This document shows positions 1 to 33,481 of a stretch of 33,481 nt of DNA, in pieces. A model generated the notes under the pieces. The model was given only the letters and a program-made list of their open reading frames with translations. It was not told where the DNA came from and did no database searches. This DNA comes from an uncultured Bacilli bacterium. GTDB lineage: Bacteria > Bacillota_I > Bacilli_A > ML615J-28 > CAG-313. Each line of letters starts with the position of its first letter. Within the stretch, counting starts at the first letter, position 1. The translations under genes and the position numbers were made by a program. The DNA is taken from assembly GCA_904501965.1 (NCBI GenBank), contig CAJGCS010000001.1, forward strand, positions 1 through 33,481, in the 5' to 3' direction.

Positions 1-2
1 CA

Positions 3-455
3 TATGGTACAAAAGAAGAAGCACTTATTAAACTTCAAAAACAAATATCAATGGGTAGAAAAGTTTCAGATAATGCCTATGTAAGAATATTCCCAGTATC
101 AATTCAACGAAGAGGATTCCATGCAACACTTTTAAGTAAAACAAAAGCAGTATCAATGATTGCAAAATTCTTAAATGATGAAAATTTAAAACAAATTGTA
201 TTCGATCAAATAGAATGGATATTTGGTAAAAACCCATTTGCAACATCAACAATGTATGGCGAAGGATATAACTATCATCCTTTATATGTTGCTTTCTCTC
301 CTCAGCTAGTCGGCGCTTTACCAGTTGGTATTATGACAAAAGATTATACTGATGAACCATATTGGCCAACAGCCACTCAAGCTGTTTATAAAGAAATTTG
401 GGGACATACTACAGGAATGTATTTGTGGGTTTTAGTCGATATTTGTAAAAATTAA
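3..455 (+). CDS. C-terminal fragment (5' end outside the window) of a GH9-like (alpha/alpha)6-barrel glycoside hydrolase
   Basis: Frame 3 is open from base 3; YGTKEEALIKLQKQIS precedes the Met listed at 51. The stop is TAA at 453-455. The tail WIFGKNPFATSTMYGEGYNYHP...GALPVGI..KDYTDE...YKEIWGHTTG has the order and spacing of the GH9 C-terminal blocks (LGxNPxxxSxxxGxG..P, GALVGGP, D.Y.D, NE(V/I) catalytic-Glu block). The call rests on motif recall only. Confidence 0.4.
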   Translation, partial: YGTKEEALIKLQKQISMGRKVSDNAYVRIFPVSIQRRGFHATLLSKTKAVSMIAKFLNDENLKQIVFDQIEWIFGKNPFATSTMYGEGYNYHPLYVAFSPQLVGALPVGIMTKDYTDEPYWPTATQAVYKEIWGHTTGMYLWVLVDICKN

Positions 456-463
456 TATATTTG

Positions 464-492
464 TTGAGAAAAAAACACAAATGTGATATAAT
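464..492 (+). promoter_or_regulatory. sigma-A-type promoter with extended -10
   Basis: TTGAGA (464-469), a 17-nt spacer ending in TGa (484-486), then TATAAT (487-492). A GAGGG RBS lies about 8 nt before the ATG at 534. Confidence 0.55.
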
Positions 493-533
493 AGTAGAGT
501 TGAAATTATATTTCAACAAAGTGAGGGTTAAAA

Positions 534-1898
534 ATGAAAAATGAAAGAAAACTATATGAATTATGTCCATCACAAAACGTTATTTTATTACAAACAAAAT
601 ATACACTTTGGCCAAAAGTAGTAAATATCGTTTTCTCAGCTTCAAAGAATGAAGAAATGGACTTTGCTTTATTAGATAAAGCATTTAATTTAGTCGTAAA
701 AAGAAACGACTGCTTACGAATTCGCTTTGTGAAACAGAATAAACAATTAATGCAATATTTCTTAGGCGAAGATGAAGTTACATTTGATAATATCGAACAC
801 CTAGAATTCCATACTGAAGAAGAACAAACTAAATTTATTGATAAAGTTCGTTCAAAAGCAATTAAGTATATGAAAGGTGAACAAATTATTCCTTATTTCA
901 TCAGAACTTTTGATGGAAAAAGTATGGTATTATTAAAAGTTAACCATATCGTACTTGATATTTATGGTATTGATTTTATTTTAAATGATCTATTCAAAGT
1001 ATATGATTGTTTAGTAGAAGGTAAAGAATTACCTGAAGCTCCAGGAAAATATGAAGAAGTTGTTATTGAAGACTTAAAGAGATTCCATAATGAATTTAGT
1101 TATAATGATTGTAAGGAATTTTTCCAAAATTATTTTGCAACTCATGAAGAACCATATTATGCTGGTATTGCAGGTGATAATGATCCAATTTGGGTAAAAC
1201 AAGTTAACAAAAACAAACGTGCTCAAAAGATGTTCTTTATTAACAATGATACAGTTGGCTATGAAAGAGAAATTTCTCCAGAAGTAGTTTTACCAGTATT
1301 AGATTTCTGTAAAGAATATAATTTATCTCCAACAACAGTATTCTTCTATGCATGTTCTTTAACTAGTGCGTTAATTAATAATAATACTACTACAATGTTA
1401 CCTTTAGAATTATGTAACTGTCGTGGTACAACACTTGAAAAAAATTGCGCAGGTTGTAAAGTACAAAGTGTAGGTAGTTTTACTGAAGTTGATTATGATA
1501 AATCATTTGTAGATAATATTCAAGCATTCTATGAAACACAAATGAAATTATATCGTAGATATTATTTCCCAGATGTTGATTTTGAAATGTTACTTCATAA
1601 AACATATCCATCTTCAATGCTTGAAACATATTATGGTATTGCATTCTCTTTTGTTCCATATATTAAGAGAAAAGATGTTGAATATTGCATTTACTCAAAT
1701 GGTAAAGGAGCTCTTCCTTGTTATCTAGTTTCTTTATTTGATGTTGAAACAAATGAAATTAGAATGGGTTATGATGTTCAAAGTAAGATTACAAAAGAAT
1801 CTGATGTTGATAGCTTCCATGCAAACTACATTGAAATCTTAAAACAAATTGTTGAAAATCCACAAAGACTTTGTAAAGAATTTAAAGTTAATAAATAA
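534..1898 (+). CDS. standalone condensation (C)-domain / CAT-fold acyltransferase-like protein
   Basis: 454-aa ORF with a GAGGG RBS. It carries a variant of the HHxxxDG active-site motif, NHIVLDIYG (about nt 947-973), at the usual ~135-aa distance from the N-terminus. The size is typical of a single C domain. No adenylation or carrier-protein domains are present nearby. Confidence 0.6.
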   Translation: MKNERKLYELCPSQNVILLQTKYTLWPKVVNIVFSASKNEEMDFALLDKAFNLVVKRNDCLRIRFVKQNKQLMQYFLGEDEVTFDNIEHLEFHTEEEQTKFIDKVRSKAIKYMKGEQIIPYFIRTFDGKSMVLLKVNHIVLDIYGIDFILNDLFKVYDCLVEGKELPEAPGKYEEVVIEDLKRFHNEFSYNDCKEFFQNYFATHEEPYYAGIAGDNDPIWVKQVNKNKRAQKMFFINNDTVGYEREISPEVVLPVLDFCKEYNLSPTTVFFYACSLTSALINNNTTTMLPLELCNCRGTTLEKNCAGCKVQSVGSFTEVDYDKSFVDNIQAFYETQMKLYRRYYFPDVDFEMLLHKTYPSSMLETYYGIAFSFVPYIKRKDVEYCIYSNGKGALPCYLVSLFDVETNEIRMGYDVQSKITKESDVDSFHANYIEILKQIVENPQRLCKEFKVNK

Positions 1899-1903
1899 TT
1901 AAA

Positions 1904-1940
1904 AAAGCACCACTATTTAAGTGGTGCTTTGTTCTTTTTG
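1904..1940. terminator. bidirectional rho-independent terminator between convergent genes
   Basis: AAAGCACCAC (1904-1913), a 7-nt loop, then GTGGTGCTTT (1921-1930) form a perfect 10-bp stem. An A-run lies upstream and a T-rich tract downstream. The stop codon of the minus-strand gene sits at the stem/loop edge. Confidence 0.8.
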
Positions 1941-2788
1941 TAAGTAACTTTAACAAATTCTTTCTTTTTCTTCTTTTCTCTTTTTGGTGCTTTTATAATT
2001 TCTTCTTCTTTATTTCTTGTTGCTAAATAGTAAATGAAATAGAAACATCCAAAATAAACAACTAAGAATACTGTATATAATACTAAGTATTCACCCCATT
2101 CAATTCCAAGTACTTTTTGGACACCATTGTTTTCCATAAAATAAAGCGGATCTTTTTCAATTTTAAGTAGATAAATTTCAATGAAAGCATATACAAAAAT
2201 TCCAACAATCATTAATAAATCTTTGCCAAATCCATTAAAGTAGCTTTCACGATAGAACTTAAACTCAGAAAAACCAAGTGTAATGATTGATATTGAAGAG
2301 ATAAATAGTAGTACGTGAGTTGCTATAGAATATACATCTTCAAATAAAATATAATCAGGTCTAAAACCTACCTCAGGTGATGCGAAGAATATAACGCAGT
2401 TAATTATTCCACACATTGCAGTCACATTGTAGAAAAATTTCTTATTTACAAGTGGCGCAAGAATAACGCACCATACACTAATTGCACACCAAGGTCTAGG
2501 AACTAGTACCCATAAGGCATAATCTAATGTTATTGTGTTTCCGTTTGTTAGGTTAATAACACGTCGTGCAATTTCAAAAAATAGCAAGCAAGCGGATAAT
2601 GCAATAATTATTGGTTTTTTTACTTTCATACTCTTTTTTCTTAAAAGTAGTGCTATTCCGATAATAATGCCAATTGTTAAAAGTAATGTAATAATATGTA
2701 ATGGGCCCCATGCAGCTGCTTTTGTAGGCTCTCCTGTTTCAGTCGGATATCTTGAATATATCCAATCTGTTATTGATAATAGAAACAT
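1913..2788 (-). CDS. polytopic integral membrane protein (possibly YwaF/TIGR02206-like) with a Lys-rich C-terminal tail
   Basis: 291-aa ORF with a strong AGGAGGGG RBS 5' of the ATG at 2788. It has about 7 hydrophobic segments and the C-terminal tail KREKKKKKEFVKVTYKKNK. It is a paralogue of the next gene; both share the pattern TM - LLR(K/N)KSxKxKK - TM. The family name is recall only. Confidence 0.7.
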   Translation of the reverse strand: MFLLSITDWIYSRYPTETGEPTKAAAWGPLHIITLLLTIGIIIGIALLLRKKSMKVKKPIIIALSACLLFFEIARRVINLTNGNTITLDYALWVLVPRPWCAISVWCVILAPLVNKKFFYNVTAMCGIINCVIFFASPEVGFRPDYILFEDVYSIATHVLLFISSISIITLGFSEFKFYRESYFNGFGKDLLMIVGIFVYAFIEIYLLKIEKDPLYFMENNGVQKVLGIEWGEYLVLYTVFLVVYFGCFYFIYYLATRNKEEEIIKAPKREKKKKKEFVKVTYKKNKAPLK

Positions 2789-2803
2789 TTTCCCCTCCTA
2801 GTA

Positions 2804-3682
2804 TTATTTCTTTTTTAAATTTTCGATTTTCTTAAATAGTATTGCGACATCATGTTTGAATGATTTAAAATCAAATATTAAAGATAAACTAAAACAAAGT
2901 GGAGTAAGCACAGTATATGCCGGAACAATTAACCAAAACCATGGCCAATGTTTAAATTCACCCGCATGTTCTCCAACAGGAACAATCTTAAAGATGTTTG
3001 GACATAAATAAGAAAGTATATTTCCAATTGCTTTTGTTCCTGGATGTTCTCCAGGTCCCCAAATTAATGAAGTGTTCTTATAGTTCGGAAAGAAGAAATT
3101 ATCATCTCTTAAAGGAACAAAACCAACTTCACTTTGGAAAATTTGATTTATAATAATAAAGACTAGTACCGCAAGTAAAATTCCAGGAATCTTAATAGCG
3201 TTTTTATAACTAGGTTTGTGAAGTTTTAAAACAACCATTAGTAAAGGTACAATAAGTAAAATTGAATGATGAATATAGAATCTAATAATATCTAGTGTTT
3301 CTGCTTGCTGATTTATTTTTGCAAGTGGTTCCATTGGGTATATTAAAGATATTGCTCCACTTATTATTCCAATATAAAACATATAATCTTTCAAAGCTTT
3401 ATTTTTAGAAATAAAGATAAAAGGAAATAACAAAATGTTTGCTGCACAAATATTAATAAACCAAATATCACTATAAAGTCTATATGGATTGTTAGAATAA
3501 GGTGGGAAGAAACACTTTGCGAAGTGTAATATTAAAGCAAAAACTAAAATTGAAAATAAAACTATTTTCTTTGTTTTGTCTGATTTATTTCTTAATAAAA
3601 AATATAACCCAACAAATACTCCACCAGATAACAAAATCCAAAAGAAGTACCAAAAGTTAGGTGGACTAATACTAATGAACAT
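2804..3682 (-). CDS. polytopic integral membrane protein, paralogue of 1913..2788
   Basis: The track ORF runs to 3700 (MYEGWVM...). The internal ATG at 3682 (MFISISPP...) is preceded by GAGGGA 6 nt upstream, whereas the ATG at 3700 has only a distant AGGA. I therefore prefer 3682 as the start. The protein has multiple TM helices and the tail KKIENLKKK. Confidence 0.65.
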   Translation of the reverse strand: MFISISPPNFWYFFWILLSGGVFVGLYFLLRNKSDKTKKIVLFSILVFALILHFAKCFFPPYSNNPYRLYSDIWFINICAANILLFPFIFISKNKALKDYMFYIGIISGAISLIYPMEPLAKINQQAETLDIIRFYIHHSILLIVPLLMVVLKLHKPSYKNAIKIPGILLAVLVFIIINQIFQSEVGFVPLRDDNFFFPNYKNTSLIWGPGEHPGTKAIGNILSYLCPNIFKIVPVGEHAGEFKHWPWFWLIVPAYTVLTPLCFSLSLIFDFKSFKHDVAILFKKIENLKKK

Positions 3683-3815
3683 AACCCATCCCTCATACAT
3701 AGTTGTCTATAATTCCTAAACATATTATCATAAAATACAAATTTCTTCAAGATTGATTTTTCTAAGTAGCATATTAAAAGGTGTAAGATGCATATGATTA
3801 TATGGTGATGTTTTA

Positions 3816-5087
3816 ATGAAGTATTATTTAGTAGGTATCAAAGGAACGGGAATGACAAGTCTTGCATGTTTATTAAAAGATTCTGGACATTTTGTAGTTG
3901 GAAGTGATGTTGATGATGAATTTTTCACTGATGAAATATTAAAAAAGAAGAAGATTGAAGTATTAAGCTTTTCTAATAAAAATATCACTCCAGAATATAC
4001 ATATATAATAGGGAATGCATTTGATGAAAAATGTGAGGAAGTTGCTAAAATAATTTTAAATGATTTTGAGTATTATTATTATCATGATTTTATTGGTAAA
4101 ATATTAGATAAGAACTTAATTTGTATAGCTGGAACTCATGGCAAAACAACTACCTCATATCTTCTTTCACAAATGCTTAATAAGAATTCTTCGTATATCA
4201 TTGGTGATGGAAGTGGATACGGAACGAATGTAACACACTATTTAGTTTTAGAAGCATGTGAATATAAAGACCACTTCCTGTCATATAGTTCATTGATTGC
4301 TCTTATTACAAATATTGAGTTAGATCATCCAGATTATTTTAAAAACATTAAACAAGTAATATCATCATTTCAAAAATTCTCTAATAAATCTAAAACATTA
4401 ATAGTGAATGGTGATGACGTAAATGCTCGAAAGTTAAGACATAAAAATAAAATTTCATTTGGATTTGAAGATTATAATGACTATATAATTAAGATAGTCA
4501 AAGAAAAGAATAATGGATATGATATTTTACTTTTAGAAAAAAGAACAAATAAAAAGTATAAATACTTTATTCCTTTTCTTGGTAAGCATATGATATATGA
4601 TTATATTGGCGGTGTTATTGTATGTATTATATTAGGTATTATGCCATATACAAATAATTTAGAATTACCAAAAAGAAGATTAAAAAGTTATGAATATGGG
4701 AATACTATTTTAATTGATGATTATGCACACCATCCCACTGAAATAAGGAGTCTATATGAAACCTTACATTTAAGCTATCCGAATACAAAAATTAAAGTAA
4801 TCTTTCAACCGCATACCTATACAAGAACACTAGAATTTTGTGAAGGGTTTAATAAAGCCCTAAGTTTATTTGATGATGTTTACATAGAAAAAGTATTTAC
4901 ATCGGCACGAGAACCATACAATGAAAATTTAGAAGAAGAAGTAATTAAGTGTTTTTCAAATTATAAAAGGTTTAATATTGATGTTTTAAAAAATGTAAAA
5001 AAAGAAAGAAAAGAAGTATTGGTGTTTCTTGGGGCTGGTCGAATAAATAAATATATAAAACAAATAATTAATGAAAAAGAAGTTTAG
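3816..5087 (+). CDS. murC: UDP-N-acetylmuramate--L-alanine ligase
   Basis: The N-terminus YLVGIKGTGMTSLACLLKDSGHFVVGSD is the Firmicutes MurC Rossmann motif (GIKGTGMS). The P-loop is GTHGKTTTS. YTYIIGNAF, DHPDYF and DDYAHHPTEI are Mur-ligase blocks. The 423-aa length fits. Confidence 0.9.
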   Translation: MKYYLVGIKGTGMTSLACLLKDSGHFVVGSDVDDEFFTDEILKKKKIEVLSFSNKNITPEYTYIIGNAFDEKCEEVAKIILNDFEYYYYHDFIGKILDKNLICIAGTHGKTTTSYLLSQMLNKNSSYIIGDGSGYGTNVTHYLVLEACEYKDHFLSYSSLIALITNIELDHPDYFKNIKQVISSFQKFSNKSKTLIVNGDDVNARKLRHKNKISFGFEDYNDYIIKIVKEKNNGYDILLLEKRTNKKYKYFIPFLGKHMIYDYIGGVIVCIILGIMPYTNNLELPKRRLKSYEYGNTILIDDYAHHPTEIRSLYETLHLSYPNTKIKVIFQPHTYTRTLEFCEGFNKALSLFDDVYIEKVFTSAREPYNENLEEEVIKCFSNYKRFNIDVLKNVKKERKEVLVFLGAGRINKYIKQIINEKEV

Positions 5088-5110
5088 TGAAAACGCTAAA
5101 CTTTTATTTT
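5081..5110 (+). terminator. weak AT-rich hairpin + T-tract after murC
   Basis: AGTTTAG (5081-5087), an 8-nt loop, then CTAAACT (5096-5102), followed by TTTATTTTC. The stem is only 7 bp and includes the murC stop codon. Confidence 0.4.
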
Positions 5111-5118
5111 CATTTTAT

Positions 5119-5147
5119 TTGTGCTTTGCCTTTTAAAATGATATAAT
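5119..5147 (+). promoter_or_regulatory. candidate extended -10 promoter for the LacI-family gene
   Basis: TGaTATAAT at 5139-5147 with a poor -35, TTGTGC (5119-5124), at 17-nt spacing. Confidence 0.45.
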
Positions 5148-5192
5148 ATATATGTAGAAGGTTGAAATTTTTTGGAAAAGGAGTGTTATAAA

Positions 5193-6236
5193 ATGAGAAA
5201 TTCAGTAAAGAATGAAAATCGTTACAGTAGCCAAATTAAAATTTATGATGTTGCTGGAAGAGCTGGTGTTTCACTTGCAACGGTATCTCGTGTATTAAAT
5301 CACCCCGAAAAAGTAAAGGCTGGTACACGTGAGAAAATCGAGAAAATTATTCGTGAATTAGATTATAAACCTAATCTTAATGCTAAAGGCTTAGCTAGTT
5401 CTAAATCTACAACAGTTGCTGTTGTTGTACCAGAATTAACAAGAAGTTCAATTGCAGGTATGGTTGATGGTATAGCAGATTGCGCTATGCGTAGAGGCTA
5501 TTTATTAAGACTATTCGTTAATCATCCTTCAAAAGAAGAAGGGCAAGGAATGTCATCTGAACATAATTTATGGGGAGAAGTTCTTGCAAGTAGCGTTGAT
5601 GGAGTTTTATATATCAATGATGAAATTACTGAAGAACACCTAGAAATTATTAGAGATGTTAATGTTAACGTTGTTTTAACAAATACAGTATGTAGCGATG
5701 ATTCAGTACCTAGTGTATCAATTGATTATAAAAAAGCAGCATATGAAATTACTAATGAAATGATTAAAAAAGGTAATAAGAAAATTTGGATTATTACATC
5801 ACTGAGAAAATATGTTGTTAATGATTTAAAAGTAGAAGGTTATTTAGAAGCTATGAATGAGGCTGGTTTAGAACCAAGAGTTATTAGTGTTCCTGGTAAA
5901 ATCGGCGCTCATGAAAAAGAATATTATGAGTTATTATCTAAAGAACATCCAGATGTTGCAATTGTTGTTCGTGACTCAATGGCTGTTTCATTTATTAATG
6001 TTGCTCGTAATCTACATATTCATATTCCAGAAGAATTGCAAGTAGTTGGATTCCAAAATACTAAATATGCTGAGTTATCTAGACCAACTTTAACATGTAT
6101 TAATACTCCAATTTATGAAATTGGTGAAGAAGCAATGAACTTATTAACTGAATTAATGGAAAGTGAAGAAGATATAGAAGATACAAAAAAACTTGTTGAT
6201 TATAATGTTGTAAGACGAGAATCAACAAGAAACTAA
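5193..6236 (+). CDS. LacI-family transcriptional regulator (CcpA-like)
   Basis: HTH motif IYDVAGRAGVSLATVSRVLN, then REKIEKIIRELDYKPNLNAKGLAS and a periplasmic-binding-protein-type sugar-sensor domain. The track start at 5172 is TTG. The ATG at 5193 sits 10 nt after AAAGGAG (5176-5182) and is preferred. I cannot tell from sequence alone whether this is the CcpA orthologue or a local regulator. Confidence 0.85.
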   Translation: MRNSVKNENRYSSQIKIYDVAGRAGVSLATVSRVLNHPEKVKAGTREKIEKIIRELDYKPNLNAKGLASSKSTTVAVVVPELTRSSIAGMVDGIADCAMRRGYLLRLFVNHPSKEEGQGMSSEHNLWGEVLASSVDGVLYINDEITEEHLEIIRDVNVNVVLTNTVCSDDSVPSVSIDYKKAAYEITNEMIKKGNKKIWIITSLRKYVVNDLKVEGYLEAMNEAGLEPRVISVPGKIGAHEKEYYELLSKEHPDVAIVVRDSMAVSFINVARNLHIHIPEELQVVGFQNTKYAELSRPTLTCINTPIYEIGEEAMNLLTELMESEEDIEDTKKLVDYNVVRRESTRN

Positions 6237-6254
6237 TAACTATTTAGTAGCTTA

Positions 6255-6460
6255 ATAATGGTAATGTAGAGATCGTTTGTTTGGTGAAAAAACGACAAGT
6301 TATGATGCGAATTATGTATAATTTAATACTCATAAAGCGCAGGATTTTATCTCCTGAATTAAGGTGGTACCGCGGGTATTTTAAAAGAATTGCTCGTCCT
6401 TAAAAAGAAAGTTTAGTTTATGTTATAGCAACTTTACATCTTTTTAAGGACTTTTATTTA
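6255..6460 (+). promoter_or_regulatory. T-box riboswitch leader (tRNA-Tyr-sensing, by context)
   Basis: AGAGA GA-motif (6267-6271). Distal stem I pairs TCGTT/AACGA with a GGTGAAA loop (6282-6288). Stem III is CAGGA...TCCTG (6340-6356). The canonical T-box sequence AAGGTGGTACCGCG lies at 6361-6374. An intrinsic terminator follows, and the downstream gene is tyrS. Candidate Tyr specifier codons are UAU (6317-6319, followed by A) and UAC (6327-6329). I could not fold the specifier loop confidently. Confidence 0.9.
6396..6459 (+). terminator. T-box attenuator terminator
   Basis: GTCCTTAAAAAG (6396-6407) pairs perfectly with CTTTTTAAGGAC (6440-6451). The stem is extended by AAAGTT/AACTTT and followed by TTTTATTT. 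It lies 25 nt before the tyrS ATG. Confidence 0.85.
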
Positions 6461-6483
6461 TATAGAGAAAGGACAATATACTT

Positions 6484-7716
6484 ATGAATTTATTCGAAGA
6501 ATTAAAATGGCGTGAACTTATTCACAATGTTACAGATGAGGAAATAATCGATAAGATAAATAATGGTGGGTTAACATTTTATTTAGGAGCTGACCCTACT
6601 GGTGATAGTTTACATGTAGGACATTTATTAGTTTACATCTTTAGTAAAAGACTTGAAAAACATGGACATCATCCAATATTCTTAATTGGGGGTGCAACTG
6701 GATTTATCGGTGATCCTAAACCTACAGCTGAACGTCAACTTTTATCGGCTGAAACAATTAAGAGAAATGCAGAAAAGATTACTGCACAAGTAAATAAATT
6801 ATTTGAATGTAAGACAGTAAATAACTATGATTGGACACATCAATTAGATATTTTAACATTCTTAAGAGAATATGGTAAATTATTTAATGTTAATTATATG
6901 ATTAATAAAGATACTGTAAAAAGTAGACTTGATAGTGGTATTTCATTTACTGAATTTACATATCAAATTTTACAAGCTTTAGACTTTGAACATTTATACA
7001 AAGCAGAAGGCTGTACTTTACAAGTAGGTGGACAAGACCAATGGGGTAATATTACAGGTGGACTTGAGTTAATTCGTAAAATTCATGGTTTTGACGCAAA
7101 AGCATATGGCGTTACTGTCCCTCTATTTACAAAATCAGATGGTACTAAATTTGGTAAAACAGAAGGCGGAGCTATATGGCTAGATCCTGAGAAAACATCT
7201 CCATATGCTTTCTACCAATTCTGGTATAATACACCTGATGCAGATGTAATTAAAGAATTAAAACAATTTACATTCTTAACAAAAGAAGAAATAGAAGAAC
7301 TTGAAACTTCATTTAATGAAGCACCTCATTTAAGAGCTGCTCAAAAAGCTCTTGCTGCTGAAATGACAAGAATGATTCATGGAGAAGCTGCTCTTGAACA
7401 AGCTATAAATTTATCACAAGCATTATTTAGTGGTAAAGTTGGTTCTTTAACAAAAGAAGAAATTGCCATGGGCTTTGAAGGTGTGCCAACACAAGAAATC
7501 TCAGAAAATATAAATTTAATTGATGCTTTAATGAGCGTTAAAGCAGCTTCATCTAAACGTGAAGCACGTGACTTTATTAATGGTGGTGCTGTTTTAGTAA
7601 ACGGTGTTCAAGTAAAAGATTTAGAATATGTTGTTTCTAAAGAAACTGCTATTGGTAATGAATATACAGTAATTAGAAGAGGAAAGAAAAACTATTACTT
7701 AATTAAACATCAATAA
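6484..7716 (+). CDS. tyrS: tyrosine--tRNA ligase
   Basis: HIGH motif HVGHL, KMSKS motif KFGKT, GGQDQWGNI, and a C-terminal S4-like domain (REARDFINGGAVLVNG). An AAAGGA RBS is present. Confidence 0.95.
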   Translation: MNLFEELKWRELIHNVTDEEIIDKINNGGLTFYLGADPTGDSLHVGHLLVYIFSKRLEKHGHHPIFLIGGATGFIGDPKPTAERQLLSAETIKRNAEKITAQVNKLFECKTVNNYDWTHQLDILTFLREYGKLFNVNYMINKDTVKSRLDSGISFTEFTYQILQALDFEHLYKAEGCTLQVGGQDQWGNITGGLELIRKIHGFDAKAYGVTVPLFTKSDGTKFGKTEGGAIWLDPEKTSPYAFYQFWYNTPDADVIKELKQFTFLTKEEIEELETSFNEAPHLRAAQKALAAEMTRMIHGEAALEQAINLSQALFSGKVGSLTKEEIAMGFEGVPTQEISENINLIDALMSVKAASSKREARDFINGGAVLVNGVQVKDLEYVVSKETAIGNEYTVIRRGKKNYYLIKHQ

Positions 7717-7730
7717 GAAAGAAGGATTGT

Positions 7731-8798
7731 ATGCCTGTAAAAGAATTTAATGATATTATTAGAAAAGCAATAAATGAAGAAAAATTGCCAGGCGCAAATT
7801 ATGTTATTGTAACAAAGAAGAAAAAACATTTCGGTAGTATTGGCCATAAGGCATTAGTTCCATTTATTGAAGAAAACAATATAGATACTCTTTATGATAT
7901 TGCATCAATGTCAAAAGTTATTTCTACTACTTCATGTGCTATGAAACTTGTAGAAAGTGGAAAGATTAGATTATTTGATCCAGTTAAAAGATATATTCCA
8001 GAATTCAAACATGGAAACGTACGCATCTATGACCTTATGACACACACATCAGGAATTAGACCATATTTAGCTGGCGCTGCTAGTATGAAAGATGAATCTG
8101 AAGTTTGGAATAGTATTTTAGAACTTGAATTAGAATATGAAAAAGGTTCAAAAATTCTTTATTCTTGCATTAACTATATTATCTTAGGTAAGCTAATAGA
8201 ACGTGTTAGTGGTATGAAACTTGATGAATTTGCTAAAGAAAATATCTTTATTCCACTTGAAATGAATAGTACATGTTATAACCCAAGCAATATTGAACGT
8301 TGTGCTCCAACAGAAGAACGACGTGATTCTGTTTATCAAGGTGTTTTAAGAGGAAGAGTACATGATGAAATGGCTTATGCTCTTCATGGTGTAAGTGGGA
8401 ATGCGGGCGTATTTTCTTGCGTAGAAGATATTAGTCATTTTATTGAAATGATTCTAAATGATGGTGTTTACAAAGGTAAAAGAATTTTTTCAAAAGCAAC
8501 AATTGATCTATTCTATACACCACAAGTAAAAGAAACACATGGTGTTTACTTAACTGAAGAACTTCGTAGTATCGGTTGGATTGTAAGAGGTGCGAATTCA
8601 TCTGCCGGTGAACTTACAAGTGAAGAAACAATTCTTCATACTGGTTTTACTGGAACTAATATTTGGATTGATAGAAAAAATAAAATTGGTTTCTGCATGT
8701 TAACTAATAGAGTTCATCCTACAAGAGATAATGGCCCTACAGCTTCATTAAGACCTCGTCTTGCAAACTATATAATTTCACATATCGAGGAATACTAA
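7731..8798 (+). CDS. cytoplasmic beta-lactamase-fold serine hydrolase (PBP4*/AmiE/EstB-like)
   Basis: SxxK nucleophile motif SMSK, YSCINYIILG (the YxN block), and HTGFTG (the KTG-equivalent). No signal peptide is present. It starts 14 nt after the tyrS stop with a GAAGGA RBS. Confidence 0.8.
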   Translation: MPVKEFNDIIRKAINEEKLPGANYVIVTKKKKHFGSIGHKALVPFIEENNIDTLYDIASMSKVISTTSCAMKLVESGKIRLFDPVKRYIPEFKHGNVRIYDLMTHTSGIRPYLAGAASMKDESEVWNSILELELEYEKGSKILYSCINYIILGKLIERVSGMKLDEFAKENIFIPLEMNSTCYNPSNIERCAPTEERRDSVYQGVLRGRVHDEMAYALHGVSGNAGVFSCVEDISHFIEMILNDGVYKGKRIFSKATIDLFYTPQVKETHGVYLTEELRSIGWIVRGANSSAGELTSEETILHTGFTGTNIWIDRKNKIGFCMLTNRVHPTRDNGPTASLRPRLANYIISHIEEY

Positions 8799-8799
8799 G

Positions 8800-9768
8800 A
8801 TGATTAGATTATTTACACTAGATGACTTAACAAGTGTTGTTAAGTTATGGAATGAAAATACAGTTTGTTATAAACCATTTACATCGGAAACATTTAAAAC
8901 ACATGTTTTAGAACATCCTGATTTTAAAAGTGATGGTGCATTTGTTTTAGAGGTTGATAACAAAATTATCGGTTTTGCAATAGGACTAATTAGAGAATAT
9001 GAAAAATTAGATGATACAAAACCTGGATATTTACCACTTTTACTAGTAGATAAAAATTATAGAAGAAATGGTTATGGGAAAATGCTCTTAAATCATGTTG
9101 AAGAATATATTAAGCTAAAAGGTAAAAATAAATTAAAAGTAAGCTATAGAAGCACACTTAATTTTCCTTGGTATATTCCAAATACTAATAAACATGACCA
9201 TGCAGGAGCACCAGGTGCATTTGTAAATAGTGATTTATACTTGTTCTTAATTAACAATGAATACTTAGTTGTTGATCATCAAGATGCATTTCATTTAGAT
9301 TTAGAAAAATATGAAATGCCTAAAAAAGTTAAAGAAAAATTAGAAAAAAATAAAGCTGATGGTTATGTAATTGAAACTTATGATGAAAATAGACATTTTG
9401 GTCTTGATGAGTTTTATGAAGATATTAACGATGAAGCATTTATTAGAGTTATTAAACAAAATCTTGCAAAAACTAAACCAAATCCGTTCTTGGTTGTTTC
9501 TAAAGATAACAAAGTCTATGGTTGGACAGGTGCAATGTATACTGAAGAATCAGGAAGAGCGCATTTTGATGGAATTGCAATTTCACCAAAGATAAGAGGA
9601 CTTGGACTTGGACAAGGATTATGGTGTTCTTTGGGTCTTTATTCAAAAGAACATGGCTCTAAATTTATGACATTTTTTACAGGTCGTACAAATCATGCGA
9701 GATATATATATTTAAAATCTGGATTTAAAATTATCCAAAGTTTTGCAATAATGGAAAAGGAGATATAA
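8800..9768 (+). CDS. two-domain GNAT-family N-acetyltransferase
   Basis: Two acetyl-CoA-binding Q/RxxGxG/A motifs are present: RRNGYGK in the N-terminal half and IRGLGLGQG in the C-terminal half. The ATG follows the previous stop immediately (TAAGATG). Confidence 0.75.
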   Translation: MIRLFTLDDLTSVVKLWNENTVCYKPFTSETFKTHVLEHPDFKSDGAFVLEVDNKIIGFAIGLIREYEKLDDTKPGYLPLLLVDKNYRRNGYGKMLLNHVEEYIKLKGKNKLKVSYRSTLNFPWYIPNTNKHDHAGAPGAFVNSDLYLFLINNEYLVVDHQDAFHLDLEKYEMPKKVKEKLEKNKADGYVIETYDENRHFGLDEFYEDINDEAFIRVIKQNLAKTKPNPFLVVSKDNKVYGWTGAMYTEESGRAHFDGIAISPKIRGLGLGQGLWCSLGLYSKEHGSKFMTFFTGRTNHARYIYLKSGFKIIQSFAIMEKEI

Positions 9769-9769
9769 T

Positions 9770-10456
9770 ATGGCAAAAACAATAATGGTAATCGGTGGAC
9801 ACATTGGCGATGCAGAATTAACTGCTGGTGCACTTATGGCAAGTAATGCAGTAGATGGCGGTAAAAATATTACCGTTGCATTAACTGCTGGTGAAAGAGG
9901 AAATCCTGCTCACTTAACACCACAAGAATATAGAGTACAAAAAATTCAAGAAGCAGAAAACTTTGCTAAGTTAGTTAATGGCGAAGCTGTTGTTTTAGAA
10001 TATTGCGATGGTGAACTTCCTAATGATGAAAAAGTTAGAAGAGAAGTAGCTGAATTAATTGTTAAATATAAACCAAATTTAATTATTACACATTGGCGTA
10101 GTAGAATGCATAAAGATCACGATAGAACACATTACATTGTTCAAGATGCACAATTTATGGCAGGTGTAGTTGGTAATAGCGAAGGAAAAAGACATTATGC
10201 TCCAATTTACTTTGCAGAAAACTGGGAAGATGATCATGATTTTGAACCATATATTTATGTTGATGTTACAAAAGGATTTGATCTTTGGTGCAAAGCTCTT
10301 CATGAACATTGGTTTGTAATGAATAGTAAAGATTTCAAATATTATGATTATTATACATCTTTAGCAAGATGCAGAGGTGCTTTATGTAAGAAACAATATG
10401 CAGAATGTTTTAACATCCTTCCGCACCAAAAGAAGGTAATTAAAGATGAACTATAA
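9770..10456 (+). CDS. PIG-L/LmbE-family N-acetylglucosaminyl deacetylase
   Basis: The N-terminus VIGGHIGDAELTAG is a variant of the (A/P)HPDDxE zinc motif. HKDHDRTH supplies the HxxH zinc ligand block. The 228-aa size is typical of the family. Confidence 0.75.
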   Translation: MAKTIMVIGGHIGDAELTAGALMASNAVDGGKNITVALTAGERGNPAHLTPQEYRVQKIQEAENFAKLVNGEAVVLEYCDGELPNDEKVRREVAELIVKYKPNLIITHWRSRMHKDHDRTHYIVQDAQFMAGVVGNSEGKRHYAPIYFAENWEDDHDFEPYIYVDVTKGFDLWCKALHEHWFVMNSKDFKYYDYYTSLARCRGALCKKQYAECFNILPHQKKVIKDEL

Positions 10457-13025
10457 AATAAAAACACTAAAAGGCTTAATTATTTCTTTATCTATAATTT
10501 TAGTGTTTGTATTATCAACATTTGGAGTTGCATTTGCAGAAACTCAATATGTTAAAATATATGATAAAGAAGGTAATACAATTAAACACTATGGAACATA
10601 TAAAGAAGTTGAAATGCCTAGAAATTATTTAACTGCTGAATATGAAATGCGTGGTGTTTGGGTTGCAACTGTATATAACATTGCAATTAGTAAACAAGAA
10701 GGAACTACTCCTGCAGCTATTGAAAAGTATAAACAAGAATTTATCTCTATTTTAGATAGAATGGAAGAGTATAATATGAATACATTATACTTCCAAGTAA
10801 GACCTTCTAATGATGCATTCTATGAATCAGAACTTAATCCATGGAGTCAGTTCTTAGCCGGAGCAGGTGTAAATCCAGGATGGGATCCGCTTGAATGGAT
10901 GGTTACAGAAACTCATAAAAGAGGTTTTGTTTTCCAATGTTGGATGAATGCATTTAGAGTTACTGTTTATAGCGTTTTACCAGGAGAAGATAGTTTAGCT
11001 TCTGAATATACAAATAGTGAATTAATTGCATTCAAAAAAAATGCAATTGCTAAACTTGATGAAGGCAACTTTGCAAGAATTAATCCTGATTGCGTAGTAA
11101 TGGGTGAATCAGACACAAGATTAATTCTTAACCCAAGTGATCCAAGAGTTCAAGAATTTTTAGTCGCAACATGTAAAGAAATTATTGAAAATTATGATGT
11201 TGATGGCTTCCACTTTGATGACTATTTCTATTTATCAGGTGGCGGTGCTGCAAATAACTATAATGGTAACTTTGCAGGTGGCAAAAACTATGATGCAAGT
11301 TTAGTAGGTGAAAATACTTTAAATGACTTACCTTGCTATGAAGCTTATAAACAAGGTAAAGCTGAATATGCTCATTTAGAAAAAGGACTTAATCTTGGTG
11401 ATTTTAGACGTGCAAGTTTAAACCATATGATCAAATCAATTAGATTAATGGTTGATAAATATAATGAAGAACATAATGATGTAGTAGAATTTGGTGCAAA
11501 ACCAGCAGCTGTTTGGCGCAGTAATATTGAATATTGCCGTGAAAACGAATATCGTTGTGTAGAAAACGGTTCTAACACTCATGCTTCTGCATATAGTTCA
11601 TATAATGACTTATATGCTGATACTCTAACTTGGGTAAAAGAAGGTTGGGTAGATTATATGGCACCACAAGTTTATTATGGATTCTCAAGTACAGAAGCTC
11701 CATATGCAGATATCGTTATGTGGTGGGCAGAACAAATTGAACAAGTTAATGCTCAAAGAAGACTTGAAGGTAAAAAAGATATTAAACTTTATATTGCTCA
11801 TGGTATCTATAAATATAGAGATGACAAAAAACAATTTGCTCTTGCAAGTGAAGTGAAGAACCAATTATACTATAATCAAAAGTTTGACTCAATTGTAGGT
11901 TCTGCATTCTATTCATATGAAAACTTATATAAGTTTGTTGACAAAACTCATGAAAATGGTATGAAACTTGTTAAACAAACATGGTCTGAAAAAGTTATCC
12001 CAATTCCTGTTGGTGAAAATGATGCAAAAGGATTAATGGTAGAAGACATCAAAATTCGTAATGCTGTTGGATCTACATCATATTCATTAACATTTGATTT
12101 ATTAGAAAATGCTAATGTATATGCAGTATACAAAGTTAAAAAAGGTGAAACTCTTGACACAAGTGATGTTACAACACGTTCTATTGTTGAATTTGAAGGT
12201 TATCAAGAAAATAAGAGTTTAAGTATTAGTATTGATGATTATGATCCTGAGTATGATTATTACTTTACAGTATTCTCAAAAAGATATCACATGTCAGATG
12301 AGTTTATTAAACTTGACTTTAATTCATCAGTTGAATATACTCCATTAACTGTCCAAGATTCAATTAAACTTGAAAATGCATATTCACCTTCAACAAATGT
12401 TTCTTTCTCACTTGAATCAAAATATGAAGAAGCAAGAACACTTAATTATTCAGTATATGTTGAATATGATGGTGACGAAAGATTAATAGCATCTGGTATT
12501 GTTTTAAATGATGTTATAAATGTTTCATGGAAATCTTGGCCATTTGCATCAATGGAAAATAGAATTAAAGTTGTATATTCTGATGGCGTATTAACTGAAA
12601 CAGTTTATTCAAATTATTTTGATGTTGCCAATGTATTTAATATTACATATGATTTAAATGGAGTAGAAGCTACGCTTGATGCACCAAATGTCTATGTTGA
12701 AGGTAAAGGAATAGAAACTCTTCCAACTCCTACAGAGATTGTTCAAGTAGAAGGAAAGAAAATTACATTTGATGGTTGGTTAAATGAGGCTGGTCAAAAA
12801 GTTACTTCAATTGGTATTTATCAAACTGGCAATGTAAAACTTAAAGCTAACTGGATTATTGAAACAGTTGAAAATCCTAATCCAGAACCACAACCAAATC
12901 CACAACCAAATCCAAACCCACAACCAAATGGTGGATGCTCTTGCTCAAGTACAAGTGCTTCAGTTATTGTTTCTACACTTACTGCACTTTCTCTTGCGGT
13001 TTTGGTATTAAGAAAAAATAAATAA
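10446..13025 (+). CDS. secreted GHL10 (ex-DUF187, YngK-like) glycosidase-like protein A with beta-sandwich domains, a Listeria-Bacteroides (Flg_new) repeat, a Pro-rich linker and a GCSC C-terminal anchor
   Basis: Signal peptide ...FGVAFA/ETQ. GHL10 blocks are RGVWVATVYNI, FQVRPSNDAFYES..NPWS, PGWDPLEWM, DGFHFDDYFY and WVDYMAPQVYY. The Flg_new repeat ITYDLNG...ITFDGWLN...GNVKLKANW lies at about 12640-12855. The tail is PNPEPQPNPQPNPNPQPNGGCSCSS + TM + RKNK. The start overlaps the PIG-L gene by 11 nt. Confidence 0.85.
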   Translation: MNYKIKTLKGLIISLSIILVFVLSTFGVAFAETQYVKIYDKEGNTIKHYGTYKEVEMPRNYLTAEYEMRGVWVATVYNIAISKQEGTTPAAIEKYKQEFISILDRMEEYNMNTLYFQVRPSNDAFYESELNPWSQFLAGAGVNPGWDPLEWMVTETHKRGFVFQCWMNAFRVTVYSVLPGEDSLASEYTNSELIAFKKNAIAKLDEGNFARINPDCVVMGESDTRLILNPSDPRVQEFLVATCKEIIENYDVDGFHFDDYFYLSGGGAANNYNGNFAGGKNYDASLVGENTLNDLPCYEAYKQGKAEYAHLEKGLNLGDFRRASLNHMIKSIRLMVDKYNEEHNDVVEFGAKPAAVWRSNIEYCRENEYRCVENGSNTHASAYSSYNDLYADTLTWVKEGWVDYMAPQVYYGFSSTEAPYADIVMWWAEQIEQVNAQRRLEGKKDIKLYIAHGIYKYRDDKKQFALASEVKNQLYYNQKFDSIVGSAFYSYENLYKFVDKTHENGMKLVKQTWSEKVIPIPVGENDAKGLMVEDIKIRNAVGSTSYSLTFDLLENANVYAVYKVKKGETLDTSDVTTRSIVEFEGYQENKSLSISIDDYDPEYDYYFTVFSKRYHMSDEFIKLDFNSSVEYTPLTVQDSIKLENAYSPSTNVSFSLESKYEEARTLNYSVYVEYDGDERLIASGIVLNDVINVSWKSWPFASMENRIKVVYSDGVLTETVYSNYFDVANVFNITYDLNGVEATLDAPNVYVEGKGIETLPTPTEIVQVEGKKITFDGWLNEAGQKVTSIGIYQTGNVKLKANWIIETVENPNPEPQPNPQPNPNPQPNGGCSCSSTSASVIVSTLTALSLAVLVLRKNK
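12930..13022 (+). other. C-terminal sorting-signal-like module (GGCSCSS motif, 20-aa TM helix, RKNK tail)
   Basis: The translated tail is GGCSCSSTSASVIVSTLTALSLAVLVLRKNK, preceded by a (PNPQ)n linker. The architecture is tripartite, like sortase, exosortase or myxosortase substrates. A second copy sits at 16363..16458. Confidence 0.6.
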
Positions 13026-13032
13026 TAAATTA

Positions 13033-13068
13033 AAAGGCTAAGGTAGTTGTACCTTAGTCTTTATTTTT
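13033..13068 (+). terminator. rho-independent terminator
   Basis: AAAGGCTAAGGTA (13033-13045), loop GTTG, then TACCTTAGTCTTT (13050-13062). The ~13-bp stem includes one G-U pair and is followed by ATTTTT. Confidence 0.8.
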
Positions 13069-13078
13069 GGTAAAACTA

Positions 13079-13107
13079 TTGAAAAAAAATATAGTTTATA
13101 ATATAAT
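13079..13107 (+). promoter_or_regulatory. near-consensus sigma-A promoter
   Basis: TTGAAA (13079-13084), an exact 17-nt spacer, then TATAAT (13102-13107). An AAGGAG RBS precedes the ATG at 13140. Confidence 0.7.
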
Positions 13108-13139
13108 ATAATAAGAGTACTTTCTAAGGAGATATAAAA

Positions 13140-14039
13140 ATGAACAAAATATATGATACACATAGCGATATTTTTCATAATCTTTTTACAAGAAAAGATG
13201 AGGGATGCATAGATCCTTTTGAAAAATATCACTTAGAAAACTTAACAAAAGGAAATATCCAAGGTGGAATTTGGGTAGTTTACGGAGATAAAGATTTTGA
13301 TGTTTATCCTGCATATAAAAAAGCATTAGATGCTTTTGAACCTTATAAAGATAAATATGATGTTATCTATGGATTAGAAGGTTTAAGAAATGTGCATACA
13401 CTTGAAGATTTAAAGAAAATGTATAATTTAGGAATAAGACATGCTAGTCTTACTTGGAACGAGGAAAATCATTTAGCAACTGGTGTTGCAGGTCCTGCCG
13501 AAAGAGGATTAACTGATCTAGGAAAAGAATTTTTAGATTTCATGCAAGAAAATAAAATGATTATTGACGTTTCTCATTTAAATATAAAAAGTTTTTACGA
13601 TGTTTGTGAATATGTAAAAACACCAATTATTGCAAGTCATTCTAATGCATATACACTTTGTAATCATAGAAGAAATTTAAATGACGATCAATTACGAGTG
13701 CTAAAAGAAAAAGGCGGATATGTTGGGGTTGTTTCTGCAAGAAATTTTGTATCACCACAAAATGATAGAAAAACTGTAGCAGGACTTGTAGATCATATTG
13801 AATACATTGCCAATATTATCGGAATCGACCATGTAATGCTTGGCCTTGATATGATGGATTATTTAGATGATTTTAATGATCATAATTCAAACCTTGATGA
13901 TTTAGTAACACATGCCGATGCAAATAATGTTGTTACAGAAATGAGAAAACGAGGCTTTAAAGAAGAAGATATAAATAAAGTAACACATGAAAATTATTTT
14001 GAATTATTAAAGAAAGTAGGAGTTAAAAATGAAAAATAA
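13140..14039 (+). CDS. M19-family (renal-dipeptidase-like) dipeptidase, cytoplasmic
   Basis: N-terminal metal motif DTHSD, plus LTWNEENHLATG, IIDVSHLN and ASHSNA, which are the characteristic M19 amidohydrolase-fold blocks. No signal peptide is present. Confidence 0.8.
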   Translation: MNKIYDTHSDIFHNLFTRKDEGCIDPFEKYHLENLTKGNIQGGIWVVYGDKDFDVYPAYKKALDAFEPYKDKYDVIYGLEGLRNVHTLEDLKKMYNLGIRHASLTWNEENHLATGVAGPAERGLTDLGKEFLDFMQENKMIIDVSHLNIKSFYDVCEYVKTPIIASHSNAYTLCNHRRNLNDDQLRVLKEKGGYVGVVSARNFVSPQNDRKTVAGLVDHIEYIANIIGIDHVMLGLDMMDYLDDFNDHNSNLDDLVTHADANNVVTEMRKRGFKEEDINKVTHENYFELLKKVGVKNEK

Positions 14040-16461
14040 AATTATTAAAATACTATTATTTTTAGTACTTGGTGCTTTAATAACATTTGGATCTTATCAA
14101 AGTGCTAAGGCATGGAATGGTATTGCAACGCTTAAACCTTATACACCTGAGATGGTTGAAATGCGTGCAGTATGGGTTGCAACTGTTTCAAACATTGATT
14201 TTAGAAAACAAGATGGAACAAGCGAAGCTGCAATTAATGATTGGAAAGCTAGATATATAAAAGTTTTAGATAATGCACAAGAAAAAAATCTAAATACAAT
14301 TATTTTCCAAATTAGACCAAATAATGATGCATTCTATCCTTCTAGATATAATCCATGGAGTGAATATTTAGTTGGATATGGTGTTGATCCAGGATGGGAT
14401 CCTCTTGAATGGATGCTTGAAGTTACTCATGAACGTGGTATGGAATTCCATGCATGGCTTAATCCTTATCGTACTTCAACAGCTCATTTAACATTTGACT
14501 TTAAACAAAATGTTGCGGGGACAAATGGTGATTGTATTGTTGATTATGATGAAAAAGCACTTGATACATATAAAGAAACTTTCTTTGGTTCTTTAAAAAC
14601 AAAAGCTGAAGTAAATGGAAAAACTTATGATAATCCAATCTTTGGCGAAGACTTATTACATGATGTTGTACTTGGTGCTGAAGATAAATTTGTATTAAAT
14701 CCTGCATCTGAAAATGTATTAGATCATTTAAACAACACAATTACTGAAATTATTGAAAATTATGATGTTGATGGTATTCATTTTGATGACTACTTCTATC
14801 CAAACGATACAGTTTATAAAGGTGACAAAGCTGAACTAAAAGGCTATACTTTCTCAACAGAACCATATCGTGATATGGAAGATTATAAAGCTTACAAAGA
14901 AAAAGGTGGAAATTTATCAATTTATAATTGGCGCCGTGAAAATATTGATACATTAATTAAAAATTTAAGTGATATCATTCGTGATTTAAATAAAACAAAA
15001 GAAGTTAAATGTTCATTCGGCGTAAGCCCTTGTGCTAGATGGGCACCTAATGAAACTTGTACAGCTTTTGAACGTGGTGCTGAAGGCGGTATGGGCAATG
15101 ACTGTAATAACTATTATGCATATTCTGACCTTTTTGCTGATACAAGAAAATGGGCATTAGAAGAATGGATCGATTATATTGTTCCTCAATGTTATACAAA
15201 TCTTGATAGCGCATATGCAGATATCGTATCTTGGTGGAGTAAAACATTAAAAGATTCAAATACAAAACTATACATTGGCCAAGGTATTTATCAAATACCT
15301 ACTTGGAAAGATAAACTAGAAATGCTTTATCAAGTAAGATATAACCAAAGTTTCGGATATCGTGTAGATGGATATTATTTCTATAACTACACATCAGTTA
15401 TATCTGGCGATGGCGAAAAAGCAATGAATACATTATCAAATGGTATTTGGAAAAGAAATTCGCTAACTCCTACATATGCTGCTTATGAATATTCATCAGA
15501 AGTAAAAGGAAATATAGAAATTACCGATATTATTGAAACTGCAAATGATACTTTAATAATTAATTTTAAAGGCGTTGAAGGTGCTAAGGCATATATGTTA
15601 GTTGAATATGATGGAAATGTTGCGAACCTAGATTTATCTGGCAAAAAATATGTTAACTTAGTATATGGTTCTAATTTACAAATTGAATTTACTCCAGCTG
15701 AAGGAAAAGAATATGTTTTAGTTCCTATTGCAAAAGATAATTCAGTTAAAGAAAATTATACAAAAGTTGATTTAAATATGGTAATTAAAAATAATATCCC
15801 AGAAGTTACTCTTGAAGAAATTCCTTCAGAAGTACTAGCAAAAACTTCAATTGATGTTATTGCTAAGATTAAGGATACTGATAACACTGTATTTGATTAT
15901 GAAGTATTACTTGCGGTAGACTCTGATGAATTTACAAAAGTTGCATCAGGACAAGTTGAAGGTGATACAATAGTTTATACTTGGAAAACATATGTTATTG
16001 CACAGGAAAATATCAGATTTAAAGTAATTGTAAATGATGGAAAAGATAAAGCAGAAGCAATTAGTAATAGTTTCTCAGTTGTTGAAAAAGCTGCACCAGT
16101 AATTTGGAATATTACATATAATTTAGATGGTGGTACAATTACAAATGCTCCAACAACATATGAACAAGGAACTACAACTGCTCTTGTAAATCCGACTAAA
16201 GAAGGATATGAATTTACTGGTTGGTTATTAAATGGCGAGAAAGTAACTAGTATAAATAGCAATCAAACAGGAAATGTTACTCTTCTTGCAACATGGAAAG
16301 AAATAATTAAAGAAGAACCTGTTAATCCAAACCCACAACCACAACCAGGACAAAATGAAAATAAAGGATGTTCATGTGCAAGCTCTAGTGCAGAAATTGT
16401 TGTTTCTACACTTACTGCTGTTTCACTTGCAATTTTAATTTTAAGAAAAAACAGAGGTTAA
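14029..16461 (+). CDS. secreted GHL10 glycosidase-like protein B with the same Flg_new repeat, Pro-rich linker and GCSC C-terminal anchor
   Basis: Signal peptide ...YQSAKA/WNG. GHL10 blocks are RAVWVATVSNIDF, FQIRPNNDAFYPS..NPWS, PGWDPLEWM, HAWLNPYR, DGIHFDDYFYP and WIDYIVPQCY. The Flg_new repeat ITYNLDGG...GYEFTGWLLNG...GNVTLLATW lies at about 16110-16296. The tail is NPNPQPQPGQNENKGCSCASSSAEIVVSTLTAVSLAILILRKNRG. The start overlaps the dipeptidase gene by 11 nt and has an AGGAG RBS. Confidence 0.85.
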   Translation: MKNKIIKILLFLVLGALITFGSYQSAKAWNGIATLKPYTPEMVEMRAVWVATVSNIDFRKQDGTSEAAINDWKARYIKVLDNAQEKNLNTIIFQIRPNNDAFYPSRYNPWSEYLVGYGVDPGWDPLEWMLEVTHERGMEFHAWLNPYRTSTAHLTFDFKQNVAGTNGDCIVDYDEKALDTYKETFFGSLKTKAEVNGKTYDNPIFGEDLLHDVVLGAEDKFVLNPASENVLDHLNNTITEIIENYDVDGIHFDDYFYPNDTVYKGDKAELKGYTFSTEPYRDMEDYKAYKEKGGNLSIYNWRRENIDTLIKNLSDIIRDLNKTKEVKCSFGVSPCARWAPNETCTAFERGAEGGMGNDCNNYYAYSDLFADTRKWALEEWIDYIVPQCYTNLDSAYADIVSWWSKTLKDSNTKLYIGQGIYQIPTWKDKLEMLYQVRYNQSFGYRVDGYYFYNYTSVISGDGEKAMNTLSNGIWKRNSLTPTYAAYEYSSEVKGNIEITDIIETANDTLIINFKGVEGAKAYMLVEYDGNVANLDLSGKKYVNLVYGSNLQIEFTPAEGKEYVLVPIAKDNSVKENYTKVDLNMVIKNNIPEVTLEEIPSEVLAKTSIDVIAKIKDTDNTVFDYEVLLAVDSDEFTKVASGQVEGDTIVYTWKTYVIAQENIRFKVIVNDGKDKAEAISNSFSVVEKAAPVIWNITYNLDGGTITNAPTTYEQGTTTALVNPTKEGYEFTGWLLNGEKVTSINSNQTGNVTLLATWKEIIKEEPVNPNPQPQPGQNENKGCSCASSSAEIVVSTLTAVSLAILILRKNRG
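16363..16458 (+). other. second copy of the GCSC + TM + basic-tail C-terminal sorting-signal-like module
   Basis: The tail is KGCSCASSSAEIVVSTLTAVSLAILILRKNRG. It aligns position-for-position with 12930..13022: G-C-S-C-x-S-[ST]-S-A-x-[IV]-[IV]-V-S-T-L-T-A-[LV]-S-L-A-[VI]-L-[VI]-L-R-K-N. Confidence 0.6.
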
Positions 16462-16464
16462 AAA

Positions 16465-17730
16465 ATGAAACTAAATAAATTTACACAACCTGGAGAAAAT
16501 GTTAGATATTGGTATAATCAAGAAGAAATTGATATTCCAGAATTTAAATATAACGAAAGTGATTTAAGAGGAGCGTGGGTATCAAATGTTGCTAATATAG
16601 ATACACCAAGAGGATTACCTATAGAAGAATACAAAGCGGCTTTAGATAGAATTATTAATAAAGCGGCTGAATATAATATGAATGCTCTTATATTTCAAGT
16701 ACGTCCTACAAATGATGCTTATTACCCATCAAAACTAAATCCATGGTCTCGTTTTATTACAGGAACTGAAGGACAAGATCCAGGATTTGATGTTTTAGAA
16801 TATGTTATTAATGAAGCTGGCAAAAAAGGAATTCGCATTCATGCATGGATGAATCCTTATCGTGTTGGTATGAAACCTATTGATGAATATGGATCAAAAG
16901 AAGCTTACTTAGAAACTTTATCTGAAAACAACTGGGCTAGACTTCATCCAGAACATACTATTTTAGATGGATTAAATAAAGTTATTTTATCTCCATCTCA
17001 TCCTGAAGTTATTAAATTTGTTACTGACTCAATTATGGAAGTTGTAAATAATTATGATGTTGATGGCGTACATATTGATGACTACTTCTATCCTTATGCA
17101 AAAATAGAAGAAGAAAAAGAAATGGATGACTATTTAAAATATCGTGATACTCCTGAACAATCATTTGATGACTTTAGAAGATCTAATGTTGATAAGATGA
17201 TTAAGAGTATTCATGACGCTATGAAAAATTCGCTTAACAAAAAAGGAAATAAAATCGAATTTGGTATTAGCCCATTCGCGATATATCGTTCTAATATCCT
17301 AATTGATCCTGAAACAGGATGGGAAAAAGGTTCATTCCACTCTAAAGGAGTTCTACAATGTTATTTAGGTTTATATTCTGATATTTATCGTTGGATGAAA
17401 GAAGGATGGATTGACTATGTTGTTCCACAACTTTATTTCCCATTTGAAAGACCTGATGTTACATATCATGATTTAACTGCATGGTGGGCAGAAATTTCAA
17501 AAGAAACTGGCACAAAACTTTATACTGGTAATGCGATTTATCAAATGGGTACTCCTGAAAAGAAAGAATGGCAAAATCCAGATGAAATTAAAAATCAATT
17601 ATCTTTCAATTCAAATTTTGAAAATATTAAAGGTTCAATTTTCTTTACATTTAGAGATTTCTTTGAAGGAGAAAATGAAATTAAAAATAAAGCACTTGAG
17701 TCATTAAAGGCTCTTTGGTGCCAAAAATAG
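16465..17730 (+). CDS. GHL10 glycosidase-like protein C: catalytic domain only, no signal peptide (predicted cytoplasmic)
   Basis: RGAWVSNVANID, FQVRPTNDAYYPS..NPWS, HAWMNPYR, DGVHIDDYFYP and WIDYVVPQLY. The 421-aa protein has no N-terminal hydrophobic segment and no C-terminal accessory domains. It starts 4 nt after the previous stop. Confidence 0.8.
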   Translation: MKLNKFTQPGENVRYWYNQEEIDIPEFKYNESDLRGAWVSNVANIDTPRGLPIEEYKAALDRIINKAAEYNMNALIFQVRPTNDAYYPSKLNPWSRFITGTEGQDPGFDVLEYVINEAGKKGIRIHAWMNPYRVGMKPIDEYGSKEAYLETLSENNWARLHPEHTILDGLNKVILSPSHPEVIKFVTDSIMEVVNNYDVDGVHIDDYFYPYAKIEEEKEMDDYLKYRDTPEQSFDDFRRSNVDKMIKSIHDAMKNSLNKKGNKIEFGISPFAIYRSNILIDPETGWEKGSFHSKGVLQCYLGLYSDIYRWMKEGWIDYVVPQLYFPFERPDVTYHDLTAWWAEISKETGTKLYTGNAIYQMGTPEKKEWQNPDEIKNQLSFNSNFENIKGSIFFTFRDFFEGENEIKNKALESLKALWCQK

Positions 17731-17741
17731 TTAAAAATAAG

Positions 17742-17775
17742 TGGTGGTTTTTTATGAAAACCACCATTTTTATTT
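17742..17775 (+). terminator. strong rho-independent terminator
   Basis: TGGTGGTTTT (17742-17751), loop TTATG, then AAAACCACCA (17757-17766), followed by TTTTTATTTTC. Confidence 0.85.
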
Positions 17776-17855
17776 TCATTTTTAAGGTTAAATTTAAGTA
17801 TATTTTAGTTTTAGAAATTAATAAAAAAATACTTTTTGTTTTTAAGTTGTTTGAC

Positions 17856-17884
17856 TTGAATAAAAACGCTTTCTTTGGTATAAT
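17856..17884 (+). promoter_or_regulatory. sigma-A promoter with extended -10 for the GH20/ABC operon
   Basis: TTGAAT (17856-17861), a 17-nt spacer ending in TGg (17876-17878), then TATAAT (17879-17884). A GAGGTGA RBS precedes the ATG at 17936. The spacer contains a cre-like element, TAAAAACGCTTTCT (17861-17874). Confidence 0.65.
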
Positions 17885-17935
17885 AAGTATATCATAGACG
17901 AGTATGTCTTGAACGACTAGAAATGAGGTGACTTT

Positions 17936-19774
17936 ATGTTTAAATCTATTAAAATTGTACCCGTACCAAAAGTATTGAAACTAGAAGATGGGTATTTTAT
18001 TTTGCCTGAAATTGTAACAATTTCTTTCAAAAACTTTGTTAAAGATTTGAATATGTTAAGAGTAATAAAAGCGTTTAGTAAATATTTACCTTCATTCAAA
18101 GTTCAAAACGACTTGTCTTGTGTAAACTTTATTAAAACTGATATTTTAGATAGTGCTTATGAAATCAAAGTAGAAAAAGATCAAATCAATGTTTTTGCAA
18201 GTACTGCATCGGGAATGTTTTACGCTATTCAAACATTAAAACAAATTACTTTTGAAAATAAAGTTAAATGTTGTTATATTAGCGATTACCCTGATTTAAA
18301 AGTCAGAGGGGCAATGCTTGATATAAGTAGAAGTAAAGTTCCTAAGGTAGAAACAATCAAACAGATATTTGATATGCTTGCTTTTTTAAAGTTTAATCAT
18401 GTTGAGTTATATGTTGAAGGATTCTCATATGAATATAAGAGTTTTCCGAATGTCTTAAAAGATGGAAACTATTTAACTGTTGATGAATATAAACTTCTTG
18501 AATCGTATGCGTTTGAAAATTTCTTGGATTTTGTTCCAAATCAAAATGGCTTTGGCCATATGGGTGATTGGCTTCAACTAGATGAGTATAAAGATTTAGC
18601 TGAATGTGTTGACGGATTCACAATCTGGGGTGCATGGCGAAAGACAACAACTTTAAACCCACTTGATGATAGGTCAATTGAACATGTTAAAAAGATGTAT
18701 GCAGATATGATCCCTATTACTAAGTCAAATTATTTCCACATGAATTTTGATGAACCTTATGAGCTTGGACATGGTAAGTCAAAAGAAAAAACTGCTGAGT
18801 CTTCAGTAGAAGATGTATATATTGATTATTTGCATAAACTTTCAAGTGTTGTAAAAGGATATGGAAAAACACCACTTATTTGGGGTGATGTTGTAATTAA
18901 ACATCCCGAAGCAATTAAAAAAATTGATGAAGATATTATCCTAGTCGATTGGGGATACACAAAAACATATCCATTTGAACCACACGCAAAAATGCTTCAT
19001 GAACAAGAAAGAAAGTTCATGTTAGCAGGTGGAACAAGTACTTGGGGAGTTATTACTAGCAGATATCAAGATATGTATGAATCAATTAAAAACTCATGTG
19101 AAAATTCATTTAAATATGGTGGACTTGGTACAATAACTACCGATTGGGGAGATATTGGTCACTTACAATATTTACCTAATTCATATTTGGGATTTATTCA
19201 TGCATCGCTATTTAACTGGAATCAAAGTATTACAGAAGAAGAACATAACGATGTATTTGAAGATGCACTTGAAAAATTTGTTGGTGCTGATGTAAAGGAA
19301 GCTTTATTAAAACTTTCGAGATATACAGAGCTTGAAGGTGAATATAGAGACTATGGAAGTAGATTATTTTATCATATCCTTTGGGCAGAGCACGCACAAA
19401 ATAATGAATCACCACTTGATTTCTTCTTAACAAAGATGAAGAGCAACTATTTAAGTGTTGATTCTCAAAATAAAATATCAGATTTATTAAATGAAGTATA
19501 TGAAAAATTGTTTAAACTAGAAAGCCTTGAAGCAAAAGAATTATTAAATTCAATAAGCTTACTTAAGACTTTACTAGAAATTAATAAAAAGCTTCAAGCT
19601 TCTTGTACTGATTTTAGGAGTGAAATTAGTGCGCTAGATGACTTCGAAGCAAATCATCTTGCTCTTTGGAATAATCGTAACAAAGAAGCAGGTTTTAAAT
19701 TCTCTATTAATCGTATTAAATGGTTAAAACAAATATTAGTTCAAATAGAAATGAAGGGAGACAAAAATGAGTAG
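17936..19774 (+). CDS. GH20-family beta-N-acetylhexosaminidase-like protein, cytoplasmic
   Basis: GH20b N-domain pattern IVPVPKVLKLEDGYFIL...YEIKVEKDQINVFASTASGMFYAIQTLKQI. The catalytic domain has VRGAMLDISRSKVP (compare RGxMLDxxRHF) and a D-E pair in HMNFDEPYELG (compare H(I/L)GGDE). No signal peptide is present. Confidence 0.75.
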   Translation: MFKSIKIVPVPKVLKLEDGYFILPEIVTISFKNFVKDLNMLRVIKAFSKYLPSFKVQNDLSCVNFIKTDILDSAYEIKVEKDQINVFASTASGMFYAIQTLKQITFENKVKCCYISDYPDLKVRGAMLDISRSKVPKVETIKQIFDMLAFLKFNHVELYVEGFSYEYKSFPNVLKDGNYLTVDEYKLLESYAFENFLDFVPNQNGFGHMGDWLQLDEYKDLAECVDGFTIWGAWRKTTTLNPLDDRSIEHVKKMYADMIPITKSNYFHMNFDEPYELGHGKSKEKTAESSVEDVYIDYLHKLSSVVKGYGKTPLIWGDVVIKHPEAIKKIDEDIILVDWGYTKTYPFEPHAKMLHEQERKFMLAGGTSTWGVITSRYQDMYESIKNSCENSFKYGGLGTITTDWGDIGHLQYLPNSYLGFIHASLFNWNQSITEEEHNDVFEDALEKFVGADVKEALLKLSRYTELEGEYRDYGSRLFYHILWAEHAQNNESPLDFFLTKMKSNYLSVDSQNKISDLLNEVYEKLFKLESLEAKELLNSISLLKTLLEINKKLQASCTDFRSEISALDDFEANHLALWNNRNKEAGFKFSINRIKWLKQILVQIEMKGDKNE

Positions 19775-22700
19775 AACTAACTTAAAACACATTAAGCGTA
19801 TATTTACAATCGTTATGGTCGCATGTGCTGGTATCTTAGCCTTCTCTAACTTTAAAGGATTAAATAAAGTTGTTGCAGAAGAAAATCCAGAAATCAGTTT
19901 TGACGATGTATCAACATACGTAGATAATGAATATGATAGTTACTTAGAAGAACAATATTATAATCATGCTGAAAAACAAAAAGAATATACTATTGTTACT
20001 TCTGACATTAATCCTATTAATGCAAGTAACTATCATAAAGAAGGAACAGACATTTATTATAATGGTGATTTTGTTACAATTAAAGCAATTATAAGTAATG
20101 GTTATTTGTTCAAAGAAGAATCAACTTCATATAATTATGATACAGATATATATGAAGTTATTAATATCAATGATATTAATAAAGATGAAGGTGTTTCTTT
20201 AGATTTAATTGCAAGCAAAACAGTTATCTTAAAACAAGATAATGAAGATGGTTCTTCCACTTATTATCGTGAAAATGTAAAACTTGCAAATCTTCAAAAT
20301 GTTAAATTTGACGAAATGCTTCTTCAACAAGATGAAGGTAAAGTTACTTGGGAAGTAGTTGTTCCTAAAGCTGGTTTTTATAACTTAGCTATGAGTTATT
20401 ATCCAATTACAGGTAACAGTTCAAATATTGAAAGAAGTTTAGCAATTAACGGTAAGATTCCATTTGATGGTGCCGACACATTCTCATTCTCAAGAATTTG
20501 GCAAGACCGTGAAAGCTCTTATGAATTTGATGAAAATGGAAATAAAATTGGTTTAAAAACAGACGTTAAAGGAAATGATTTAAAACCTAAACAAGTTGAA
20601 AATCCATATTTAATTTCTTCATATTTTAGAGATGATATGGGATATGTAAATGAACCATATATGTTCTATTTTAATGAAGGTCCAAACTATATTACATTTG
20701 TTTCTGTAAAAGAACCAGTATTAATTGATCAACTAATTCTTGAAGGAAAAACAGTCTATTCAACATGGAAATTTGGAGATATAGATACTAACATTGAAGT
20801 TAACTACAATGATGAAGTTGTTTTCAAAGAAAATATTGTTGTAGAAAACGGACAAGAACGTAAAGTTACTTCATGGTGGATTAATGATAAAGATACAAAA
20901 ATCGAACACAAAGATGTTGAACCAGTTAAAGCATTAAAACAAAAAGGTATTTTAACTTATAAAGAGTATCTTGAATTGCATAAAGATAAAAAGAATGCAA
21001 CTAGTTCACCTGCAAGAATTGAAGCAGAAAATACATTCACAAAATCATCTCCAACACTTTACCCATCAACAGATAGATCAAGTTCACAAACTTATCCATT
21101 CTCATATACTACAACAAAACTTAATGTTATTGGTGGTACAAACTGGCAAGTTTTAGGTGACTGGATCACATGGCAAGTAACAGTTCCAGAAGATGGTTTC
21201 TACAACATTTCAATGCGTGCTAAACAAAATATGGTAAGAGGTATGTACTCAAGCCGTAAAGTTTACATCAATGATGAAATCTTATTCGATGAACTAAATG
21301 ACGTACAATTTAAATACAAAAACAATTGGCAAATCGTTACATTAGGTAATGATACAGAAGACTTCTTATTCTATTTAGAAGCAGGTCAAACTTATACAAT
21401 TAAAATGGAAGTTACTCTTGGACAATATGCACCACTTATCGAAGACTTACAAGTATGTATCGATGAATTAAGTGCAATTTATCGTATGATTATTGCTCAT
21501 ACAACTGTAACTCCTAAAGCTGGTACTGACTACCAACTTAAGAAAAATTTCCCATCACTTGAAAGTGATTTAATTAGAAACCGTGATGAGCTTGTAAGAA
21601 TTTCAAATGAAATTAGTGCAATCTCAGGTGGTAAGAGTGATAAAACAGGTGTAATTGATAACGTAGTTATTCAATTAAAAGACTTCATTAAAGACGTTGA
21701 AATTATTCCTACTCGTCTAAGTACATTTAGTAGTAACGTATCATCACTTGGTACATTACTTAATACATTAAGAGAGTTACCTTTACAACTTGACTGGGTT
21801 TGGGTTCATGCGCCTGAAGAAAAACTTCCAGCCGCAAATGAAAACTTCTTCAGAAAGATTTGGGACTCTGTTGTATCATTCGTTCTTTCATTCTTCCTTG
21901 ACTATTCTTCAATCAGCCAAACTGAAGAACAAGAAATAGTAGGTGAAGTAGTTGATATCGATGTTTGGATGACACTTGGTCGTGACCAAGCAAACGTTAT
22001 CAGAAGTTTGATTGATACGGACTTCGCGAAGAAAAATCCAAATATTCGCGTTGAATTAAAACTAACTGCGGGTGATGTATTATTAAAAGCAACACTTGCA
22101 GGTATTGGGCCAGATGTTGCCTTAAACGTTGATTCATCTTTACCAGTAAACTATGCATTAAGAAATGCAGTTATGGATTTATCAGATCGAATCTATGAAT
22201 ATGAATATAAATTAGAAACAAAAGATGGCAAACTTGCTCTTGGTAAGGATAAATTACCAATCCTTGCTAAAGATTCATCAGGTTCTTATACATATGCTAC
22301 TGATAGTTTAGGTAATAAGGTTATCCAAGCGACTTATTTACTTGCAGAAGATATGAAAAAATCTAGTGATTCATCTTTACCAACAGTTACTGATATTCAA
22401 TTATTTATGAATAGAACTTATCCAACATATTTTGATGCTTTAAGAGAAGAAATTAGATCAAAAGGTGTTGAAGAAAGTGCTGTTGAAAAAGAATTAATAG
22501 TTTTATTAAGCACTGAAGTTGTTATGAAAGCAGGTATGGCAATTCCAACATACTTATATGAATTATATCCTTCAATGTTTAGTGTATTAAGAAATATTGA
22601 CAATTCAAAAATTGTATCTAAACTTGTTAAAGATCAAGACTTCTTAATGATTCCTCAATATACTGATTTTAACTTCTGGGAACAAACAGGTGTTTATAAT

Positions 22701-23765
22701 CATGCAAATAATGTATATATGGAAAGTTCATTAAGACAATTCCAATTCCAATATGATTATAAAGATGGTACTTCAGGTTATGGAACTTATTCACTTCCTG
22801 AAAAACAAATCTTCTTAATGATGTTCGTTCGTGATGATATTATGAATGAACTTGGTTTAACTGAAATGATACCTGATACTTGGGATGAAATGATTGACTT
22901 AATTGCAGAATTACAAACTGACCAATTACAATTCTATCTACCAGTTAACTCTGAAGGTGCATCAGCACTTAACCCAATTTTCGTATCTAAGTTATATCAA
23001 CAAGGTGCAAGCATTTATGCATCTGATAATAGATCTACAGGTTTCAAGAGTGATGAAGCTATGAAAGCATTTGAAGAATGGACAGAATATTACACATTAT
23101 ATTCATTCCCATTAGCTGCTAACTTTACAAACCGTTTCCGTTCTGGTGAACAACCAATCGGTATTTCTTATTATGAATTATATAATACACTAAGTGTATT
23201 TGCTCCTGAGCTTAAAGGTCGTTGGTCATTCCATCAAATTCCTGGTACTCAAAAAGAAATTGAACTAGTAGATGATAATGGCAATAAGACTGGTGAAACA
23301 GTTGAATATATTGACAGAACAGCAGTAGCATCTGGTACAGGTTGTGTTATGATGAGACAATCTGGTGGTTCTGCAAAACATCAACAAGATTCTATGGACG
23401 CTGCTTGGGAATTTATGAAATGGTGGTCTTCAGCTGAAACACAAACTTCATTCGGTCGTGAAATGGAAGGTATCTTAGGTTCAGCAGCAAGACATACTAC
23501 TGCAAACGTTAAAGCATTACAACAACTTGCATGGAAGAAATCTGACCTTACTGTATTAATGCAACAATGGTCTTCAGTACATGAAATTCCACAAATCGCA
23601 GGTAGTTACATTACTGGTCGTGAAATCGAAAATGCATATCGTCAAGTAATTAATAACGGTTATAATCCTCGTGAAGTATTATATGAATATGCAGGAAAAA
23701 TTGATATTGAAATTGATAGAAAACGTCAAGAGTTTGGCTTAAAGATGTCAGGCGAAGGCAATTAA
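19767..23765 (+). CDS. giant (1332-aa) extracellular solute-binding protein with two N-terminal CBM6/35-like beta-sandwich modules fused to a family-1 sugar SBP
   Basis: N-terminal signal/anchor IFTIVMVACAGILAF. CBM-like module 1 lies at about 20300-20760 (KVTWEVVVPKAGFYNLAMSYYP...). CBM-like module 2 lies at about 21010-21425 (ARIEAENTFT...DWITWQVTVPEDGFYNISMRA...YTIKMEV). The SBP fold runs from about 21950 (VDIDVWMTLGRDQANVIRSLI..FAKKNPNIRVELK...GPDVALNV) to the end, with a large insert. A GGGAG RBS is present and the start overlaps the GH20 stop by 8 nt. Confidence 0.75.
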   Translation: MSRTNLKHIKRIFTIVMVACAGILAFSNFKGLNKVVAEENPEISFDDVSTYVDNEYDSYLEEQYYNHAEKQKEYTIVTSDINPINASNYHKEGTDIYYNGDFVTIKAIISNGYLFKEESTSYNYDTDIYEVININDINKDEGVSLDLIASKTVILKQDNEDGSSTYYRENVKLANLQNVKFDEMLLQQDEGKVTWEVVVPKAGFYNLAMSYYPITGNSSNIERSLAINGKIPFDGADTFSFSRIWQDRESSYEFDENGNKIGLKTDVKGNDLKPKQVENPYLISSYFRDDMGYVNEPYMFYFNEGPNYITFVSVKEPVLIDQLILEGKTVYSTWKFGDIDTNIEVNYNDEVVFKENIVVENGQERKVTSWWINDKDTKIEHKDVEPVKALKQKGILTYKEYLELHKDKKNATSSPARIEAENTFTKSSPTLYPSTDRSSSQTYPFSYTTTKLNVIGGTNWQVLGDWITWQVTVPEDGFYNISMRAKQNMVRGMYSSRKVYINDEILFDELNDVQFKYKNNWQIVTLGNDTEDFLFYLEAGQTYTIKMEVTLGQYAPLIEDLQVCIDELSAIYRMIIAHTTVTPKAGTDYQLKKNFPSLESDLIRNRDELVRISNEISAISGGKSDKTGVIDNVVIQLKDFIKDVEIIPTRLSTFSSNVSSLGTLLNTLRELPLQLDWVWVHAPEEKLPAANENFFRKIWDSVVSFVLSFFLDYSSISQTEEQEIVGEVVDIDVWMTLGRDQANVIRSLIDTDFAKKNPNIRVELKLTAGDVLLKATLAGIGPDVALNVDSSLPVNYALRNAVMDLSDRIYEYEYKLETKDGKLALGKDKLPILAKDSSGSYTYATDSLGNKVIQATYLLAEDMKKSSDSSLPTVTDIQLFMNRTYPTYFDALREEIRSKGVEESAVEKELIVLLSTEVVMKAGMAIPTYLYELYPSMFSVLRNIDNSKIVSKLVKDQDFLMIPQYTDFNFWEQTGVYNHANNVYMESSLRQFQFQYDYKDGTSGYGTYSLPEKQIFLMMFVRDDIMNELGLTEMIPDTWDEMIDLIAELQTDQLQFYLPVNSEGASALNPIFVSKLYQQGASIYASDNRSTGFKSDEAMKAFEEWTEYYTLYSFPLAANFTNRFRSGEQPIGISYYELYNTLSVFAPELKGRWSFHQIPGTQKEIELVDDNGNKTGETVEYIDRTAVASGTGCVMMRQSGGSAKHQQDSMDAAWEFMKWWSSAETQTSFGREMEGILGSAARHTTANVKALQQLAWKKSDLTVLMQQWSSVHEIPQIAGSYITGREIENAYRQVINNGYNPREVLYEYAGKIDIEIDRKRQEFGLKMSGEGN

Positions 23766-23779
23766 TAAGGAGGAATAAA

Positions 23780-25144
23780 ATGGATATAGCATTATATATT
23801 ATATTTGGTATTTCAGTTGTTGCATTAGCAGTTTTATTCTTCTTTGTATTAAAAGGAGCTAAGAAAAAAACTGGTGGTTTCCAAAAAGAAATCAAAGCTC
23901 CTAAAGTTAAAAAACCTGAAAAATCTCGTGAAGAAAAAGCACGAGAAAAAGCAGAATTAAAAGCTGCAATGAAAGTTAAAAGAGCTGAATGGAAAGCTGA
24001 AGATAAAATATTCGATGATAAGTGCAAAGCTAATATTGTTGAGTTCAAAAAAGAAGTTAAAGAGAAAAAACCTCGTTACTTAGAACTTAAAAAAGCATAT
24101 CATGAAACAGTTAAATCTAAGAAAAATGATCAAGCAATTATTGATGAATATGTAGCTTATAGTAAAGAATATGAACGCTTACTTCAAAAGTTAAGAATCG
24201 AAAAAGATCGTATTTCTTTAATCAAGAAAGTTGATAGATGGAGTAAACGTGGAGGCAAATTAAGAAGGGAAATATTCGTTAAGAGACAATATTACTATTT
24301 AGTAGCTCCTTATACAATTTTATTCTTCATATTTACTGTTTTACCAGTTTTAATGTCTTTAGTATTAAGTTTCACAAACTTCAACTTACTTGAATTCCCA
24401 GACTGGGTTGGATGGGATAACTACATGCAATTATTCGTTAACGATAAAGTATTTATTATCGCTCTTCGTAATACTGCATTACTTGCTGTTGTAACTGGTC
24501 CACTTAGTTATATTATGGCATTCGTATTCGCATGGCTAATTAATGAATTAAAACCTCTTCTAAGAAGTTTCATGACATTAATCTTCTATGCTCCATCTAT
24601 TTCAGGTAACGTATACTTAATCTGGAAATTAATTTTCTCAAGTGATATTTATGGTTATGCTAATGCATACTTAATTCAATTTGGTATCATTGATGAACCA
24701 ATCACTTGGTTACAAGATTCAACATATATTATTTGGATCTTAATTATCGTACAATTATGGTTATCACTTGGTGTAAGTTTCTTATCATTCATCGCTGGTT
24801 TACAAAGTGTTGATAGAATTTACTACGAAGCTGGTGCTATCGATGGTATTAAAAACCGTTGGCAAGAATTATGGTACATAACTCTTCCACAAATGAAATC
24901 ACAATTATTATTCGGTGCCGTAATGCAAATTACATCGAGTTTGTCGGTAGCTGCGGTATCAATAAATATCGCCGGATTCCCGTCAATCGAGTATGCCGGA
25001 CACACAATTATTACTCACTTAATGGACTTCGGTAACCTAAGAATGGAAATGGGTTATGCGTCTGCAATTGCAACTATCTTATTCATTATCATGATTGTTG
25101 CAAATATGTTAGTAAGAAAAATTTTAAGAAGGATAGGTTCATAG
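23780..25144 (+). CDS. carbohydrate ABC transporter permease (MalF/CUT1-like) with a 170-aa N-terminal extension
   Basis: AGGAGG RBS. The core from about aa 171 has 6 TM segments and the EAA-type loop YYEAGAIDGIKNRWQELWYITLPQM. It is preceded by an extra TM helix (aa 4-24) and about 145 aa of Lys/Glu-rich helical sequence. Confidence 0.85.
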   Translation: MDIALYIIFGISVVALAVLFFFVLKGAKKKTGGFQKEIKAPKVKKPEKSREEKAREKAELKAAMKVKRAEWKAEDKIFDDKCKANIVEFKKEVKEKKPRYLELKKAYHETVKSKKNDQAIIDEYVAYSKEYERLLQKLRIEKDRISLIKKVDRWSKRGGKLRREIFVKRQYYYLVAPYTILFFIFTVLPVLMSLVLSFTNFNLLEFPDWVGWDNYMQLFVNDKVFIIALRNTALLAVVTGPLSYIMAFVFAWLINELKPLLRSFMTLIFYAPSISGNVYLIWKLIFSSDIYGYANAYLIQFGIIDEPITWLQDSTYIIWILIIVQLWLSLGVSFLSFIAGLQSVDRIYYEAGAIDGIKNRWQELWYITLPQMKSQLLFGAVMQITSSLSVAAVSINIAGFPSIEYAGHTIITHLMDFGNLRMEMGYASAIATILFIIMIVANMLVRKILRRIGS

Positions 25145-25145
25145 T

Positions 25146-26171
25146 ATGGCTTTAGGTAAAATTAAAGTAGATGACGATCAATTAGCTGGTGTTCAACTGT
25201 CTAAGGCTGAAAAGAAACGCCTTCGTCGTCAAGAAAAGAAATTAAAGAAGTATGGTATTAGAGACGAAAGTAAAATGAATAAAGTAGAAAAATTCTTCTA
25301 CAATATTCAAAAACGTCGTCGTATTAAAAAACGTAAACGTGTTAGCCGAAGCTTTATCGGTGATGCTGCACTATTCTTATTACTATGTGCTTTCGGTGCA
25401 TTCAGTGCTTATCCGCTTGTATATACAATTTTTGCAGCTTTTAAACCACTTGCAGAATTATTTATTTATCCACCTAAACTATTCGTAATGAATCCAACAC
25501 TTGATAACTTCAGTGACTTATCTAACCTTTTATCAGATTCATGGGTACCGTTTAGTAGATATTTATTTAACACAGTATTTATTACACTTGGTGGTACAGT
25601 TGGTCACGTGCTTATTGCATCAATGGCTGCTTATCCACTTGCAAAACACAAATTCCCAGGAAGCGTGTTTATTTTCCAAATGGTTGTTTATTCATTAATG
25701 TTCGCAGGTCAAGTAACAGATACTCCAAGATACATGATTTTCAGTTTCTTAGGATTAGTTGATACTCCGCTTGCAATTATCGTTCCAGCCTTTGCTTATT
25801 CACTTGGTTTATACTTAATGAAGCAGTTTATGAGTGATATTCCAACAGAGCTAATTGAATCAGCTAAGATTGACGGTGCGAATGAATTCCAAATTTATTG
25901 GAAAATCGTTATGCCACTAGTTAAACCAGCATGGTTAACATTAATTATCTTATTATTCCAAAACTTATGGAATACAGATGGTGGTACATTCATTTATAGT
26001 GAAGCTAAGAAACCTTTAAGTTATGCGTTACACCAAATCGTTGCTGGTGGTATCGCAAGAACAGGTACTTCAGCTGCAGTTATGCTAATTATGATGGCAG
26101 TGCCAATTACAGTATTTATCTTGTCACAAAGTCAAATCATTGAAACAATGGCACACTCAGGTATGAAATAG
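25146..26171 (+). CDS. carbohydrate ABC transporter permease (MalG/CUT1-like) with a ~68-aa Arg/Lys-rich N-terminal extension
   Basis: EAA loop ESAKIDGANEFQIYWKIVMPLVKP and 6 TM segments. The N-terminus contains KAEKKRLRRQEKKLKKYG...QKRRRIKKRKRVSRS. It starts 2 nt after the previous stop. Confidence 0.85.
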   Translation: MALGKIKVDDDQLAGVQLSKAEKKRLRRQEKKLKKYGIRDESKMNKVEKFFYNIQKRRRIKKRKRVSRSFIGDAALFLLLCAFGAFSAYPLVYTIFAAFKPLAELFIYPPKLFVMNPTLDNFSDLSNLLSDSWVPFSRYLFNTVFITLGGTVGHVLIASMAAYPLAKHKFPGSVFIFQMVVYSLMFAGQVTDTPRYMIFSFLGLVDTPLAIIVPAFAYSLGLYLMKQFMSDIPTELIESAKIDGANEFQIYWKIVMPLVKPAWLTLIILLFQNLWNTDGGTFIYSEAKKPLSYALHQIVAGGIARTGTSAAVMLIMMAVPITVFILSQSQIIETMAHSGMK

Positions 26172-26189
26172 GAAATAGAGGTTAGAGTT

Positions 26190-29100
26190 ATGAGAAAAAT
26201 GAAAAATTTATTTAAAACATTAACAATCATCGCTTTAGTCTTTGGTTTCTTCTTTGCACCAATCTTTGGTAGTGCTAAAGCAATGAGTTATAACTATGAT
26301 TTCTGGAAAAATATTATTCCTTCTGCTGAAGGTATTGCTCATAAAGATACTTTCTATTCTGAAAATATTGAATATTACAAAAATGATGAATATGAACTTA
26401 AAGTAGAACAATTAAATAAACTATTAGATGATTTATCATTAAGTGATATTAAAGAGGTTGTATCAAAACCTAATTATAAAGAAATCACAGCTGATGATTA
26501 TAACAATGCAATTATTGCAATTGATGCAAAAGACTTAAATGATGAGACAAAAATAAATCTTAAAATCTTAATTAATCTGAAAAAAGAATACGAAGCTGAT
26601 CCAAACTTATATAAATCAATAAGCTTTAATACAATTACTGATATTCAAGTTTATGGAGATTATTTATATGTTTTATCAACTCCTACAGCAATGGACATTT
26701 CAAACGTTACTGGTACTGCAAGAGTTGCAGAACTTACTCAATTAATCATTATCAATAAAGAAATGAAATGGGAAACATGCATTAATGAATTTGAAATTAC
26801 AGAAAATGTAAGAGATTCGTTTGATGATTATTATCAATGGAATAGACTTAGTTTCTCTTCTGTTGCAACTGGTAAAAACCATACAGTTGCTGTAGATACA
26901 TCAGGAAATATTTGGGCATGGGGCTCAAATGAATATGGTCAAATTGGTATTGACCCATCAGTAGAAACTTATGTTGCAGAGCCTAAACAAATCACTTGGA
27001 TAGGTGATAAAAATGCAAGAGCATACACAAAAGTATTTGCTACAGATTACGCAACATTCGCTCTTGATTCAAATAATAATTTATGGGCATTTGGTAAAAA
27101 TGAAAATCATTTAATTTCAGGTGAACAAAATGAAGATTTTTATCAACATGAATTAATTAATATTGAATTAAAAGATACTATTGATGAAAATAACCCAGAA
27201 ACAGAAGTTACTGGTACTGTAAAAGTAGTAAGTGTTGCTGATGACCACATTTTCGTAATTGATAGCGAAAGCCGTGTGTGGGCATGGGGTGACAATAGTG
27301 ATAGATTACTTCAAGTTGAAAAAATTACAGAAGACATTGTTAAATCACCAAAACTTACAACTATTAATTTAACAAGAGAAGATAAATATAATCTTGATTC
27401 AGCAGGTAACCCTACAATAATCAAATTAAAACCAGTTGATATTCAAGCTGGTCAAAACCATACTGTAATTGTTGATGATGAAGCATCACTTTGGGCATGG
27501 GGATCAAATGATTATGGTCAACTTGGTTTAGGAGATTTTGTAAAAAGAACTGTTCCTACATTAGTTGAATTAAAGAAAAATAATGTTAAGGTTGGTGTAG
27601 CTTCAATTGCCGTTGGTCAAAACCATACAGCTCTTGTAGACAAACTTGGTGGTTTATGGGCATTTGGTTCAAATAGTCACTGTCAAATTGGTTTAAGTAC
27701 AGAAGATGGACTTACATTTGCACAACCATATGCATATTTCCATAAAAACATCGAATATACAAAAGTATTTGCTTTTGGAAATACAACATATGCAATTGAT
27801 ATGTCATATCAATCATATGTATTTGGTCAAAATGATCATTATCAATTAGGCTTTGTTGAAGAGGGAAAAGATTCAAGTCAATTACCTTATTCAATTAATC
27901 CAAATAATGTTTCATTAACATTTGTTGCTAACAGTGGTGATGCTACATTCGGTATTGACTCTTCAAATCGTTTATGGATTTGGGGTACAAGTGATACTAA
28001 ATTAGGATTTGGTTCAACAGAAGATATTAAAAATCCTAAATATAGTGACACAAGATTAGAATTAAATAATATTGCTATTGGCCGTTTAGAAAATTCAGAT
28101 ATTTATAAACGTGCAATCTATGTTGCTCATTCAAAAGATGAAACAAAACCTGCAGTTTACTTAAGAAGTGCTGCTGGTATCGCAGTAGATGAAAACTTCA
28201 TTTACATTGCAGACACACAAAATTCAAGAATTTTAAAAATTAATAAACTTACATATGTTGTTGAAGATGTTTGCTTAACTCCAGCAAATACAACATTCAA
28301 ACAATTAAATTTAGACTCAACTGTTCTACAAGCCGTTTCTCTTCGTCAATTTAAACCTACTAAAATTACAGTGTCTCCTACAGGTAGAGTTTATGCAATT
28401 GCAGAACAAGTTTACGAAGGTATTATTGAGTTTAATAAACAAGGTGATTATAACCGTTACTTAGGACAAAACGATGTTGTTGCAAATCCGCTTAAAGAAA
28501 TGCTTCGTGATTATTTAACTGAAGAACAACTTGCATCATTTGCCTTAACACTTCCACCACTATTTACAAGTATTAGTACAGATAGTAAAGGGTTCATTTA
28601 TGCGACATCTTACCCTGATACAGAATCTGGTTCTATTGCTGGTCAAAACATGGTTAAAGCAATTAATACATCTGGTAAAGACTGTATGAAACGTAATGGT
28701 TATGTAGCACCAAATGGTGATGCTGTTTATATTTCATCATCACAAAATTCTAAAGCAATTTTAGGCCCATCATATTTAGTTGACGTTGCAGTTAATAAAG
28801 ATGGTAACTTCACTGTTGTAGATGAAGTAAGAGGTCGTTTATTTACATATGACCTTGATGGTAACTTATTATATATCGCTGGTGATCAACCAGGTGGTAC
28901 AAAACAAAATGCATCAGGTTTATCTGAAAATATTATTAAACCAGTTGCAATTGATTATATGTATCGTACTTATACAAATGCTGATGGCGAAGAAATCAAT
29001 GACCAATTAATCATTGTTGCTGACCAACAATCTAAGAGCTTAATGTATTACGAAACTACAGAATTTGGACGTTTAGTAAATGAAGCTACTGGAGCTTATA

Positions 29101-29495
29101 ACCGTGGTGTTGATACTCGTGAAGAAGCAATTGCGGTTAGAGTTATTTGGGAAGAAGTTCGTCAAAGAAATACTAACTATGAATTAGCATACTTAGGTAT
29201 TGGTAAATGTATTTTAGTTGAAAGTGACTATGTTGAAGGTAAAACTGCAAAAGATATCACAAATGAACAATTAAAACTTTACCAAGAAGCTATGAAAAAC
29301 TTTAGACTTGCTCACTCTGGTACTTATTATTCAAAAGCATTTGGACGTTATCGTGACCAAATCTTAAGTGATAACTTCAGTTGGATTATGACAGCTGCTG
29401 TTATTATTGCAGTTGGTGCCGCAGGATGGTTTGTTTACAAAACTATCAAAGCAAAACAAGCTAAAAAAATTAAAGTGCAAGGAGGAAGTAAGTAA
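26190..29495 (+). CDS. surface protein with a seven-blade RCC1-repeat propeller plus an NHL-like propeller, a signal peptide and a C-terminal TM anchor
   Basis: Signal peptide ...IFGSAKA/MS. Seven RCC1-type blade signatures lie between about 26860 and 28030: WAWGSNEYGQIG, WAFGKNENHLISG, WAWGDNSDRLLQ, WAWGSNDYGQLGLG, WAFGSNSHCQIGL, YVFGQNDHYQLGF and WIWGTSDTKLGFG, several preceded by G(K/Q)NHT(V/A). NHL-like blades lie at about 28170-29060 (AGIAVDENFIYIADTQNSRILKI, PTKITVSPTGRVYAI, VDVAVNKDGNFTVVDEVRGRLFTYDLDGNLL, LIIVADQQSKSLMYY). The C-terminal TM WIMTAAVIIAVGAAGWFVY is followed by KTIKAKQAKKIK. Confidence 0.8.
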   Translation: MRKMKNLFKTLTIIALVFGFFFAPIFGSAKAMSYNYDFWKNIIPSAEGIAHKDTFYSENIEYYKNDEYELKVEQLNKLLDDLSLSDIKEVVSKPNYKEITADDYNNAIIAIDAKDLNDETKINLKILINLKKEYEADPNLYKSISFNTITDIQVYGDYLYVLSTPTAMDISNVTGTARVAELTQLIIINKEMKWETCINEFEITENVRDSFDDYYQWNRLSFSSVATGKNHTVAVDTSGNIWAWGSNEYGQIGIDPSVETYVAEPKQITWIGDKNARAYTKVFATDYATFALDSNNNLWAFGKNENHLISGEQNEDFYQHELINIELKDTIDENNPETEVTGTVKVVSVADDHIFVIDSESRVWAWGDNSDRLLQVEKITEDIVKSPKLTTINLTREDKYNLDSAGNPTIIKLKPVDIQAGQNHTVIVDDEASLWAWGSNDYGQLGLGDFVKRTVPTLVELKKNNVKVGVASIAVGQNHTALVDKLGGLWAFGSNSHCQIGLSTEDGLTFAQPYAYFHKNIEYTKVFAFGNTTYAIDMSYQSYVFGQNDHYQLGFVEEGKDSSQLPYSINPNNVSLTFVANSGDATFGIDSSNRLWIWGTSDTKLGFGSTEDIKNPKYSDTRLELNNIAIGRLENSDIYKRAIYVAHSKDETKPAVYLRSAAGIAVDENFIYIADTQNSRILKINKLTYVVEDVCLTPANTTFKQLNLDSTVLQAVSLRQFKPTKITVSPTGRVYAIAEQVYEGIIEFNKQGDYNRYLGQNDVVANPLKEMLRDYLTEEQLASFALTLPPLFTSISTDSKGFIYATSYPDTESGSIAGQNMVKAINTSGKDCMKRNGYVAPNGDAVYISSSQNSKAILGPSYLVDVAVNKDGNFTVVDEVRGRLFTYDLDGNLLYIAGDQPGGTKQNASGLSENIIKPVAIDYMYRTYTNADGEEINDQLIIVADQQSKSLMYYETTEFGRLVNEATGAYNRGVDTREEAIAVRVIWEEVRQRNTNYELAYLGIGKCILVESDYVEGKTAKDITNEQLKLYQEAMKNFRLAHSGTYYSKAFGRYRDQILSDNFSWIMTAAVIIAVGAAGWFVYKTIKAKQAKKIKVQGGSK

Positions 29496-30265
29496 TGATT
29501 TTAGAAGTTAAAATTATCTTAATTGCTCTTACAATCCTTGCTATTGCTGGTGTTGTTGGGCTAATCGTTGGTCTTGCAACTGGCAAACAAGAACTATGTT
29601 TAAAAATAGCAAAAGCTATTAAAGCAAAAATTGTTCAATTTTATAACGATGTTATTAAATTTCCAATTTACATCATTACACACCCAGTTCAAGGGTTTAA
29701 TGAATTTAAAGTTGAGAAAAAAGGTAAGATGTATGCAGCATTATCAATTCTTGCATTCTACATCTTAGTTCAAATCTTAACACCAAACTATGAAGGTGGA
29801 ACAACAAACGTTGCAAACCCAATGAATTTTAACAGTTTAAAAATTGTTGTATTTGGTGTTGTTCCTGTTATCTTAATCGCAGTTGCTAACTGGAGTATCA
29901 CATCATTATTTGATGGTAAAGGTAAAATGAAAGAAATCTTTATGATGATTTGTTACTGTTACTTCCCATTAGCAGTTTGTGGTTTATTAAGATTAATCGT
30001 TAGTAACTTTGTTACATCAGATGAAGTATTATTCTTAACTATTATTGATATAGTCGGTCTGTTTGGAACGGGTTATATGTTATTTATGGGGCTTGTCGTA
30101 ATTCATGAATACGGAGTATTTAAAACTATTATTTCAGTAATTGGTACTGTTGTTGCAATATTAATTATCTTATTCTTAGCATTATTAATATTCGACCTTG
30201 CTAACCAAGTATTTAGTTTCTTTAGCTCAATATTCAAAGAAATTATGGTAAGATTCATGTCGTAA
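29495..30265 (+). CDS. Yip1-family polytopic membrane protein
   Basis: The start shares one base with the preceding stop (TAATG), and a GGAGGAAG RBS is present. An N-terminal TM is followed by HPVQGFNEFKVEKKGKMYAALSILAFYILVQIL, which matches the HPxxGFxxLKxExKG pattern I associate with bacterial YIP1-family proteins. Four more TM helices follow. Confidence 0.65.
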   Translation: MILEVKIILIALTILAIAGVVGLIVGLATGKQELCLKIAKAIKAKIVQFYNDVIKFPIYIITHPVQGFNEFKVEKKGKMYAALSILAFYILVQILTPNYEGGTTNVANPMNFNSLKIVVFGVVPVILIAVANWSITSLFDGKGKMKEIFMMICYCYFPLAVCGLLRLIVSNFVTSDEVLFLTIIDIVGLFGTGYMLFMGLVVIHEYGVFKTIISVIGTVVAILIILFLALLIFDLANQVFSFFSSIFKEIMVRFMS

Positions 30266-30282
30266 AGGAGGGAGTATCGCAT

Positions 30283-33200
30283 ATGATAGTTATTCTTATT
30301 ACAGCAATTATAATTACAATTGTGGTGCTTCTTGCAAAACGCCGCAATAAAAAACAAAAAGAAGAACAACCAAAAGAAGTTGAAGTAGTTGTTCAAAAAG
30401 ATTCAAAAGAAGTTTTAGACGAAAAAGAATCAATTAAAAAAGCTGAAGAAATTGTAAGAAGAAGAAAAAGATATAATCGTATTCTTAAATTATCTCTTAC
30501 AGTAATCTTACTTGCAGCTATTGAAATTGTTGCTGGTATCTTCTTCTTCGATACATACAAAGCAAACAGTGCTTCATTCCATAATGCTACTTCAAAAGAA
30601 TATTGGAATACTCTTCCTGGTTTTGAACATTATGATAAATTATATGAAAAGTATGTTGAAACTGTAGATATTAATAGTGCTAAATATGTTAGCCCATTTG
30701 ATTATTCAGAGTCTATTTATGTTAACATCAAAAAAGCACGTTATCAAGAAGAATTAGATCTTCTTATAACACCATATAAAAATGAATTAAGAACTACAAA
30801 AGATGAAGATAGAAAACTAGAACTTGAAAAAATCATTGATGAAGCCGACCTTCATAAATCAACTCTTTCTCCTCTTAAAGATTATAAAGTAAAAGAAGCT
30901 TTATCATACAAAAAAGTAGCTGAAAATGATGGTTATGAATTTTGGTTACATATGGGTCTTACAACATTTAAAGTTGTAGACAAAGTAAATGGTACAGTTT
31001 GGTATTCAAATCCAGAAACTTACTCTACTGATAAAGAAGATGCTCAAAAAGACATCTTAAAAATTTGGTACAGTAGAACAGGATCTAATTCAGTAAGTTT
31101 TGGTACATATGATTATTCAACATCAACATCATTTAGAGGAAGTACAAAAGACGTTAATCCAAACTTTGCAGTAAAAGTTATTACTGAAGAAGTGGGCGGA
31201 AAAGATGTATCTACAATTCAAGTATGGTACAAATTAGAAGAACGTGGTGTTAACTGGACATATTTCCCTAAATACATTAGTAAAGCAACATTTGATGCTT
31301 TAGTAGCTGAAAATGCTCGTTTAGTAGCTGAAGGTGCTCAATATGATGATAATGGCACATTAAAAGATGTTACTGACATCACTACTTCAAAATTCGATAA
31401 AAAAGATGCTGTTACAATGGTCGAAAGAGTATTTACAAGTCCTGCAGCTGACTATAAACTTATCTCTAAAGATAGTGTATTAAATCAATTTGGAGAAGAT
31501 TATTATGAATATAATAGTAATCTTGAAAAAATGAATGACTTAGCATTAAACCGTTTATATATGCTTTACACACACTGTGGTTTTACTCTAGATAAATTAG
31601 AAGAAGAAAATGATTATTTCCAATCTATTTCTGATGAAAAAGGATTAGGACTTACAGTAAGTAATGTTACTCATTCAAATGCATCATTTACTGTTGCAAT
31701 TCAATACCAATTAACAGAAGATGGATTAAATGTTACTATTCCAGGTAATTCAATTTCTGAAAATGGTGAAAACTTAGTTGTTTATATCGACTTACTTGAA
31801 TACTTCACTGCTGCTCGAATTACAGAAGATGGTTACACAATTATCCCTGATGGAAGTGGTGCTGTATTAAATCATAATAATGGTAAGACTAATAACCTTC
31901 CATACAATAAGCGATTATATACAACAGACCTTTCAATGACAGAAGAAGTTATGAAAGCTTCTACTGAAGATATCATGTTACCAATGTATGCCGTAGTTAA
32001 TACTACAAGTAAATCAGCTGTTATTGCCGATGTAATCGATGGTGCAGCTCAAATGGAATTATATGCGGACATTTCTGGACGTGGTAATGAAACTCATAAT
32101 AGAAACTACTTTAGAATTCATTATCATGAATCTCAAGTTGTTAAAGTTTCATCTGTAATGCAACCAATTGATAAATATAATAATTTATTCATGAATAACG
32201 ATATTTCAGTTGACTTCCGTTTCTATGGAGCTGATGTTGTTGAAGATGGATATTCTGGTATTGCTCATGCATATCGTGATTTATTAGTTAAACGTTACGG
32301 TATGCAAAACAAAAAAGATACAACTGATGATTTAGTAATCGATATTGATGTTCTTGGTTCTTATAACTTTAAAAACAATGTATTTGGTATTGTTTATAAC
32401 GATAAAGAAACATTAACAACATATGAAGAATTACAAAAGATGATCACTGATATCGAATCAAAACAATTTAAGAATATTAACATATTCTATAAAGGATGGA
32501 GAGATACTACTTTAGTTAATACTTCATTCAAAAATATCAAAGCTTATAATGCCTTAGGTAAATTAAGCAAACTTGCAGAAATTGAAGATATGGAAGGCGT
32601 AAATGTTTATCCTTATATTAATTTCGGTCAAATTAATAAATATCAAGAATCATTTGGTAGCTATCACTACAATACAAGAAACGTAATCGGTGAAATTATT
32701 ACAATCTATCCTTATGACTTACAATCAAATATATGGAATAAGAAAGCTCAAAAGATTAATATTCTTTCTCCTCGTTACTATGAAGCATTTGCTCAATCAC
32801 TTGCAGATAGTTATTCAAGTGTGTTCAAAATTGGTAAGAAAAATGAAGTTCTTACAAATATCTCAGTTGATTCTCTAGGTTCAGTATTAACTGGTGACTA
32901 TCAAAAGAATCAAGAAATGTTTAAGATTAATGCTGTATACGAACAAATTAAGGCTCTAGAAGTTATTAAAAATGCTGGTATCACAAACATTAACTTATAC
33001 AAACCTTATGACTATGCATTCCCTTATGTTTCTAATGCAAAAGAAATCCCTTACGAATCTACACATTATGAAATTCTTAACTATTCAATTCCATTCTATC
33101 AATTAGTTGTAAATGGATTATTCGATTATAGTGGAGAAAGTATTAATGCTAACAGCGAAGAAGGTGTTAAATATCATATCTTAAGAATGTTAGAAACTGG

Positions 33201-33480
33201 TTCAAATGCATCATTCACATTCACTCATGATGGTTCAGAAGTATTATTAAAAACTGATTACAACCAATACTACTATACTGAATATTCATTATGGTTAGAA
33301 GAAGTTGCTAAAGTTTATAATGAAATTTCTTCTACTGGAGTTAGTGGATTAAGACTTGTAAAACATGAATTCATTAAAGAAGGTGTTTCATTAGTAACAT
33401 ATGCTTCAGAAGATGGTGCAAAACAAGTTCAAATCTTAATTAACAATACATTTACAGATTATGTAGACTCAGAAACAGGA
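30283..33480 (+). CDS. large membrane-anchored protein, DUF5696-like (3' end outside the window; not in the supplied ORF track)
   Basis: My manual translation of frame 1 from the ATG at 30283 (AAGGAGGGA RBS 9 nt upstream) is open for 1066 codons to the window end. The N-terminus is TM1 (IVILITAIIITIVVLL), a charged loop (KRRNKKQKEEQPKE...RRRKRYNR), then TM2 (LSLTVILLAAIEIVAGIFFF). A large extracytoplasmic domain follows, with motifs such as YTIIPDGSGAVLN (31843-31863 = IPDGSGA), LPMYAVV and NINLYKPYDYAFPY. The family assignment is from memory of DUF5696 proteins and is unverified. Confidence 0.75.
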   Translation, partial: MIVILITAIIITIVVLLAKRRNKKQKEEQPKEVEVVVQKDSKEVLDEKESIKKAEEIVRRRKRYNRILKLSLTVILLAAIEIVAGIFFFDTYKANSASFHNATSKEYWNTLPGFEHYDKLYEKYVETVDINSAKYVSPFDYSESIYVNIKKARYQEELDLLITPYKNELRTTKDEDRKLELEKIIDEADLHKSTLSPLKDYKVKEALSYKKVAENDGYEFWLHMGLTTFKVVDKVNGTVWYSNPETYSTDKEDAQKDILKIWYSRTGSNSVSFGTYDYSTSTSFRGSTKDVNPNFAVKVITEEVGGKDVSTIQVWYKLEERGVNWTYFPKYISKATFDALVAENARLVAEGAQYDDNGTLKDVTDITTSKFDKKDAVTMVERVFTSPAADYKLISKDSVLNQFGEDYYEYNSNLEKMNDLALNRLYMLYTHCGFTLDKLEEENDYFQSISDEKGLGLTVSNVTHSNASFTVAIQYQLTEDGLNVTIPGNSISENGENLVVYIDLLEYFTAARITEDGYTIIPDGSGAVLNHNNGKTNNLPYNKRLYTTDLSMTEEVMKASTEDIMLPMYAVVNTTSKSAVIADVIDGAAQMELYADISGRGNETHNRNYFRIHYHESQVVKVSSVMQPIDKYNNLFMNNDISVDFRFYGADVVEDGYSGIAHAYRDLLVKRYGMQNKKDTTDDLVIDIDVLGSYNFKNNVFGIVYNDKETLTTYEELQKMITDIESKQFKNINIFYKGWRDTTLVNTSFKNIKAYNALGKLSKLAEIEDMEGVNVYPYINFGQINKYQESFGSYHYNTRNVIGEIITIYPYDLQSNIWNKKAQKINILSPRYYEAFAQSLADSYSSVFKIGKKNEVLTNISVDSLGSVLTGDYQKNQEMFKINAVYEQIKALEVIKNAGITNINLYKPYDYAFPYVSNAKEIPYESTHYEILNYSIPFYQLVVNGLFDYSGESINANSEEGVKYHILRMLETGSNASFTFTHDGSEVLLKTDYNQYYYTEYSLWLEEVAKVYNEISSTGVSGLRLVKHEFIKEGVSLVTYASEDGAKQVQILINNTFTDYVDSETG

Positions 33481-33481
33481 A

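Follow-up and report, generated by a model that had tools for sequence, protein, structure and literature searches.

A probable peptidoglycan utilisation locus with three GHL10 paralogues in uncultured Bacilli related to Acholeplasmatales and Anaeroplasma

Peptidoglycan (PG) disaccharides are cleaved in the cytoplasm after import by NagZ (GH3, Gram-negative bacteria) and by MupG, a 6-phospho-N-acetylmuramidase of Staphylococcus aureus. GlmA of C. acetobutylicum, a tandem GNAT of about 325 aa with catalytic residues D287 and Y297, has reportedly been proposed to re-acetylate the GlcN of N-deacetylated muropeptides during recycling. In B. subtilis, the murQ-murR-murP-amiE-nagZ-namZ operon encodes a hexosaminidase, a beta-lactamase-fold amidase and a muramidase that strip GlcNAc, stem peptide and MurNAc in sequence, together with an uptake system (PMC8054146, PMC5061867). 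Among GHL10 proteins, Cwp19 of Clostridioides difficile is a peptidoglycan lytic transglycosylase that yields 1,6-anhydro-muropeptides from PG (PMC6016235); it was inactive on a panel of common glycans in which chitin was not included (PMC5765458). DigH (YddW) of E. coli degrades denuded glycans (PMC12288456). The first-pass annotation knew of no well-characterised GHL10 substrate, a view that these two enzymes make obsolete. Another GHL10 protein, DogH, was reported to be active on starch (PMC9967864). No description of the gene assembly analysed here was found in the literature as such; its enzyme families are familiar.

We read this locus as one that probably serves peptidoglycan utilisation, and the window (the whole 33,481-nt stretch that was analysed) likely holds its enzymatic half, in a low-GC lineage of the Bacilli whose relatives include Acholeplasmatales and Anaeroplasma (Table 1). 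The seven open reading frames that the first-pass annotation had described as interleaved, three GHL10 genes with those for a beta-lactamase-fold hydrolase, a tandem GNAT, a PIG-L protein and an M19 dipeptidase, were all present on the + strand, and the HMM search it had called for placed each in its Pfam family above the gathering score. With Pfam E-values of 1e-46 to 1e-63, chance does not account for three GHL10 domains within 7.3 kb. Overlaps of 11 nt were confirmed at 10446 and 14029, and gaps of 1, 1 and 3 nt were found; the claim of 1-3 nt elsewhere did not hold, with 114 nt following A and 205 nt following C. Each of these two longer gaps contained a terminator-like hairpin and then a strong promoter-like site, the one before the M19 gene being the best + strand site within the scanned region. 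About three transcription units are predicted for the locus. The cluster had been closed at 17730, which was too early: the functional unit reached at least 30265, taking in GH20, a 1332-aa solute-binding protein (SBP), two permeases, RCC1/NHL and Yip1 genes, and probably continues into the DUF5696 gene at the window edge.

Table 1. Features of the window, in order of position
Feature	Position	Strand	Basis
MurC-like Mur ligase	3816..5087	+	NCBIfam murC E=1.6e-80, 271 bits, under 335 cut-off
LacI/CcpA-family regulator (candidate)	5172..6236	+	Pfam LacI + Peripla_BP_3; NCBIfam ccpA 250 bits, under cut-off
T-box leader upstream of tyrS	6236..6404	+	RF00230 65.4 bits, E=2.9e-14, local search; under gathering score of 93
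Tyrosyl-tRNA synthetase, tyrS	6484..7716	+	Pfam tRNA-synt_1b
Beta-lactamase-fold serine hydrolase, PBP4B/AmiE-like, predicted cytoplasmic	7731..8798	+	PF00144 177 bits
Tandem GNAT, GlmA-like, accessory	8800..9768	+	Pfam GNAT x2
PIG-L/LmbE-fold protein, variant subfamily, accessory	9770..10456	+	PF02585 66 bits
GHL10 paralogue A, accessory	10446..13025	+	PF02638 156.8 bits; Flg_new repeat
Terminator-like hairpin after A	13033..13062	+	13-pair stem + T-run
Promoter-like site upstream of M19 gene	13079..13107	+	TTGAAA-17-TATAAT, 11/12
M19 dipeptidase, predicted cytoplasmic, core gene	13140..14039	+	PF01244 222 bits; PDB 3NEH E=5e-27
GHL10 paralogue B, core gene	14029..16461	+	PF02638 186.9 bits; Flg_new
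GHL10 paralogue C, catalytic domain only, core gene	16465..17730	+	PF02638 214.1 bits
Terminator-like hairpin after C	17739..17769	+	14-pair stem + T-run
Promoter-like site upstream of GH20 gene	17856..17884	+	TTGAAT-17-TATAAT with upstream TG
GH20 beta-N-acetylhexosaminidase, predicted cytoplasmic, core gene	17936..19774	+	PF00728 + PF02838; PDB GH20 matches
1332-aa membrane-tethered SBP	19767..23765	+	SBP_bac_8 at residues 996-1231
Two ABC sugar-type permeases	23780-25144 and 25146-26171	+	BPD_transp_1; UgpA/UgpE/MalG-like
RCC1-repeat/NHL protein, exported, C-terminal TM	26190..29495	+	WD40_RLD 300.9 bits, RCC1, NHL
Yip1-domain membrane protein	29495..30265	+	PF04893 59 bits
DUF5696 protein, N-terminal TM, runs off window	30283..33481	+	Open frame; PF18952 E=1.8e-119

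The three GHL10 paralogues have the same catalytic domain as Cwp19 and were 37-39% identical to it, C matching the Cwp19 structure 5OQ2 with an E-value of 2.5e-74. Identity to the GHL10 domain of DigH was 30-32%, with Asp-Asp-Tyr, Arg and Trp conserved. The motifs described earlier were exact: FQCWMNAFR in A, FHAWLNPYR in B, IHAWMNPYR in C and DGxHxDDYFY in all three. B and C kept 13/13 of the Cwp19 pocket residues, a canonical pocket, and DigH kept 12/13. A retained D195/D196/Y197, R132 and W127; unlike Cwp19 it carried four conserved, lineage-specific pocket changes (H125Q/M/V, P130A, S250K and G328A), which by alignment are a conserved remodelling of the active-site pocket. The binding-only role suggested for A is unlikely, because the Asp-Asp-Tyr centre, R132 and W127 are kept and the changes are themselves conserved. 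Both A and B had a signal-like hydrophobic N-terminal segment (12-residue hydropathy of 3.25 and 2.97, respectively) and, at the other end, a Pro-rich linker leading to a GCSC motif, then a TM helix and finally a basic tail (RKNK in A). They are predicted to be exported and membrane-anchored at the C-terminus. Cwp19 is likewise exported and surface-attached, but there CWB2 repeats hold an autolysin on the producer's own wall. C differs from Cwp19 in being predicted to be cytoplasmic; neither it nor any near-full-length orthologue from Bacilli, Acholeplasmatales or Izemoplasmatales loci had an N-terminal hydrophobic segment. No signal-like N-terminal segment was found in the hydrolase, GNAT, PIG-L, M19 or GH20 proteins, and the hydropathy and C-terminal motifs agreed with the localisation given by the first-pass annotation. 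Among the domain matches of A, B and the SBP there was no recognised PG-binding domain (LysM, SH3b, SPOR). DigH acts on peptide-free glycan strands, the substrate expected after amidase action, but it is a divisome-localised outer-membrane lipoprotein for the cell's own septal PG, encoded by a single-copy gene to which neither import nor catabolic genes are linked.

The best NCBIfam model for the serine hydrolase was PBP4B (E=1.1e-49; 169 bits, below the equivalog cut-off of 385), and the protein was 34% identical to E. coli YfeW (PBP4B) over 315 aa (E=7e-49), with the SxxK and HTG motifs aligned. The YfeW gene sits in a murQ-murP-yfeW operon (PMC5061867) and AmiE has its place in the equivalent operon of B. 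subtilis (PMC8054146); the activity described for PBP4B is that of a weak DD-carboxypeptidase rather than an amidase (PMC5061867). We propose that the hydrolase is a MurNAc-L-Ala amidase and that the M19 enzyme cleaves L-Xaa-D-Xaa dipeptides of the stem peptide. The proposed pathway follows the logic of the B. subtilis operon, but homology was limited to the beta-lactamase-fold component: here GH20 stands for the GH3 NagZ, GHL10 for the GH171/DUF1343 NamZ, and the MurP PTS has its counterpart in an ABC importer whose SBP is giant. The three B. subtilis exo-enzymes are secreted, whereas their counterparts here had no signal peptides. NagZ and MupG are precedents for GH20 and GHL10 C acting in the cytoplasm as proposed, although their folds and families are unrelated. 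MupG requires a PTS-phosphorylated substrate, whereas the ABC system here presumably delivers an unphosphorylated one. The SBP and both permeases were of the sugar (CUT1) type, and the SBP had an N-terminal hydrophobic segment and a long N-terminal extension with weak CBM_35 and Golvesin_C matches.

The profile of the tandem GNAT had 5KGA as its top PDB match (E=4.4e-13), and its AlphaFold model (pLDDT 94.3) had 5KF1 (E=2.7e-18, TM 0.67) and 4ZM6 as top Foldseek matches. The two best distinct structural matches were both glucosamine N-acetyltransferases, and C. acetobutylicum GlmA was the best match by profile and by structure; identity to GlmA was 21%, and the modelled fold matched at the above TM only. 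The protein is proposed to be a glucosamine/glucosaminide N-acetyltransferase. The PIG-L protein had GGHIGD where AHPDD is expected, a motif kept in all orthologues, and its best PDB matches were 5cgz, a hydratase (best), and 8bgn, a diacetylchitobiose deacetylase. Its earlier reading as a GlcNAc deacetylase is insecure because the canonical general-base Asp is absent. An acetyltransferase stands beside a putative deacetylase, a pairing that the peptidoglycan reading leaves unexplained and that counts against it.

Some 14 MAGs at species level, with the labels Bacilli, Acholeplasmatales or Anaeroplasma, kept the locus; counts cover the ~14 species-level loci with enough flank. Non-conservation of the cluster, named at the outset as grounds for rejection, was not what we saw: the order M19-GHL10B-GHL10C-GH20-SBP-permeases-RCC1-Yip1 recurred in ~14 loci, with M19 in 14/14, the hydrolase in 12/14, PIG-L in 9/14, A in 6/14 and GNAT in 5/14. 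GH20 was kept across loci, and the RCC1/NHL and Yip1 genes were conserved partners. In two loci (L027 and L030) M19 was fused to LysA, a diaminopimelate decarboxylase (443 bits under TIGR01048, whose cut-off is 297.9), and in L027 an extra LdcA-like S66 LD-carboxypeptidase was inserted. In 15 distant loci (Izemoplasmatales, Acholeplasmataceae or Mariniplasma), AnmK (541.7 bits against an equivalog cut-off of 435) lay directly upstream of the C orthologue. Their other neighbours were a MurR/RpiR regulator, an exported double-GHL10 protein, the serine hydrolase also seen in the window, a GlcD-like (D-lactate-dehydrogenase-like) FAD oxidase with EtfAB, and a Big_2 + Amidase_2 protein that, by its domains, is a MurNAc-L-Ala amidase. 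AnmK, the MurR-like regulator, Amidase_2, LdcA-like and M19-LysA are, as far as homology tells, unmistakable peptidoglycan-recycling genes, and AnmK and the MurR-like regulator beside GHL10 genes in relatives imply 1,6-anhydroMurNAc products. Both components recall anhydro-muropeptide recycling of the E. coli AnmK/MurQ type, from which the window differs: no MurQ, AnmK, MurNAc kinase or gamma-D-Glu-DAP peptidase was found in its 33 kb, and its importer is not AmpG.

The first proposal, that extracellular GHL10 enzymes cut peptidoglycan whose fragments are dismantled in the cytoplasm, was supported by Cwp19 and DigH function, by conservation and by the PG genes of relatives. Counting against the peptidoglycan reading are the PBP4B score of the hydrolase, which falls below the cut-off, the carboxypeptidase activity described for PBP4B, the missing general-base Asp of the PIG-L protein, the starch activity reported for DogH, the lack of a recognised PG-binding domain among the matches of A, B and the SBP, and the absence of MurQ, AnmK, MurNAc kinase and gamma-D-Glu-DAP peptidase from the window. 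Most likely, the gut bacteria carrying the locus, uncultured and mycoplasma-related, cut wall material outside, import the pieces and dismantle them inside. Sequence analysis gave the domain identities, the localisation signals, the degree to which active sites and locus are conserved, and the PG-specific genes of relatives; we infer each catalytic step, the imported species and the source of the PG (other bacteria or the own wall). The exported, tethered B (canonical) and A (altered pocket) would cut MurNAc-beta-1,4-GlcNAc bonds in glycan strands, as Cwp19 does by lytic transglycosylation and DigH by hydrolysis. The giant SBP would capture oligosaccharide or muropeptide products for import by the sugar-type ABC permease. 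Inside, GH20 may take off terminal GlcNAc, the PBP4B/AmiE-like hydrolase may split the stem peptide from MurNAc, and C may cut leftover MurNAc-GlcNAc linkages. M19 would then split L-D dipeptides of the stem peptide, e.g., mDAP-D-Ala or L-Ala-D-Glu, the GlmA-like GNAT could re-acetylate the GlcN of N-deacetylated PG so that GH20 is able to act, and the PIG-L-fold protein could process an amino-sugar intermediate.

The enzymes could instead serve the wall of the cell that makes them: A and B would be autolysins or remodelling enzymes, and the rest would recycle the products of that wall's turnover, not foreign peptidoglycan. We regard this as unlikely. Cwp19 and DigH, both characterised GHL10 enzymes, do act on their producer's PG, the GTHGKTT motif is intact in a MurC-like ligase that is encoded 2.6 kb upstream of the locus here and next to it in four others (L004, L007, L008 and L013), and thin walls were predicted for some Anaeroplasmataceae, RFN20 and RF39 genomes (PMC10868615). 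However, GHL10-C, an exported GHL10 pair, the hydrolase, AnmK and the amidase are kept in Izemoplasmatales and Acholeplasmataceae, which were predicted or shown to be PG-less (PMC10868615; TEM of a cultured Izemoplasma relative, PMC8397711). The CBM-like extension of the SBP and the PUL-like organisation also suggest capture of an external substrate, and tethering on Pro-rich stalks suits outward reach. That such PG-less lineages carry the module also weighs against anabolic salvage, in which MurNAc, GlcNAc or stem-peptide blocks would supply a lineage lacking early PG-precursor steps (a Tannerella-like auxotrophy) rather than C/N catabolism. A need for scavenged muropeptides was predicted in lineages from this part of Bacilli (PMC10868615), and MurC is adjacent in five loci counting the window; but M19, and in relatives LysA and the FAD oxidase with Etf, would destroy building blocks. 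Further, the MurC-like gene has a terminator-like site of its own (5078-5105), and the regulator and tyrS stand between it and the locus. Its membership of the system is uncertain, and the salvage reading is rather improbable.

Another N-acetylhexosamine polymer (chitin/chitosan, PNAG, host mucin or N-glycans), with the peptidase-type genes as passengers, seems very improbable. GH20, the PIG-L relative of a diacetylchitobiose deacetylase and the GlcN N-acetyltransferase fold are compatible with chitin or chitosan catabolism, the regulator is of LacI type, the importer is of sugar type, and a MurNAc-specific enzyme is absent from the window. This substrate would nevertheless leave M19 and the PBP4B-like hydrolase unexplained, along with the M19-LysA fusion, LdcA, AnmK and Amidase_2 of related loci, and the inactivity of Cwp19 on a panel of common glycans, chitin not among them, also argues against it. 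The alternative substrates first listed (chitin, PNAG, host glycans) account for far less of the gene content than peptidoglycan.

Upstream, the gene of the LacI/CcpA-family protein, a candidate regulator of the locus, was kept in at least 10 loci. No terminator-like site was found in the tyrS-hydrolase gap (7716 to 7731), tyrS ending merely 14 nt before the hydrolase gene. The GGTGGTACCGCG box was visible in the T-box leader sequence.

The seven open reading frames between positions 7731 and 17730 named in the first-pass annotation proved to be real, and each of their domains scored above its Pfam gathering score. The window had a GC content of about 30%, and all genes from position 3816 onward lay on the plus strand. 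The cluster did not end at 17730, as had been proposed, because the downstream genes belong to it as well. The spacing described earlier was right for two 11-nt overlaps and the gaps of 1-3 nt but overlooked a 114-nt gap after A and a 205-nt gap after C (A, B and C being the three GHL10 paralogues). Each of these gaps held a terminator-like hairpin followed by the region's best promoter-like sites, which predicts three transcription units; a single tight operon was rejected on this ground. The end of tyrS and the start of the serine hydrolase gene were separated by 14 nt with no terminator between them, and the LacI-TyrRS-hydrolase adjacency was kept in at least 10 species loci. A Rfam scan of the whole window at the gathering threshold gave no match, and a T-box leader before tyrS emerged only in a local E-value search. 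With this leader and no terminator before the hydrolase, transcription starting at a tRNA-Tyr-sensing leader may extend into the first sub-operon. No match to cre/LacI-type operators (TGWNANCGNTNWCA, 1 mismatch) was obtained, and no operator is therefore proposed. At the downstream end (26190-33481), the RCC1-repeat/NHL protein (1101 aa), the TM-anchored DUF5696 protein (more than 1066 aa) and the Yip1 protein were conserved together with the permeases, and the three resemble an uncharacterised module accessory to the importer.

Features of the locus and its flanks, in order along the window
Feature	Position	Strand	Remark
Gene 3' end	1-455		weak GH9-like match, 18 bits, below Pfam gathering score; no evident link to the locus
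Stand-alone NRPS-type condensation-domain protein	534-1898		84 bits; no evident link to the locus
Two TMEM164-related integral membrane acyltransferase-like proteins	1913-3700	-	no evident link to the locus
MurC-like ligase			upstream
LacI/CcpA-family regulator			upstream
T-box leader	6236-6404	+	65.4 bits, below Rfam gathering score; local search E=2.9e-14
tyrS	6484-7716	+	upstream, with T-box leader
Beta-lactamase-fold serine hydrolase	7731-8798	+	PF00144, above Pfam gathering score
Two GNAT domains	8800-9768	+	above Pfam gathering scores
PIG-L	9770-10456	+	above Pfam gathering score
GHL10 A	10446-13025	+	above Pfam gathering score
Peptidase_M19	13140-14039	+	above Pfam gathering score
GHL10 B	14029-16461	+	above Pfam gathering score
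GHL10 C	16465-17730	+	above Pfam gathering score
GH20 hexosaminidase		+	cytoplasmic; downstream of C
Solute-binding protein (SBP)	19767-23765	+	1332 aa, membrane-tethered; SBP_bac_8 in C-terminal third, long N-terminal extension
Two sugar-type ABC permeases		+	downstream
RCC1/NHL protein		+	exported
Yip1 membrane protein		+	follows RCC1/NHL protein
DUF5696 protein		+	downstream end; continues past window edge

The GHL10 domains scored 156.8 (A), 186.9 (B) and 214.1 (C) bits against a gathering score of 27.9. They shared 34-35% identity with one another, and each was 37-39% identical to the catalytic domain of Cwp19, which C matched at E=2.5e-74. In C. difficile, Cwp19 works as a lytic transglycosylase of peptidoglycan (PG) and also yields hydrolytic products (PMC6016235), and DigH/YddW of E. 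coli degrades denuded glycan strands (PMC12288456); the earlier view that GHL10 has no well-characterised substrate has thus been overtaken, both enzymes acting on PG glycan. Cleavage of MurNAc-GlcNAc bonds in PG is predicted for the window proteins, a prediction that gains indirect support from the AnmK genes adjacent in 15 related loci. Starch activity has been claimed in a single report for one Deinococcus GHL10 protein (PMC9967864); such DogH-like activity was rejected for the window proteins because no alpha-glucan-related gene occurred in their context.

The Cwp19 structure names the pocket residues W36, Q77, W127, R132, D195, D196, Y197, S250, Q295, Y297, G328, F367 and S368 (PMC5765458), and this pocket was mapped on an alignment of DigH, A, B, C, their orthologues and 22 domains of related tandem proteins. 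The canonical set was kept by B, C, all B and C orthologues and the tandem domains, with conservative changes at 367/368. A and its five orthologues departed from it through H125Q/M/V and P130A in the HAWxNPYR block, S250K and G328A; A retained W36, Q77, R79, W127, N129, R132, H193, D195, D196, Y197, Q295 and Y297. The motifs quoted for the three paralogues in the first-pass annotation were exact, and the divergence that it noticed in A is real, lineage-specific and conserved in A and these five orthologues. Its suggestion of a binding-only role was rejected, since the Asp-Asp-Tyr centre, R132 and W127 were kept in every A orthologue. Judged from its residues, A looks like a member of the family whose pocket is derived and remodelled, and not like an inactive enzyme.

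A and B had strongly hydrophobic, signal-like N-termini and a C-terminal TM segment, indicating an extracytoplasmic location. Every near-full-length C orthologue of the Bacilli, Acholeplasmatales and Izemoplasmatales loci lacked a hydrophobic N-terminus, and C and the four other enzymes (hydrolase, GNAT, PIG-L and M19) carried no N-terminal segment of the A/B type. This hydrophobic-segment check upheld the earlier division into two surface-anchored proteins and five without a signal. The C-termini of A and B ran from a Pro-rich linker through a Gly-Cys-x-Cys motif and a TM helix to a basic tail. Across the exported GHL10 proteins (12930-13022 and 16370-16458 in the window; orthologues in loci L001-L057), a Pro/acidic linker was followed by Gly-Cys-x-Cys or Lys-Gly-Cys-Lys-Lys, a TM segment and an Arg/Lys tail, and many Izemoplasma-type double-GHL10 proteins had Gly-Cys directly before the TM segment. 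LPXTG was absent from these C-termini and no NCBIfam model matched the motif, which may be an undescribed sorting or lipidation signal of sortase-poor lineages.

The serine hydrolase matched PF00144 with 177 bits and shared 34% identity with E. coli YfeW across 315 residues, its SMSK, YSC and HTG motifs aligning with SNTK, YSD and HTG. Its best NCBIfam model was PBP4B (E=1.1e-49, 30 orders of magnitude ahead of the next model), although its 169.4 bits fell below the equivalog cut-off of 385. In E. coli, yfeW is the third gene of murQ-murP-yfeW (PMC5061867), and the counterpart operon of B. subtilis encodes the exo-MurNAc-L-Ala amidase AmiE (PMC8054146). The GNAT protein had a tandem architecture of two domains in about 325 aa, and GlmA was its closest solved structure. 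The top match of its orthologue profile was 5KGA, the C. acetobutylicum glucosamine N-acetyltransferase (E=4.4e-13). An AlphaFold model built from an alignment of database homologues (pLDDT 94.3) found 5KF1 of the same C. acetobutylicum enzyme as its top Foldseek match (E=2.7e-18, TM 0.67, full length), and the second best distinct match, 4ZM6, was a fungal GH3-linked glucosamine N-acetyltransferase. The M19 domain scored 222 bits against a gathering score of 26, and its nearest structures belonged to the Listeria renal-dipeptidase family (PDB 3NEH, E=5e-27). M19 enzymes favour L-Xaa-D-Xaa dipeptides. THSD (residues 7-10), YGLEGL, DVSHLN and ASHSN occur in the sequence and, judged by the family motifs, are candidate sites of the binuclear-zinc ligands (HxD, a bridging Glu and two His).

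The PIG-L domain scored 66 bits against a gathering score of 28.2, and H11/D14 (HxxD) and HKDH (HxDH) were present and conserved. In MshB/BshB-type de-N-acetylases, the Asp at His+2 (AHPDD) is the general base. The window protein and all 10 orthologues had GGHIGD in place of AHPDD and thus no general-base Asp. The same Asp was lost in the best PDB match, the hydratase GalB (5cgz, AHSAD), while the deacetylase 8bgn had PHPDD, and the Izemoplasma-type loci carried a different, canonical PIG-L with AHQDD. The domain and metal motifs expected of the GlcNAc deacetylase proposed earlier were therefore found but its general base was missing, which makes this activity only one possibility; the function of the Asp-less protein may be something other than de-N-acetylation. 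The GlmA-like GNAT gene lay directly upstream of the Asp-less PIG-L gene in six loci. A mycothiol- or bacillithiol-type thiol pathway (MshD/MshB, BshB) for the pair was rejected: BshB1 and BshB2 scored far below their cut-offs, MshD was a distant structural match and the gene context was catabolic.

All window proteins were mapped onto orthologous loci from a species-representative scan. Exact look-up of the window C protein gave no database match, and locus context was gathered via the homologue P0072. The window belongs to a MAG contig from NCBI; close homologues were labelled 'Bacilli bacterium', and orthologous loci occurred in MAGs labelled Bacilli, Acholeplasmatales UBA11505, Anaeroplasma bactoclasticum, Erysipelotrichaceae SIG222 and uncultured Mollicutes. 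The kept order was (MurC-LacI-TyrRS)-hydrolase-(GNAT)-(PIG-L)-(A)-M19-B-C-GH20-SBP-permease-permease-RCC1-Yip1. Counting the window, 14 loci had sufficient flanking sequence upstream; all of them carried M19, C, GH20 and the importer, while B occurred in 13, the hydrolase in 12, PIG-L in 9, A in 6 and GNAT in 5. The hydrolase gene stood beside GHL10 genes in those 12 and in at least 13 more distant loci also carrying AnmK. The locus began at M19 in L006 and L010, directly 3' of housekeeping genes and with nothing else upstream, showing that the hydrolase/GNAT/PIG-L block is not universal. Lack of conservation, which the first-pass annotation had named as fatal to its proposal, was not what these loci displayed, gene order recurring among the 14. 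Bacilli-type loci were also seen in MAGs labelled Prevotella, Bacteroidales, Victivallis or Falkowbacteria (L010, JAMPDF010000007.1; L018; L033; L037), for which mis-binning or mislabelling is the likeliest explanation, not horizontal transfer.

In fifteen Izemoplasmatales, Acholeplasmataceae and Mariniplasma loci, the C orthologue measured about 405 aa, showed about 40% identity and lacked a signal segment; 3' of it stood an exported 1270-1485-aa protein with a pair of GHL10 domains, and next came the same hydrolase. AnmK lay directly upstream, its 541.7 bits exceeding the equivalog cut-off of 435, along with a MurR/RpiR regulator, a GlcD-like FAD oxidase plus EtfAB and often a BadF/G-type sugar kinase and GH4; downstream was a Big_2 and Amidase_2 protein with a MurNAc-L-Ala amidase domain. 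In L023-L040 (e.g., L026 1827-9996), EtfB, EtfA, the GlcD-like FAD oxidase, a MurR-like regulator, AnmK, BadF/G kinase and GH4 preceded the GHL10 genes, and MurQ was not found within the 10-kb flank. EtfB, EtfA and the FAD oxidase may form a D-lactate dehydrogenase complex, a role that would fit lactate released from MurNAc. M19 was fused to a full diaminopimelate decarboxylase (LysA) in two loci (L027 4979-7198, L030 6548-8833; TIGR01048, 443 bits against 297.9), and this Rosetta-stone fusion suggests that M19 frees meso-DAP, e.g., from mDAP-D-Ala. An LdcA-like LD-carboxypeptidase was inserted between PIG-L and C in L027. The use of chitin or mucin is not known to involve an anhydro-MurNAc kinase, a muramoyl amidase, an LD-carboxypeptidase or a DAP-linked dipeptidase; taken as a set, these four link the GHL10/hydrolase module to PG, specifically to lytic-transglycosylase products.

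The locus is probably one for the utilisation of PG fragments, as read from its gene content; domain identities, localisation signals, pocket conservation, synteny and PG-specific neighbours are directly supported. At the cell surface, the canonical B and A, with an altered specificity and perhaps for a modified glycan, would cut glycan strands, and the giant SBP with the CUT1-type permeases would carry in oligosaccharide-type fragments. In the cytoplasm, GH20 would take off GlcNAc, the PBP4B/AmiE-like hydrolase would take off peptide, C would cut MurNAc-GlcNAc bonds and M19 would finish L-D dipeptides, while the GlmA-like GNAT would put back N-acetyl groups needed for GH20 chemistry. The NagZ-AmiE-NamZ system of B. 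subtilis (PMC8054146) follows the same sequence of steps. However, two of the three enzymes come from unrelated families in the window locus, the steps would take place in the cytoplasm and an ABC importer replaces the PTS. The window ORFs included no SIS-domain etherase (MurQ), PTS (MurP), AnmK or MurNAc kinase gene. The locus would work like the B. subtilis/E. coli MurNAc recycling operon but is not one.

Such a locus may serve recycling of the cell's own wall or anabolic salvage instead of feeding on foreign PG, and a MurC-like gene adjoining it in five species and the muropeptide dependence predicted for these orders (PMC10868615) are consistent with this. Foreign PG is favoured by the presence of the module in lineages predicted to be wall-less (PMC10868615) or seen to be so by microscopy (PMC8397711). 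It is also favoured by one locus whose MAG bears the label Anaeroplasma bactoclasticum; the classical description of this species as bacteriolytic was available as a secondary citation only (Robinson et al. 1975, cited in PMC5165256). A more far-reaching reading is put forward tentatively, as less likely than not: wall-less or thin-walled mycoplasma-related Bacilli, gut Anaeroplasma-like and sediment Izemoplasma/Acholeplasma-like, might share an ancient PUL-like locus for feeding on the walls of other bacteria, its core a GHL10 trio of two surface-tethered proteins and a cytoplasmic subfamily, not recognised before, acting as intracellular muramidase or lytic transglycosylase. If this reading held, the locus would give a genetic basis for the bacteriolytic phenotype of A. 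bactoclasticum, and A and the Asp-less PIG-L would point to new chemistries on modified PG (e.g., N-deacetylated or O-acetylated).

Both the enzyme families and the overall scheme of PG recycling are already known; in the searchable literature, neither this locus nor a GHL10 subfamily located in the cytoplasm nor PG use by these lineages was found described. PG is among the most abundant gut polymers and its fragments are strong immune signals, and, as far as we know, its gut consumers and their means are poorly known. If the locus works as proposed, widespread uncultured, genome-reduced Bacilli would be PG consumers, the role of GHL10 would widen from two autolysin-type enzymes to nutrient acquisition, including a cytoplasmic subfamily, and the entire NagZ/NamZ/MurP scheme would have undergone non-orthologous replacement. 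It would also provide candidate genes for the decades-old Anaeroplasma bacteriolytic phenotype and be relevant to the prediction that these lineages scavenge muropeptides (PMC10868615). Testable targets are the specificity of A versus B, the proposed muramidase role of C inside the cell, the link between M19 and LysA, and the PIG-L variant without the Asp. An AnmK homologue was also seen 3-4 kb from a GHL10 gene in Flavobacterium segetis (L074) and another member of the Flavobacteriaceae (L083), indicating that the association of GHL10 with anhydroMurNAc may reach beyond Bacilli.

Follow-up and report, generated by a model that had tools for sequence, protein, structure and literature searches.

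A candidate Cys-type tripartite C-terminal sorting signal on secreted enzymes of uncultured low-GC Bacilli

In terms of known sorting systems, Cys-type C-terminal signals (MYXO-, Synerg-, JDVT-, and CGP-CTERM) have so far been described in Myxococcota, Synergistota, Proteobacteria, and archaea, and sorting by MYXO-CTERM needs a type II secretion step. To our knowledge, there is still no proof of the presumed chemistry of these signals, in which the Cys is first lipidated and CPBP cleavage comes next. Cleavage of MYXO-CTERM requires its Cys and a CPBP protease (PMC11980579). Of the described systems, MYXO-CTERM (TIGR03901/TIGR03382), with its myxosortase (MrtX/MrtC/MrtP, CPBP family), is the closest to the tail that we describe here from low-GC Bacilli. 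Both are tripartite C-terminal signals on signal-peptide-bearing surface proteins, with a Gly-Cys whose invariant Cys is sometimes doubled (GCGC in MYXO-CTERM; GCSC/GCxxC in the Bacilli tails), a transmembrane (TM) helix, and a basic cluster, and both occur on many unrelated families, several per genome. The two differ in host (Myxococcota versus low-GC MAGs labelled Bacilli or Mollicutes) and in the basic cluster, which is Arg-rich in MYXO-CTERM and Lys-rich in the Bacilli tails; no myxosortase-like gene was seen near the Bacilli tails in the sequence studied or in related loci. The Cys of the Bacilli tails also lies nearer the hydrophobic core (~6 residues) than that of TraA.

Synerg-CTERM (TIGR04564)/MrtS, JDVT-CTERM (NF033191)/MrtJ, and CGP-CTERM/MrtA are each restricted to a lineage, as is the Bacilli tail, but their taxa differ from its own and their HMM matches to it are negligible. 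JDVT-CTERM and its enzyme sit in a conserved two-gene neighbourhood, whereas no such arrangement was seen around the Bacilli tails. The LPXTG/sortase A system shares with the tail a Bacillota host, the grammar of signal peptide, linker, motif, helix, and basic tail, and surface enzymes as cargo; it differs in that the signature of the Bacilli tail is G-C, and peptidoglycan attachment is not implied.

The window, that is, the whole 33,481-nucleotide stretch of DNA analysed, encodes two GHL10-family glycosidases that carry the tail, and no further ORF with the tail motif was found in it. Copy 1 (859 aa; 10446-13025, + strand; Pfam GHL10, PF02638, 9.4e-46, with a Flg_new repeat) begins with an N-terminal Sec-type signal peptide, MNYKIKTLKGLIISLSIILVFVLSTFGVAFA (10446-10538), and ends in a tail at 12861-13022 whose exact translation is ETVENPNPEPQPNPQPNPNPQPNGGCSCSSTSASVIVSTLTALSLAVLVLRKNK, followed by TAA at 13023-13025. 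Within this tail, the Pro/Asn/Gln-rich linker ENPNPEPQPNPQPNPNPQPN (12870-12929) leads into the signature motif GGCSC (12930-12944), the second Cys of which (12942-12944) occupies the alignment column where the family has an invariant Cys. A Ser/Thr-rich spacer, SSTSAS, and the 16-residue hydrophobic core VIVSTLTALSLAVLVL, a predicted TM helix, follow at 12945-13010, and the basic, predicted cytoplasmic cluster RKNK (13011-13022) directly precedes the stop codon. Throughout the close clade, the core keeps an invariant S-L pair (S26, L27 of alignment A5).

Copy 2 (810 aa; 14029-16461, + strand; GHL10 6.1e-55, Flg_new 4.6e-11) ends in ...EEPVNPNPQPQPGQNENKGCSCASSSAEIVVSTLTAVSLAILILRKNRG, and its tail (16312-16458, + strand) consists of the linker EEPVNPNPQPQPGQNE, N, KGCSC, ASSSAE, the core IVVSTLTAVSLAILIL, and RKNRG; it scores 60.0 bits against profile A5. 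The original prediction of a tail in copy 1 with a matching tail in its paralogue was therefore confirmed by translation of both copies. The hydrophobic cores have KD(17) values of 2.36 (copy 1) and 2.26 (copy 2). Identity between the whole proteins is only 36%, and 22 of 32 tail residues are identical; 10 of these 22 are encoded by different codons, which indicates that the tail is conserved as protein sequence and is not the product of recent gene conversion. The tail has a per-column conservation of 0.46; the N-terminal signal peptide reaches 0.24, and the linker, the least conserved stretch, 0.20. The tail's overall conservation is merely average for the protein (0.45).

The tails were compared with curated models, using E ≤ 10 for the window tails and E ≤ 1 for 106 related tails, for which 25 of 28 matching families were listed. 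The sole curated models that resemble the window tails are those of Cys-type sorting signals, and all of these matches fall below the model cut-offs. MYXO-CTERM (TIGR03901) scores 13.6, 14.4, or 15.4 bits on copy 1, depending on the fragment, against a cut-off of 20, and was not reported for copy 2; JDVT-CTERM reaches 7 bits on the window tails against a cut-off of 27, and Synerg-CTERM was not reported for them. The window match to GC_trans_RRR is likewise below its cut-off of 15.85. MYXO-CTERM, one of the four systems with which the grammar of the tail had first been compared, is its closest, though weak, HMM resemblance. Among the models listed for the 106 related tails, no single one matches more than 16: the LPXTG_anchor, Loki-CTERM, and Heimdall-CTERM models give weak matches to 10-16 tails (E ~0.002-0.02), those of LPXTG_anchor (TIGR01167; 16 tails, best E 0.0022) spanning only the helix and basic part, and Synerg-CTERM and GlyGly-CTERM match two (best E 0.035) and one (E 0.022), respectively. 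Judged by these comparisons, no curated Pfam or NCBIfam model describes the tail signal.

That the tail might nonetheless be a diverged member of a curated signal (Firmicu-CTERM, LPXTG/sortase, GlyGly-CTERM/rhombosortase, or MYXO-CTERM proper) that the models score poorly appears very improbable. Such an origin would fit the sub-threshold MYXO-CTERM scores of copy 1, the weak LPXTG_anchor, Loki-CTERM, and Heimdall-CTERM matches, and the Gly-Gly that precedes the Cys in copy 1. However, every window match lies below its cut-off, each listed model matches at most 16 of 106 tails, and the hosts are low-GC MAGs labelled Bacilli or Mollicutes rather than Myxococcota or Vibrio-like diderms. LPXTG, NPXTG, or similar motifs are absent from both window tails, as had been noted for LPXTG at the outset. 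The identity with Firmicu-CTERM (TIGR04145) that had been tentatively suggested is not supported: this model gave no match to the window tails (E ≤ 10) and is absent among the 25 of 28 matching families listed for the 106 related tails (E ≤ 1), and the two have nothing in common but the notion of a C-terminal domain confined to Firmicutes. We read the tail, from its sequence, as similar in design to MYXO-, Synerg-, and JDVT-CTERM but as lying outside those families.

The distribution of the tail was examined with profile A5, built from 18 tails and searched against 1.84 billion proteins (significance E ≤ 1e-3). The search returned 36 significant proteins, with a lowest E of 2.6e-13, and all 36 matches end at, or within one residue of, the protein C-terminus. 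Pfam assigns the matched proteins to NAGPA phosphodiester glycosidases (six proteins), to GHL10, to a Metallophos/purple-acid-phosphatase with Flg_new, and to an Ig-like surface protein, and a 780-aa protein is without assignment; DNA-pattern scans of metagenomes contribute one more tailed family, Endonuclease_1 with Big_2. In all, at least six families of secreted enzymes, unrelated to one another, carry the tail, and a signal-peptide-like N-terminus is present in 271 of 276 full-length tailed proteins. The hosts are MAGs named "Bacilli bacterium" or "Mollicutes bacterium" with ~30% G+C, a composition in which Lys, Asn, Ile, and Ser are common, so that any hydrophobic C-terminus followed by lysines might resemble the tail by chance or low complexity, and the DNA-pattern scans did return many chance matches. 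These are cleanly separable, however, being neither at ORF ends nor hydrophobic, and six-frame ORFs scored with A5 divide into true tails at ≥36 bits and noise at ≤15 bits. Chance resemblance, to which we give virtually no weight, is already refuted by these scores and by the profile search.

The Cys is the constant element of the tail. It occupies the same place in 112 of 119 GHL10 homologues that have a C-terminal helix, a few distant homologues having a helix without it. Among 90 distinct C-termini of NAGPA homologues, it is present in all 81 tails recognised by a filter for TM helix plus basic cluster; of the other nine, five have Cys and helix by eye and four are fragments without a tail. 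The emphasis first placed on a double cysteine as the conserved motif is not borne out: within GCSC it is the second Cys alone that is conserved, and a lone Cys (KKGCKK) or a different spacing (CxxC) is the rule among relatives. In general, a linker leads to [K/G]-G-C; a short spacer rich in Ser/Thr then separates this motif from a hydrophobic core of ~16 residues, which the R/K-K-K cluster follows. In the commonest class (126 distinct tails, including both window copies), the R/K-K-K/R cluster begins 23 residues after the Cys, a spacing for which the sequences of this position profile were selected.

Beyond this geometry, the tails show lineage dialects that are common to unrelated families. 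The tails of a GHL10 protein (P0022) and a NAGPA protein (P0185) are 84% identical over 31 aa, further cross-family pairs reach 77%, 76%, and 73%, and the window-type GCSCSSTSA with a PNP linker also occurs on a NAGPA-like fragment (P0127). The tail sequence, helix residues included, therefore co-varies by lineage across unrelated families; according to Haft (bioRxiv 10.1101/2023.06.07.544157), signals that intramembrane proteases recognise typically have conserved residues within the helix. The constraint on helix sequence is not universal, since in locus L001 the two GHL10 paralogues have tails with little in common beyond Cys, helix, and RKK. Recombination within a genome could also spread a convenient anchor module and so produce shared dialects, which would speak against a dedicated signal.

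The possibility that the tail is private to the two window paralogues, raised with the original prediction, is contradicted in related genomes by unrelated tailed families. The MAG JAZNQD01 encodes at least four tailed proteins of two families, with two GHL10 on one contig and two NAGPA on another. Contig L009, collinear with the 3' end of the window at 74-78% nucleotide identity, carries three tailed proteins of two families immediately downstream of the point where the window stops, and the same arrangement is seen in L030, from a more distant lineage. Many tailed genes are gathered in one large gene cluster. A narrow DNA pattern run over genomes gave 3 real loci among 18 matches, indicating that GTDB species representatives include very little of this clade. 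What was found are three features of a tripartite C-terminal sorting signal sensu Haft: an extreme C-terminal site with an N-terminal signal peptide, a short motif followed by a hydrophobic TM segment and a basic cluster, and occurrence on several unrelated families in several copies per genome or contig. To this extent, the sorting-signal-like module that had been predicted is supported.

The same cluster also provides a comparator outside the system. An RCC1-like protein of 1101 aa ends in a plain Cys-less TM anchor, …NFSWIMTAAVIIAVGAAGWFVYKTIKAKQAKKIKVQGGSK (29373-29495, + strand), which is not matched by the A5 profile and which is kept in L009 and L030 alongside the Cys tails. The Cys tail is an anchor class distinct from this one, an observation that we count as support.

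We regard it as somewhat better than an even chance that the tail is a dedicated, portable Cys-type tripartite C-terminal sorting/anchoring signal of uncultured low-GC Bacilli/"Mollicutes" MAGs for secreted nutrient-scavenging enzymes. The main competitor, which we consider less probable but to be taken seriously, is an ordinary unprocessed type-I TM anchor, the juxtamembrane Cys of which is kept for local reasons (S-acylation, a disulfide to a partner, or dimerisation) and which has spread by duplication and exon-like shuffling with no dedicated enzyme. The Cys-less helix of some homologues, the strong divergence of the L001 paralogue tails, the failure to see a candidate enzyme in any neighbourhood examined, and the gene cluster, where recombination between neighbours would be easy, are all consistent with such an anchor. 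Against it, the Cys is found in essentially all of >200 distinct tails from families that otherwise share nothing, and the basic cluster begins exactly 23 residues after the Cys in the 126 sequences selected for that spacing as the commonest class. Helix residues are conserved within lineages across unrelated families, synonymous divergence speaks against recent conversion, one tailed metallophosphatase is located at an unrelated genomic site, and a separate Cys-less anchor type is retained in the same cluster.

The search for a processing enzyme covered the window, the syntenic loci, and the loci of other tailed genes. The original prediction that the window encodes no such enzyme stands in that no sortase, CPBP, rhomboid, or exosortase domain was found in it, but it had overlooked two genes for TMEM164-family putative acyltransferases (1913-3700, − strand). 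As candidates for a Cys lipid transferase, these are missing from the visible upstream flanks of L001 and L003, so nothing ties them to the tail. The Pfam-annotated neighbourhoods of the syntenic loci L001-L007 contain only the same cluster and no candidate enzyme, and the loci of other tailed genes (L008-L011, L030-L033, L154) contain no CPBP, sortase, rhomboid, exosortase, Lgt, or Lsp domains; a scan for EExxxR motifs in multi-TM ORFs over ~306 kb of related loci also found nothing. Recurrent membrane neighbours (DUF624/YesL-like, Yip1, DUF1189, and an unassigned six-TM protein of 238 aa) have no protease signature, and they recur because of synteny with transporters or leuS. The argument that a wall-less host would have no sortase is unsupported, as the window encodes a MurC-like ligase (271 bits, below the equivalog cut-off of 335).

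If the tail is a dedicated signal, the helix would keep the enzyme in the membrane after Sec export, with the N-terminus out, the C-terminus in, and the Cys just beyond the outer leaflet; the case for this step is moderately strong. A shared membrane factor would then read the Cys motif and helix, the Cys would be lipid-modified, and an intramembrane protease would cut off the helix, by analogy with MYXO-CTERM and myxosortase, leaving the enzyme on the cell surface, held via a C-terminal lipid. The case for lipidation and cleavage, which would rest on that analogy, is weak because no candidate enzyme was found in the window or the related loci. In its fullest form, this proposal would give Bacillota their first C-terminal sorting system that depends on a Cys. 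It would amount to a "mirror-image lipoprotein" pathway: hydrolases exported by uncultured gut Bacilli/Mollicutes-like bacteria would receive a lipid on a C-terminal Gly-Cys, and an intramembrane enzyme would free them from the helix. We advance it tentatively, as something rather short of an even prospect.

A related signal in low-GC Bacilli would, if real, extend Cys-type sorting biology to Bacillota. If the hosts have no outer membrane, as their phylum suggests, the lipidation-then-cleavage model would become testable free of the type II secretion step of MYXO-CTERM. The signal would also point to the route by which an uncultured gut lineage, about which little is known, brings its scavenging enzymes (glycosidases, phosphodiesterases, phosphatases, and nucleases) to the cell surface. 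A curated HMM of the tail would improve the annotation of hundreds of "hypothetical" surface proteins and open a phylogenetic-profiling search for the enzyme.

The proposed mechanism would be the mirror image of that of N-terminal lipoproteins (lipobox, Lgt/Lsp), which likewise have a Gly-preceded Cys at the outer membrane boundary by a cleavable helix. The orientation is opposite, the helix following the Cys in the Bacilli tails, and the hydrophobic lipobox before the Cys of lipoproteins contrasts with Lys-Lys-Gly in the tails. N-terminal lipoproteins are present in the same lineages, for example a GH18 protein in L003 with ...VSVTSC.

Translation of nucleotides 12861–13022 on the forward strand of the window yields ETVENPNPEPQPNPQPNPNPQPNGGCSCSSTSASVIVSTLTALSLAVLVLRKNK followed by a stop codon, exactly as originally predicted, and places this tail at the C-terminal end of an 859-residue ORF (10446–13025, forward strand) with a signal peptide, a GHL10 glycosidase-like domain (PF02638, 9.4e-46), and a Flg_new repeat. 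An 810-residue paralogue (14029–16461) ends in ...NKGCSCASSSAEIVVSTLTAVSLAILILRKNRG, and a third GHL10 paralogue (16465–17730) carries neither signal peptide nor tail; a check of all ORFs of the window found no further copy. Over their full lengths the two tailed proteins have 36% identity, and 22 of their last 32 residues are identical. Different codons are used at 10 of these 22 positions, which indicates that the likeness is kept at the protein level and argues against recent gene conversion.

A profile of these two GHL10 proteins retrieved 2678 homologues, and the C-termini of the best 120 were inspected. A C-terminal helix is present in 119 of the 120, and in 112 of those 119 a cysteine, usually preceded by glycine, lies 24–36 residues from the end, in KKGCKK, SGCKK, GCNCKK, SSCNMG, and other motif forms. 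The seven exceptions, which have no such cysteine, are Haloplasma contractile and distinct ~1300-residue architectures with a plain helix. In an alignment of close relatives, the conserved residue is the second cysteine of the GCSC motif in the window, and the additional cysteine 2 or 3 residues upstream is optional; only one half of the proposed conserved double cysteine is thus retained.

The tail is a portable, constrained module at the extreme C-terminus of exported enzymes. An exhaustive search of 1.84 billion representatives with a profile of eighteen 36-residue tails returned 36 proteins at E ≤ 1e-3, of which seven reached E ≤ 1e-10, and all 36 matches stop at the C-terminus or one residue short of it. 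By Pfam, the matched proteins include GHL10 members (P0130 and P0005), six full-length NAGPA phosphodiester glycosidases, a calcineurin-like/purple-acid phosphatase with Flg_new repeats (P0140), a 968-residue Ig-like surface protein (P0141), and an unassigned 780-residue protein (P0155). When the bodies were compared without their tails, the tailed groups had at most Flg_new-type repeats in common, and a body-to-body comparison added a further small tailed family (P0147/P0153). A scan of metagenome contigs with a degenerate DNA pattern of the tail revealed many additional tailed metallophosphatases and a new tailed family that combines Endonuclease I with Big_2. Signal-peptide-like N-termini were found in 271 of 276 full-length tailed proteins.

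Several tails also occur within one genome. The related locus L009, collinear with the 3′ end of the window at 74–78% nucleotide identity, encodes two tailed NAGPA proteins, GH3, NagB, and a tailed 956-residue surface protein just past the point at which the window ends, and a more distant lineage (L030) has the same arrangement with a different version of the tail. A scan of genome collections located two tailed GHL10 genes on one contig and two tailed NAGPA genes on another in the MAG JAZNQD01 (“Bacilli bacterium”), and a NAGPA-like fragment, P0127, bears the window's own version, ...PNPEPQPTPTPDNTNKGCSCSSTSAEIIISTLSALSIAILVLRKKK. The tailed metallophosphatase gene occupies an unrelated locus, between leuS and rplT. 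Restriction of the tail to the two GHL10 paralogues, which the original prediction had named as grounds for abandoning a sorting signal, is contradicted in relatives by these findings.

The NAGPA homologues have 90 distinct C-termini, and in all 81 that are recognized by a filter for a transmembrane helix and basic cluster a cysteine lies 26–31 residues from the end (mode 27); of the other nine, visual inspection shows the cysteine and a helix in five, and the remaining four are fragments that lack the tail. In 126 distinct tails, which represent the commonest class and were selected for this spacing, the basic cluster begins exactly 23 residues past the cysteine; counted from the cysteine, positions 9, 10, and 21–23 are hydrophobic in 89–98% and position 17 is Ser/Thr in 81%. 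An S-L pair inside the helix is invariant across families in the clade of the window. The tails of the two paralogues in L001 have diverged, save for the cysteine, the helix, and RKK. At 0.46, mean conservation in the tail is no more than roughly average for the protein (0.45), although it is higher there than in the N-terminal signal peptide (0.24), the linker (0.20), and the flanking domains (0.27–0.44).

Lineage-specific versions of the tail are common to the unrelated GHL10 and NAGPA families: tail identity is 84% between GHL10 P0022 (GSQCNMGANIKSLFTLTTIMGLMVVALRKKR) and NAGPA P0185 (GNQCKMGANIKTLFTLTTMLGLMVVALRKKR), 77% between P0020 and P0253, 76% between P0021 and P0182, and 73% between P0085 and P0263. 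Such sharing, together with conserved residues inside the helix, leads us to argue that each lineage has a common membrane partner by which the tail is read. The main rival explanation, to which we give some though limited credence, holds that the tail is an anchor that goes unprocessed, has a cysteine with some useful function, and has spread through module shuffling.

The cysteine tail is not the general form of anchor in this organism but a distinct class, since an 1101-residue RCC1/NHL-repeat protein in the same cluster (26190–29495, forward strand), which has a signal peptide, keeps a plain, cysteine-less C-terminal transmembrane anchor with a longer cytoplasmic tail beside the cysteine-tailed genes in the window, L009, and L030. 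In L003 (GCA_965314795.1), a 1030-residue GH18/EndoS-like enzyme (15534–18626) adjoining a tailed GHL10 gene is anchored in the classical manner by an N-terminal lipobox (…LSLVSVTSC), so that these lineages have both modes of anchoring.

No model in NCBIfam release 20 matched the window tails above its cut-off. Sub-threshold matches were obtained to MYXO-CTERM (TIGR03901; 13.6–15.4 bits, cut-off 20), GC_trans_RRR (10.6 bits, cut-off 15.85), JDVT-CTERM (7 bits, cut-off 27), and the C-terminal parts of two myxosortase-dependent proteins. Among 106 distinct related tails scanned at E ≤ 1, the best-represented model matched at most 16, and the matches were spread over generic helix-plus-basic models (LPXTG_anchor, Loki-CTERM, and Heimdall-CTERM) and a few cysteine-type models. 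Firmicu-CTERM, the suggested identity, did not match the window tails at E ≤ 10, was not among the 25 families listed of the 28 that matched the 106 related tails at E ≤ 1, and is not supported; the sorting-signal-like module itself stands. No Pfam domain was detected within the tail, and a full-text search of the literature turned up no account of such a signal in Bacillota. The tail falls outside every curated family yet, judging from its sequence, appears to work like cysteine-type C-terminal sorting signals.

Of the systems that are understood, MYXO-CTERM and its relatives come nearest; in them, cleavage by a CPBP-family intramembrane protease needs the cysteine and lipidation of the cysteine before cleavage has been proposed (PMC11980579; bioRxiv 10.1101/2023.06.07.544157). 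The tailed proteins would be oriented with the N-terminus out and the C-terminus in, and some six residues would separate the cysteine, on the outer side, from the hydrophobic core. By analogy with these systems, the Gly-Cys might be lipidated and the helix removed, and the outcome would be a surface enzyme anchored by a C-terminal lipid.

The loci covered gave no candidate for the processing enzyme. Sortase, CPBP, and rhomboid domains are absent from the window, as predicted, and from the annotated neighborhoods of tailed genes, and a scan for enzyme motifs was negative over ~306 kb of related loci. This absence is uninformative, since the genes of myxosortase and other housekeeping sorting enzymes do not adjoin those of their substrates (Haft). 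The original prediction also listed no lipid transferase, and here it had missed two tandem TMEM164-family (TIGR02206-related) integral-membrane putative acyltransferases (1913–2788 and 2804–3700, reverse strand); in L001 and L003 these genes are missing from as much of the upstream flank as can be seen, and nothing therefore ties them to the tail. The recurrent membrane neighbors DUF624, Yip1, DUF1189, and an unassigned six-TM protein were rejected as candidates, as they look like transporter accessories or synteny. The most consistent of these neighbors of a tailed gene is a DUF624 (YesL-like) gene for a six- to seven-TM protein, probably a transporter accessory, which in several lineages lies directly upstream of the first tailed NAGPA gene (L009 9217–10029, L030 9306–10004, and L043 7945–8643) and in L009 and L030 overlaps it. 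The six-TM protein, 238 residues long and very AT-rich, has no Pfam or NCBIfam match; in one lineage it repeatedly lies close to the tailed metallophosphatase (L086 6478–7191, reverse strand; L110 5287–6000; L151 307–1020).

The strongly syntenic cluster around the tailed genes (3816–33481, forward strand; also in L001, L003–L006, L009, and L030) looks like a locus for scavenging cell-wall sugars (peptidoglycan or amino sugars). It comprises, in order, a MurC-like ligase, a LacI regulator, tyrS, a PBP4B-like serine hydrolase, a double GNAT, a PIG-L deacetylase, the three GHL10 genes and an M19 dipeptidase, GH20, a 1332-residue solute-binding protein, two permeases, the RCC1-like protein, Yip1, and DUF5696; in relatives, two NAGPA genes, GH3, and NagB follow downstream. 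The housekeeping gene tyrS is embedded in the cluster in all lineages seen. DigH, a characterized GHL10 member, acts with other peptidoglycan hydrolases in daughter-cell separation in E. coli (PMC12288456). Named sequence-cluster members and genome records carry the labels “Bacilli bacterium”, “Mollicutes bacterium”, and Anaeroplasma bactoclasticum MAGs, several from gut samples; as the window encodes the MurC-like ligase and the PBP4B-like protein, we do not claim a wall-less host.

The ABC solute-binding protein (19767–23765, forward strand) is unusually large; SBP_bac_8 matches its C-terminal quarter only, and Pfam matches nothing in its N-terminal ~1000 residues. A stand-alone NRPS-type condensation-domain protein (534–1898, forward strand; PF00668, 9.4e-24) has no adjoining adenylation or carrier domains in the window, which has a G+C content of ~30%. 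The tailed GHL10 genes each start 11 nt before the stop codon of the upstream gene (10446–10456, PIG-L; 14029–14039, M19 dipeptidase), and identical 11-nt overlaps at the tailed GHL10 genes of L004 suggest translational coupling.

Follow-up and report, generated by a model that had tools for sequence, protein, structure and literature searches.

A conserved eight-gene membrane cassette with a glycosidase-fold DUF5696 protein in a predicted glycan-uptake operon of an uncultured Bacilli bacterium

In the gpPULs of Roseburia and Eubacterium, glycoside hydrolases are encoded beside an SBP-dependent CUT1 ABC importer of the MalF/MalG type whose ATPase is encoded elsewhere, and a single genome may contain several paralogous loci that differ in their enzymes. 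The loci described here likewise pair hydrolases with a CUT1 importer and occur as paralogues in single genomes. Unlike gpPULs, they are organised around a fixed eight-gene core with two permease pairs, an SBP of ~950-1330 aa with CBM35-like modules and an obligatory triad of NHL-propeller, Yip1 and DUF5696 proteins. To our knowledge, the fixed core, the doubling of the permease pair, the giant SBP and the triad are found in no described gpPUL. This eight-gene cassette is widespread and previously undescribed, and a literature search returned no paper mentioning DUF5696.

Two other systems invite comparison. As in the Sus systems of Bacteroidota (SusC/D, SusE/F/G), a capture and import core is combined with surface glycan-binders, a surface protein of the GH13 superfamily and variable enzymes. 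However, the cassette has neither a TonB-dependent transporter nor SusD, it would import by ABC transport across a single membrane, and its GH-like protein, unlike SusG, is conserved across substrates. MurNAc salvage is known from B. subtilis (MurQ-MurP-AmiE-NagZ-NamZ) and from the MurNAc scavenging of Tannerella forsythia. Cassette loci of Bacilli and Acholeplasma carry comparable cargo, namely NamZ, a NagZ-like GH3, a MurK-like kinase, a MurQ-like etherase and NagB (in Acholeplasma loci, 3′ of the cassette), and the locus studied here encodes an AmiE/PBP4B-like hydrolase. In contrast to MurNAc salvage, uptake would use the ABC cassette rather than a PTS (MurP) or MurT, and GH20, NAGPA and GHL10 stand here in place of NamZ, MurQ and MurK, peptidoglycan markers that are absent in the window and in its close relative L001.

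The window, that is the whole stretch of DNA analysed, is one entire contig (CAJGCS010000001.1) of 33,481 bp. Its host is an uncultured gut Bacilli/'Mollicutes'-like bacterium with 30 % GC. The features of interest are the following.

5172-6236, + strand, LacI-family regulator (Pfam LacI and Peripla_BP_3)
7731-17730, + strand, predicted upstream operon of eight genes, functionally linked (Pfam/NCBIfam assignments)
17739-17779, + strand, intrinsic terminator (hairpin 17739-17769 with a 14-bp stem, then a T-run), ending the upstream GHL10 operon
17856-17884, + strand, promoter-like site: TTGAAT, 17-nt spacer, TG-extended TATAAT
17936-19774, + strand, GH20 protein, 612 aa
19767-23765, + strand, giant SBP, cassette gene 1, 1332 aa: two CBM35-like beta-sandwiches, helical bundle, CUT1-type SBP
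23780-25144, + strand, permease A, cassette gene 2, 454 aa: MalF/UgpA-type, BPD_transp_1 (Pfam)
25146-26171, + strand, permease B, cassette gene 3, 341 aa: MalG/UgpE-type, BPD_transp_1 (Pfam)
26190-29495, + strand, RCC1/NHL propeller protein, cassette gene 4, 1101 aa: six-bladed NHL propeller, TPR, C-terminal TM
29495-30265, + strand, Yip1-family polytopic membrane protein, cassette gene 5, 256 aa (Pfam Yip1 7e-16, 59 bits)
30283-33481, + strand, DUF5696 protein, cassette gene 6, 1066 codons, open at the window end (Pfam DUF5696 1.8e-119, 400.5 bits)

A sequence-only reading of this DNA had proposed a self-contained seven-gene operon. All seven + strand ORFs lie where it had placed them, with exactly the junctions it gave (an 8-nt overlap, gaps of 14, 1 and 18 nt, a shared base and a gap of 17 nt), and a Pfam search run on the seven proteins upheld its assignments, including GH20 and a BPD_transp_1 core on each permease. 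The strong terminator that it saw before the promoter site was also borne out: the hairpin at 17739-17769 has a dG of -16.2 kcal/mol (z -5.2), and 0 of 200 shuffles folded equally well. The promoter-like site itself, 52 nt 5′ of the GH20 start, matches at 10 of 12 positions and is one of the top-scoring + strand matches. The proposed promoter motif is present as placed but is not statistically distinct from background, with 63 such matches in this AT-rich region against 92 expected from shuffles and hence no excess. Because matches are no commoner than in shuffles, the promoter call rests on the position of the site. A ribosome-binding site, AGGTGA, precedes the GH20 ATG at 17936. The statement that no internal terminator interrupts the genes is essentially right, since of the two + strand hairpins flagged within coding sequence, one (22823-22851; dG -13.1, z -3.9) has no U-tract and the other (29378-29397) folds as its shuffles do.

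The seven-gene unit is nevertheless too small. The contig ends within the DUF5696 gene, ~12 codons before its end (full-length relatives have 1078 aa), and in L001, 91 % identical, the series continues past DUF5696 with permease C, permease D, DUF624, two NAGPA genes, GH3 and NagB. Therefore the operon is longer than seven genes, and those of the window are the 5′ half of a predicted operon of ~13 genes or more. The same layout recurs at 41 % identity in L003/L004 and in Acholeplasma laidlawii, where identity is down to 27 %. As judged from such comparisons, the predicted operon is composed of a conserved eight-gene membrane cassette (giant CBM35-like SBP, permeases A/B, NHL/TPR membrane protein, Yip1, DUF5696, permeases C/D) and of lineage-specific catabolic cargo genes.

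A scan of GTDB species-representative genomes confirmed at least 577 DUF5696 relatives, from which 80 loci were taken. Among species representatives with enough flank, all seven partners of DUF5696 were found in 49 of 57 loci and each partner in at least 53, counts that are based on a crude ORF calling in the relatives' loci. The cassette parts co-diverge (Spearman rho 0.66-0.91) and are tightly packed, with median intergenic gaps of -11 to +14 nt. The suggested neighbourhood of Yip1, DUF5696, an oversized SBP and CUT1 permeases is real and much stronger than had been supposed, taking the form of an eight-gene cassette that is almost invariant and whose parts diverge together. Carriers are Bacillota and termite-gut Treponema, from gut and soil. 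The gene content and synteny of the cassette, its gene fusions and the folds and topology of its proteins are established by the analyses reported here. A search for an ATPase gene, covering the window and the flanking genes checked at other loci, found none.

The giant SBP has a predicted N-terminal membrane anchor, and SBP_bac_8 (Pfam) covers residues 996-1231 in its C-terminal third. Its CBM_35 match is below the Pfam threshold. A profile of 49 orthologues matches the CUT1 SBP Lin1841 (5ysb, 7e-28) and segment 432-519 of 5x7g (9e-8), which we read as the CBM35 module of this protein. Both halves are 38-47 % identical to the Acholeplasma orthologue, relative to which residues ~807-983 form a local insert. 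The permeases carry the tails previously noted. In permease A, topology prediction adds one TM at the N-terminus and shows a K/R-rich tail of 146 aa, NCBIfam matches are to UgpA, GlcT and MalF, and the EAA loop reads EAGAIDGIKNRWQELWYITLP. In permease B the predicted tail, of 75 aa, is basic and N-terminal; its NCBIfam matches are UgpE, GlcU and MalG, and an EAA loop is present. EAA coupling loops are kept in all four permease families A-D.

The propeller protein was described as an RCC1/NHL double propeller. Both domains are indeed present in the window's copy (WD40_RLD/RCC1 2e-89, 300.9 bits; NHL 5e-8), but the RCC1 part, at residues ~220-570, is a clade-specific insert; conservation with Acholeplasma covers residues 629-1101. 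The protein, taken to be extracellular, is predicted to start with a signal and to end with a TM. A profile of 48 orthologues matches NHL propellers of the PknD/'Pizza' kind, with E-values reaching 1e-41, and consensus TPR proteins; for the PknD sensor domain (1rwi) E was 1e-24. The Yip1 protein has about six predicted hydrophobic segments, and the start of its gene shares a single base (29495) with the propeller-gene stop. At this junction the median gap is -1 nt (52 loci), and in 18 loci of several lineages NHL and Yip1 are fused in a single ORF.

For DUF5696, two N-terminal TMs followed by an ectodomain are predicted. The structure prediction advised for this protein gave an AlphaFold model (pLDDT 83.5, pTM 0.80) with an N-terminal beta-sandwich, a (beta/alpha)8 barrel and a C-terminal beta-sandwich. 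This is a glycoside-hydrolase fold, nearest to GH129 and GH101. Foldseek matched the window's model to 5opq (3.7e-21), 5wzn (1.5e-17) and 5a58 (4e-10), and an independent model built for the homologue in Acholeplasma had identical top matches. Over the comparisons with GH129/GH101 structures, E ranged from 1e-15 to 1e-23 and target-normalised TM-scores from 0.58 to 0.66; sequence comparison with 5opq lent support with a match that was colinear but weak. The modelled ectodomain is thus of GH129/GH101 type, with candidate catalytic residues. It has the three-domain fold of GH129 (NagBb 5wzn, ZgGH129 5opq) and GH101 (SpGH101 5a58, EngBF) but, unlike these enzymes, is ~10 % identical, outside the family by sequence, membrane-anchored and endowed with a candidate catalytic pair only. 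It also has a helical insert of ~120 aa relative to them.

Conserved acidic residues are D523, D549, D872, D933 and E971. Four of them (D523, D549, D933 and E971) are 89-96 % conserved, and position 933 is N in the window copy versus D in 67 of 75 relatives (89 %). The presumed GH13-type nucleophile position, as taken from the fold, is Asp in about half of 75 members. The motif GYxxxPDGSG is strictly invariant; it lies in the N-terminal beta-sandwich, outside the barrel.

These features bear on the possibility that DUF5696 is a non-catalytic pseudo-glycosidase partner of permeases C and D (receptor, presenter or chaperone), with NHL/Yip1 as a scaffold. 4F2hc and rBAT are GH13-like heavy chains that serve as accessory subunits of eukaryotic heteromeric amino-acid transporters, and in B. 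subtilis the Yip1-family protein YknW partners the ABC exporter YknXYZ. By analogy, DUF5696, with its membrane anchor and glycosidase-fold ectodomain, and the cassette Yip1 protein might be transporter accessory subunits; unlike the cassette, the models belong to unrelated transport systems, and the likeness is at the fold or family level. The invariant motif outside the barrel and the poorly conserved nucleophile position favour such a role, as does the retention of the family across loci for chemically unrelated glycans. Moreover, the DUF5696 gene abuts that of permease C (median gap 0 nt), exactly in the position of an SBP gene, and a normal-size SBP near permeases C/D was found in 0 of 18 loci of the window clade. 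On the other hand, such an SBP is present in 31 of 65 other loci, the well-conserved acidic residues could be catalytic as well as ligand-binding, and DUF5696 sequences group by cargo type as substrate-specific enzymes do. We regard a purely non-catalytic role as possible but rather unlikely.

The cargo differs by lineage: GH32; GH10, GH3 and GH67; GH30; GH5 and GH43; GH130; GDPD; or NamZ/MurQ/MurK. Because the flanking enzymes vary in this way, the eight-gene core looks like a substrate-agnostic platform. The DUF5696 family occurs at loci directed at fructan, xylan, mannan or beta-glucan, the order of its tree follows cargo type, and three pairs of loci (L015/L034, L028/L031 and L060/L064) each represent two cassettes with differing cargo in one genome.

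In the window, the GH20 protein is predicted to be a cytoplasmic beta-N-acetylhexosaminidase-like enzyme, encoded by the operon's first gene and counted as cargo rather than core. It matches Glyco_hydro_20 (1.7e-18, 67.6 bits) and Glyco_hydro_20b (3.9e-10), contains the motif FHMNFDEP with D272-E273 and has no predicted hydrophobic segment. It is only distantly related to solved GH20 structures, and in over 25 related loci a GH20 gene immediately precedes that of the giant SBP. The upstream operon encodes a PBP4B/AmiE-like serine hydrolase, a double GNAT, a PIG-L deacetylase, GHL10, an M19 dipeptidase and two further GHL10 proteins. Homologues of the double GNAT and GHL10 occur inside the cassette operon of other genomes, and a PIG-L gene lies 3′ of it in Acholeplasma. 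GHL10c matches the glycoside-hydrolase domain of C. difficile Cwp19 (2.5e-74), a peptidoglycan lytic transglycosylase (PMC6016235). The three GHL10 proteins share the catalytic domain of Cwp19 (PDB 5oq2) but lack its CWB2 repeats; two have Listeria-Bacteroides repeats, one is cytoplasmic, and their role here would be nutritional rather than autolytic. Of these enzymes, only the NAGPA proteins, GHL10a and GHL10b have signal sequences; the other proteins of the upstream operon have none. The secreted Cwp19-like GHL10 and NAGPA proteins are the likely extracellular depolymerases.

These cargo genes (GH20, three Cwp19-like GHL10, PBP4B-like hydrolase, M19 dipeptidase, PIG-L deacetylase and GNAT) point to cell-wall amino sugars and support the HexNAc-type substrate proposed earlier. 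Most likely, the substrate in this organism would be amino-sugar polymers of other bacteria's walls, i.e. peptidoglycan and possibly GlcNAc-phosphate wall polymers. Host mucin, chitin or GlcNAc polymers of teichoic type would also be consistent with GH20, NAGPA, GH3 and NagB.

We consider it probable that the locus as a whole is a glycan-uptake cassette with its cargo, in which assembly, substrate and any DUF5696 catalysis are inferred. Outside the cell, the polymer would be cut by the secreted Cwp19-like GHL10 enzymes and NAGPA phosphodiester glycosidases. At the membrane, the polymer or large fragments of it would be retained by the giant SBP with its CBMs and by the propeller, whose C-terminal TM may work with the Yip1 membrane protein, and DUF5696 would trim or present fragments beside permeases C and D. 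Two ABC translocators would import the oligosaccharides, both drawing energy from one MsmK-type ATPase whose gene lies outside the locus. Cytoplasmic finishing could involve GH20, GH3, the third GHL10, the PBP4B/AmiE-like hydrolase, the M19 dipeptidase, the PIG-L deacetylase, GNAT and NagB.

Taken literally, the initial model, in which DUF5696 depolymerises a HexNAc polymer such as chitin, host glycans or peptidoglycan, the products enter by one tailed ABC system and GH20 trims them, is improbable. DUF5696 is extracellular with a glycoside-hydrolase fold, several of its structural neighbours are alpha-HexNAc-ases (NagBb GH129, GH101, GH31/GH36 GalNAc-ases), and a cytoplasmic GH20 is kept at the operon head. 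Yet the operon holds at least six further genes including a second permease pair, and the secreted GHL10 and NAGPA proteins are better depolymerase candidates. A depolymerase role is doubtful because the family is just as conserved where the cargo is for fructan, xylan, mannan or beta-glucan, because its structural relatives are all alpha-glycosidases whereas the chitin and peptidoglycan backbones are beta-1,4-linked, and because of the variable nucleophile position and N933.

A non-nutritional cassette, for remodelling or recycling of the cell's own envelope glycans or as a sensor with a PknD-like extracellular propeller, would accord with the PknD match and with the overlap of many Bacilli-clade cargo genes with peptidoglycan recycling genes, but is very improbable given that wall-less Acholeplasma has the cassette and a full MurNAc catabolic set, that plant-polysaccharide hydrolases (GH10, GH67, GH32, GH30, GH130) are cargo elsewhere, that its permeases are subunits of type I importers and come with an SBP, and that a kinase or signalling domain was found on none of the cassette proteins and nearby regulators are only of LacI or AraC type.

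The LacI protein at 5172-6236 is a candidate regulator of the locus from its domain content. An operator search for a LacI-type regulator at the locus gave no significant site. LacI genes also flank the cassette in loci L045, L049, L060 and L073.

All seven plus-strand ORFs that the sequence-only reading had drawn between 17856 and 33481 were recovered at exactly the claimed positions and with the claimed junctions (an 8-nt overlap, gaps of 14, 1 and 18 nt, one shared base and a gap of 17 nt). Pfam reproduced every domain call made for them (GH20, SBP_bac_8, BPD_transp_1 on two proteins, RCC1-like plus NHL, Yip1 and DUF5696), and a hydropathy scan reproduced the topology, including the long basic N-terminal tails on both permeases. 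The strong terminator placed upstream is also convincing, with a hairpin at 17739-17769 and a T-run (dG -16.2 kcal/mol, z -5.2). The proposed promoter at 17856-17884 was confirmed as a site only. The TG-extended TTGAAT-17-TATAAT element lies between the terminator and the first gene and is among the best plus-strand promoter-like matches (10/12), but such matches are not enriched over background in a sequence of 30 % GC. A candidate LacI-type operator in the promoter spacer (TAAAAACGCTTTCT, 17861-17874, plus strand) resembles the LacI-family consensus, with the look of a LacI-family or cre-type operator half-palindrome centred on CG. It was rejected, as no second copy exists and sites of this kind show no enrichment (14 found versus 8.8 expected). 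In the operon leader, no riboswitch or leader RNA was detected at Rfam gathering or E-value thresholds. The view that the operon holds no internal terminator-like hairpin is essentially right: two plus-strand hairpins occur within coding sequence, neither with a proper U-tract. A 13-bp hairpin at 22823-22851 (plus strand; dG -13.1 kcal/mol, z -3.9) lies within the gene of the giant solute-binding protein (SBP), over a conserved MFVRDDIMNELGL segment. Having no U-tract, it is probably not a terminator.

The operon is larger than the seven genes first delineated. In L001, a 91 %-identical locus that runs past the window end, DUF5696 is followed by permeases C and D, then by a membrane protein of the DUF624 family, a pair of secreted proteins with NAGPA domains, GH3 and NagB. 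The same gene order was seen again at 41 % identity and, at 27 % identity, in Acholeplasma laidlawii, where the operon tail encodes NamZ, GH3, a MurK-like kinase (BcrAD_BadFG), a MurQ-like etherase with a SIS domain, GNAT and NagB. The window is a complete contig of 33,481 bp. Because full-length relatives of the last window protein have 1078 residues, only about 12 codons are missing at the window end.

To follow this arrangement across genomes, a DUF5696 profile was scanned against one genome per GTDB species; at least 577 relatives were confirmed and 80 loci were kept. ORFs were called in these loci with a simple caller, crude in foreign loci, and labelled by phmmer and with HMMs built from window and reference proteins. 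Eight genes recur in near-invariant order: giant SBP (950-1330 aa), permease A, permease B, NHL protein, Yip1, DUF5696, permease C and permease D. All seven partners of DUF5696 were found in 49 of the 57 loci with sufficient flank and each partner in at least 53 of 57; the missing ones look like artefacts of the simple ORF caller. Median intergenic gaps within this cassette range from -11 to +14 nt, and the divergence of its parts is correlated (Spearman rho 0.66-0.91). The NHL protein and Yip1 form a single ORF in 18 loci of several lineages, L050, L052 and L060 among them; read from sequence, such fusions are a classic sign that the two proteins would act jointly. Synteny in 49/57 loci, co-divergence and gene fusions therefore show that the co-occurrence of Yip1, DUF5696, oversized SBPs and CUT1 permeases, put forward in the sequence-only reading, is real, and they rule out a chance neighbourhood.

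Carriers among the listed loci include Paenibacillus, Cohnella, Saccharibacillus, Ruminococcus, Oscillospiraceae, Lachnospiraceae, Acholeplasma, many gut 'Bacilli/Mollicutes' MAGs and termite-gut Treponema. Four contigs with MAG titles Prevotella or Bacteroidales (L014, L029, L032 and L048) bear typical Bacilli-type cassettes; these labels probably reflect binning contamination rather than true Bacteroidota carriers. An exhaustive HMM search of public data gave 5,779 clusters of DUF5696 proteins (50 % identity), of which 3,737 score below 1e-30, and a further word-indexed protein search with the DUF5696 alignment added no new sequences. The best match to the window DUF5696 among the listed species-representative genomes has only 46 % identity. 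In the full-text literature, no paper was found that names DUF5696/PF18952 or this gene combination, or that bears on pairings among its parts (Yip1 with SBP and GH or with a permease, NHL with Yip1 and ABC, CBM35 with SBP).

The transport components are of CUT1 type. The giant SBP matches Pfam SBP_bac_8, as expected for an extracytoplasmic binding protein of the SBP_bac_1/8 fold, and a profile of 49 orthologues matched the CUT1 SBP structures 5ysb (Lin1841, 7e-28) and 5ci5 (8.5e-21) over its last ~400 positions. Upstream of this part, the second of two beta-sandwiches matches a segment of the GH66 enzyme 5x7g (9e-8), which we take to be the CBM35 of that enzyme, and the region in between matches coiled-coil designs. 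This two-sandwich, helical and SBP architecture is common to the window protein and its Acholeplasma orthologue (38-47 % identity); in the window protein, a local insert spans residues ~807-983. Permeases A and B are of MalF/MalG type (BPD_transp_1 on both; NCBIfam UgpA/MalF and UgpE/MalG). EAA coupling loops are kept in all four permease families, A, B, C and D, which therefore make two complete translocator pairs. No ABC_tran gene for a cognate MalK/MsmK-type ATPase is present in the window, and the sole ATPase among the Pfam-scanned flanking genes of other loci belongs to an unrelated exporter in L037. CUT1 systems of Bacillota usually rely on a shared ATPase whose gene lies elsewhere, so the absent gene does not exclude CUT1 membership.

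The NHL protein of the window (1101 aa) matches Pfam NHL at 5e-8. Its orthologue profile gave six matched stretches on Pizza6 proteins, in agreement with a six-bladed beta-propeller, and matched the PknD sensor 1rwi (1e-24) as well as TPR repeats. The conserved part comprises residues 629-1101 and a short N-terminal piece. Between the two lies an insert:

26850-27900, plus strand: RCC1-like seven-blade propeller (residues ~220-570), separating the N-terminal piece from the main body, in the nearest relatives only

This propeller is strong in the window (300.9 bits) and in L001 and is absent from the 480-790-aa orthologues elsewhere, so that it is not a conserved part of the cassette. Yip1 (PF04893) was identified at 59 bits (cut-off 28.6), with about six hydrophobic segments.

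The window DUF5696 protein matches PF18952 over profile positions 17-600 of 612 (400.5 bits versus a cut-off of 25.6; 1.8e-119). A structural test of this protein had been proposed in the sequence-only reading, and a glycosidase-type fold was indeed obtained with two models. The AlphaFold2 model of the window protein, made from a 33-sequence alignment, is confident (pLDDT 83.5, pTM 0.80). Against the PDB, Foldseek ranked GH129 enzymes first (ZgGH129 5opq, 3.7e-21; NagBb 5wzn, 1.5e-17), with target-normalised TM-scores of 0.58-0.66, followed by GH101 (~1e-10), GH36, GH31, GH66 and GH13. A second model, of a minimal 813-aa Acholeplasma DUF5696, gave the same ranking (5opq 1.5e-23; TM 0.53 query-normalised and 0.64 target-normalised); over both models the 5wzn matches lie at ~1e-16 to 1e-17. 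The predicted fold is an N-terminal beta-sandwich with a ~120-aa helical insert, a (beta/alpha)8 barrel and a C-terminal beta-sandwich. In agreement with the GH129-first result, the DUF5696 profile matches the 5opq sequence weakly, partially and colinearly (E ~1e-4, two stretches). No Pfam match to GH101 or GH129 places DUF5696 in either family at the sequence level. With a 142-aa ZgGH129 fragment as query, no full-length GH129 sequences were found, and no residue-level mapping of GH129/ZgGH129 catalytic residues was found in the literature. In NagBb, D435 and E478 are the nucleophile and acid/base; the corresponding residue of ZgGH129 is D486, which is mutated in entry 8rzk.

The conservation of acidic residues was examined in 75 DUF5696 members. 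The best-conserved ones, D523 and D549, are both in the N-terminal domain, in and after the invariant GYxxxPDGSG motif; next come E971 (91 %), D933 (89 %) and D872 (77 %). About 37 of the 75 have Asp where a GH13-type nucleophile would presumably be expected, after barrel strand 4. Residue 933, within the motif EILDYSIPFYQ of the relatives, is Asp in 67/75 members, among them everything else in the window clade, and Asn in the window (33079-33081) and in L001. This substitution may represent a lineage-specific loss or change of function. The main alternative to a trimming or presenting role is that DUF5696 is a non-catalytic partner of the transporter.

The genes that flank the cassette differ sharply between lineages:

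Lineage-specific genes flanking the cassette (locus, carrier, genes)
L042, Saccharibacillus: GH5 with a ricin domain, GH43
L049, Paenibacillus: GH30
L062, Lachnospiraceae: GH10, GH3, GH67
L059, Oscillospiraceae: GH10 with CBM4_9
L046, Treponema: GH130, SASA esterase
L064, Paenibacillus baekrokdamisoli: GH32
L082, Ruminococcus flavefaciens: GDPD

In the 106 flanking ORFs surveyed, 126 Pfam families were counted. GH32 is the most frequent with 9 members; extra SBPs and AraC regulators come next, and after them GDSL esterases, GH30, GH10, GH5 and GH43. The neighbour-joining order of DUF5696 follows this cargo, the GH32 loci of Anaerocolumna and Paenibacillus grouping together for instance, and some genomes carry two cassettes whose cargo differs (L015 and L034; L028 and L031; L060 and L064). 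The cassette with its varying cargo thus behaves as a polysaccharide-utilisation platform, one layout that serves for fructan, xylan, mannan and beta-glucan as well as for the cell-wall sugars of bacteria. This variation, together with the fact that the fold relatives are all alpha-glycosidases and most cargo is for beta-linked backbones, argues against the former assignment of DUF5696 as depolymerase of one particular polymer.

In the window, the cargo concerns amino sugars. The GH20 at the head of the operon has a catalytic domain (67.6 bits, cut-off 22.3), an N-terminal domain 2 (41 bits, cut-off 26.1) and a candidate Asp-Glu pair, D272-E273, in the sequence FHMNFDEP, which we take to be the GH20 catalytic motif. 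From L001 we infer that the operon also has NAGPA, GH3 and NagB. A second operon precedes it:

7731-17730, plus strand: tight eight-gene operon directly upstream, behind a terminator; in order, PBP4B/AmiE-like serine hydrolase, double GNAT, PIG-L deacetylase, GHL10, M19 dipeptidase, GHL10 and cytoplasmic GHL10 (Pfam/NCBIfam assignments)

The first two GHL10 proteins bear Listeria-Bacteroides repeats. Signal sequences are found on these two and on the NAGPA proteins, and on none of the other enzymes. The third, cytoplasmic one (GHL10c) matches the catalytic domain of C. difficile Cwp19 (2.5e-74), which was shown experimentally to be a peptidoglycan lytic transglycosylase (PMC6016235). This upstream operon has the appearance of a module for degrading cell-wall fragments that is linked to the cassette. 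In other genomes, double GNAT and GHL10 homologues lie inside the cassette operon, and in Acholeplasma a PIG-L gene follows the cassette, which suggests that the two window operons probably form one functional locus.

Amino-sugar genes accompany all cassettes of the gut Bacilli/Acholeplasma clade, and several also have the MurNAc-specific NamZ and MurK/MurQ-like genes, which adjoin the cassette in the Acholeplasma-type loci L005, L030, L033, L041 and L056. The peptidoglycan link of the window itself comes from the GHL10/Cwp19 match, the PBP4B-like hydrolase and the M19 dipeptidase. By guilt by association, the best reading is that bacterial cell-wall glycopolymers are scavenged, namely peptidoglycan and possibly GlcNAc-phosphate polymers. 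Host mucin or chitin is a possible alternative substrate, because NamZ, MurQ and MurK are missing from the window, as they are from L001.

With cell-wall glycopolymers as substrate, a pathway can be proposed from what was observed: which genes are present and in what order, how far they are conserved and where they are fused, together with their folds, topology and coupling loops. The secreted GHL10 and NAGPA enzymes would fragment the polymer, and the CBM-bearing SBP and the propeller would hold it at the membrane. DUF5696 would then trim or present the fragments beside permeases C/D, a placement suggested by its close spacing to permease C (median gap 0 nt) and by the fact that an ordinary SBP for permeases C/D was found in 0/18 loci of the window clade. 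Two ABC translocators, energised by an ATPase encoded elsewhere, would import the fragments, and the cytoplasmic GH20, GH3, GHL10c, amidase-like hydrolase, dipeptidase, deacetylase and NagB would complete catabolism.

Glycan use through ABC transporters in Gram-positive bacteria of gut and soil is usually described as one SBP, two permeases and enzymes. The cassette represents a different, common and strongly conserved layout, in which four permeases go with a giant SBP that bears CBMs and with three accessory membrane proteins. It works like a Gram-positive PUL; unlike the gpPULs described, it has a fixed core, a double permease pair, a giant SBP and an accessory triad. Its likeness to the Sus paradigm of Bacteroidota is conceptual only, neither a SusC-like TonB-dependent transporter nor a SusD-like protein being found among the window proteins or the related-locus genes checked. 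A bolder proposal, less likely than not yet with an appreciable chance of being right, is that the cassette would be an unrecognised multi-subunit glycan-import machine of monoderms, a functional counterpart of Sus, in which the NHL protein, Yip1 and DUF5696 would be obligate subunits of a double ABC translocator and DUF5696 would feed permeases C/D without a classical SBP. If the parts do form one machine, the prediction of transport capacity and substrate range from Bacillota genomes would change, and three 'unknown' families would gain functions. Such a machine would also account for how gut Bacilli and Acholeplasma, which have small genomes and in part lack a wall, could live on the cell-wall debris of other bacteria. 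As the cassette occurs in cultivable Paenibacillus, Acholeplasma laidlawii and Ruminococcus flavefaciens, the idea is directly testable. Among these carriers, the GH32 locus of P. baekrokdamisoli KCTC 33723 lies at 6.27 Mb, the locus of P. amylolyticus PAE5 at 3.03-3.05 Mb and that of A. laidlawii 8195 at 278-300 kb.

Several other features of the window were recorded. Its GC content is 30.4 %, and the stops of 20 complete ORFs are 14 TAA, 6 TAG and 0 TGA. The absence of TGA raised the question of an alternative genetic code; since all ORFs are intact under table 11, no recoding is needed. A probable divergent T-box leader (6236-6404, plus strand) precedes the tyrosyl-tRNA synthetase gene (6484-7716). 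Its score (65.4 bits, E 3.5e-14) is below the Rfam gathering score of 93, and it is therefore missed by a default Rfam scan. A MurC-like Mur ligase (3816-5087, plus strand) lies just upstream of a LacI regulator. It scores 271 bits, below the NCBIfam equivalog cut-off of 335, and may act either as a MurC in biosynthesis or as a ligase in salvage. Finally, a stand-alone NRPS-type condensation-domain protein (454 aa; 534-1898, plus strand) is encoded beside a tandem pair of membrane proteins of the TMEM164 family (1913-3700, minus strand), an unusual combination.

Follow-up and report, generated by a model that had tools for sequence, protein, structure and literature searches.

Sequence comparison and structure prediction indicate that, in one small clade of uncultured gut Bacilli, a complete RCC1 propeller has been inserted into the loop between blades 1 and 2 of an NHL-type propeller, within a protein that is predicted to be membrane-anchored and is encoded in an ABC-transporter operon. 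The gene (the target) lies in a contig segment of 33,481 nucleotides, analysed as a whole and referred to as the window. We hold the architecture of this protein and its insertion history, taken together, with high confidence. The layout of the target is as follows.

26190-29495, + strand: whole open reading frame (1101 aa, ATG start), an NHL/TPR accessory protein with an RCC1 insert
26190-26282, + strand: N-terminal signal peptide or anchor, aa 1-31 (hydropathy of aa 6-32; SAKA-MS junction)
26283-26372, + strand: conserved N-terminal motif SYNYDFWKN.IPS.EG and beta-strand 49-56 (strand from the model), aa 32-61
26373-26615, + strand: clade-specific four-helix insert, aa 62-142 (helices at 63-135 in the model)
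26616-26837, + strand: NHL blade 1, which holds ITDIQVYGDYLYVLS, and helix 205-215, aa 143-216 (alignment; strands 149-203 in the model)
26838-28064, + strand: inserted seven-bladed RCC1-like propeller, aa 217-625 (Pfam, motifs, model; missing from orthologues)
28065-29060, + strand: NHL-type blades 2-6, aa 626-957 (Pfam NHL, strand groups, orthologue model, profile)
29061-29369, + strand: TPR-like helical stalk (NTNYELAYLGIGK ... YYSKA..YRD), aa 958-1060 (helices 958-1040 in the model)
29370-29492, + strand: TM helix and basic cytoplasmic tail, aa 1061-1101 (model, hydropathy)

Hydropathy analysis revealed only two strongly hydrophobic segments in the target. The first (aa 6-32) fits a signal or anchor, with the n-region RKMK, an h-region and the SAKA-MS junction; in the AlphaFold model, this N-terminal segment forms a helix at aa 2-32, with low pLDDT at aa 24-44. 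The second (aa 1063-1084) fits a C-terminal TM anchor that leads into a basic tail, predicted to be cytoplasmic and approximately 17 aa long. The target is predicted from sequence and model to be a type-I membrane protein, and a cleavable signal peptide with surface exposure of the protein is plausible. The initial annotation had proposed a membrane-anchored double propeller within an ABC-transporter operon, and the Pfam matches, the two hydrophobic segments, the AlphaFold model and the neighbouring permease genes all agree with this proposal. Two residues of the N-terminal motif (Y34 and Y36) are invariant even across the wider family, and the model suggests that strand 49-56 probably closes the NHL propeller. 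As for the TPR-like stalk, relatives match Pfam TPR, and the family profile gives weak matches to CTPR. No NCBIfam model matched the target or the neighbouring Yip1, giant solute-binding and DUF5696 proteins.

The RCC1 part was recognised by Pfam WD40_RLD on aa 220-570 (E 2.1e-89, 300.9 bits, cut-off 150), and the target also matched RCC1_2 (E 3.9e-32, 109.7 bits, cut-off 22) and RCC1 (E 1.7e-30, 105.7 bits, cut-off 21.7). Blade motifs lie at aa 242, 299, 364, 435, 490, 542 and 596, and those at nt 26913, 27084, 27279, 27492, 27657 and 27975 agree with the coordinates in the initial annotation, which had counted seven well-formed signatures; there are indeed seven blades, but the full W.WG.N..GQ.G occurs in only 3/7, so that wording was generous. 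The AlphaFold model of the target (pLDDT 85.6, pTM 0.76) resolves aa 222-618 into 28 strands, grouped 7 x 4 and mostly with pLDDT above 90; it also shows two additional hairpins, at aa 327-342 and aa 394-413, and predicts a closed seven-bladed propeller with four-stranded blades. A Foldseek search with the whole target model reported the RCC1 part alone, which superposes on UVR8, RCC1 and the HERC2 RLD with a target-normalised TM score of up to 0.84 (E 1e-25), the UVR8 match scoring 0.83-0.84 over approximately 405 columns.

With the RCC1-like domains of UVR8, human RCC1 and the HERC2 RLDs (PF25390/PF00415), the target shares seven four-stranded blades, the W.WG.N..GQLG motif and a closed propeller, predicted in its case. 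It differs from them in its predicted extracytoplasmic location, in sitting inside another propeller and in carrying the two extra hairpins; identity with solved RLDs is only 15-22%, and the target has no GTPase or chromatin context. Guanine-nucleotide exchange and Ran or chromatin binding are implausible for the target because its predicted location is extracytoplasmic. RCC1-like domains are mostly known for mediating interactions between proteins, and the RCC1 domain of the target revealed no sugar-binding motif. The view that RCC1-repeat proteins are uncommon in bacteria fared poorly: 890 of the 8000 candidates scored matched at E<=1e-5, many of them large secreted or surface proteins from diverse bacteria.

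As generic RCC1 matches swamped the full-length query, the homologue search was repeated with the RCC1 segment deleted. RCC1-less orthologues covered 95-100% of this deleted query at 39-42% identity, and in orthologues that occupy the equivalent place in the operon, target aa ~217-625 are cleanly missing while both flanks align. The stretch ITDIQVYGDYLYVLS had been flagged as blade-like and as a hint that RCC1 interrupts a larger propeller. It proves to be a genuine blade and can be aligned to the wider family's canonical NHL blade, DLFV..DG.IYV.DSGNNRIV. The orthologue gap, the aligned flanks and the homology of blade 1 together support insertion of RCC1 into an NHL-type propeller. The insert is lineage-specific: it was found in only 18 protein clusters and in 1/28 GTDB species loci, and all 18 carriers are monophyletic in a scaffold-only tree. 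In sister lineages, both insert loops are empty or hold other modules (~110-300 aa; Flg_new repeats; a Lamin-tail domain). The second insertion site holds 94-108 aa in the RCC1 clade, 15-32 aa elsewhere and 367 aa with an LTD domain in one relative (P0228); in the RCC1 clade, a helical bundle is inserted into this second loop, which is a second insertion hot spot.

The homologue search found no donor of the RCC1 insert, the best RCC1 matches outside the family being only 24-31% identical. Recent horizontal acquisition was rejected on base composition, with a GC3 of 0.12 in the insert against 0.145-0.153 in the scaffold. We also considered whether the RCC1 segment, which is less conserved than any other part of the protein, could be a passenger with no function or a chimera created during assembly. 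Its reading frame, however, is intact in 18 clusters diverged to 53% identity, its dN/dS is approximately 0.35, its structural motifs are kept and its fold is confidently predicted; furthermore, RCC1 clusters come from independent ENA and Logan assemblies with identical junctions, on which grounds an assembly artefact was rejected. This explanation is largely refuted, and we regard it as scarcely credible. A parallel to the arrangement exists in integrin alpha, where the I-domain, a ligand-binding domain, is inserted between blades of a beta-propeller. Both cases have a whole, independently folding module plugged into an inter-blade loop of a host propeller (the I-domain being a binding module); sequence and fold of the two inserts are unrelated, and the likeness is one of analogy only.

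We compared selection along the operon. RCC1 had a dN/dS of 0.35-0.36, compared with 0.10-0.18 in the scaffold blades and 0.02-0.04 in the permease. Although it accumulates changes more quickly than the scaffold, the RCC1 insert remains under purifying selection. Invariant residues of the RCC1 domain are the structural ones, and its loops are variable. Such rates could reflect adhesin or antigen modules under host, phage or immune pressure, with the scaffold serving as a display platform only and the variable loop inserts, RCC1 included, being irrelevant to transport. The insert dN/dS of approximately 2-3.6 times that of the scaffold, the low share of invariant positions (only 15-16%), the Flg_new and LTD modules swapped into the same site, which are typical of surface proteins, and a dS that is uneven along the operon and suggests recombination would all suit this account. 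Against it, dN/dS is well below 1 and gives no gene-wide sign of positive selection, each clade keeps its class of insert, and linkage to the operon is strict; we judge it unlikely.

At the DNA level, 5 copies of TGGGCWTKKGG were found where 0.02 would be expected, all of them within RCC1 blades. The dispersed repeat family described in the initial annotation is present as a motif, but as a codon-level echo of the protein repeat and not as a separate element. Identity peaks at 92% in one repeat pair, over just 38 nt, and is 63-79% in the others; with this single pair and no blade-number variants seen, the suggestion that the repeats support recombination is weak. Repeat identities and motif placement led us to reject the DNA repeats both as a recombination substrate and as a separate element.

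The scaffold that receives the insert is recognised by Pfam NHL at aa 658-683 (33 bits, cut-off 20), and its family profile matches both the NHL sensor domain of PknD (2.5e-10) and the designed propellers known as Pizza (~1e-14). In the target model, its strands group at aa 149-203, 654-695, 723-758, 792-825, 863-897 and 918-956, in addition to the N-terminal strand 49-56. The earlier count of four to six NHL-like blades following RCC1 agrees with the five blade-like groups after the insert, but misses at least one more that the model places before it. For the fold of the scaffold, the structure search was run with a separate model of an RCC1-less orthologue, which matched the six-bladed NHL propellers of TRIM3 and TRIM71 (TMt 0.68-0.73, 448 columns); closure and blade count (6 or 7) were read from DSSP strings and Foldseek scores.

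The target shares the NHL signature and overall fold with PknD of M. tuberculosis (1rwi) and the TRIM/Brat NHL domains, and with PknD also an extracytoplasmic location, predicted for the target, and anchoring by a single TM segment. Unlike PknD, it has no kinase, carries a TPR-like stalk after the propeller and is paired or fused with Yip1; unlike all of these NHL propellers, its loops are insertion hot spots. A PknD-type Ser/Thr kinase sensor was rejected, as the target has no Pkinase match. In a broader form, the target could be a sensor resembling the PknD ectodomain, its propeller detecting an extracellular ligand and gating or regulating the transporter through the TM helix and Yip1. PknD is the closest solved relative by sequence, and single-pass topology and pairing with a polytopic membrane protein are consistent with sensing, but the target lacks any output domain of the kinase, HAMP, GGDEF or DNA-binding kind, its cytoplasmic tail is ~17 aa long, and these loci encode their regulators separately, as LacI/GntR or two-component genes. 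We consider a sensor role very improbable.

Conservation of the scaffold is very strong, and its many invariant D/N/R residues could equally serve catalysis or a tight protein interface. Catalysis would make the NHL scaffold an enzyme, a six-bladed hydrolase or lyase of the SGL, lactonase or PAL type acting before import, with RCC1 as a substrate-positioning appendage. Many blade D/N/R/E/Y residues are invariant among family members of 30% identity, and relatives match Pfam SGL weakly, below threshold, some of them being labelled 'gluconolactonase' by their sources. The target itself, however, has no SGL match at E<=0.01, and no solved enzyme was matched by sequence, the best matches being the PknD sensor and the TRIM/Brat binding propellers; an enzymatic scaffold seems to us a poor prospect.

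The surroundings of the target in the window are the following.

17936-19774, + strand: GH20 beta-N-acetylhexosaminidase, first gene of the transcription unit (Pfam; terminator at 17739-17769 and promoter-like site at 17856-17884 upstream)
19767-23765, + strand: giant solute-binding protein (SBP), 1332 aa, with the SBP_bac_8 match limited to aa 996-1231
23780-26171, + strand: two ABC permease genes, 23780-25144 and 25146-26171 (BPD_transp_1)
29495-30265, + strand: Yip1-domain membrane protein, whose start overlaps the stop codon of the target (TAATG)
30283-33481, + strand: DUF5696 protein with an N-terminal TM segment (E 1.8e-119), continuing past the window end

No terminator was found between the GH20 gene and the window end. 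The order GH20, giant SBP, two permeases, target, Yip1 and DUF5696 was found in 25/25 GTDB loci with a spanning contig, the remaining three, incomplete loci have the identical order for the genes present, and eight annotated metagenome and genome contexts contain the same block. Its core consists of a large SBP, two permeases, the NHL/TPR protein, Yip1, DUF5696 and two further permeases, followed by a small SBP or DUF624. The core is also present in Paenibacillus spongiae (CP091430, about 5.07-5.09 Mb), in Bacillus sp. FJAT-28004, in a Clostridia MAG and in Halanaerobiales, where it adjoins GH20, GH123 or GH38 plus GH85. The fixed order in all spanning GTDB loci and the recurrence of the core across Firmicutes tie the gene to the transporter and speak against a sporadic passenger gene. 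An SBP with two BPD_transp_1 permeases is the make-up of a binding-protein-dependent (CUT1-like) ABC importer. No ABC_tran gene for an ATP-binding subunit was found in the window or in any annotated context; Firmicutes sugar importers often rely on a shared MsmX/MsmK ATPase encoded elsewhere. Neither DUF5696 nor the giant SBP had a meaningful counterpart when the PDB was searched by sequence.

The family profile retrieved 1070 representative clusters at E<=1e-30, and fusion of the target's orthologue to Yip1 is common in many lineages. In Paenibacillus and Bacillus, the uncharacterised 'YIP1 family protein' (~685-700 aa) combines NHL, TPR, TM and Yip1. Its propeller, TPR and TM parts are homologous to those of P0193, an RCC1-less orthologue of the target (~31-34% identity), and it shares with the target the slot between two permease pairs and the adjacent DUF5696; it has no RCC1 or helical inserts, has a shorter N-terminal region and is fused to Yip1. 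The Yip1-family protein YknW of B. subtilis modulates assembly of the YknXYZ ABC transporter (PMC4887032), and a Yip1-domain membrane protein encoded with an ABC transporter is common to both systems. YknWXYZ, however, is a MacB-type exporter with a membrane-fusion protein, whereas the permeases here are of the importer type, and the Yip1 protein here, unlike YknW, carries or partners a large ectodomain. A full-text literature search found no paper on DUF5696, and searches for Yip1 with an ABC transporter and NHL, or for a YIP1 family protein with a permease and glycoside hydrolase, returned nothing relevant.

The NHL scaffold is the predicted extracytoplasmic partner of a Yip1-family membrane protein, and the pair is fixed in the Firmicutes-wide block. 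Scaffold and Yip1 would form an accessory or organising subunit of a composite glycan importer, and the loop inserts, RCC1 included, would act as exchangeable extracellular ligand-capture surfaces that may keep a glycan or glycoconjugate containing GlcNAc close to the binding protein, DUF5696 and the GH20 enzyme. Substrates that are rich in GlcNAc or of the N-glycan type are suggested by the neighbouring genes GH20, GH85, GH38, GH123 and NAGPA. An inserted RCC1 propeller on an accessory subunit of a glycan importer is, on balance, what we consider the best explanation as a whole; ligand capture by the loop inserts is possible, with a chance somewhat short of even, and a direct role of the target in sugar uptake is something we infer. 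More speculatively, and less likely than not, the block may represent a class of multi-component machine for glycan capture and import that has gone unrecognised in Firmicutes, Sus-like by functional analogy, with NHL/TPR-Yip1 as a membrane-embedded hub and RCC1, Flg_new, LTD and ~120-aa modules plugging into the two loops to retarget the substrate.

The RCC1 insertion provides a clean natural case of a whole propeller placed in a loop of another propeller, at a hot spot where extracellular modules are swapped between lineages. The NHL/TPR-Yip1 pair and DUF5696, encoded between two permease pairs, constitute a conserved accessory module that is seemingly unstudied, with family members in cultivable Paenibacillus and Bacillus as well as in abundant uncultured gut Bacilli; because cultivable carriers exist, the accessory role is genetically testable. 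Should this module prove to be an accessory to glycan import, the usual scheme of ABC sugar uptake in Gram-positive bacteria would gain further components.

The gene encoding the target protein (1101 aa) lies in a window of about 30% GC in which all genes from 3816 onward are on the plus strand. A LacI regulator, three GHL10 proteins, an M19 dipeptidase, a PIG-L deacetylase, a GNAT protein and a beta-lactamase-family protein are encoded 5′ of the following features.

17739–17769: strong terminator (14-bp stem), 3′ of the third GHL10 gene
17856–17884: promoter-like site with extended −10, 5′ of the GH20 gene
17936–19774, +: GH20
19767–23765, +: solute-binding protein (SBP), 1332 aa
23780–25144, +: BPD_transp_1 permease 1
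25146–26171, +: BPD_transp_1 permease 2
26190–29495, +: target
29495–30265, +: Yip1-domain protein
30283 to beyond 33481, +: DUF5696 protein

The genes from GH20 to DUF5696 are separated by spacers of 0–18 nt, the Yip1 start overlaps the target stop codon (TAATG, with GGAGG just 5′), and no convincing terminator was found from 17856–17884 to the window end; for these reasons, GH20 through DUF5696 very probably form one transcription unit.

The target scored far above the Pfam cut-offs for RCC1 and RCC1_2 and above that for NHL, in agreement with the domains read in the initial annotation, and matched WD40_RLD with an E of 2.1e-89. An AlphaFold2 model built from an alignment of 65 sequences (mean pLDDT 85.6, pTM 0.76) gave the following elements.

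Secondary structure of the target model
aa 2–32: helix
aa 49–56: strand
aa 63–135: four helices
aa 149–203: strands
aa 205–215: helix
aa 222–618: 28 strands in a 7 × 4 pattern, plus two extra hairpins
aa 654–695, 723–758, 792–825, 863–897, 918–956: five further strand groups
aa 958–1040: helices
aa 1044–1092: long helix

RCC1 blade motifs were located at nt 26913, 27084, 27279, 27492, 27657 and 27975, with a degenerate one at aa 542. The seven RCC1 blades annotated initially are supported by the strand pattern, the Pfam match and the agreeing coordinates, but the full signature is present in just three of them. In Foldseek, the RCC1 part of the model matched UVR8 (E 1e-25, target-normalised TM 0.83–0.84) and was also placed on RCC1, HERC2 and RPGR. 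Hydropathy revealed strongly hydrophobic segments only at aa 6–32 and aa 1063–1084, and a putative cleavage site of the N-terminal segment falls between SAKA and MS; the protein is predicted to have its N-terminus outside, an extracytoplasmic body, a single TM helix and a short, basic cytoplasmic tail.

A full-length search returned only 17 other proteins with the same architecture (53–87% identical, all from metagenome assemblies); the remaining matches covered the RCC1 part alone at 23–31% identity. The RCC1-deleted query (residues 1–205 joined to 626–1101) recovered hundreds of RCC1-less relatives of ~590–700 aa, 39–42% identical over 95–100% of the query, and ~1000-aa relatives with a C-terminal Yip1 domain. 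The RCC1 segment is a clean gap in alignments to relatives, with conserved flanks on either side. Upstream of it, 'ITDIQVYGDYLYVLS' aligns with the canonical NHL blade of the wider family (DLFV..DG.IYV.DSGNNRIV; Paenibacillus, Clostridia and others), which makes the pre-insert segment blade 1 and places the insert between it and blade 2. These results bear out the earlier suggestion that an RCC1 propeller is inserted into an NHL-type one. The model of P0193, an RCC1-less orthologue (pLDDT 76.9), matched the six-bladed NHL propellers of TRIM3 and TRIM71 (TMt 0.68–0.73 over 448 columns), as well as Brat and YncE; closure of the scaffold propeller and its exact blade count are what we infer from modelling. 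The family profile also matches the PknD NHL sensor domain by sequence. Less probably, the target might be a sensor, or the NHL scaffold an enzymatic propeller.

Measured between anchors Y215 and Y644, the main insertion site holds 24–37, 108–136, 163–178, 216–219, 293 or, with RCC1, 397–456 residues across the family. The 216–219 class contains Flg_new (Listeria-Bacteroides) repeats (aa 198–413 of family protein P0244), and the ~110–136-aa module of Yip1-fused gut forms, such as P0142, had no Pfam match. The second site (target aa 56–151) spans 15–32 residues in most members. The RCC1 clade has 94–108 residues there, corresponding to the helical bundle, and P0228 has 367, including a Lamin-tail domain (aa 50–416). 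Such loop inserts, RCC1 included, would be exchangeable ligand-capture modules; less probably, the protein could be a platform that displays adhesin or antigen modules.

All 18 RCC1 carriers grouped in one clade of a neighbour-joining tree restricted to scaffold columns, which is consistent with a single acquisition, and among 28 GTDB species loci the insert is present in just one (L005, 'Bacilli bacterium' SGB_2885); the insert is thus lineage-specific, a point raised initially as a question. These 28 loci are named as uncultured gut 'Bacilli', 'Mollicutes', Acholeplasmataceae, Anaeroplasma, Erysipelotrichaceae and 'Staphylococcus sp. CAG:324', sources which are probably Mollicutes-related gut Bacilli such as RF39. 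A recent foreign arrival was ruled out, because GC3 of the insert (0.12) matches that of the scaffold (0.145–0.153).

dN/dS against the two closest alleles (loci L036, L037, in that order)
RCC1: 0.36, 0.35
Helical insert: 0.28, 0.42
Scaffold blades 2–6: 0.10, 0.18
TPR part: 0.12, 0.18
Yip1: 0.08, 0.13
Permease: 0.02, 0.035

Across the 18 carriers, 16% of positions are invariant in RCC1 and 44–55% in the scaffold; what stays constant in RCC1 are the W.WG.N, GQ, H and D positions, which are structural. The segment is very unlikely to be a neutral passenger; from the dN/dS values and invariant positions together, it is kept by selection yet much freer to vary, as expected of an exposed binding surface. 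Separately, dS was very uneven along the operon (window 25146–30262, against both alleles), with values against L037 of 0.14 for permease 2, 0.58 for Yip1, 0.78 for RCC1 and >1 for some scaffold segments, which points to either mosaic recombination or a strong constraint on codon use in the permease.

The view that RCC1-repeat proteins are uncommon in bacteria was contradicted by 890 matches at E ≤ 1e-5 among scored candidates, many of them large proteins, secreted or on the surface, from Bacteroidota, Myxococcota, Planctomycetota and Firmicutes. The dispersed DNA motif is real (5 occurrences, 0.02 expected) and reflects W-A-W/F-G codons. With only one repeat pair reaching 92% identity, over 38 nt, there is too little to support its proposed role in recombination, and none of the alleles showed a changed number of blades.

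By tblastn of the window proteins against fetched loci, the order GHL10–GH20–SBP–permease–permease–scaffold–Yip1–DUF5696 was found in 25 of 25 GTDB loci spanning the region, and the genes present in three incomplete loci (L024, L030, L031) keep it; the gene is fixed in the transporter locus rather than a sporadic passenger. Annotated contexts agree, the block extending with two more permeases, DUF624, NAGPA, then further NAGPA or GH3 where annotated. Past DUF5696, L001 (17481–23249), L003 (16201–21788) and L033 (16118–21587) encode a second permease pair and a DUF624 membrane protein, then one or two NAGPA-family (phosphodiester glycosidase) proteins and sometimes GH3. Taken together, NAGPA, GH20 and the PIG-L deacetylase are a hint that the substrates contain GlcNAc-1-phosphate or are rich in GlcNAc.

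The wider family comprises NHL + TPR + TM proteins, either alone (~480–510 aa) or Yip1-fused (~685–730 aa; 'YIP1 family protein' at NCBI), and its profile matched 1070 representative clusters at E ≤ 1e-30. Four distant contexts (Paenibacillus spongiae, Bacillus sp. FJAT-28004, a Clostridia MAG and Halanaerobiales) all encode a large SBP (~975–1000 aa), two permeases, an NHL/TPR protein (Yip1-fused or not), DUF5696 and two more permeases, with a small SBP to one side; GH20, GH123, or GH38 plus GH85 are encoded next to them. No ABC ATPase gene was found in the window or any locus examined, including these four. Recurrent Yip1 fusion, as Rosetta-stone evidence from sequence, indicates that the target and the 29495–30265 product probably work together. 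Loci of the P0008 lineage have a predicted 46-aa ORF separating the target orthologue from Yip1 (L001 13253–13393, L002 3552–3692), and the window Yip1 protein has an extra N-terminal hydrophobic segment (aa 1–32); this could be left over from fission or fusion of the two genes.

Neighbouring proteins showed further features. Both permeases carry long N-terminal extensions (23780–24300 and 25146–25370): a TM segment and ~150 Lys/Glu-rich aa before the core in permease 1 (Pfam match from aa 243), and ~75 Lys/Arg-rich aa in permease 2. Permease 1 has 452–617 aa in gut-Bacilli loci versus 298–324 aa in Paenibacillus, Bacillus, Clostridia and Halanaerobiales. The SBP matches an SBP model only at aa 996–1231, its N-terminal ~990 aa gave only weak CBM35 and Golvesin_C matches, and a sequence search of the PDB found no match; SBPs are unusually large (973–1275 aa) in all relatives of the module. 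Two GHL10 surface proteins (10446–13025, 14029–16461) end (12921–13022, 16351–16458) in a Pro/Asn/Gln-rich linker, 'GCSC(S/A)S', a hydrophobic helix and 'RKNK/RKNRG', which looks like a C-terminal sorting signal, sub-threshold to MYXO-CTERM (E 0.035–0.07; 13.6–14.5 bits, cut-off 20), and could represent a sorting tag of these Bacilli that is yet to be described. A stand-alone 454-aa ORF (534–1898) contains 'NHIVLDIYG', which by eye is similar to HHxxxDG, a motif known from condensation or acyltransferase domains.

Architecture, insertion, operon linkage and the pattern of selection are what the analysis shows. Beyond these, we infer that the NHL/TPR ectodomain and its Yip1 membrane partner would form a subunit that assists or organises a composite binding-protein-dependent importer, whose cargo would be GlcNAc-rich glycans. 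The only experimental precedent found is YknW, a bacterial Yip1 protein that modulates assembly of the YknXYZ ABC exporter (PMC4887032); it is of the same family as the target's partner, whereas its transporter is an exporter and the proposed system an importer. The component folds are known, and evolution by inserting one domain into another is likewise established. The NHL/TPR-Yip1 + DUF5696 + double-permease module appears unstudied: no paper came up in a full-text literature search for DUF5696, and none of the target, Yip1, the 1332-aa SBP and DUF5696 matched an NCBIfam model. This conserved module is a more interesting outcome than the insertion itself, and, with its function here predicted and cultivable carriers existing, would be worth testing for specialists in Gram-positive glycan uptake.

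What the first reader, a model, noticed from the sequence alone, without database searches (positions are those of the whole stretch)
29495..33481. Yip1 membrane protein translationally coupled to a >1066-aa DUF5696-like protein with a TM / charged loop / TM hairpin; the latter is missing from the ORF track
The largest ORF at the 3' end (30283 to the window end, frame 1) is not in the supplied track because it has no stop inside the window. I translated it manually and found it uninterrupted.

Its N-terminus is unusual. TM1 is followed by about 50 highly charged residues (KRRNKKQKEEQPKEVEVVVQKDSKEVLDEKESIKKAEEIVRRRKRYNR) and then TM2. A very large extracytoplasmic domain follows, with motifs that resemble a glycoside-hydrolase-like barrel (IPDGSGAVLN, LPMYAVV, ..YKGWRD..).

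The preceding Yip1-family gene overlaps its own upstream neighbour by one base (TAATG). In eukaryotes Yip1 proteins act in membrane trafficking. The bacterial function is unknown.
Basis: partly seen in the sequence, partly recalled or inferred. Interest (0 to 1): 0.65.

Follow-up and report, generated by a model that had tools for sequence, protein, structure and literature searches.

The report
Glycosidase-like anchor protein of sugar-importer cassette
The open reading frame is a real, nearly complete membrane-anchored protein with the fold of a sugar-cleaving enzyme, and with its Yip1 neighbour and a beta-propeller protein it forms an unstudied accessory trio found inside a double sugar-importer gene cassette in many gut and soil bacteria.

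Summary
Frame 1 is open from 30283 to the window end (1066 codons). A 91%-identical homologue is 1078 aa, so only about 12 residues are missing. The protein is a strong DUF5696 match (E 1.8e-119) and has the TM / 48-aa charged loop / TM start described. The gene before it is a Yip1-family protein.

New here:
- The ectodomain, from about residue 207, is a remote homologue of GH129-like, GH129 and GH101 glycosidases (Foldseek E 1e-21; hhalign 98.4%).
- The catalytic Asp/Glu of those enzymes are not conserved. DUF5696 has its own conserved set: a PDGSG motif, D549, D933 and E971.
- In every sampled locus with enough flank, the gene sits in one fixed cassette: large binding protein, two permeases, propeller protein, Yip1, DUF5696, two more permeases. 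This held from Acholeplasma to Paenibacillus, Ruminococcus and Treponema.
- Propeller and Yip1 are fused in 18 of the 80 genome loci.
- Neighbouring glycosidases differ by lineage. Here they point to amino sugars.
- The two-TM hairpin is confined to the window's closest clade.

Best reading: a surface glycan-handling subunit of an ABC importer complex. Whether it cleaves glycans is unresolved. I found no paper that mentions DUF5696.

The parts
17936..19774 (+). GH20 beta-N-acetylhexosaminidase-like gene. It is the first gene of the transcription unit that holds the cassette. A terminator-like hairpin lies at 17739-17769 and a promoter-like site at 17856-17884, just upstream.
   Evidence: Pfam Glyco_hydro_20 and 20b. 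Terminator and promoter scan. GH20 holds the same position in relatives L004 and L008.
19767..23765 (+). Cassette gene 1: an oversized extracellular solute-binding protein of 1332 aa. It has an N-terminal anchor or signal, and the SBP_bac_8 domain appears only at aa 996-1231.
   Evidence: Pfam, hydropathy. A large SBP was found in this position in 38 of 39 loci with enough upstream flank.
23780..26171 (+). Cassette genes 2-3: the first pair of CUT1-type ABC importer permeases (23780-25144 and 25146-26171).
   Evidence: Pfam BPD_transp_1. NCBIfam weak matches to UgpA/UgpE/MalF/MalG types.
26190..29495 (+). Cassette gene 4: an extracytoplasmic beta-propeller protein of 1101 aa with RCC1-like and NHL repeats. 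It has an N-terminal signal or anchor (aa 11-29) and a C-terminal TM (aa 1064-1082). Its stop codon overlaps the Yip1 start.
   Evidence: Pfam WD40_RLD, RCC1 and NHL. Hydropathy. The homologous propeller gene precedes Yip1 in the related loci and is fused to Yip1 in 18.
29495..30265 (+). Cassette gene 5: a Yip1-family membrane protein of 256 aa. It has a 5-TM core plus an extra N-terminal TM at aa 7-25.
   Evidence: Pfam PF04893, E 7e-16. Hydropathy. A Yip1 gene lies directly upstream of DUF5696 in 72 of 72 loci.
30266..30282 (+). A 17-nt spacer holding the Shine-Dalgarno sequence AGGAGGGAG (30266-30274), 8 nt before the ATG.
   Evidence: Read directly from the sequence.
30283..30546 (+). N-terminal membrane hairpin of the DUF5696 protein. 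TM1 is aa 1-19, the charged cytoplasmic loop is aa 19-66, and TM2 is aa 70-88. TM2 is the anchor that the whole family shares.
   Evidence: Hydropathy. The AF2 model has helices 2-27 and 47-89 and a disordered stretch 28-49. TM1 and the loop occur only in homologues P0001-P0010 (61% identity or more) and in loci L001 and L003. The loop motif LDEKDSIKQAEEI..RKR is conserved among them.
30901..32232 (+). GH129-like N-terminal beta-sandwich domain (aa 207-650). A roughly 145-aa, partly helical insertion (aa 321-465) interrupts it. The domain holds the most conserved motif of the family: G517, P522-D-G-S-G526 (nt 31846-31860), N533, Y541, Y546 and D549.
   Evidence: hhalign to DagB-like proteins. 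PDB profile match at 'AEN..F.V.DK.SG..W.S.P'. Conservation across 79 sequences. The segment aligns with the DagB N-domain stretch 198-218, which helps build the active site.
32251..33330 (+). (beta/alpha)8 barrel (aa 657 to about 1016). Conserved residues are Y657, A661, Y664, G692, G702, T712, W739, Y776, D872 (77%), Y911, E921, position 933 (Asp in 89% of the family but Asn here), P937, F938, Q940, G945, N955, E971 and G973.
   Evidence: AF2 secondary structure, Foldseek, hhalign, conservation.
33340..33481 (+). Start of the C-terminal beta-sandwich (aa 1020-1066). It is cut by the window end about 12 residues before the stop codon.
   Evidence: AF2 strands 1024-1054. P0001 is 1078 aa long.

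Best explanation
The ORF encodes a membrane-anchored, outward-facing protein whose ectodomain is a divergent member of the GH129 / GH129-like / GH101 glycosidase superfamily. That fold is a beta-sandwich, a (beta/alpha)8 barrel, and a second beta-sandwich.

It is the sixth gene of a fixed eight-gene cassette: large binding protein, permease pair, propeller ectoprotein, Yip1 (5 TM), DUF5696, second permease pair.

Inferred mechanism:
- The propeller-Yip1 unit is a membrane scaffold.
- This scaffold holds the DUF5696 ectodomain next to the ABC permeases.
- DUF5696 binds, and probably trims, the incoming oligosaccharide in a conserved cleft. The cleft would be built from the PDGSG...Y546...D549 loop of the N-domain and from barrel residues D872, E921, D933, Q940 and N955.
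- The product passes to the second permease pair, which has no binding-protein gene of its own in this lineage.

In this organism, a 30%-GC uncultured gut bacterium of the Bacilli/Mollicutes type, the cargo is most likely HexNAc-containing glycan or peptidoglycan-derived fragments.

Shown here: the fold, the homology, the topology, the gene linkage and the neighbouring enzymes.
Inferred: physical complex formation, cleft function, catalysis and substrate.

The extra TM1 and charged cytoplasmic loop are a clade-specific addition of unknown role. They might be a cytoplasmic docking or regulatory handle.
For: Family and fold:
- DUF5696 match, E 1.8e-119.
- The AF2 model has pLDDT 83 and pTM 0.78.
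- Foldseek top hits are 5opq/8rzk DagB (E about 1e-21), NagBb GH129 (2e-18), GH101 (1e-11), then GH36 and GH31.
- Profile-profile alignment to eight DagB homologues gives probability 98.4%, E 9e-15, over 614 columns. It has about 20 shared anchor residues.

Cleft:
- The most conserved DUF5696 stretch (517-549) is homologous to the DagB N-domain segment 198-218. That segment supplies catalytic D202 and substrate contacts.
- Other conserved residues follow barrel strands: W739, D872/Y873, Y911, E921/P923 and N955.

Linkage:
- All 72 genome loci with enough flank have Yip1 directly upstream and a permease pair directly downstream.
- The same cassette is found at 20-27% identity.
- RefSeq annotates it the same way in Butyrivibrio.
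- Propeller and Yip1 are fused in 18 loci.
- The median Yip1-to-DUF5696 spacer is about 12 nt.

Precedent: the Yip1 protein YknW modulates assembly of the YknXYZ ABC transporter (PMC4887032).

Substrate context:
- In the window: GH20, three GHL10 genes, PIG-L and an M19 dipeptidase.
- Downstream in close relatives: DUF624, two NAGPA genes, GH3 and NagB.
- In Acholeplasma: NamZ, GH3, and MurK- and MurQ-like genes.
- GHL10 member Cwp19 hydrolyses peptidoglycan (PMC5765458).
Against: - The nucleophile Asp, the one catalytic residue shared by NagBb (D435) and DagB (D486), aligns to window N859. That column is G/N/S/T/A. With the other gap placement it aligns to S867. Neither placement gives a conserved Asp.
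- DagB E517 aligns to a variable column, and E531 falls in an insertion.
- D872 is only 77% conserved and E921 only 70% acidic.
- Acholeplasma laidlawii lacks W739, D872 and E921.
- The window protein has Asn at position 933, where 89% of the family has Asp.
- The same cassette sits next to GH32, GH10/43/30, GH5/130 or HexNAc enzymes in different lineages. This fits a generic accessory role at least as well as a specific hydrolase.
- No model coordinates were available, so I could not test whether the conserved residues cluster in space.
- No physical interaction data exist.
- No Yip1-DUF5696 fusion was found among 8 long family members.
Confidence: 0.5

Rival explanations
1. DUF5696 is a non-catalytic 'heavy chain'. 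On this reading it has lost hydrolytic function and serves only as a structural or substrate-receptor subunit of the ABC importers. It would stabilise, gate or load the second permease pair, standing where a binding-protein gene normally stands. This is analogous to the GH13-like ectodomains of 4F2hc and rBAT, which partner SLC7 transporters (my own knowledge).
For: - The canonical nucleophile and acid/base residues are absent across the family.
- The candidate barrel acids are patchy: D872 77%, E921 70%, and N933 in this protein.
- The cassette keeps the same conserved residues whichever glycan the neighbouring GHs target.
- The gene stands directly upstream of a permease pair. In 23 loci, including close relatives of this one, that pair is followed by DUF624 rather than an SBP.
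- The family has a single N-terminal anchor and a large ectodomain.
Against: - Four Asp residues (D523 96%, D549 94%, D933 89%, and D872 in all but one of the Paenibacillus, Clostridia and Treponema sequences) and E971 (90%) are conserved. That is more than a pure scaffold would need.
- The conserved N-domain stretch matches the DagB segment that supplies a catalytic Asp.
- NagBb and DagB themselves share only one catalytic residue (PMC5698469), so catalytic residues move within this superfamily.
- In 15 loci a normal SBP follows the second permease pair, so DUF5696 is not a general SBP substitute.
Confidence: 0.3
2. DUF5696 is an ordinary stand-alone surface glycosidase. On this reading it merely shares an operon with transporters, as many Gram-positive glycan loci do. 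Yip1 and the propeller protein would have unrelated roles, and the adjacency would carry no mechanistic meaning.
For: - The fold is that of a glycosidase.
- The operon contains other glycosidases.
- Surface GHs encoded next to ABC importers are common (my own knowledge).
Against: - Gene order is invariant in 72 of 72 loci across Bacillota, Mollicutes-like Bacilli and Treponema. It persists down to 20% identity, while all flanking enzymes change.
- No sampled DUF5696 gene was found outside the cassette.
- The spacers are tight.
- The canonical catalytic residues are absent.
Confidence: 0.12
3. The long ORF is an artefact: an assembly or sequencing fusion of several genes, or a pseudogene.
For: Nothing beyond its unusual length and the missing stop codon.
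Against: - Homologues of 1077-1099 aa with the same architecture occur on many independent contigs.
- One continuous, confident three-domain model spans the protein.
- A strong Shine-Dalgarno sequence precedes the ATG.
Confidence: 0.01

Closest known systems
DagB / ZGAL_3152, the 'GH129-like' alpha-1,3-(3,6-anhydro)-D-galactosidase of Zobellia galactanivorans (PDB 5OPQ, 8RZK)
   Same: Best structural match (Foldseek E about 1e-21) and the only sequence-level match in the PDB. Homology covers all three domains (hhalign 98.4%). About 20 anchor residues are shared, including Y657/Y300 at the barrel start and W739/W382.
   Different: - About 10-18% identity.
- DagB's D486, E517, E531 and D202 are not conserved in DUF5696.
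- DagB is a soluble periplasmic dimer from a Bacteroidota carrageenan locus. DUF5696 is TM-anchored, carries a 145-aa insertion in its N-domain, and is tied to an ABC, Yip1 and propeller cassette.
NagBb (GH129 alpha-N-acetylgalactosaminidase, Bifidobacterium bifidum, PDB 5WZN) and GH101 endo-alpha-N-acetylgalactosaminidases (PDB 3ECQ, 5A55)
   Same: Same three-domain fold (Foldseek E 2e-18 and 1e-11; TM-score on the target 0.65 for NagBb). These enzymes act on HexNAc-containing glycans, as the neighbouring genes here suggest for this locus.
   Different: No Pfam-level match, even at E up to 10. The nucleophile Asp (NagBb D435) has no conserved counterpart. I could not obtain a NagBb sequence for a direct alignment.
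YknW, the Yip1-family subunit of the B. subtilis YknWXYZ transporter
   Same: A bacterial Yip1-domain membrane protein encoded with, and needed for assembly of, an ABC transporter complex (PMC4887032).
   Different: YknXYZ is a MacB-type exporter with a membrane-fusion protein. Here the partners are type-I importer permeases, a propeller ectodomain (often fused to Yip1) and a GH-like ectoprotein.
CUT1-family sugar ABC importers of Firmicutes (MalFG, UgpAE and LplABC type, with a shared MsmX/MsmK-type ATPase)
   Same: Paired BPD_transp_1 permeases and an SBP_bac_1/8 binding protein. No ATPase gene lies in the operon. The genes are embedded among glycoside hydrolases.
   Different: There are two permease pairs in one cassette. 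The binding protein is 970-1330 aa long. Three invariant accessory genes sit between the pairs.
SLC3 heavy chains (4F2hc and rBAT) of eukaryotic heteromeric amino-acid transporters
   Same: A single-pass type-II anchor plus a glycosidase-fold ectodomain attached to a transporter. This is an analogy from my own knowledge.
   Different: Unrelated sequence family (GH13-like), eukaryotic, with secondary transporters as partners. Loss of catalysis is established there but only suspected here.

Membership tests
Pfam DUF5696 (PF18952) | HMM score above the gathering threshold (25.6 bits) | tested here: met
   400.5 bits, E 1.8e-119, aa 464-1060 covering profile positions 17-600 of 612.
Pfam DUF5696 (PF18952) | Family-wide conserved residues (PDGSG, Y546, D549, Y657, P937-F938, Q940, N955, E971) | tested here: met
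   All are present except position 933, where 89% of 79 family members have Asp and this protein has Asn.
GH129 / GH129-like (DagB) / GH101 superfamily | Three-domain architecture: N beta-sandwich, (beta/alpha)8 barrel, C beta-sandwich | tested here: met
   Foldseek E 1e-21 to 1e-11. hhalign 98.4% over 614 columns.
GH129 / GH129-like (DagB) / GH101 superfamily | Catalytic nucleophile Asp after barrel strand 4 (NagBb D435 = DagB D486) | tested here: not met
   It aligns to window N859, a G/N/S/T/A column, or to S867 with the other gap placement. D863 is Asp in only 10 of 79 sequences.
GH129-like (DagB) | Further catalytic acids E517, E531 and D202 (inactive when mutated) | tested here: not met
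   E517 aligns to the variable Y906 column. E531 falls in a DagB-specific insertion. D202 aligns to N538, a Y/Q/A column.
GH129, GH101, GH31, GH36 (sequence families) | Match to the family's Pfam model | tested here: not met
   Six DUF5696 proteins gave no such match, even at E up to 10.
Glycoside hydrolase (any) | Hydrolytic activity on a glycoside | not testable with these tools
   This needs an enzyme assay. The alternative conserved acids D523, D549, D872, D933 and E971 could form a site, but no model coordinates were available to check their geometry.
Yip1 (PF04893), neighbour gene 29495-30265 | HMM above the gathering threshold and a five-TM core | tested here: met
   59 bits against a 28.6 cut-off. 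Hydropathy gives five core TM segments plus one extra N-terminal TM.
YknW-like Yip1 accessory of an ABC transporter | Physical association with the transporter and an effect on its assembly | not testable with these tools
   Only gene linkage is shown: 72 of 72 loci.
CUT1 ABC sugar importer | Two BPD_transp_1 permeases plus an extracellular binding protein | tested here: met
   The second permease pair lies downstream in the 91%-identical relative L001.
CUT1 ABC sugar importer | A cognate ATPase subunit | tested here: inconclusive
   No ABC_tran gene was found in the 33-kb window or in the L001 or L003 flanks. Firmicute CUT1 systems often use an ATPase encoded elsewhere (my own knowledge).

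The most novel reading that the evidence does not exclude
DUF5696, Yip1 and the NHL propeller protein form a previously unrecognised, obligate accessory module. It would turn two CUT1 ABC importers into one surface supercomplex. Within it, a glycosidase-fold ectodomain that has lost the ancestral catalytic residues acts as a substrate receptor or 'heavy chain' for a permease pair, partly replacing a binding protein. Yip1 would be the membrane organiser. This would give the first role for bacterial Yip1 proteins in nutrient uptake and define a new architecture of ABC importer.
Probability: 0.3. Interest if true: 0.8.

Novelty: new variant of a known kind. Interest (0 to 1): 0.6.

Why it matters
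DUF5696 is a large family: 5815 clusters at 50% identity and at least 577 hits among species-representative genomes. No paper in the searched library mentions it.

This work gives the family a fold and superfamily (GH129-like / GH129 / GH101). It shows that the ancestral catalytic residues are gone. It also shows that the gene is never found alone in the sample: it is always locked between Yip1 with its propeller partner and a second ABC permease pair.

That makes three things testable:
- what bacterial Yip1 proteins do;
- why some Gram-positive, Mollicutes-type and spirochaete sugar importers carry four permease genes and a 1000-aa binding protein;
- whether a glycosidase fold has been recruited as a transporter subunit.

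The cassette is widespread in gut, rumen and termite-gut fibre degraders, and in wall-less Acholeplasma next to peptidoglycan-salvage genes. It probably matters for how these organisms capture glycans.

Tried and rejected
- **Second homologue search.** Searching with alignment A1 returned only proteins I already had. The search was wasted.
- **DagB fragment against the protein collection.** The 141-aa DagB fragment found nothing. I recovered DagB homologues from the metagenome collection instead.
- **3D clustering of conserved residues.** I could not test this because model coordinates are not exposed. I substituted secondary-structure position and homology mapping.
- **Weak Pfam matches to GH129, GH101, GH31 or GH36.** None appeared at E up to 10.
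- **Yip1-DUF5696 fusion proteins.** None were found among 8 unusually long family members. One carries an aBig_2 domain.
- **Rfam scan of the window.** No RNA family matched.
- **Internal start at TM2.** I considered that TM1 and the loop might be a mis-called 5' extension. I rejected this for three reasons: a strong Shine-Dalgarno sequence lies 8 nt before the ATG at 30283; TM1 and the loop are kept in ten homologues at 61-91% identity; and the loop motif is conserved.
- **Artefactual fusion ORF.** Rejected.
- **Literature searches.** Searches for DUF5696, ZgGH129, and Yip1 with ABC transporters found no study of this cassette.

Full report
**Observation.** Frame 1 from 30283 to the window end translates to 1066 residues without a stop. 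The ORF tool omits it only because it runs off the end. At 30.4% GC, a stop-free run of this length has a chance of about 1e-38 by my estimate. The nearest homologue, P0001, is 91% identical and 1078 aa long, and it occurs on several independent contigs. The gene is therefore real and lacks only about 12 C-terminal residues. Pfam gives DUF5696 at E 1.8e-119 over aa 464-1060. Hydropathy and the AF2 model agree on TM1 (aa 1-19), a 48-aa loop with 18 K/R and 11 D/E, and TM2 (aa 70-88). By the positive-inside rule the loop is cytoplasmic and the large domain faces outward. The 256-aa upstream gene is a Yip1-family protein (E 7e-16). Its ATG overlaps the stop codon of the gene before it (TAATG). 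Yip1 and the DUF5696 gene are separated by 17 nt that carry AGGAGGGAG 8 nt before the ATG. They are adjacent but do not overlap.

**Fold and superfamily.** An AF2 model built on 28 homologues is confident (pLDDT 83, pTM 0.78). Foldseek against the PDB ranks the hits as follows:
- the Zobellia 'GH129-like' 3,6-anhydro-D-galactosidase DagB (5opq/8rzk, E about 1e-21);
- the Bifidobacterium GH129 alpha-N-acetylgalactosaminidase NagBb (E 2e-18);
- GH101 enzymes (E 1e-11);
- GH36, GH31 and GH97.

A sequence profile of the family already finds DagB in the PDB at E 6e-5, in two collinear stretches. I recovered eight DagB homologues from metagenomes. A profile-profile alignment against 79 DUF5696 proteins gives 98.4% probability, E 9e-15, over 614 columns and all three domains. 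The homologous region starts at about residue 207. This is well before the Pfam domain boundary, and a roughly 145-aa insertion (aa 321-465) splits the N-terminal sandwich. About twenty anchor residues are shared, for example Y657 = DagB Y300 at the barrel start and W739 = W382.

**Catalytic residues.** Ficko-Blean et al. (PMC5698469) showed that DagB is inactivated by mutating D486, E517, E531 or D202. D202 comes from N-domain helices of the partner monomer. They also showed that only D486 (= NagBb D435) is shared with GH129 proper. In my alignment D486 falls on window N859, a G/N/S/T/A column, or on S867 if the local gap is moved. E517 falls on a variable column, E531 lies in a DagB-specific insertion, and D202 falls on N538. 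The ancestral catalytic set is therefore absent from the whole DUF5696 family, and no GH Pfam model matches even weakly.

DUF5696 has its own conserved polar set across 79 sequences:

| Residue | Conservation |
|---|---|
| D523, in an invariant G..IPDGSG motif | 96% |
| Y546 | 99% |
| D549 | 94% |
| Position 933 (Asp in the family; Asn in this window and in P0001) | 89% |
| Q940 | 95% |
| N955 | 99% |
| E971 | 90% |
| D872 (Asp in all but one of the Paenibacillus, Clostridia and Treponema sequences; variable in Acholeplasma-like lineages) | 77% |

The 517-549 stretch is homologous to the DagB segment 198-218, which contributes D202 and substrate contacts. Several other conserved residues follow barrel strands. 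A functional cleft at the usual place is therefore plausible. Whether the protein hydrolyses anything remains open.

**Genomic context, the main result.** Close relatives show the order GH20, large SBP, two permeases, propeller protein, Yip1, DUF5696, two permeases, DUF624, NAGPA genes, GH3, NagB. A scan of one genome per species found at least 577 relatives. I called ORFs in the best 80 loci and searched them with HMMs built from the cassette proteins. The results were:
- all 72 loci with enough upstream sequence have Yip1 directly before DUF5696;
- all 72 with enough downstream sequence have a permease pair directly after it;
- 38 of 39 loci with long upstream flanks have the large SBP and the first permease pair;
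- in 18 loci the propeller protein and Yip1 are one polypeptide.

The taxa include uncultured gut Bacilli and Mollicutes, Acholeplasma, Erysipelotrichaceae, Paenibacillus, Cohnella, Ruminococcus, Oscillospiraceae, Lachnospiraceae, termite-gut Treponema and Halanaerobiales. The most distant homologues I had (20-27% identity) sit in the same cassette. RefSeq annotates the same order on Butyrivibrio fibrisolvens plasmid pNP243: extracellular solute-binding protein, two permeases, NHL repeat-containing protein, YIP1 family protein, DUF5696 domain-containing protein, two permeases, then binding proteins. An exhaustive HMM search finds 5815 clusters at 50% identity, typically about 850 aa long.

The flanking genes vary:
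- In Mollicutes-like lineages they are NAGPA, GH3, NagB, GNAT, NanE and MurQ/MurK-like genes.
- In Paenibacillus, Clostridia and Treponema they are GH32, GH43, GH30, GH10, GH5 and GH130, and often a normal-sized second binding protein.

The cassette is thus a constant machine placed next to variable glycan-specific enzymes.

**Topology and the hairpin.** Nearly all family members have one N-terminal TM, a type-II anchor. The TM1-loop-TM2 form occurs only in homologues P0001-P0010 (61% identity or more), which include the proteins of loci L001 and L003. In those proteins the loop motif LDEKDSIKQAEEI..RKR is conserved. Separate propeller proteins have a signal or anchor and a C-terminal TM. The fused proteins are simply propeller, TM, then five-TM Yip1. 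This places the propeller outside and the lysine-rich Yip1 N-region inside. In this window the propeller protein is enlarged by an RCC1-like domain, and Yip1 has an extra N-terminal TM.

**Local operon and likely cargo.** A terminator-like hairpin at 17739-17769 and a promoter-like site at 17856-17884 precede GH20. No convincing terminator follows up to the window end. Upstream lie three GHL10 genes, a PIG-L deacetylase, an M19 dipeptidase, a double GNAT and a beta-lactamase-fold protein. The one characterised GHL10 protein, Cwp19, lyses peptidoglycan (PMC5765458). Acholeplasma has NamZ, GH3, and MurK- and MurQ-like genes after its cassette. HexNAc glycans or peptidoglycan-derived fragments are the most likely cargo in this lineage. 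This is an inference.

**Mechanism and rivals.**
- Best reading (0.5): DUF5696 is the glycan-handling ectodomain of a membrane complex. Propeller-Yip1 is the scaffold and the ABC permeases are the sink. YknW is the precedent for a Yip1 protein organising an ABC transporter (PMC4887032).
- Main rival (0.3): DUF5696 is non-catalytic and acts as a heavy-chain or receptor subunit. The lost catalytic residues, the patchy barrel acids and the substrate-agnostic context favour this. The four conserved Asp residues count against it.
- Co-located independent glycosidase (0.12): this fits poorly with the invariant gene order.
- Artefact (0.01): excluded.

**Novelty.** The family and the gene names already exist in databases, but no paper in the searched library mentions DUF5696. 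The superfamily assignment, the loss of the ancestral catalytic residues and the invariant eight-gene cassette with Yip1 appear to be undescribed. I rate it a new variant of a known kind: a sugar ABC importer locus with a GH-fold surface protein. Interest is 0.6.

**Limits.** There are no coordinates, no NagBb sequence, and no interaction or activity data. The locus sample is the best 80 of at least 577 hits, plus a few metagenome contigs. My HMMs were built from cassette members themselves.

Noticed in passing
window 32251-33330 (aa 933 = nt 33079-33081): The window protein and its 91% relative P0001 have Asn at a position where 70 of 79 family members have Asp (EILNYSIPF here, EILDYSIPF in most). 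The 64-68% relatives keep Asp. This could be a recent change at a functional residue.
   Followed up: partly
window 7731-17730: Upstream lies a block of genes on the + strand: a beta-lactamase-fold protein, a double-GNAT protein, a PIG-L deacetylase, an 859-aa GHL10 protein, an M19 dipeptidase, an 810-aa GHL10 protein and a 421-aa GHL10 protein. Two of the GHL10 proteins carry Listeria-Bacteroides repeats. Together they look like a peptidoglycan or HexNAc-polymer salvage set.
   Followed up: partly
window 19767-23765: The solute-binding protein is 1332 aa long, and its recognisable SBP domain appears only at aa 996-1231. There are faint CBM35 and Golvesin-C matches in the N-terminal 900 aa. 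Cassette SBPs are about 970 aa in most lineages, roughly twice the normal size.
   Followed up: partly
window 23780-25144: The first permease (454 aa) has an extra N-terminal TM (aa 5-23) and about 155 residues before the next TM. In relatives L004 and L009 the homologous permease is about 630-640 aa long.
   Followed up: no
window 6237-6483: A 248-nt leader precedes the tyrosyl-tRNA synthetase gene, but Rfam finds no T-box or any other RNA family in the window.
   Followed up: partly
window 534-3700: A stand-alone condensation-domain protein (454 aa, + strand) lies next to two tandem TMEM164-family membrane proteins on the - strand. This is an unusual pairing. I did not examine it.
   Followed up: no
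L016, L031, L034, L050: Contigs carrying Mollicutes-type cassettes (28-37% identity to the window protein) are labelled Prevotella sp. or Bacteroidales MAGs. This is probably a binning error rather than true Bacteroidota carriage.
   Followed up: no
L001 13248-23237; L003; L004: In close relatives, the second permease pair is followed by DUF624, two NAGPA (phosphodiester alpha-GlcNAcase-like) proteins of 750-830 aa, GH3 and NagB. NAGPA paralogues are the commonest flanking family in Mollicutes-like loci: 21 of the 74 flanking ORFs scanned.
   Followed up: partly
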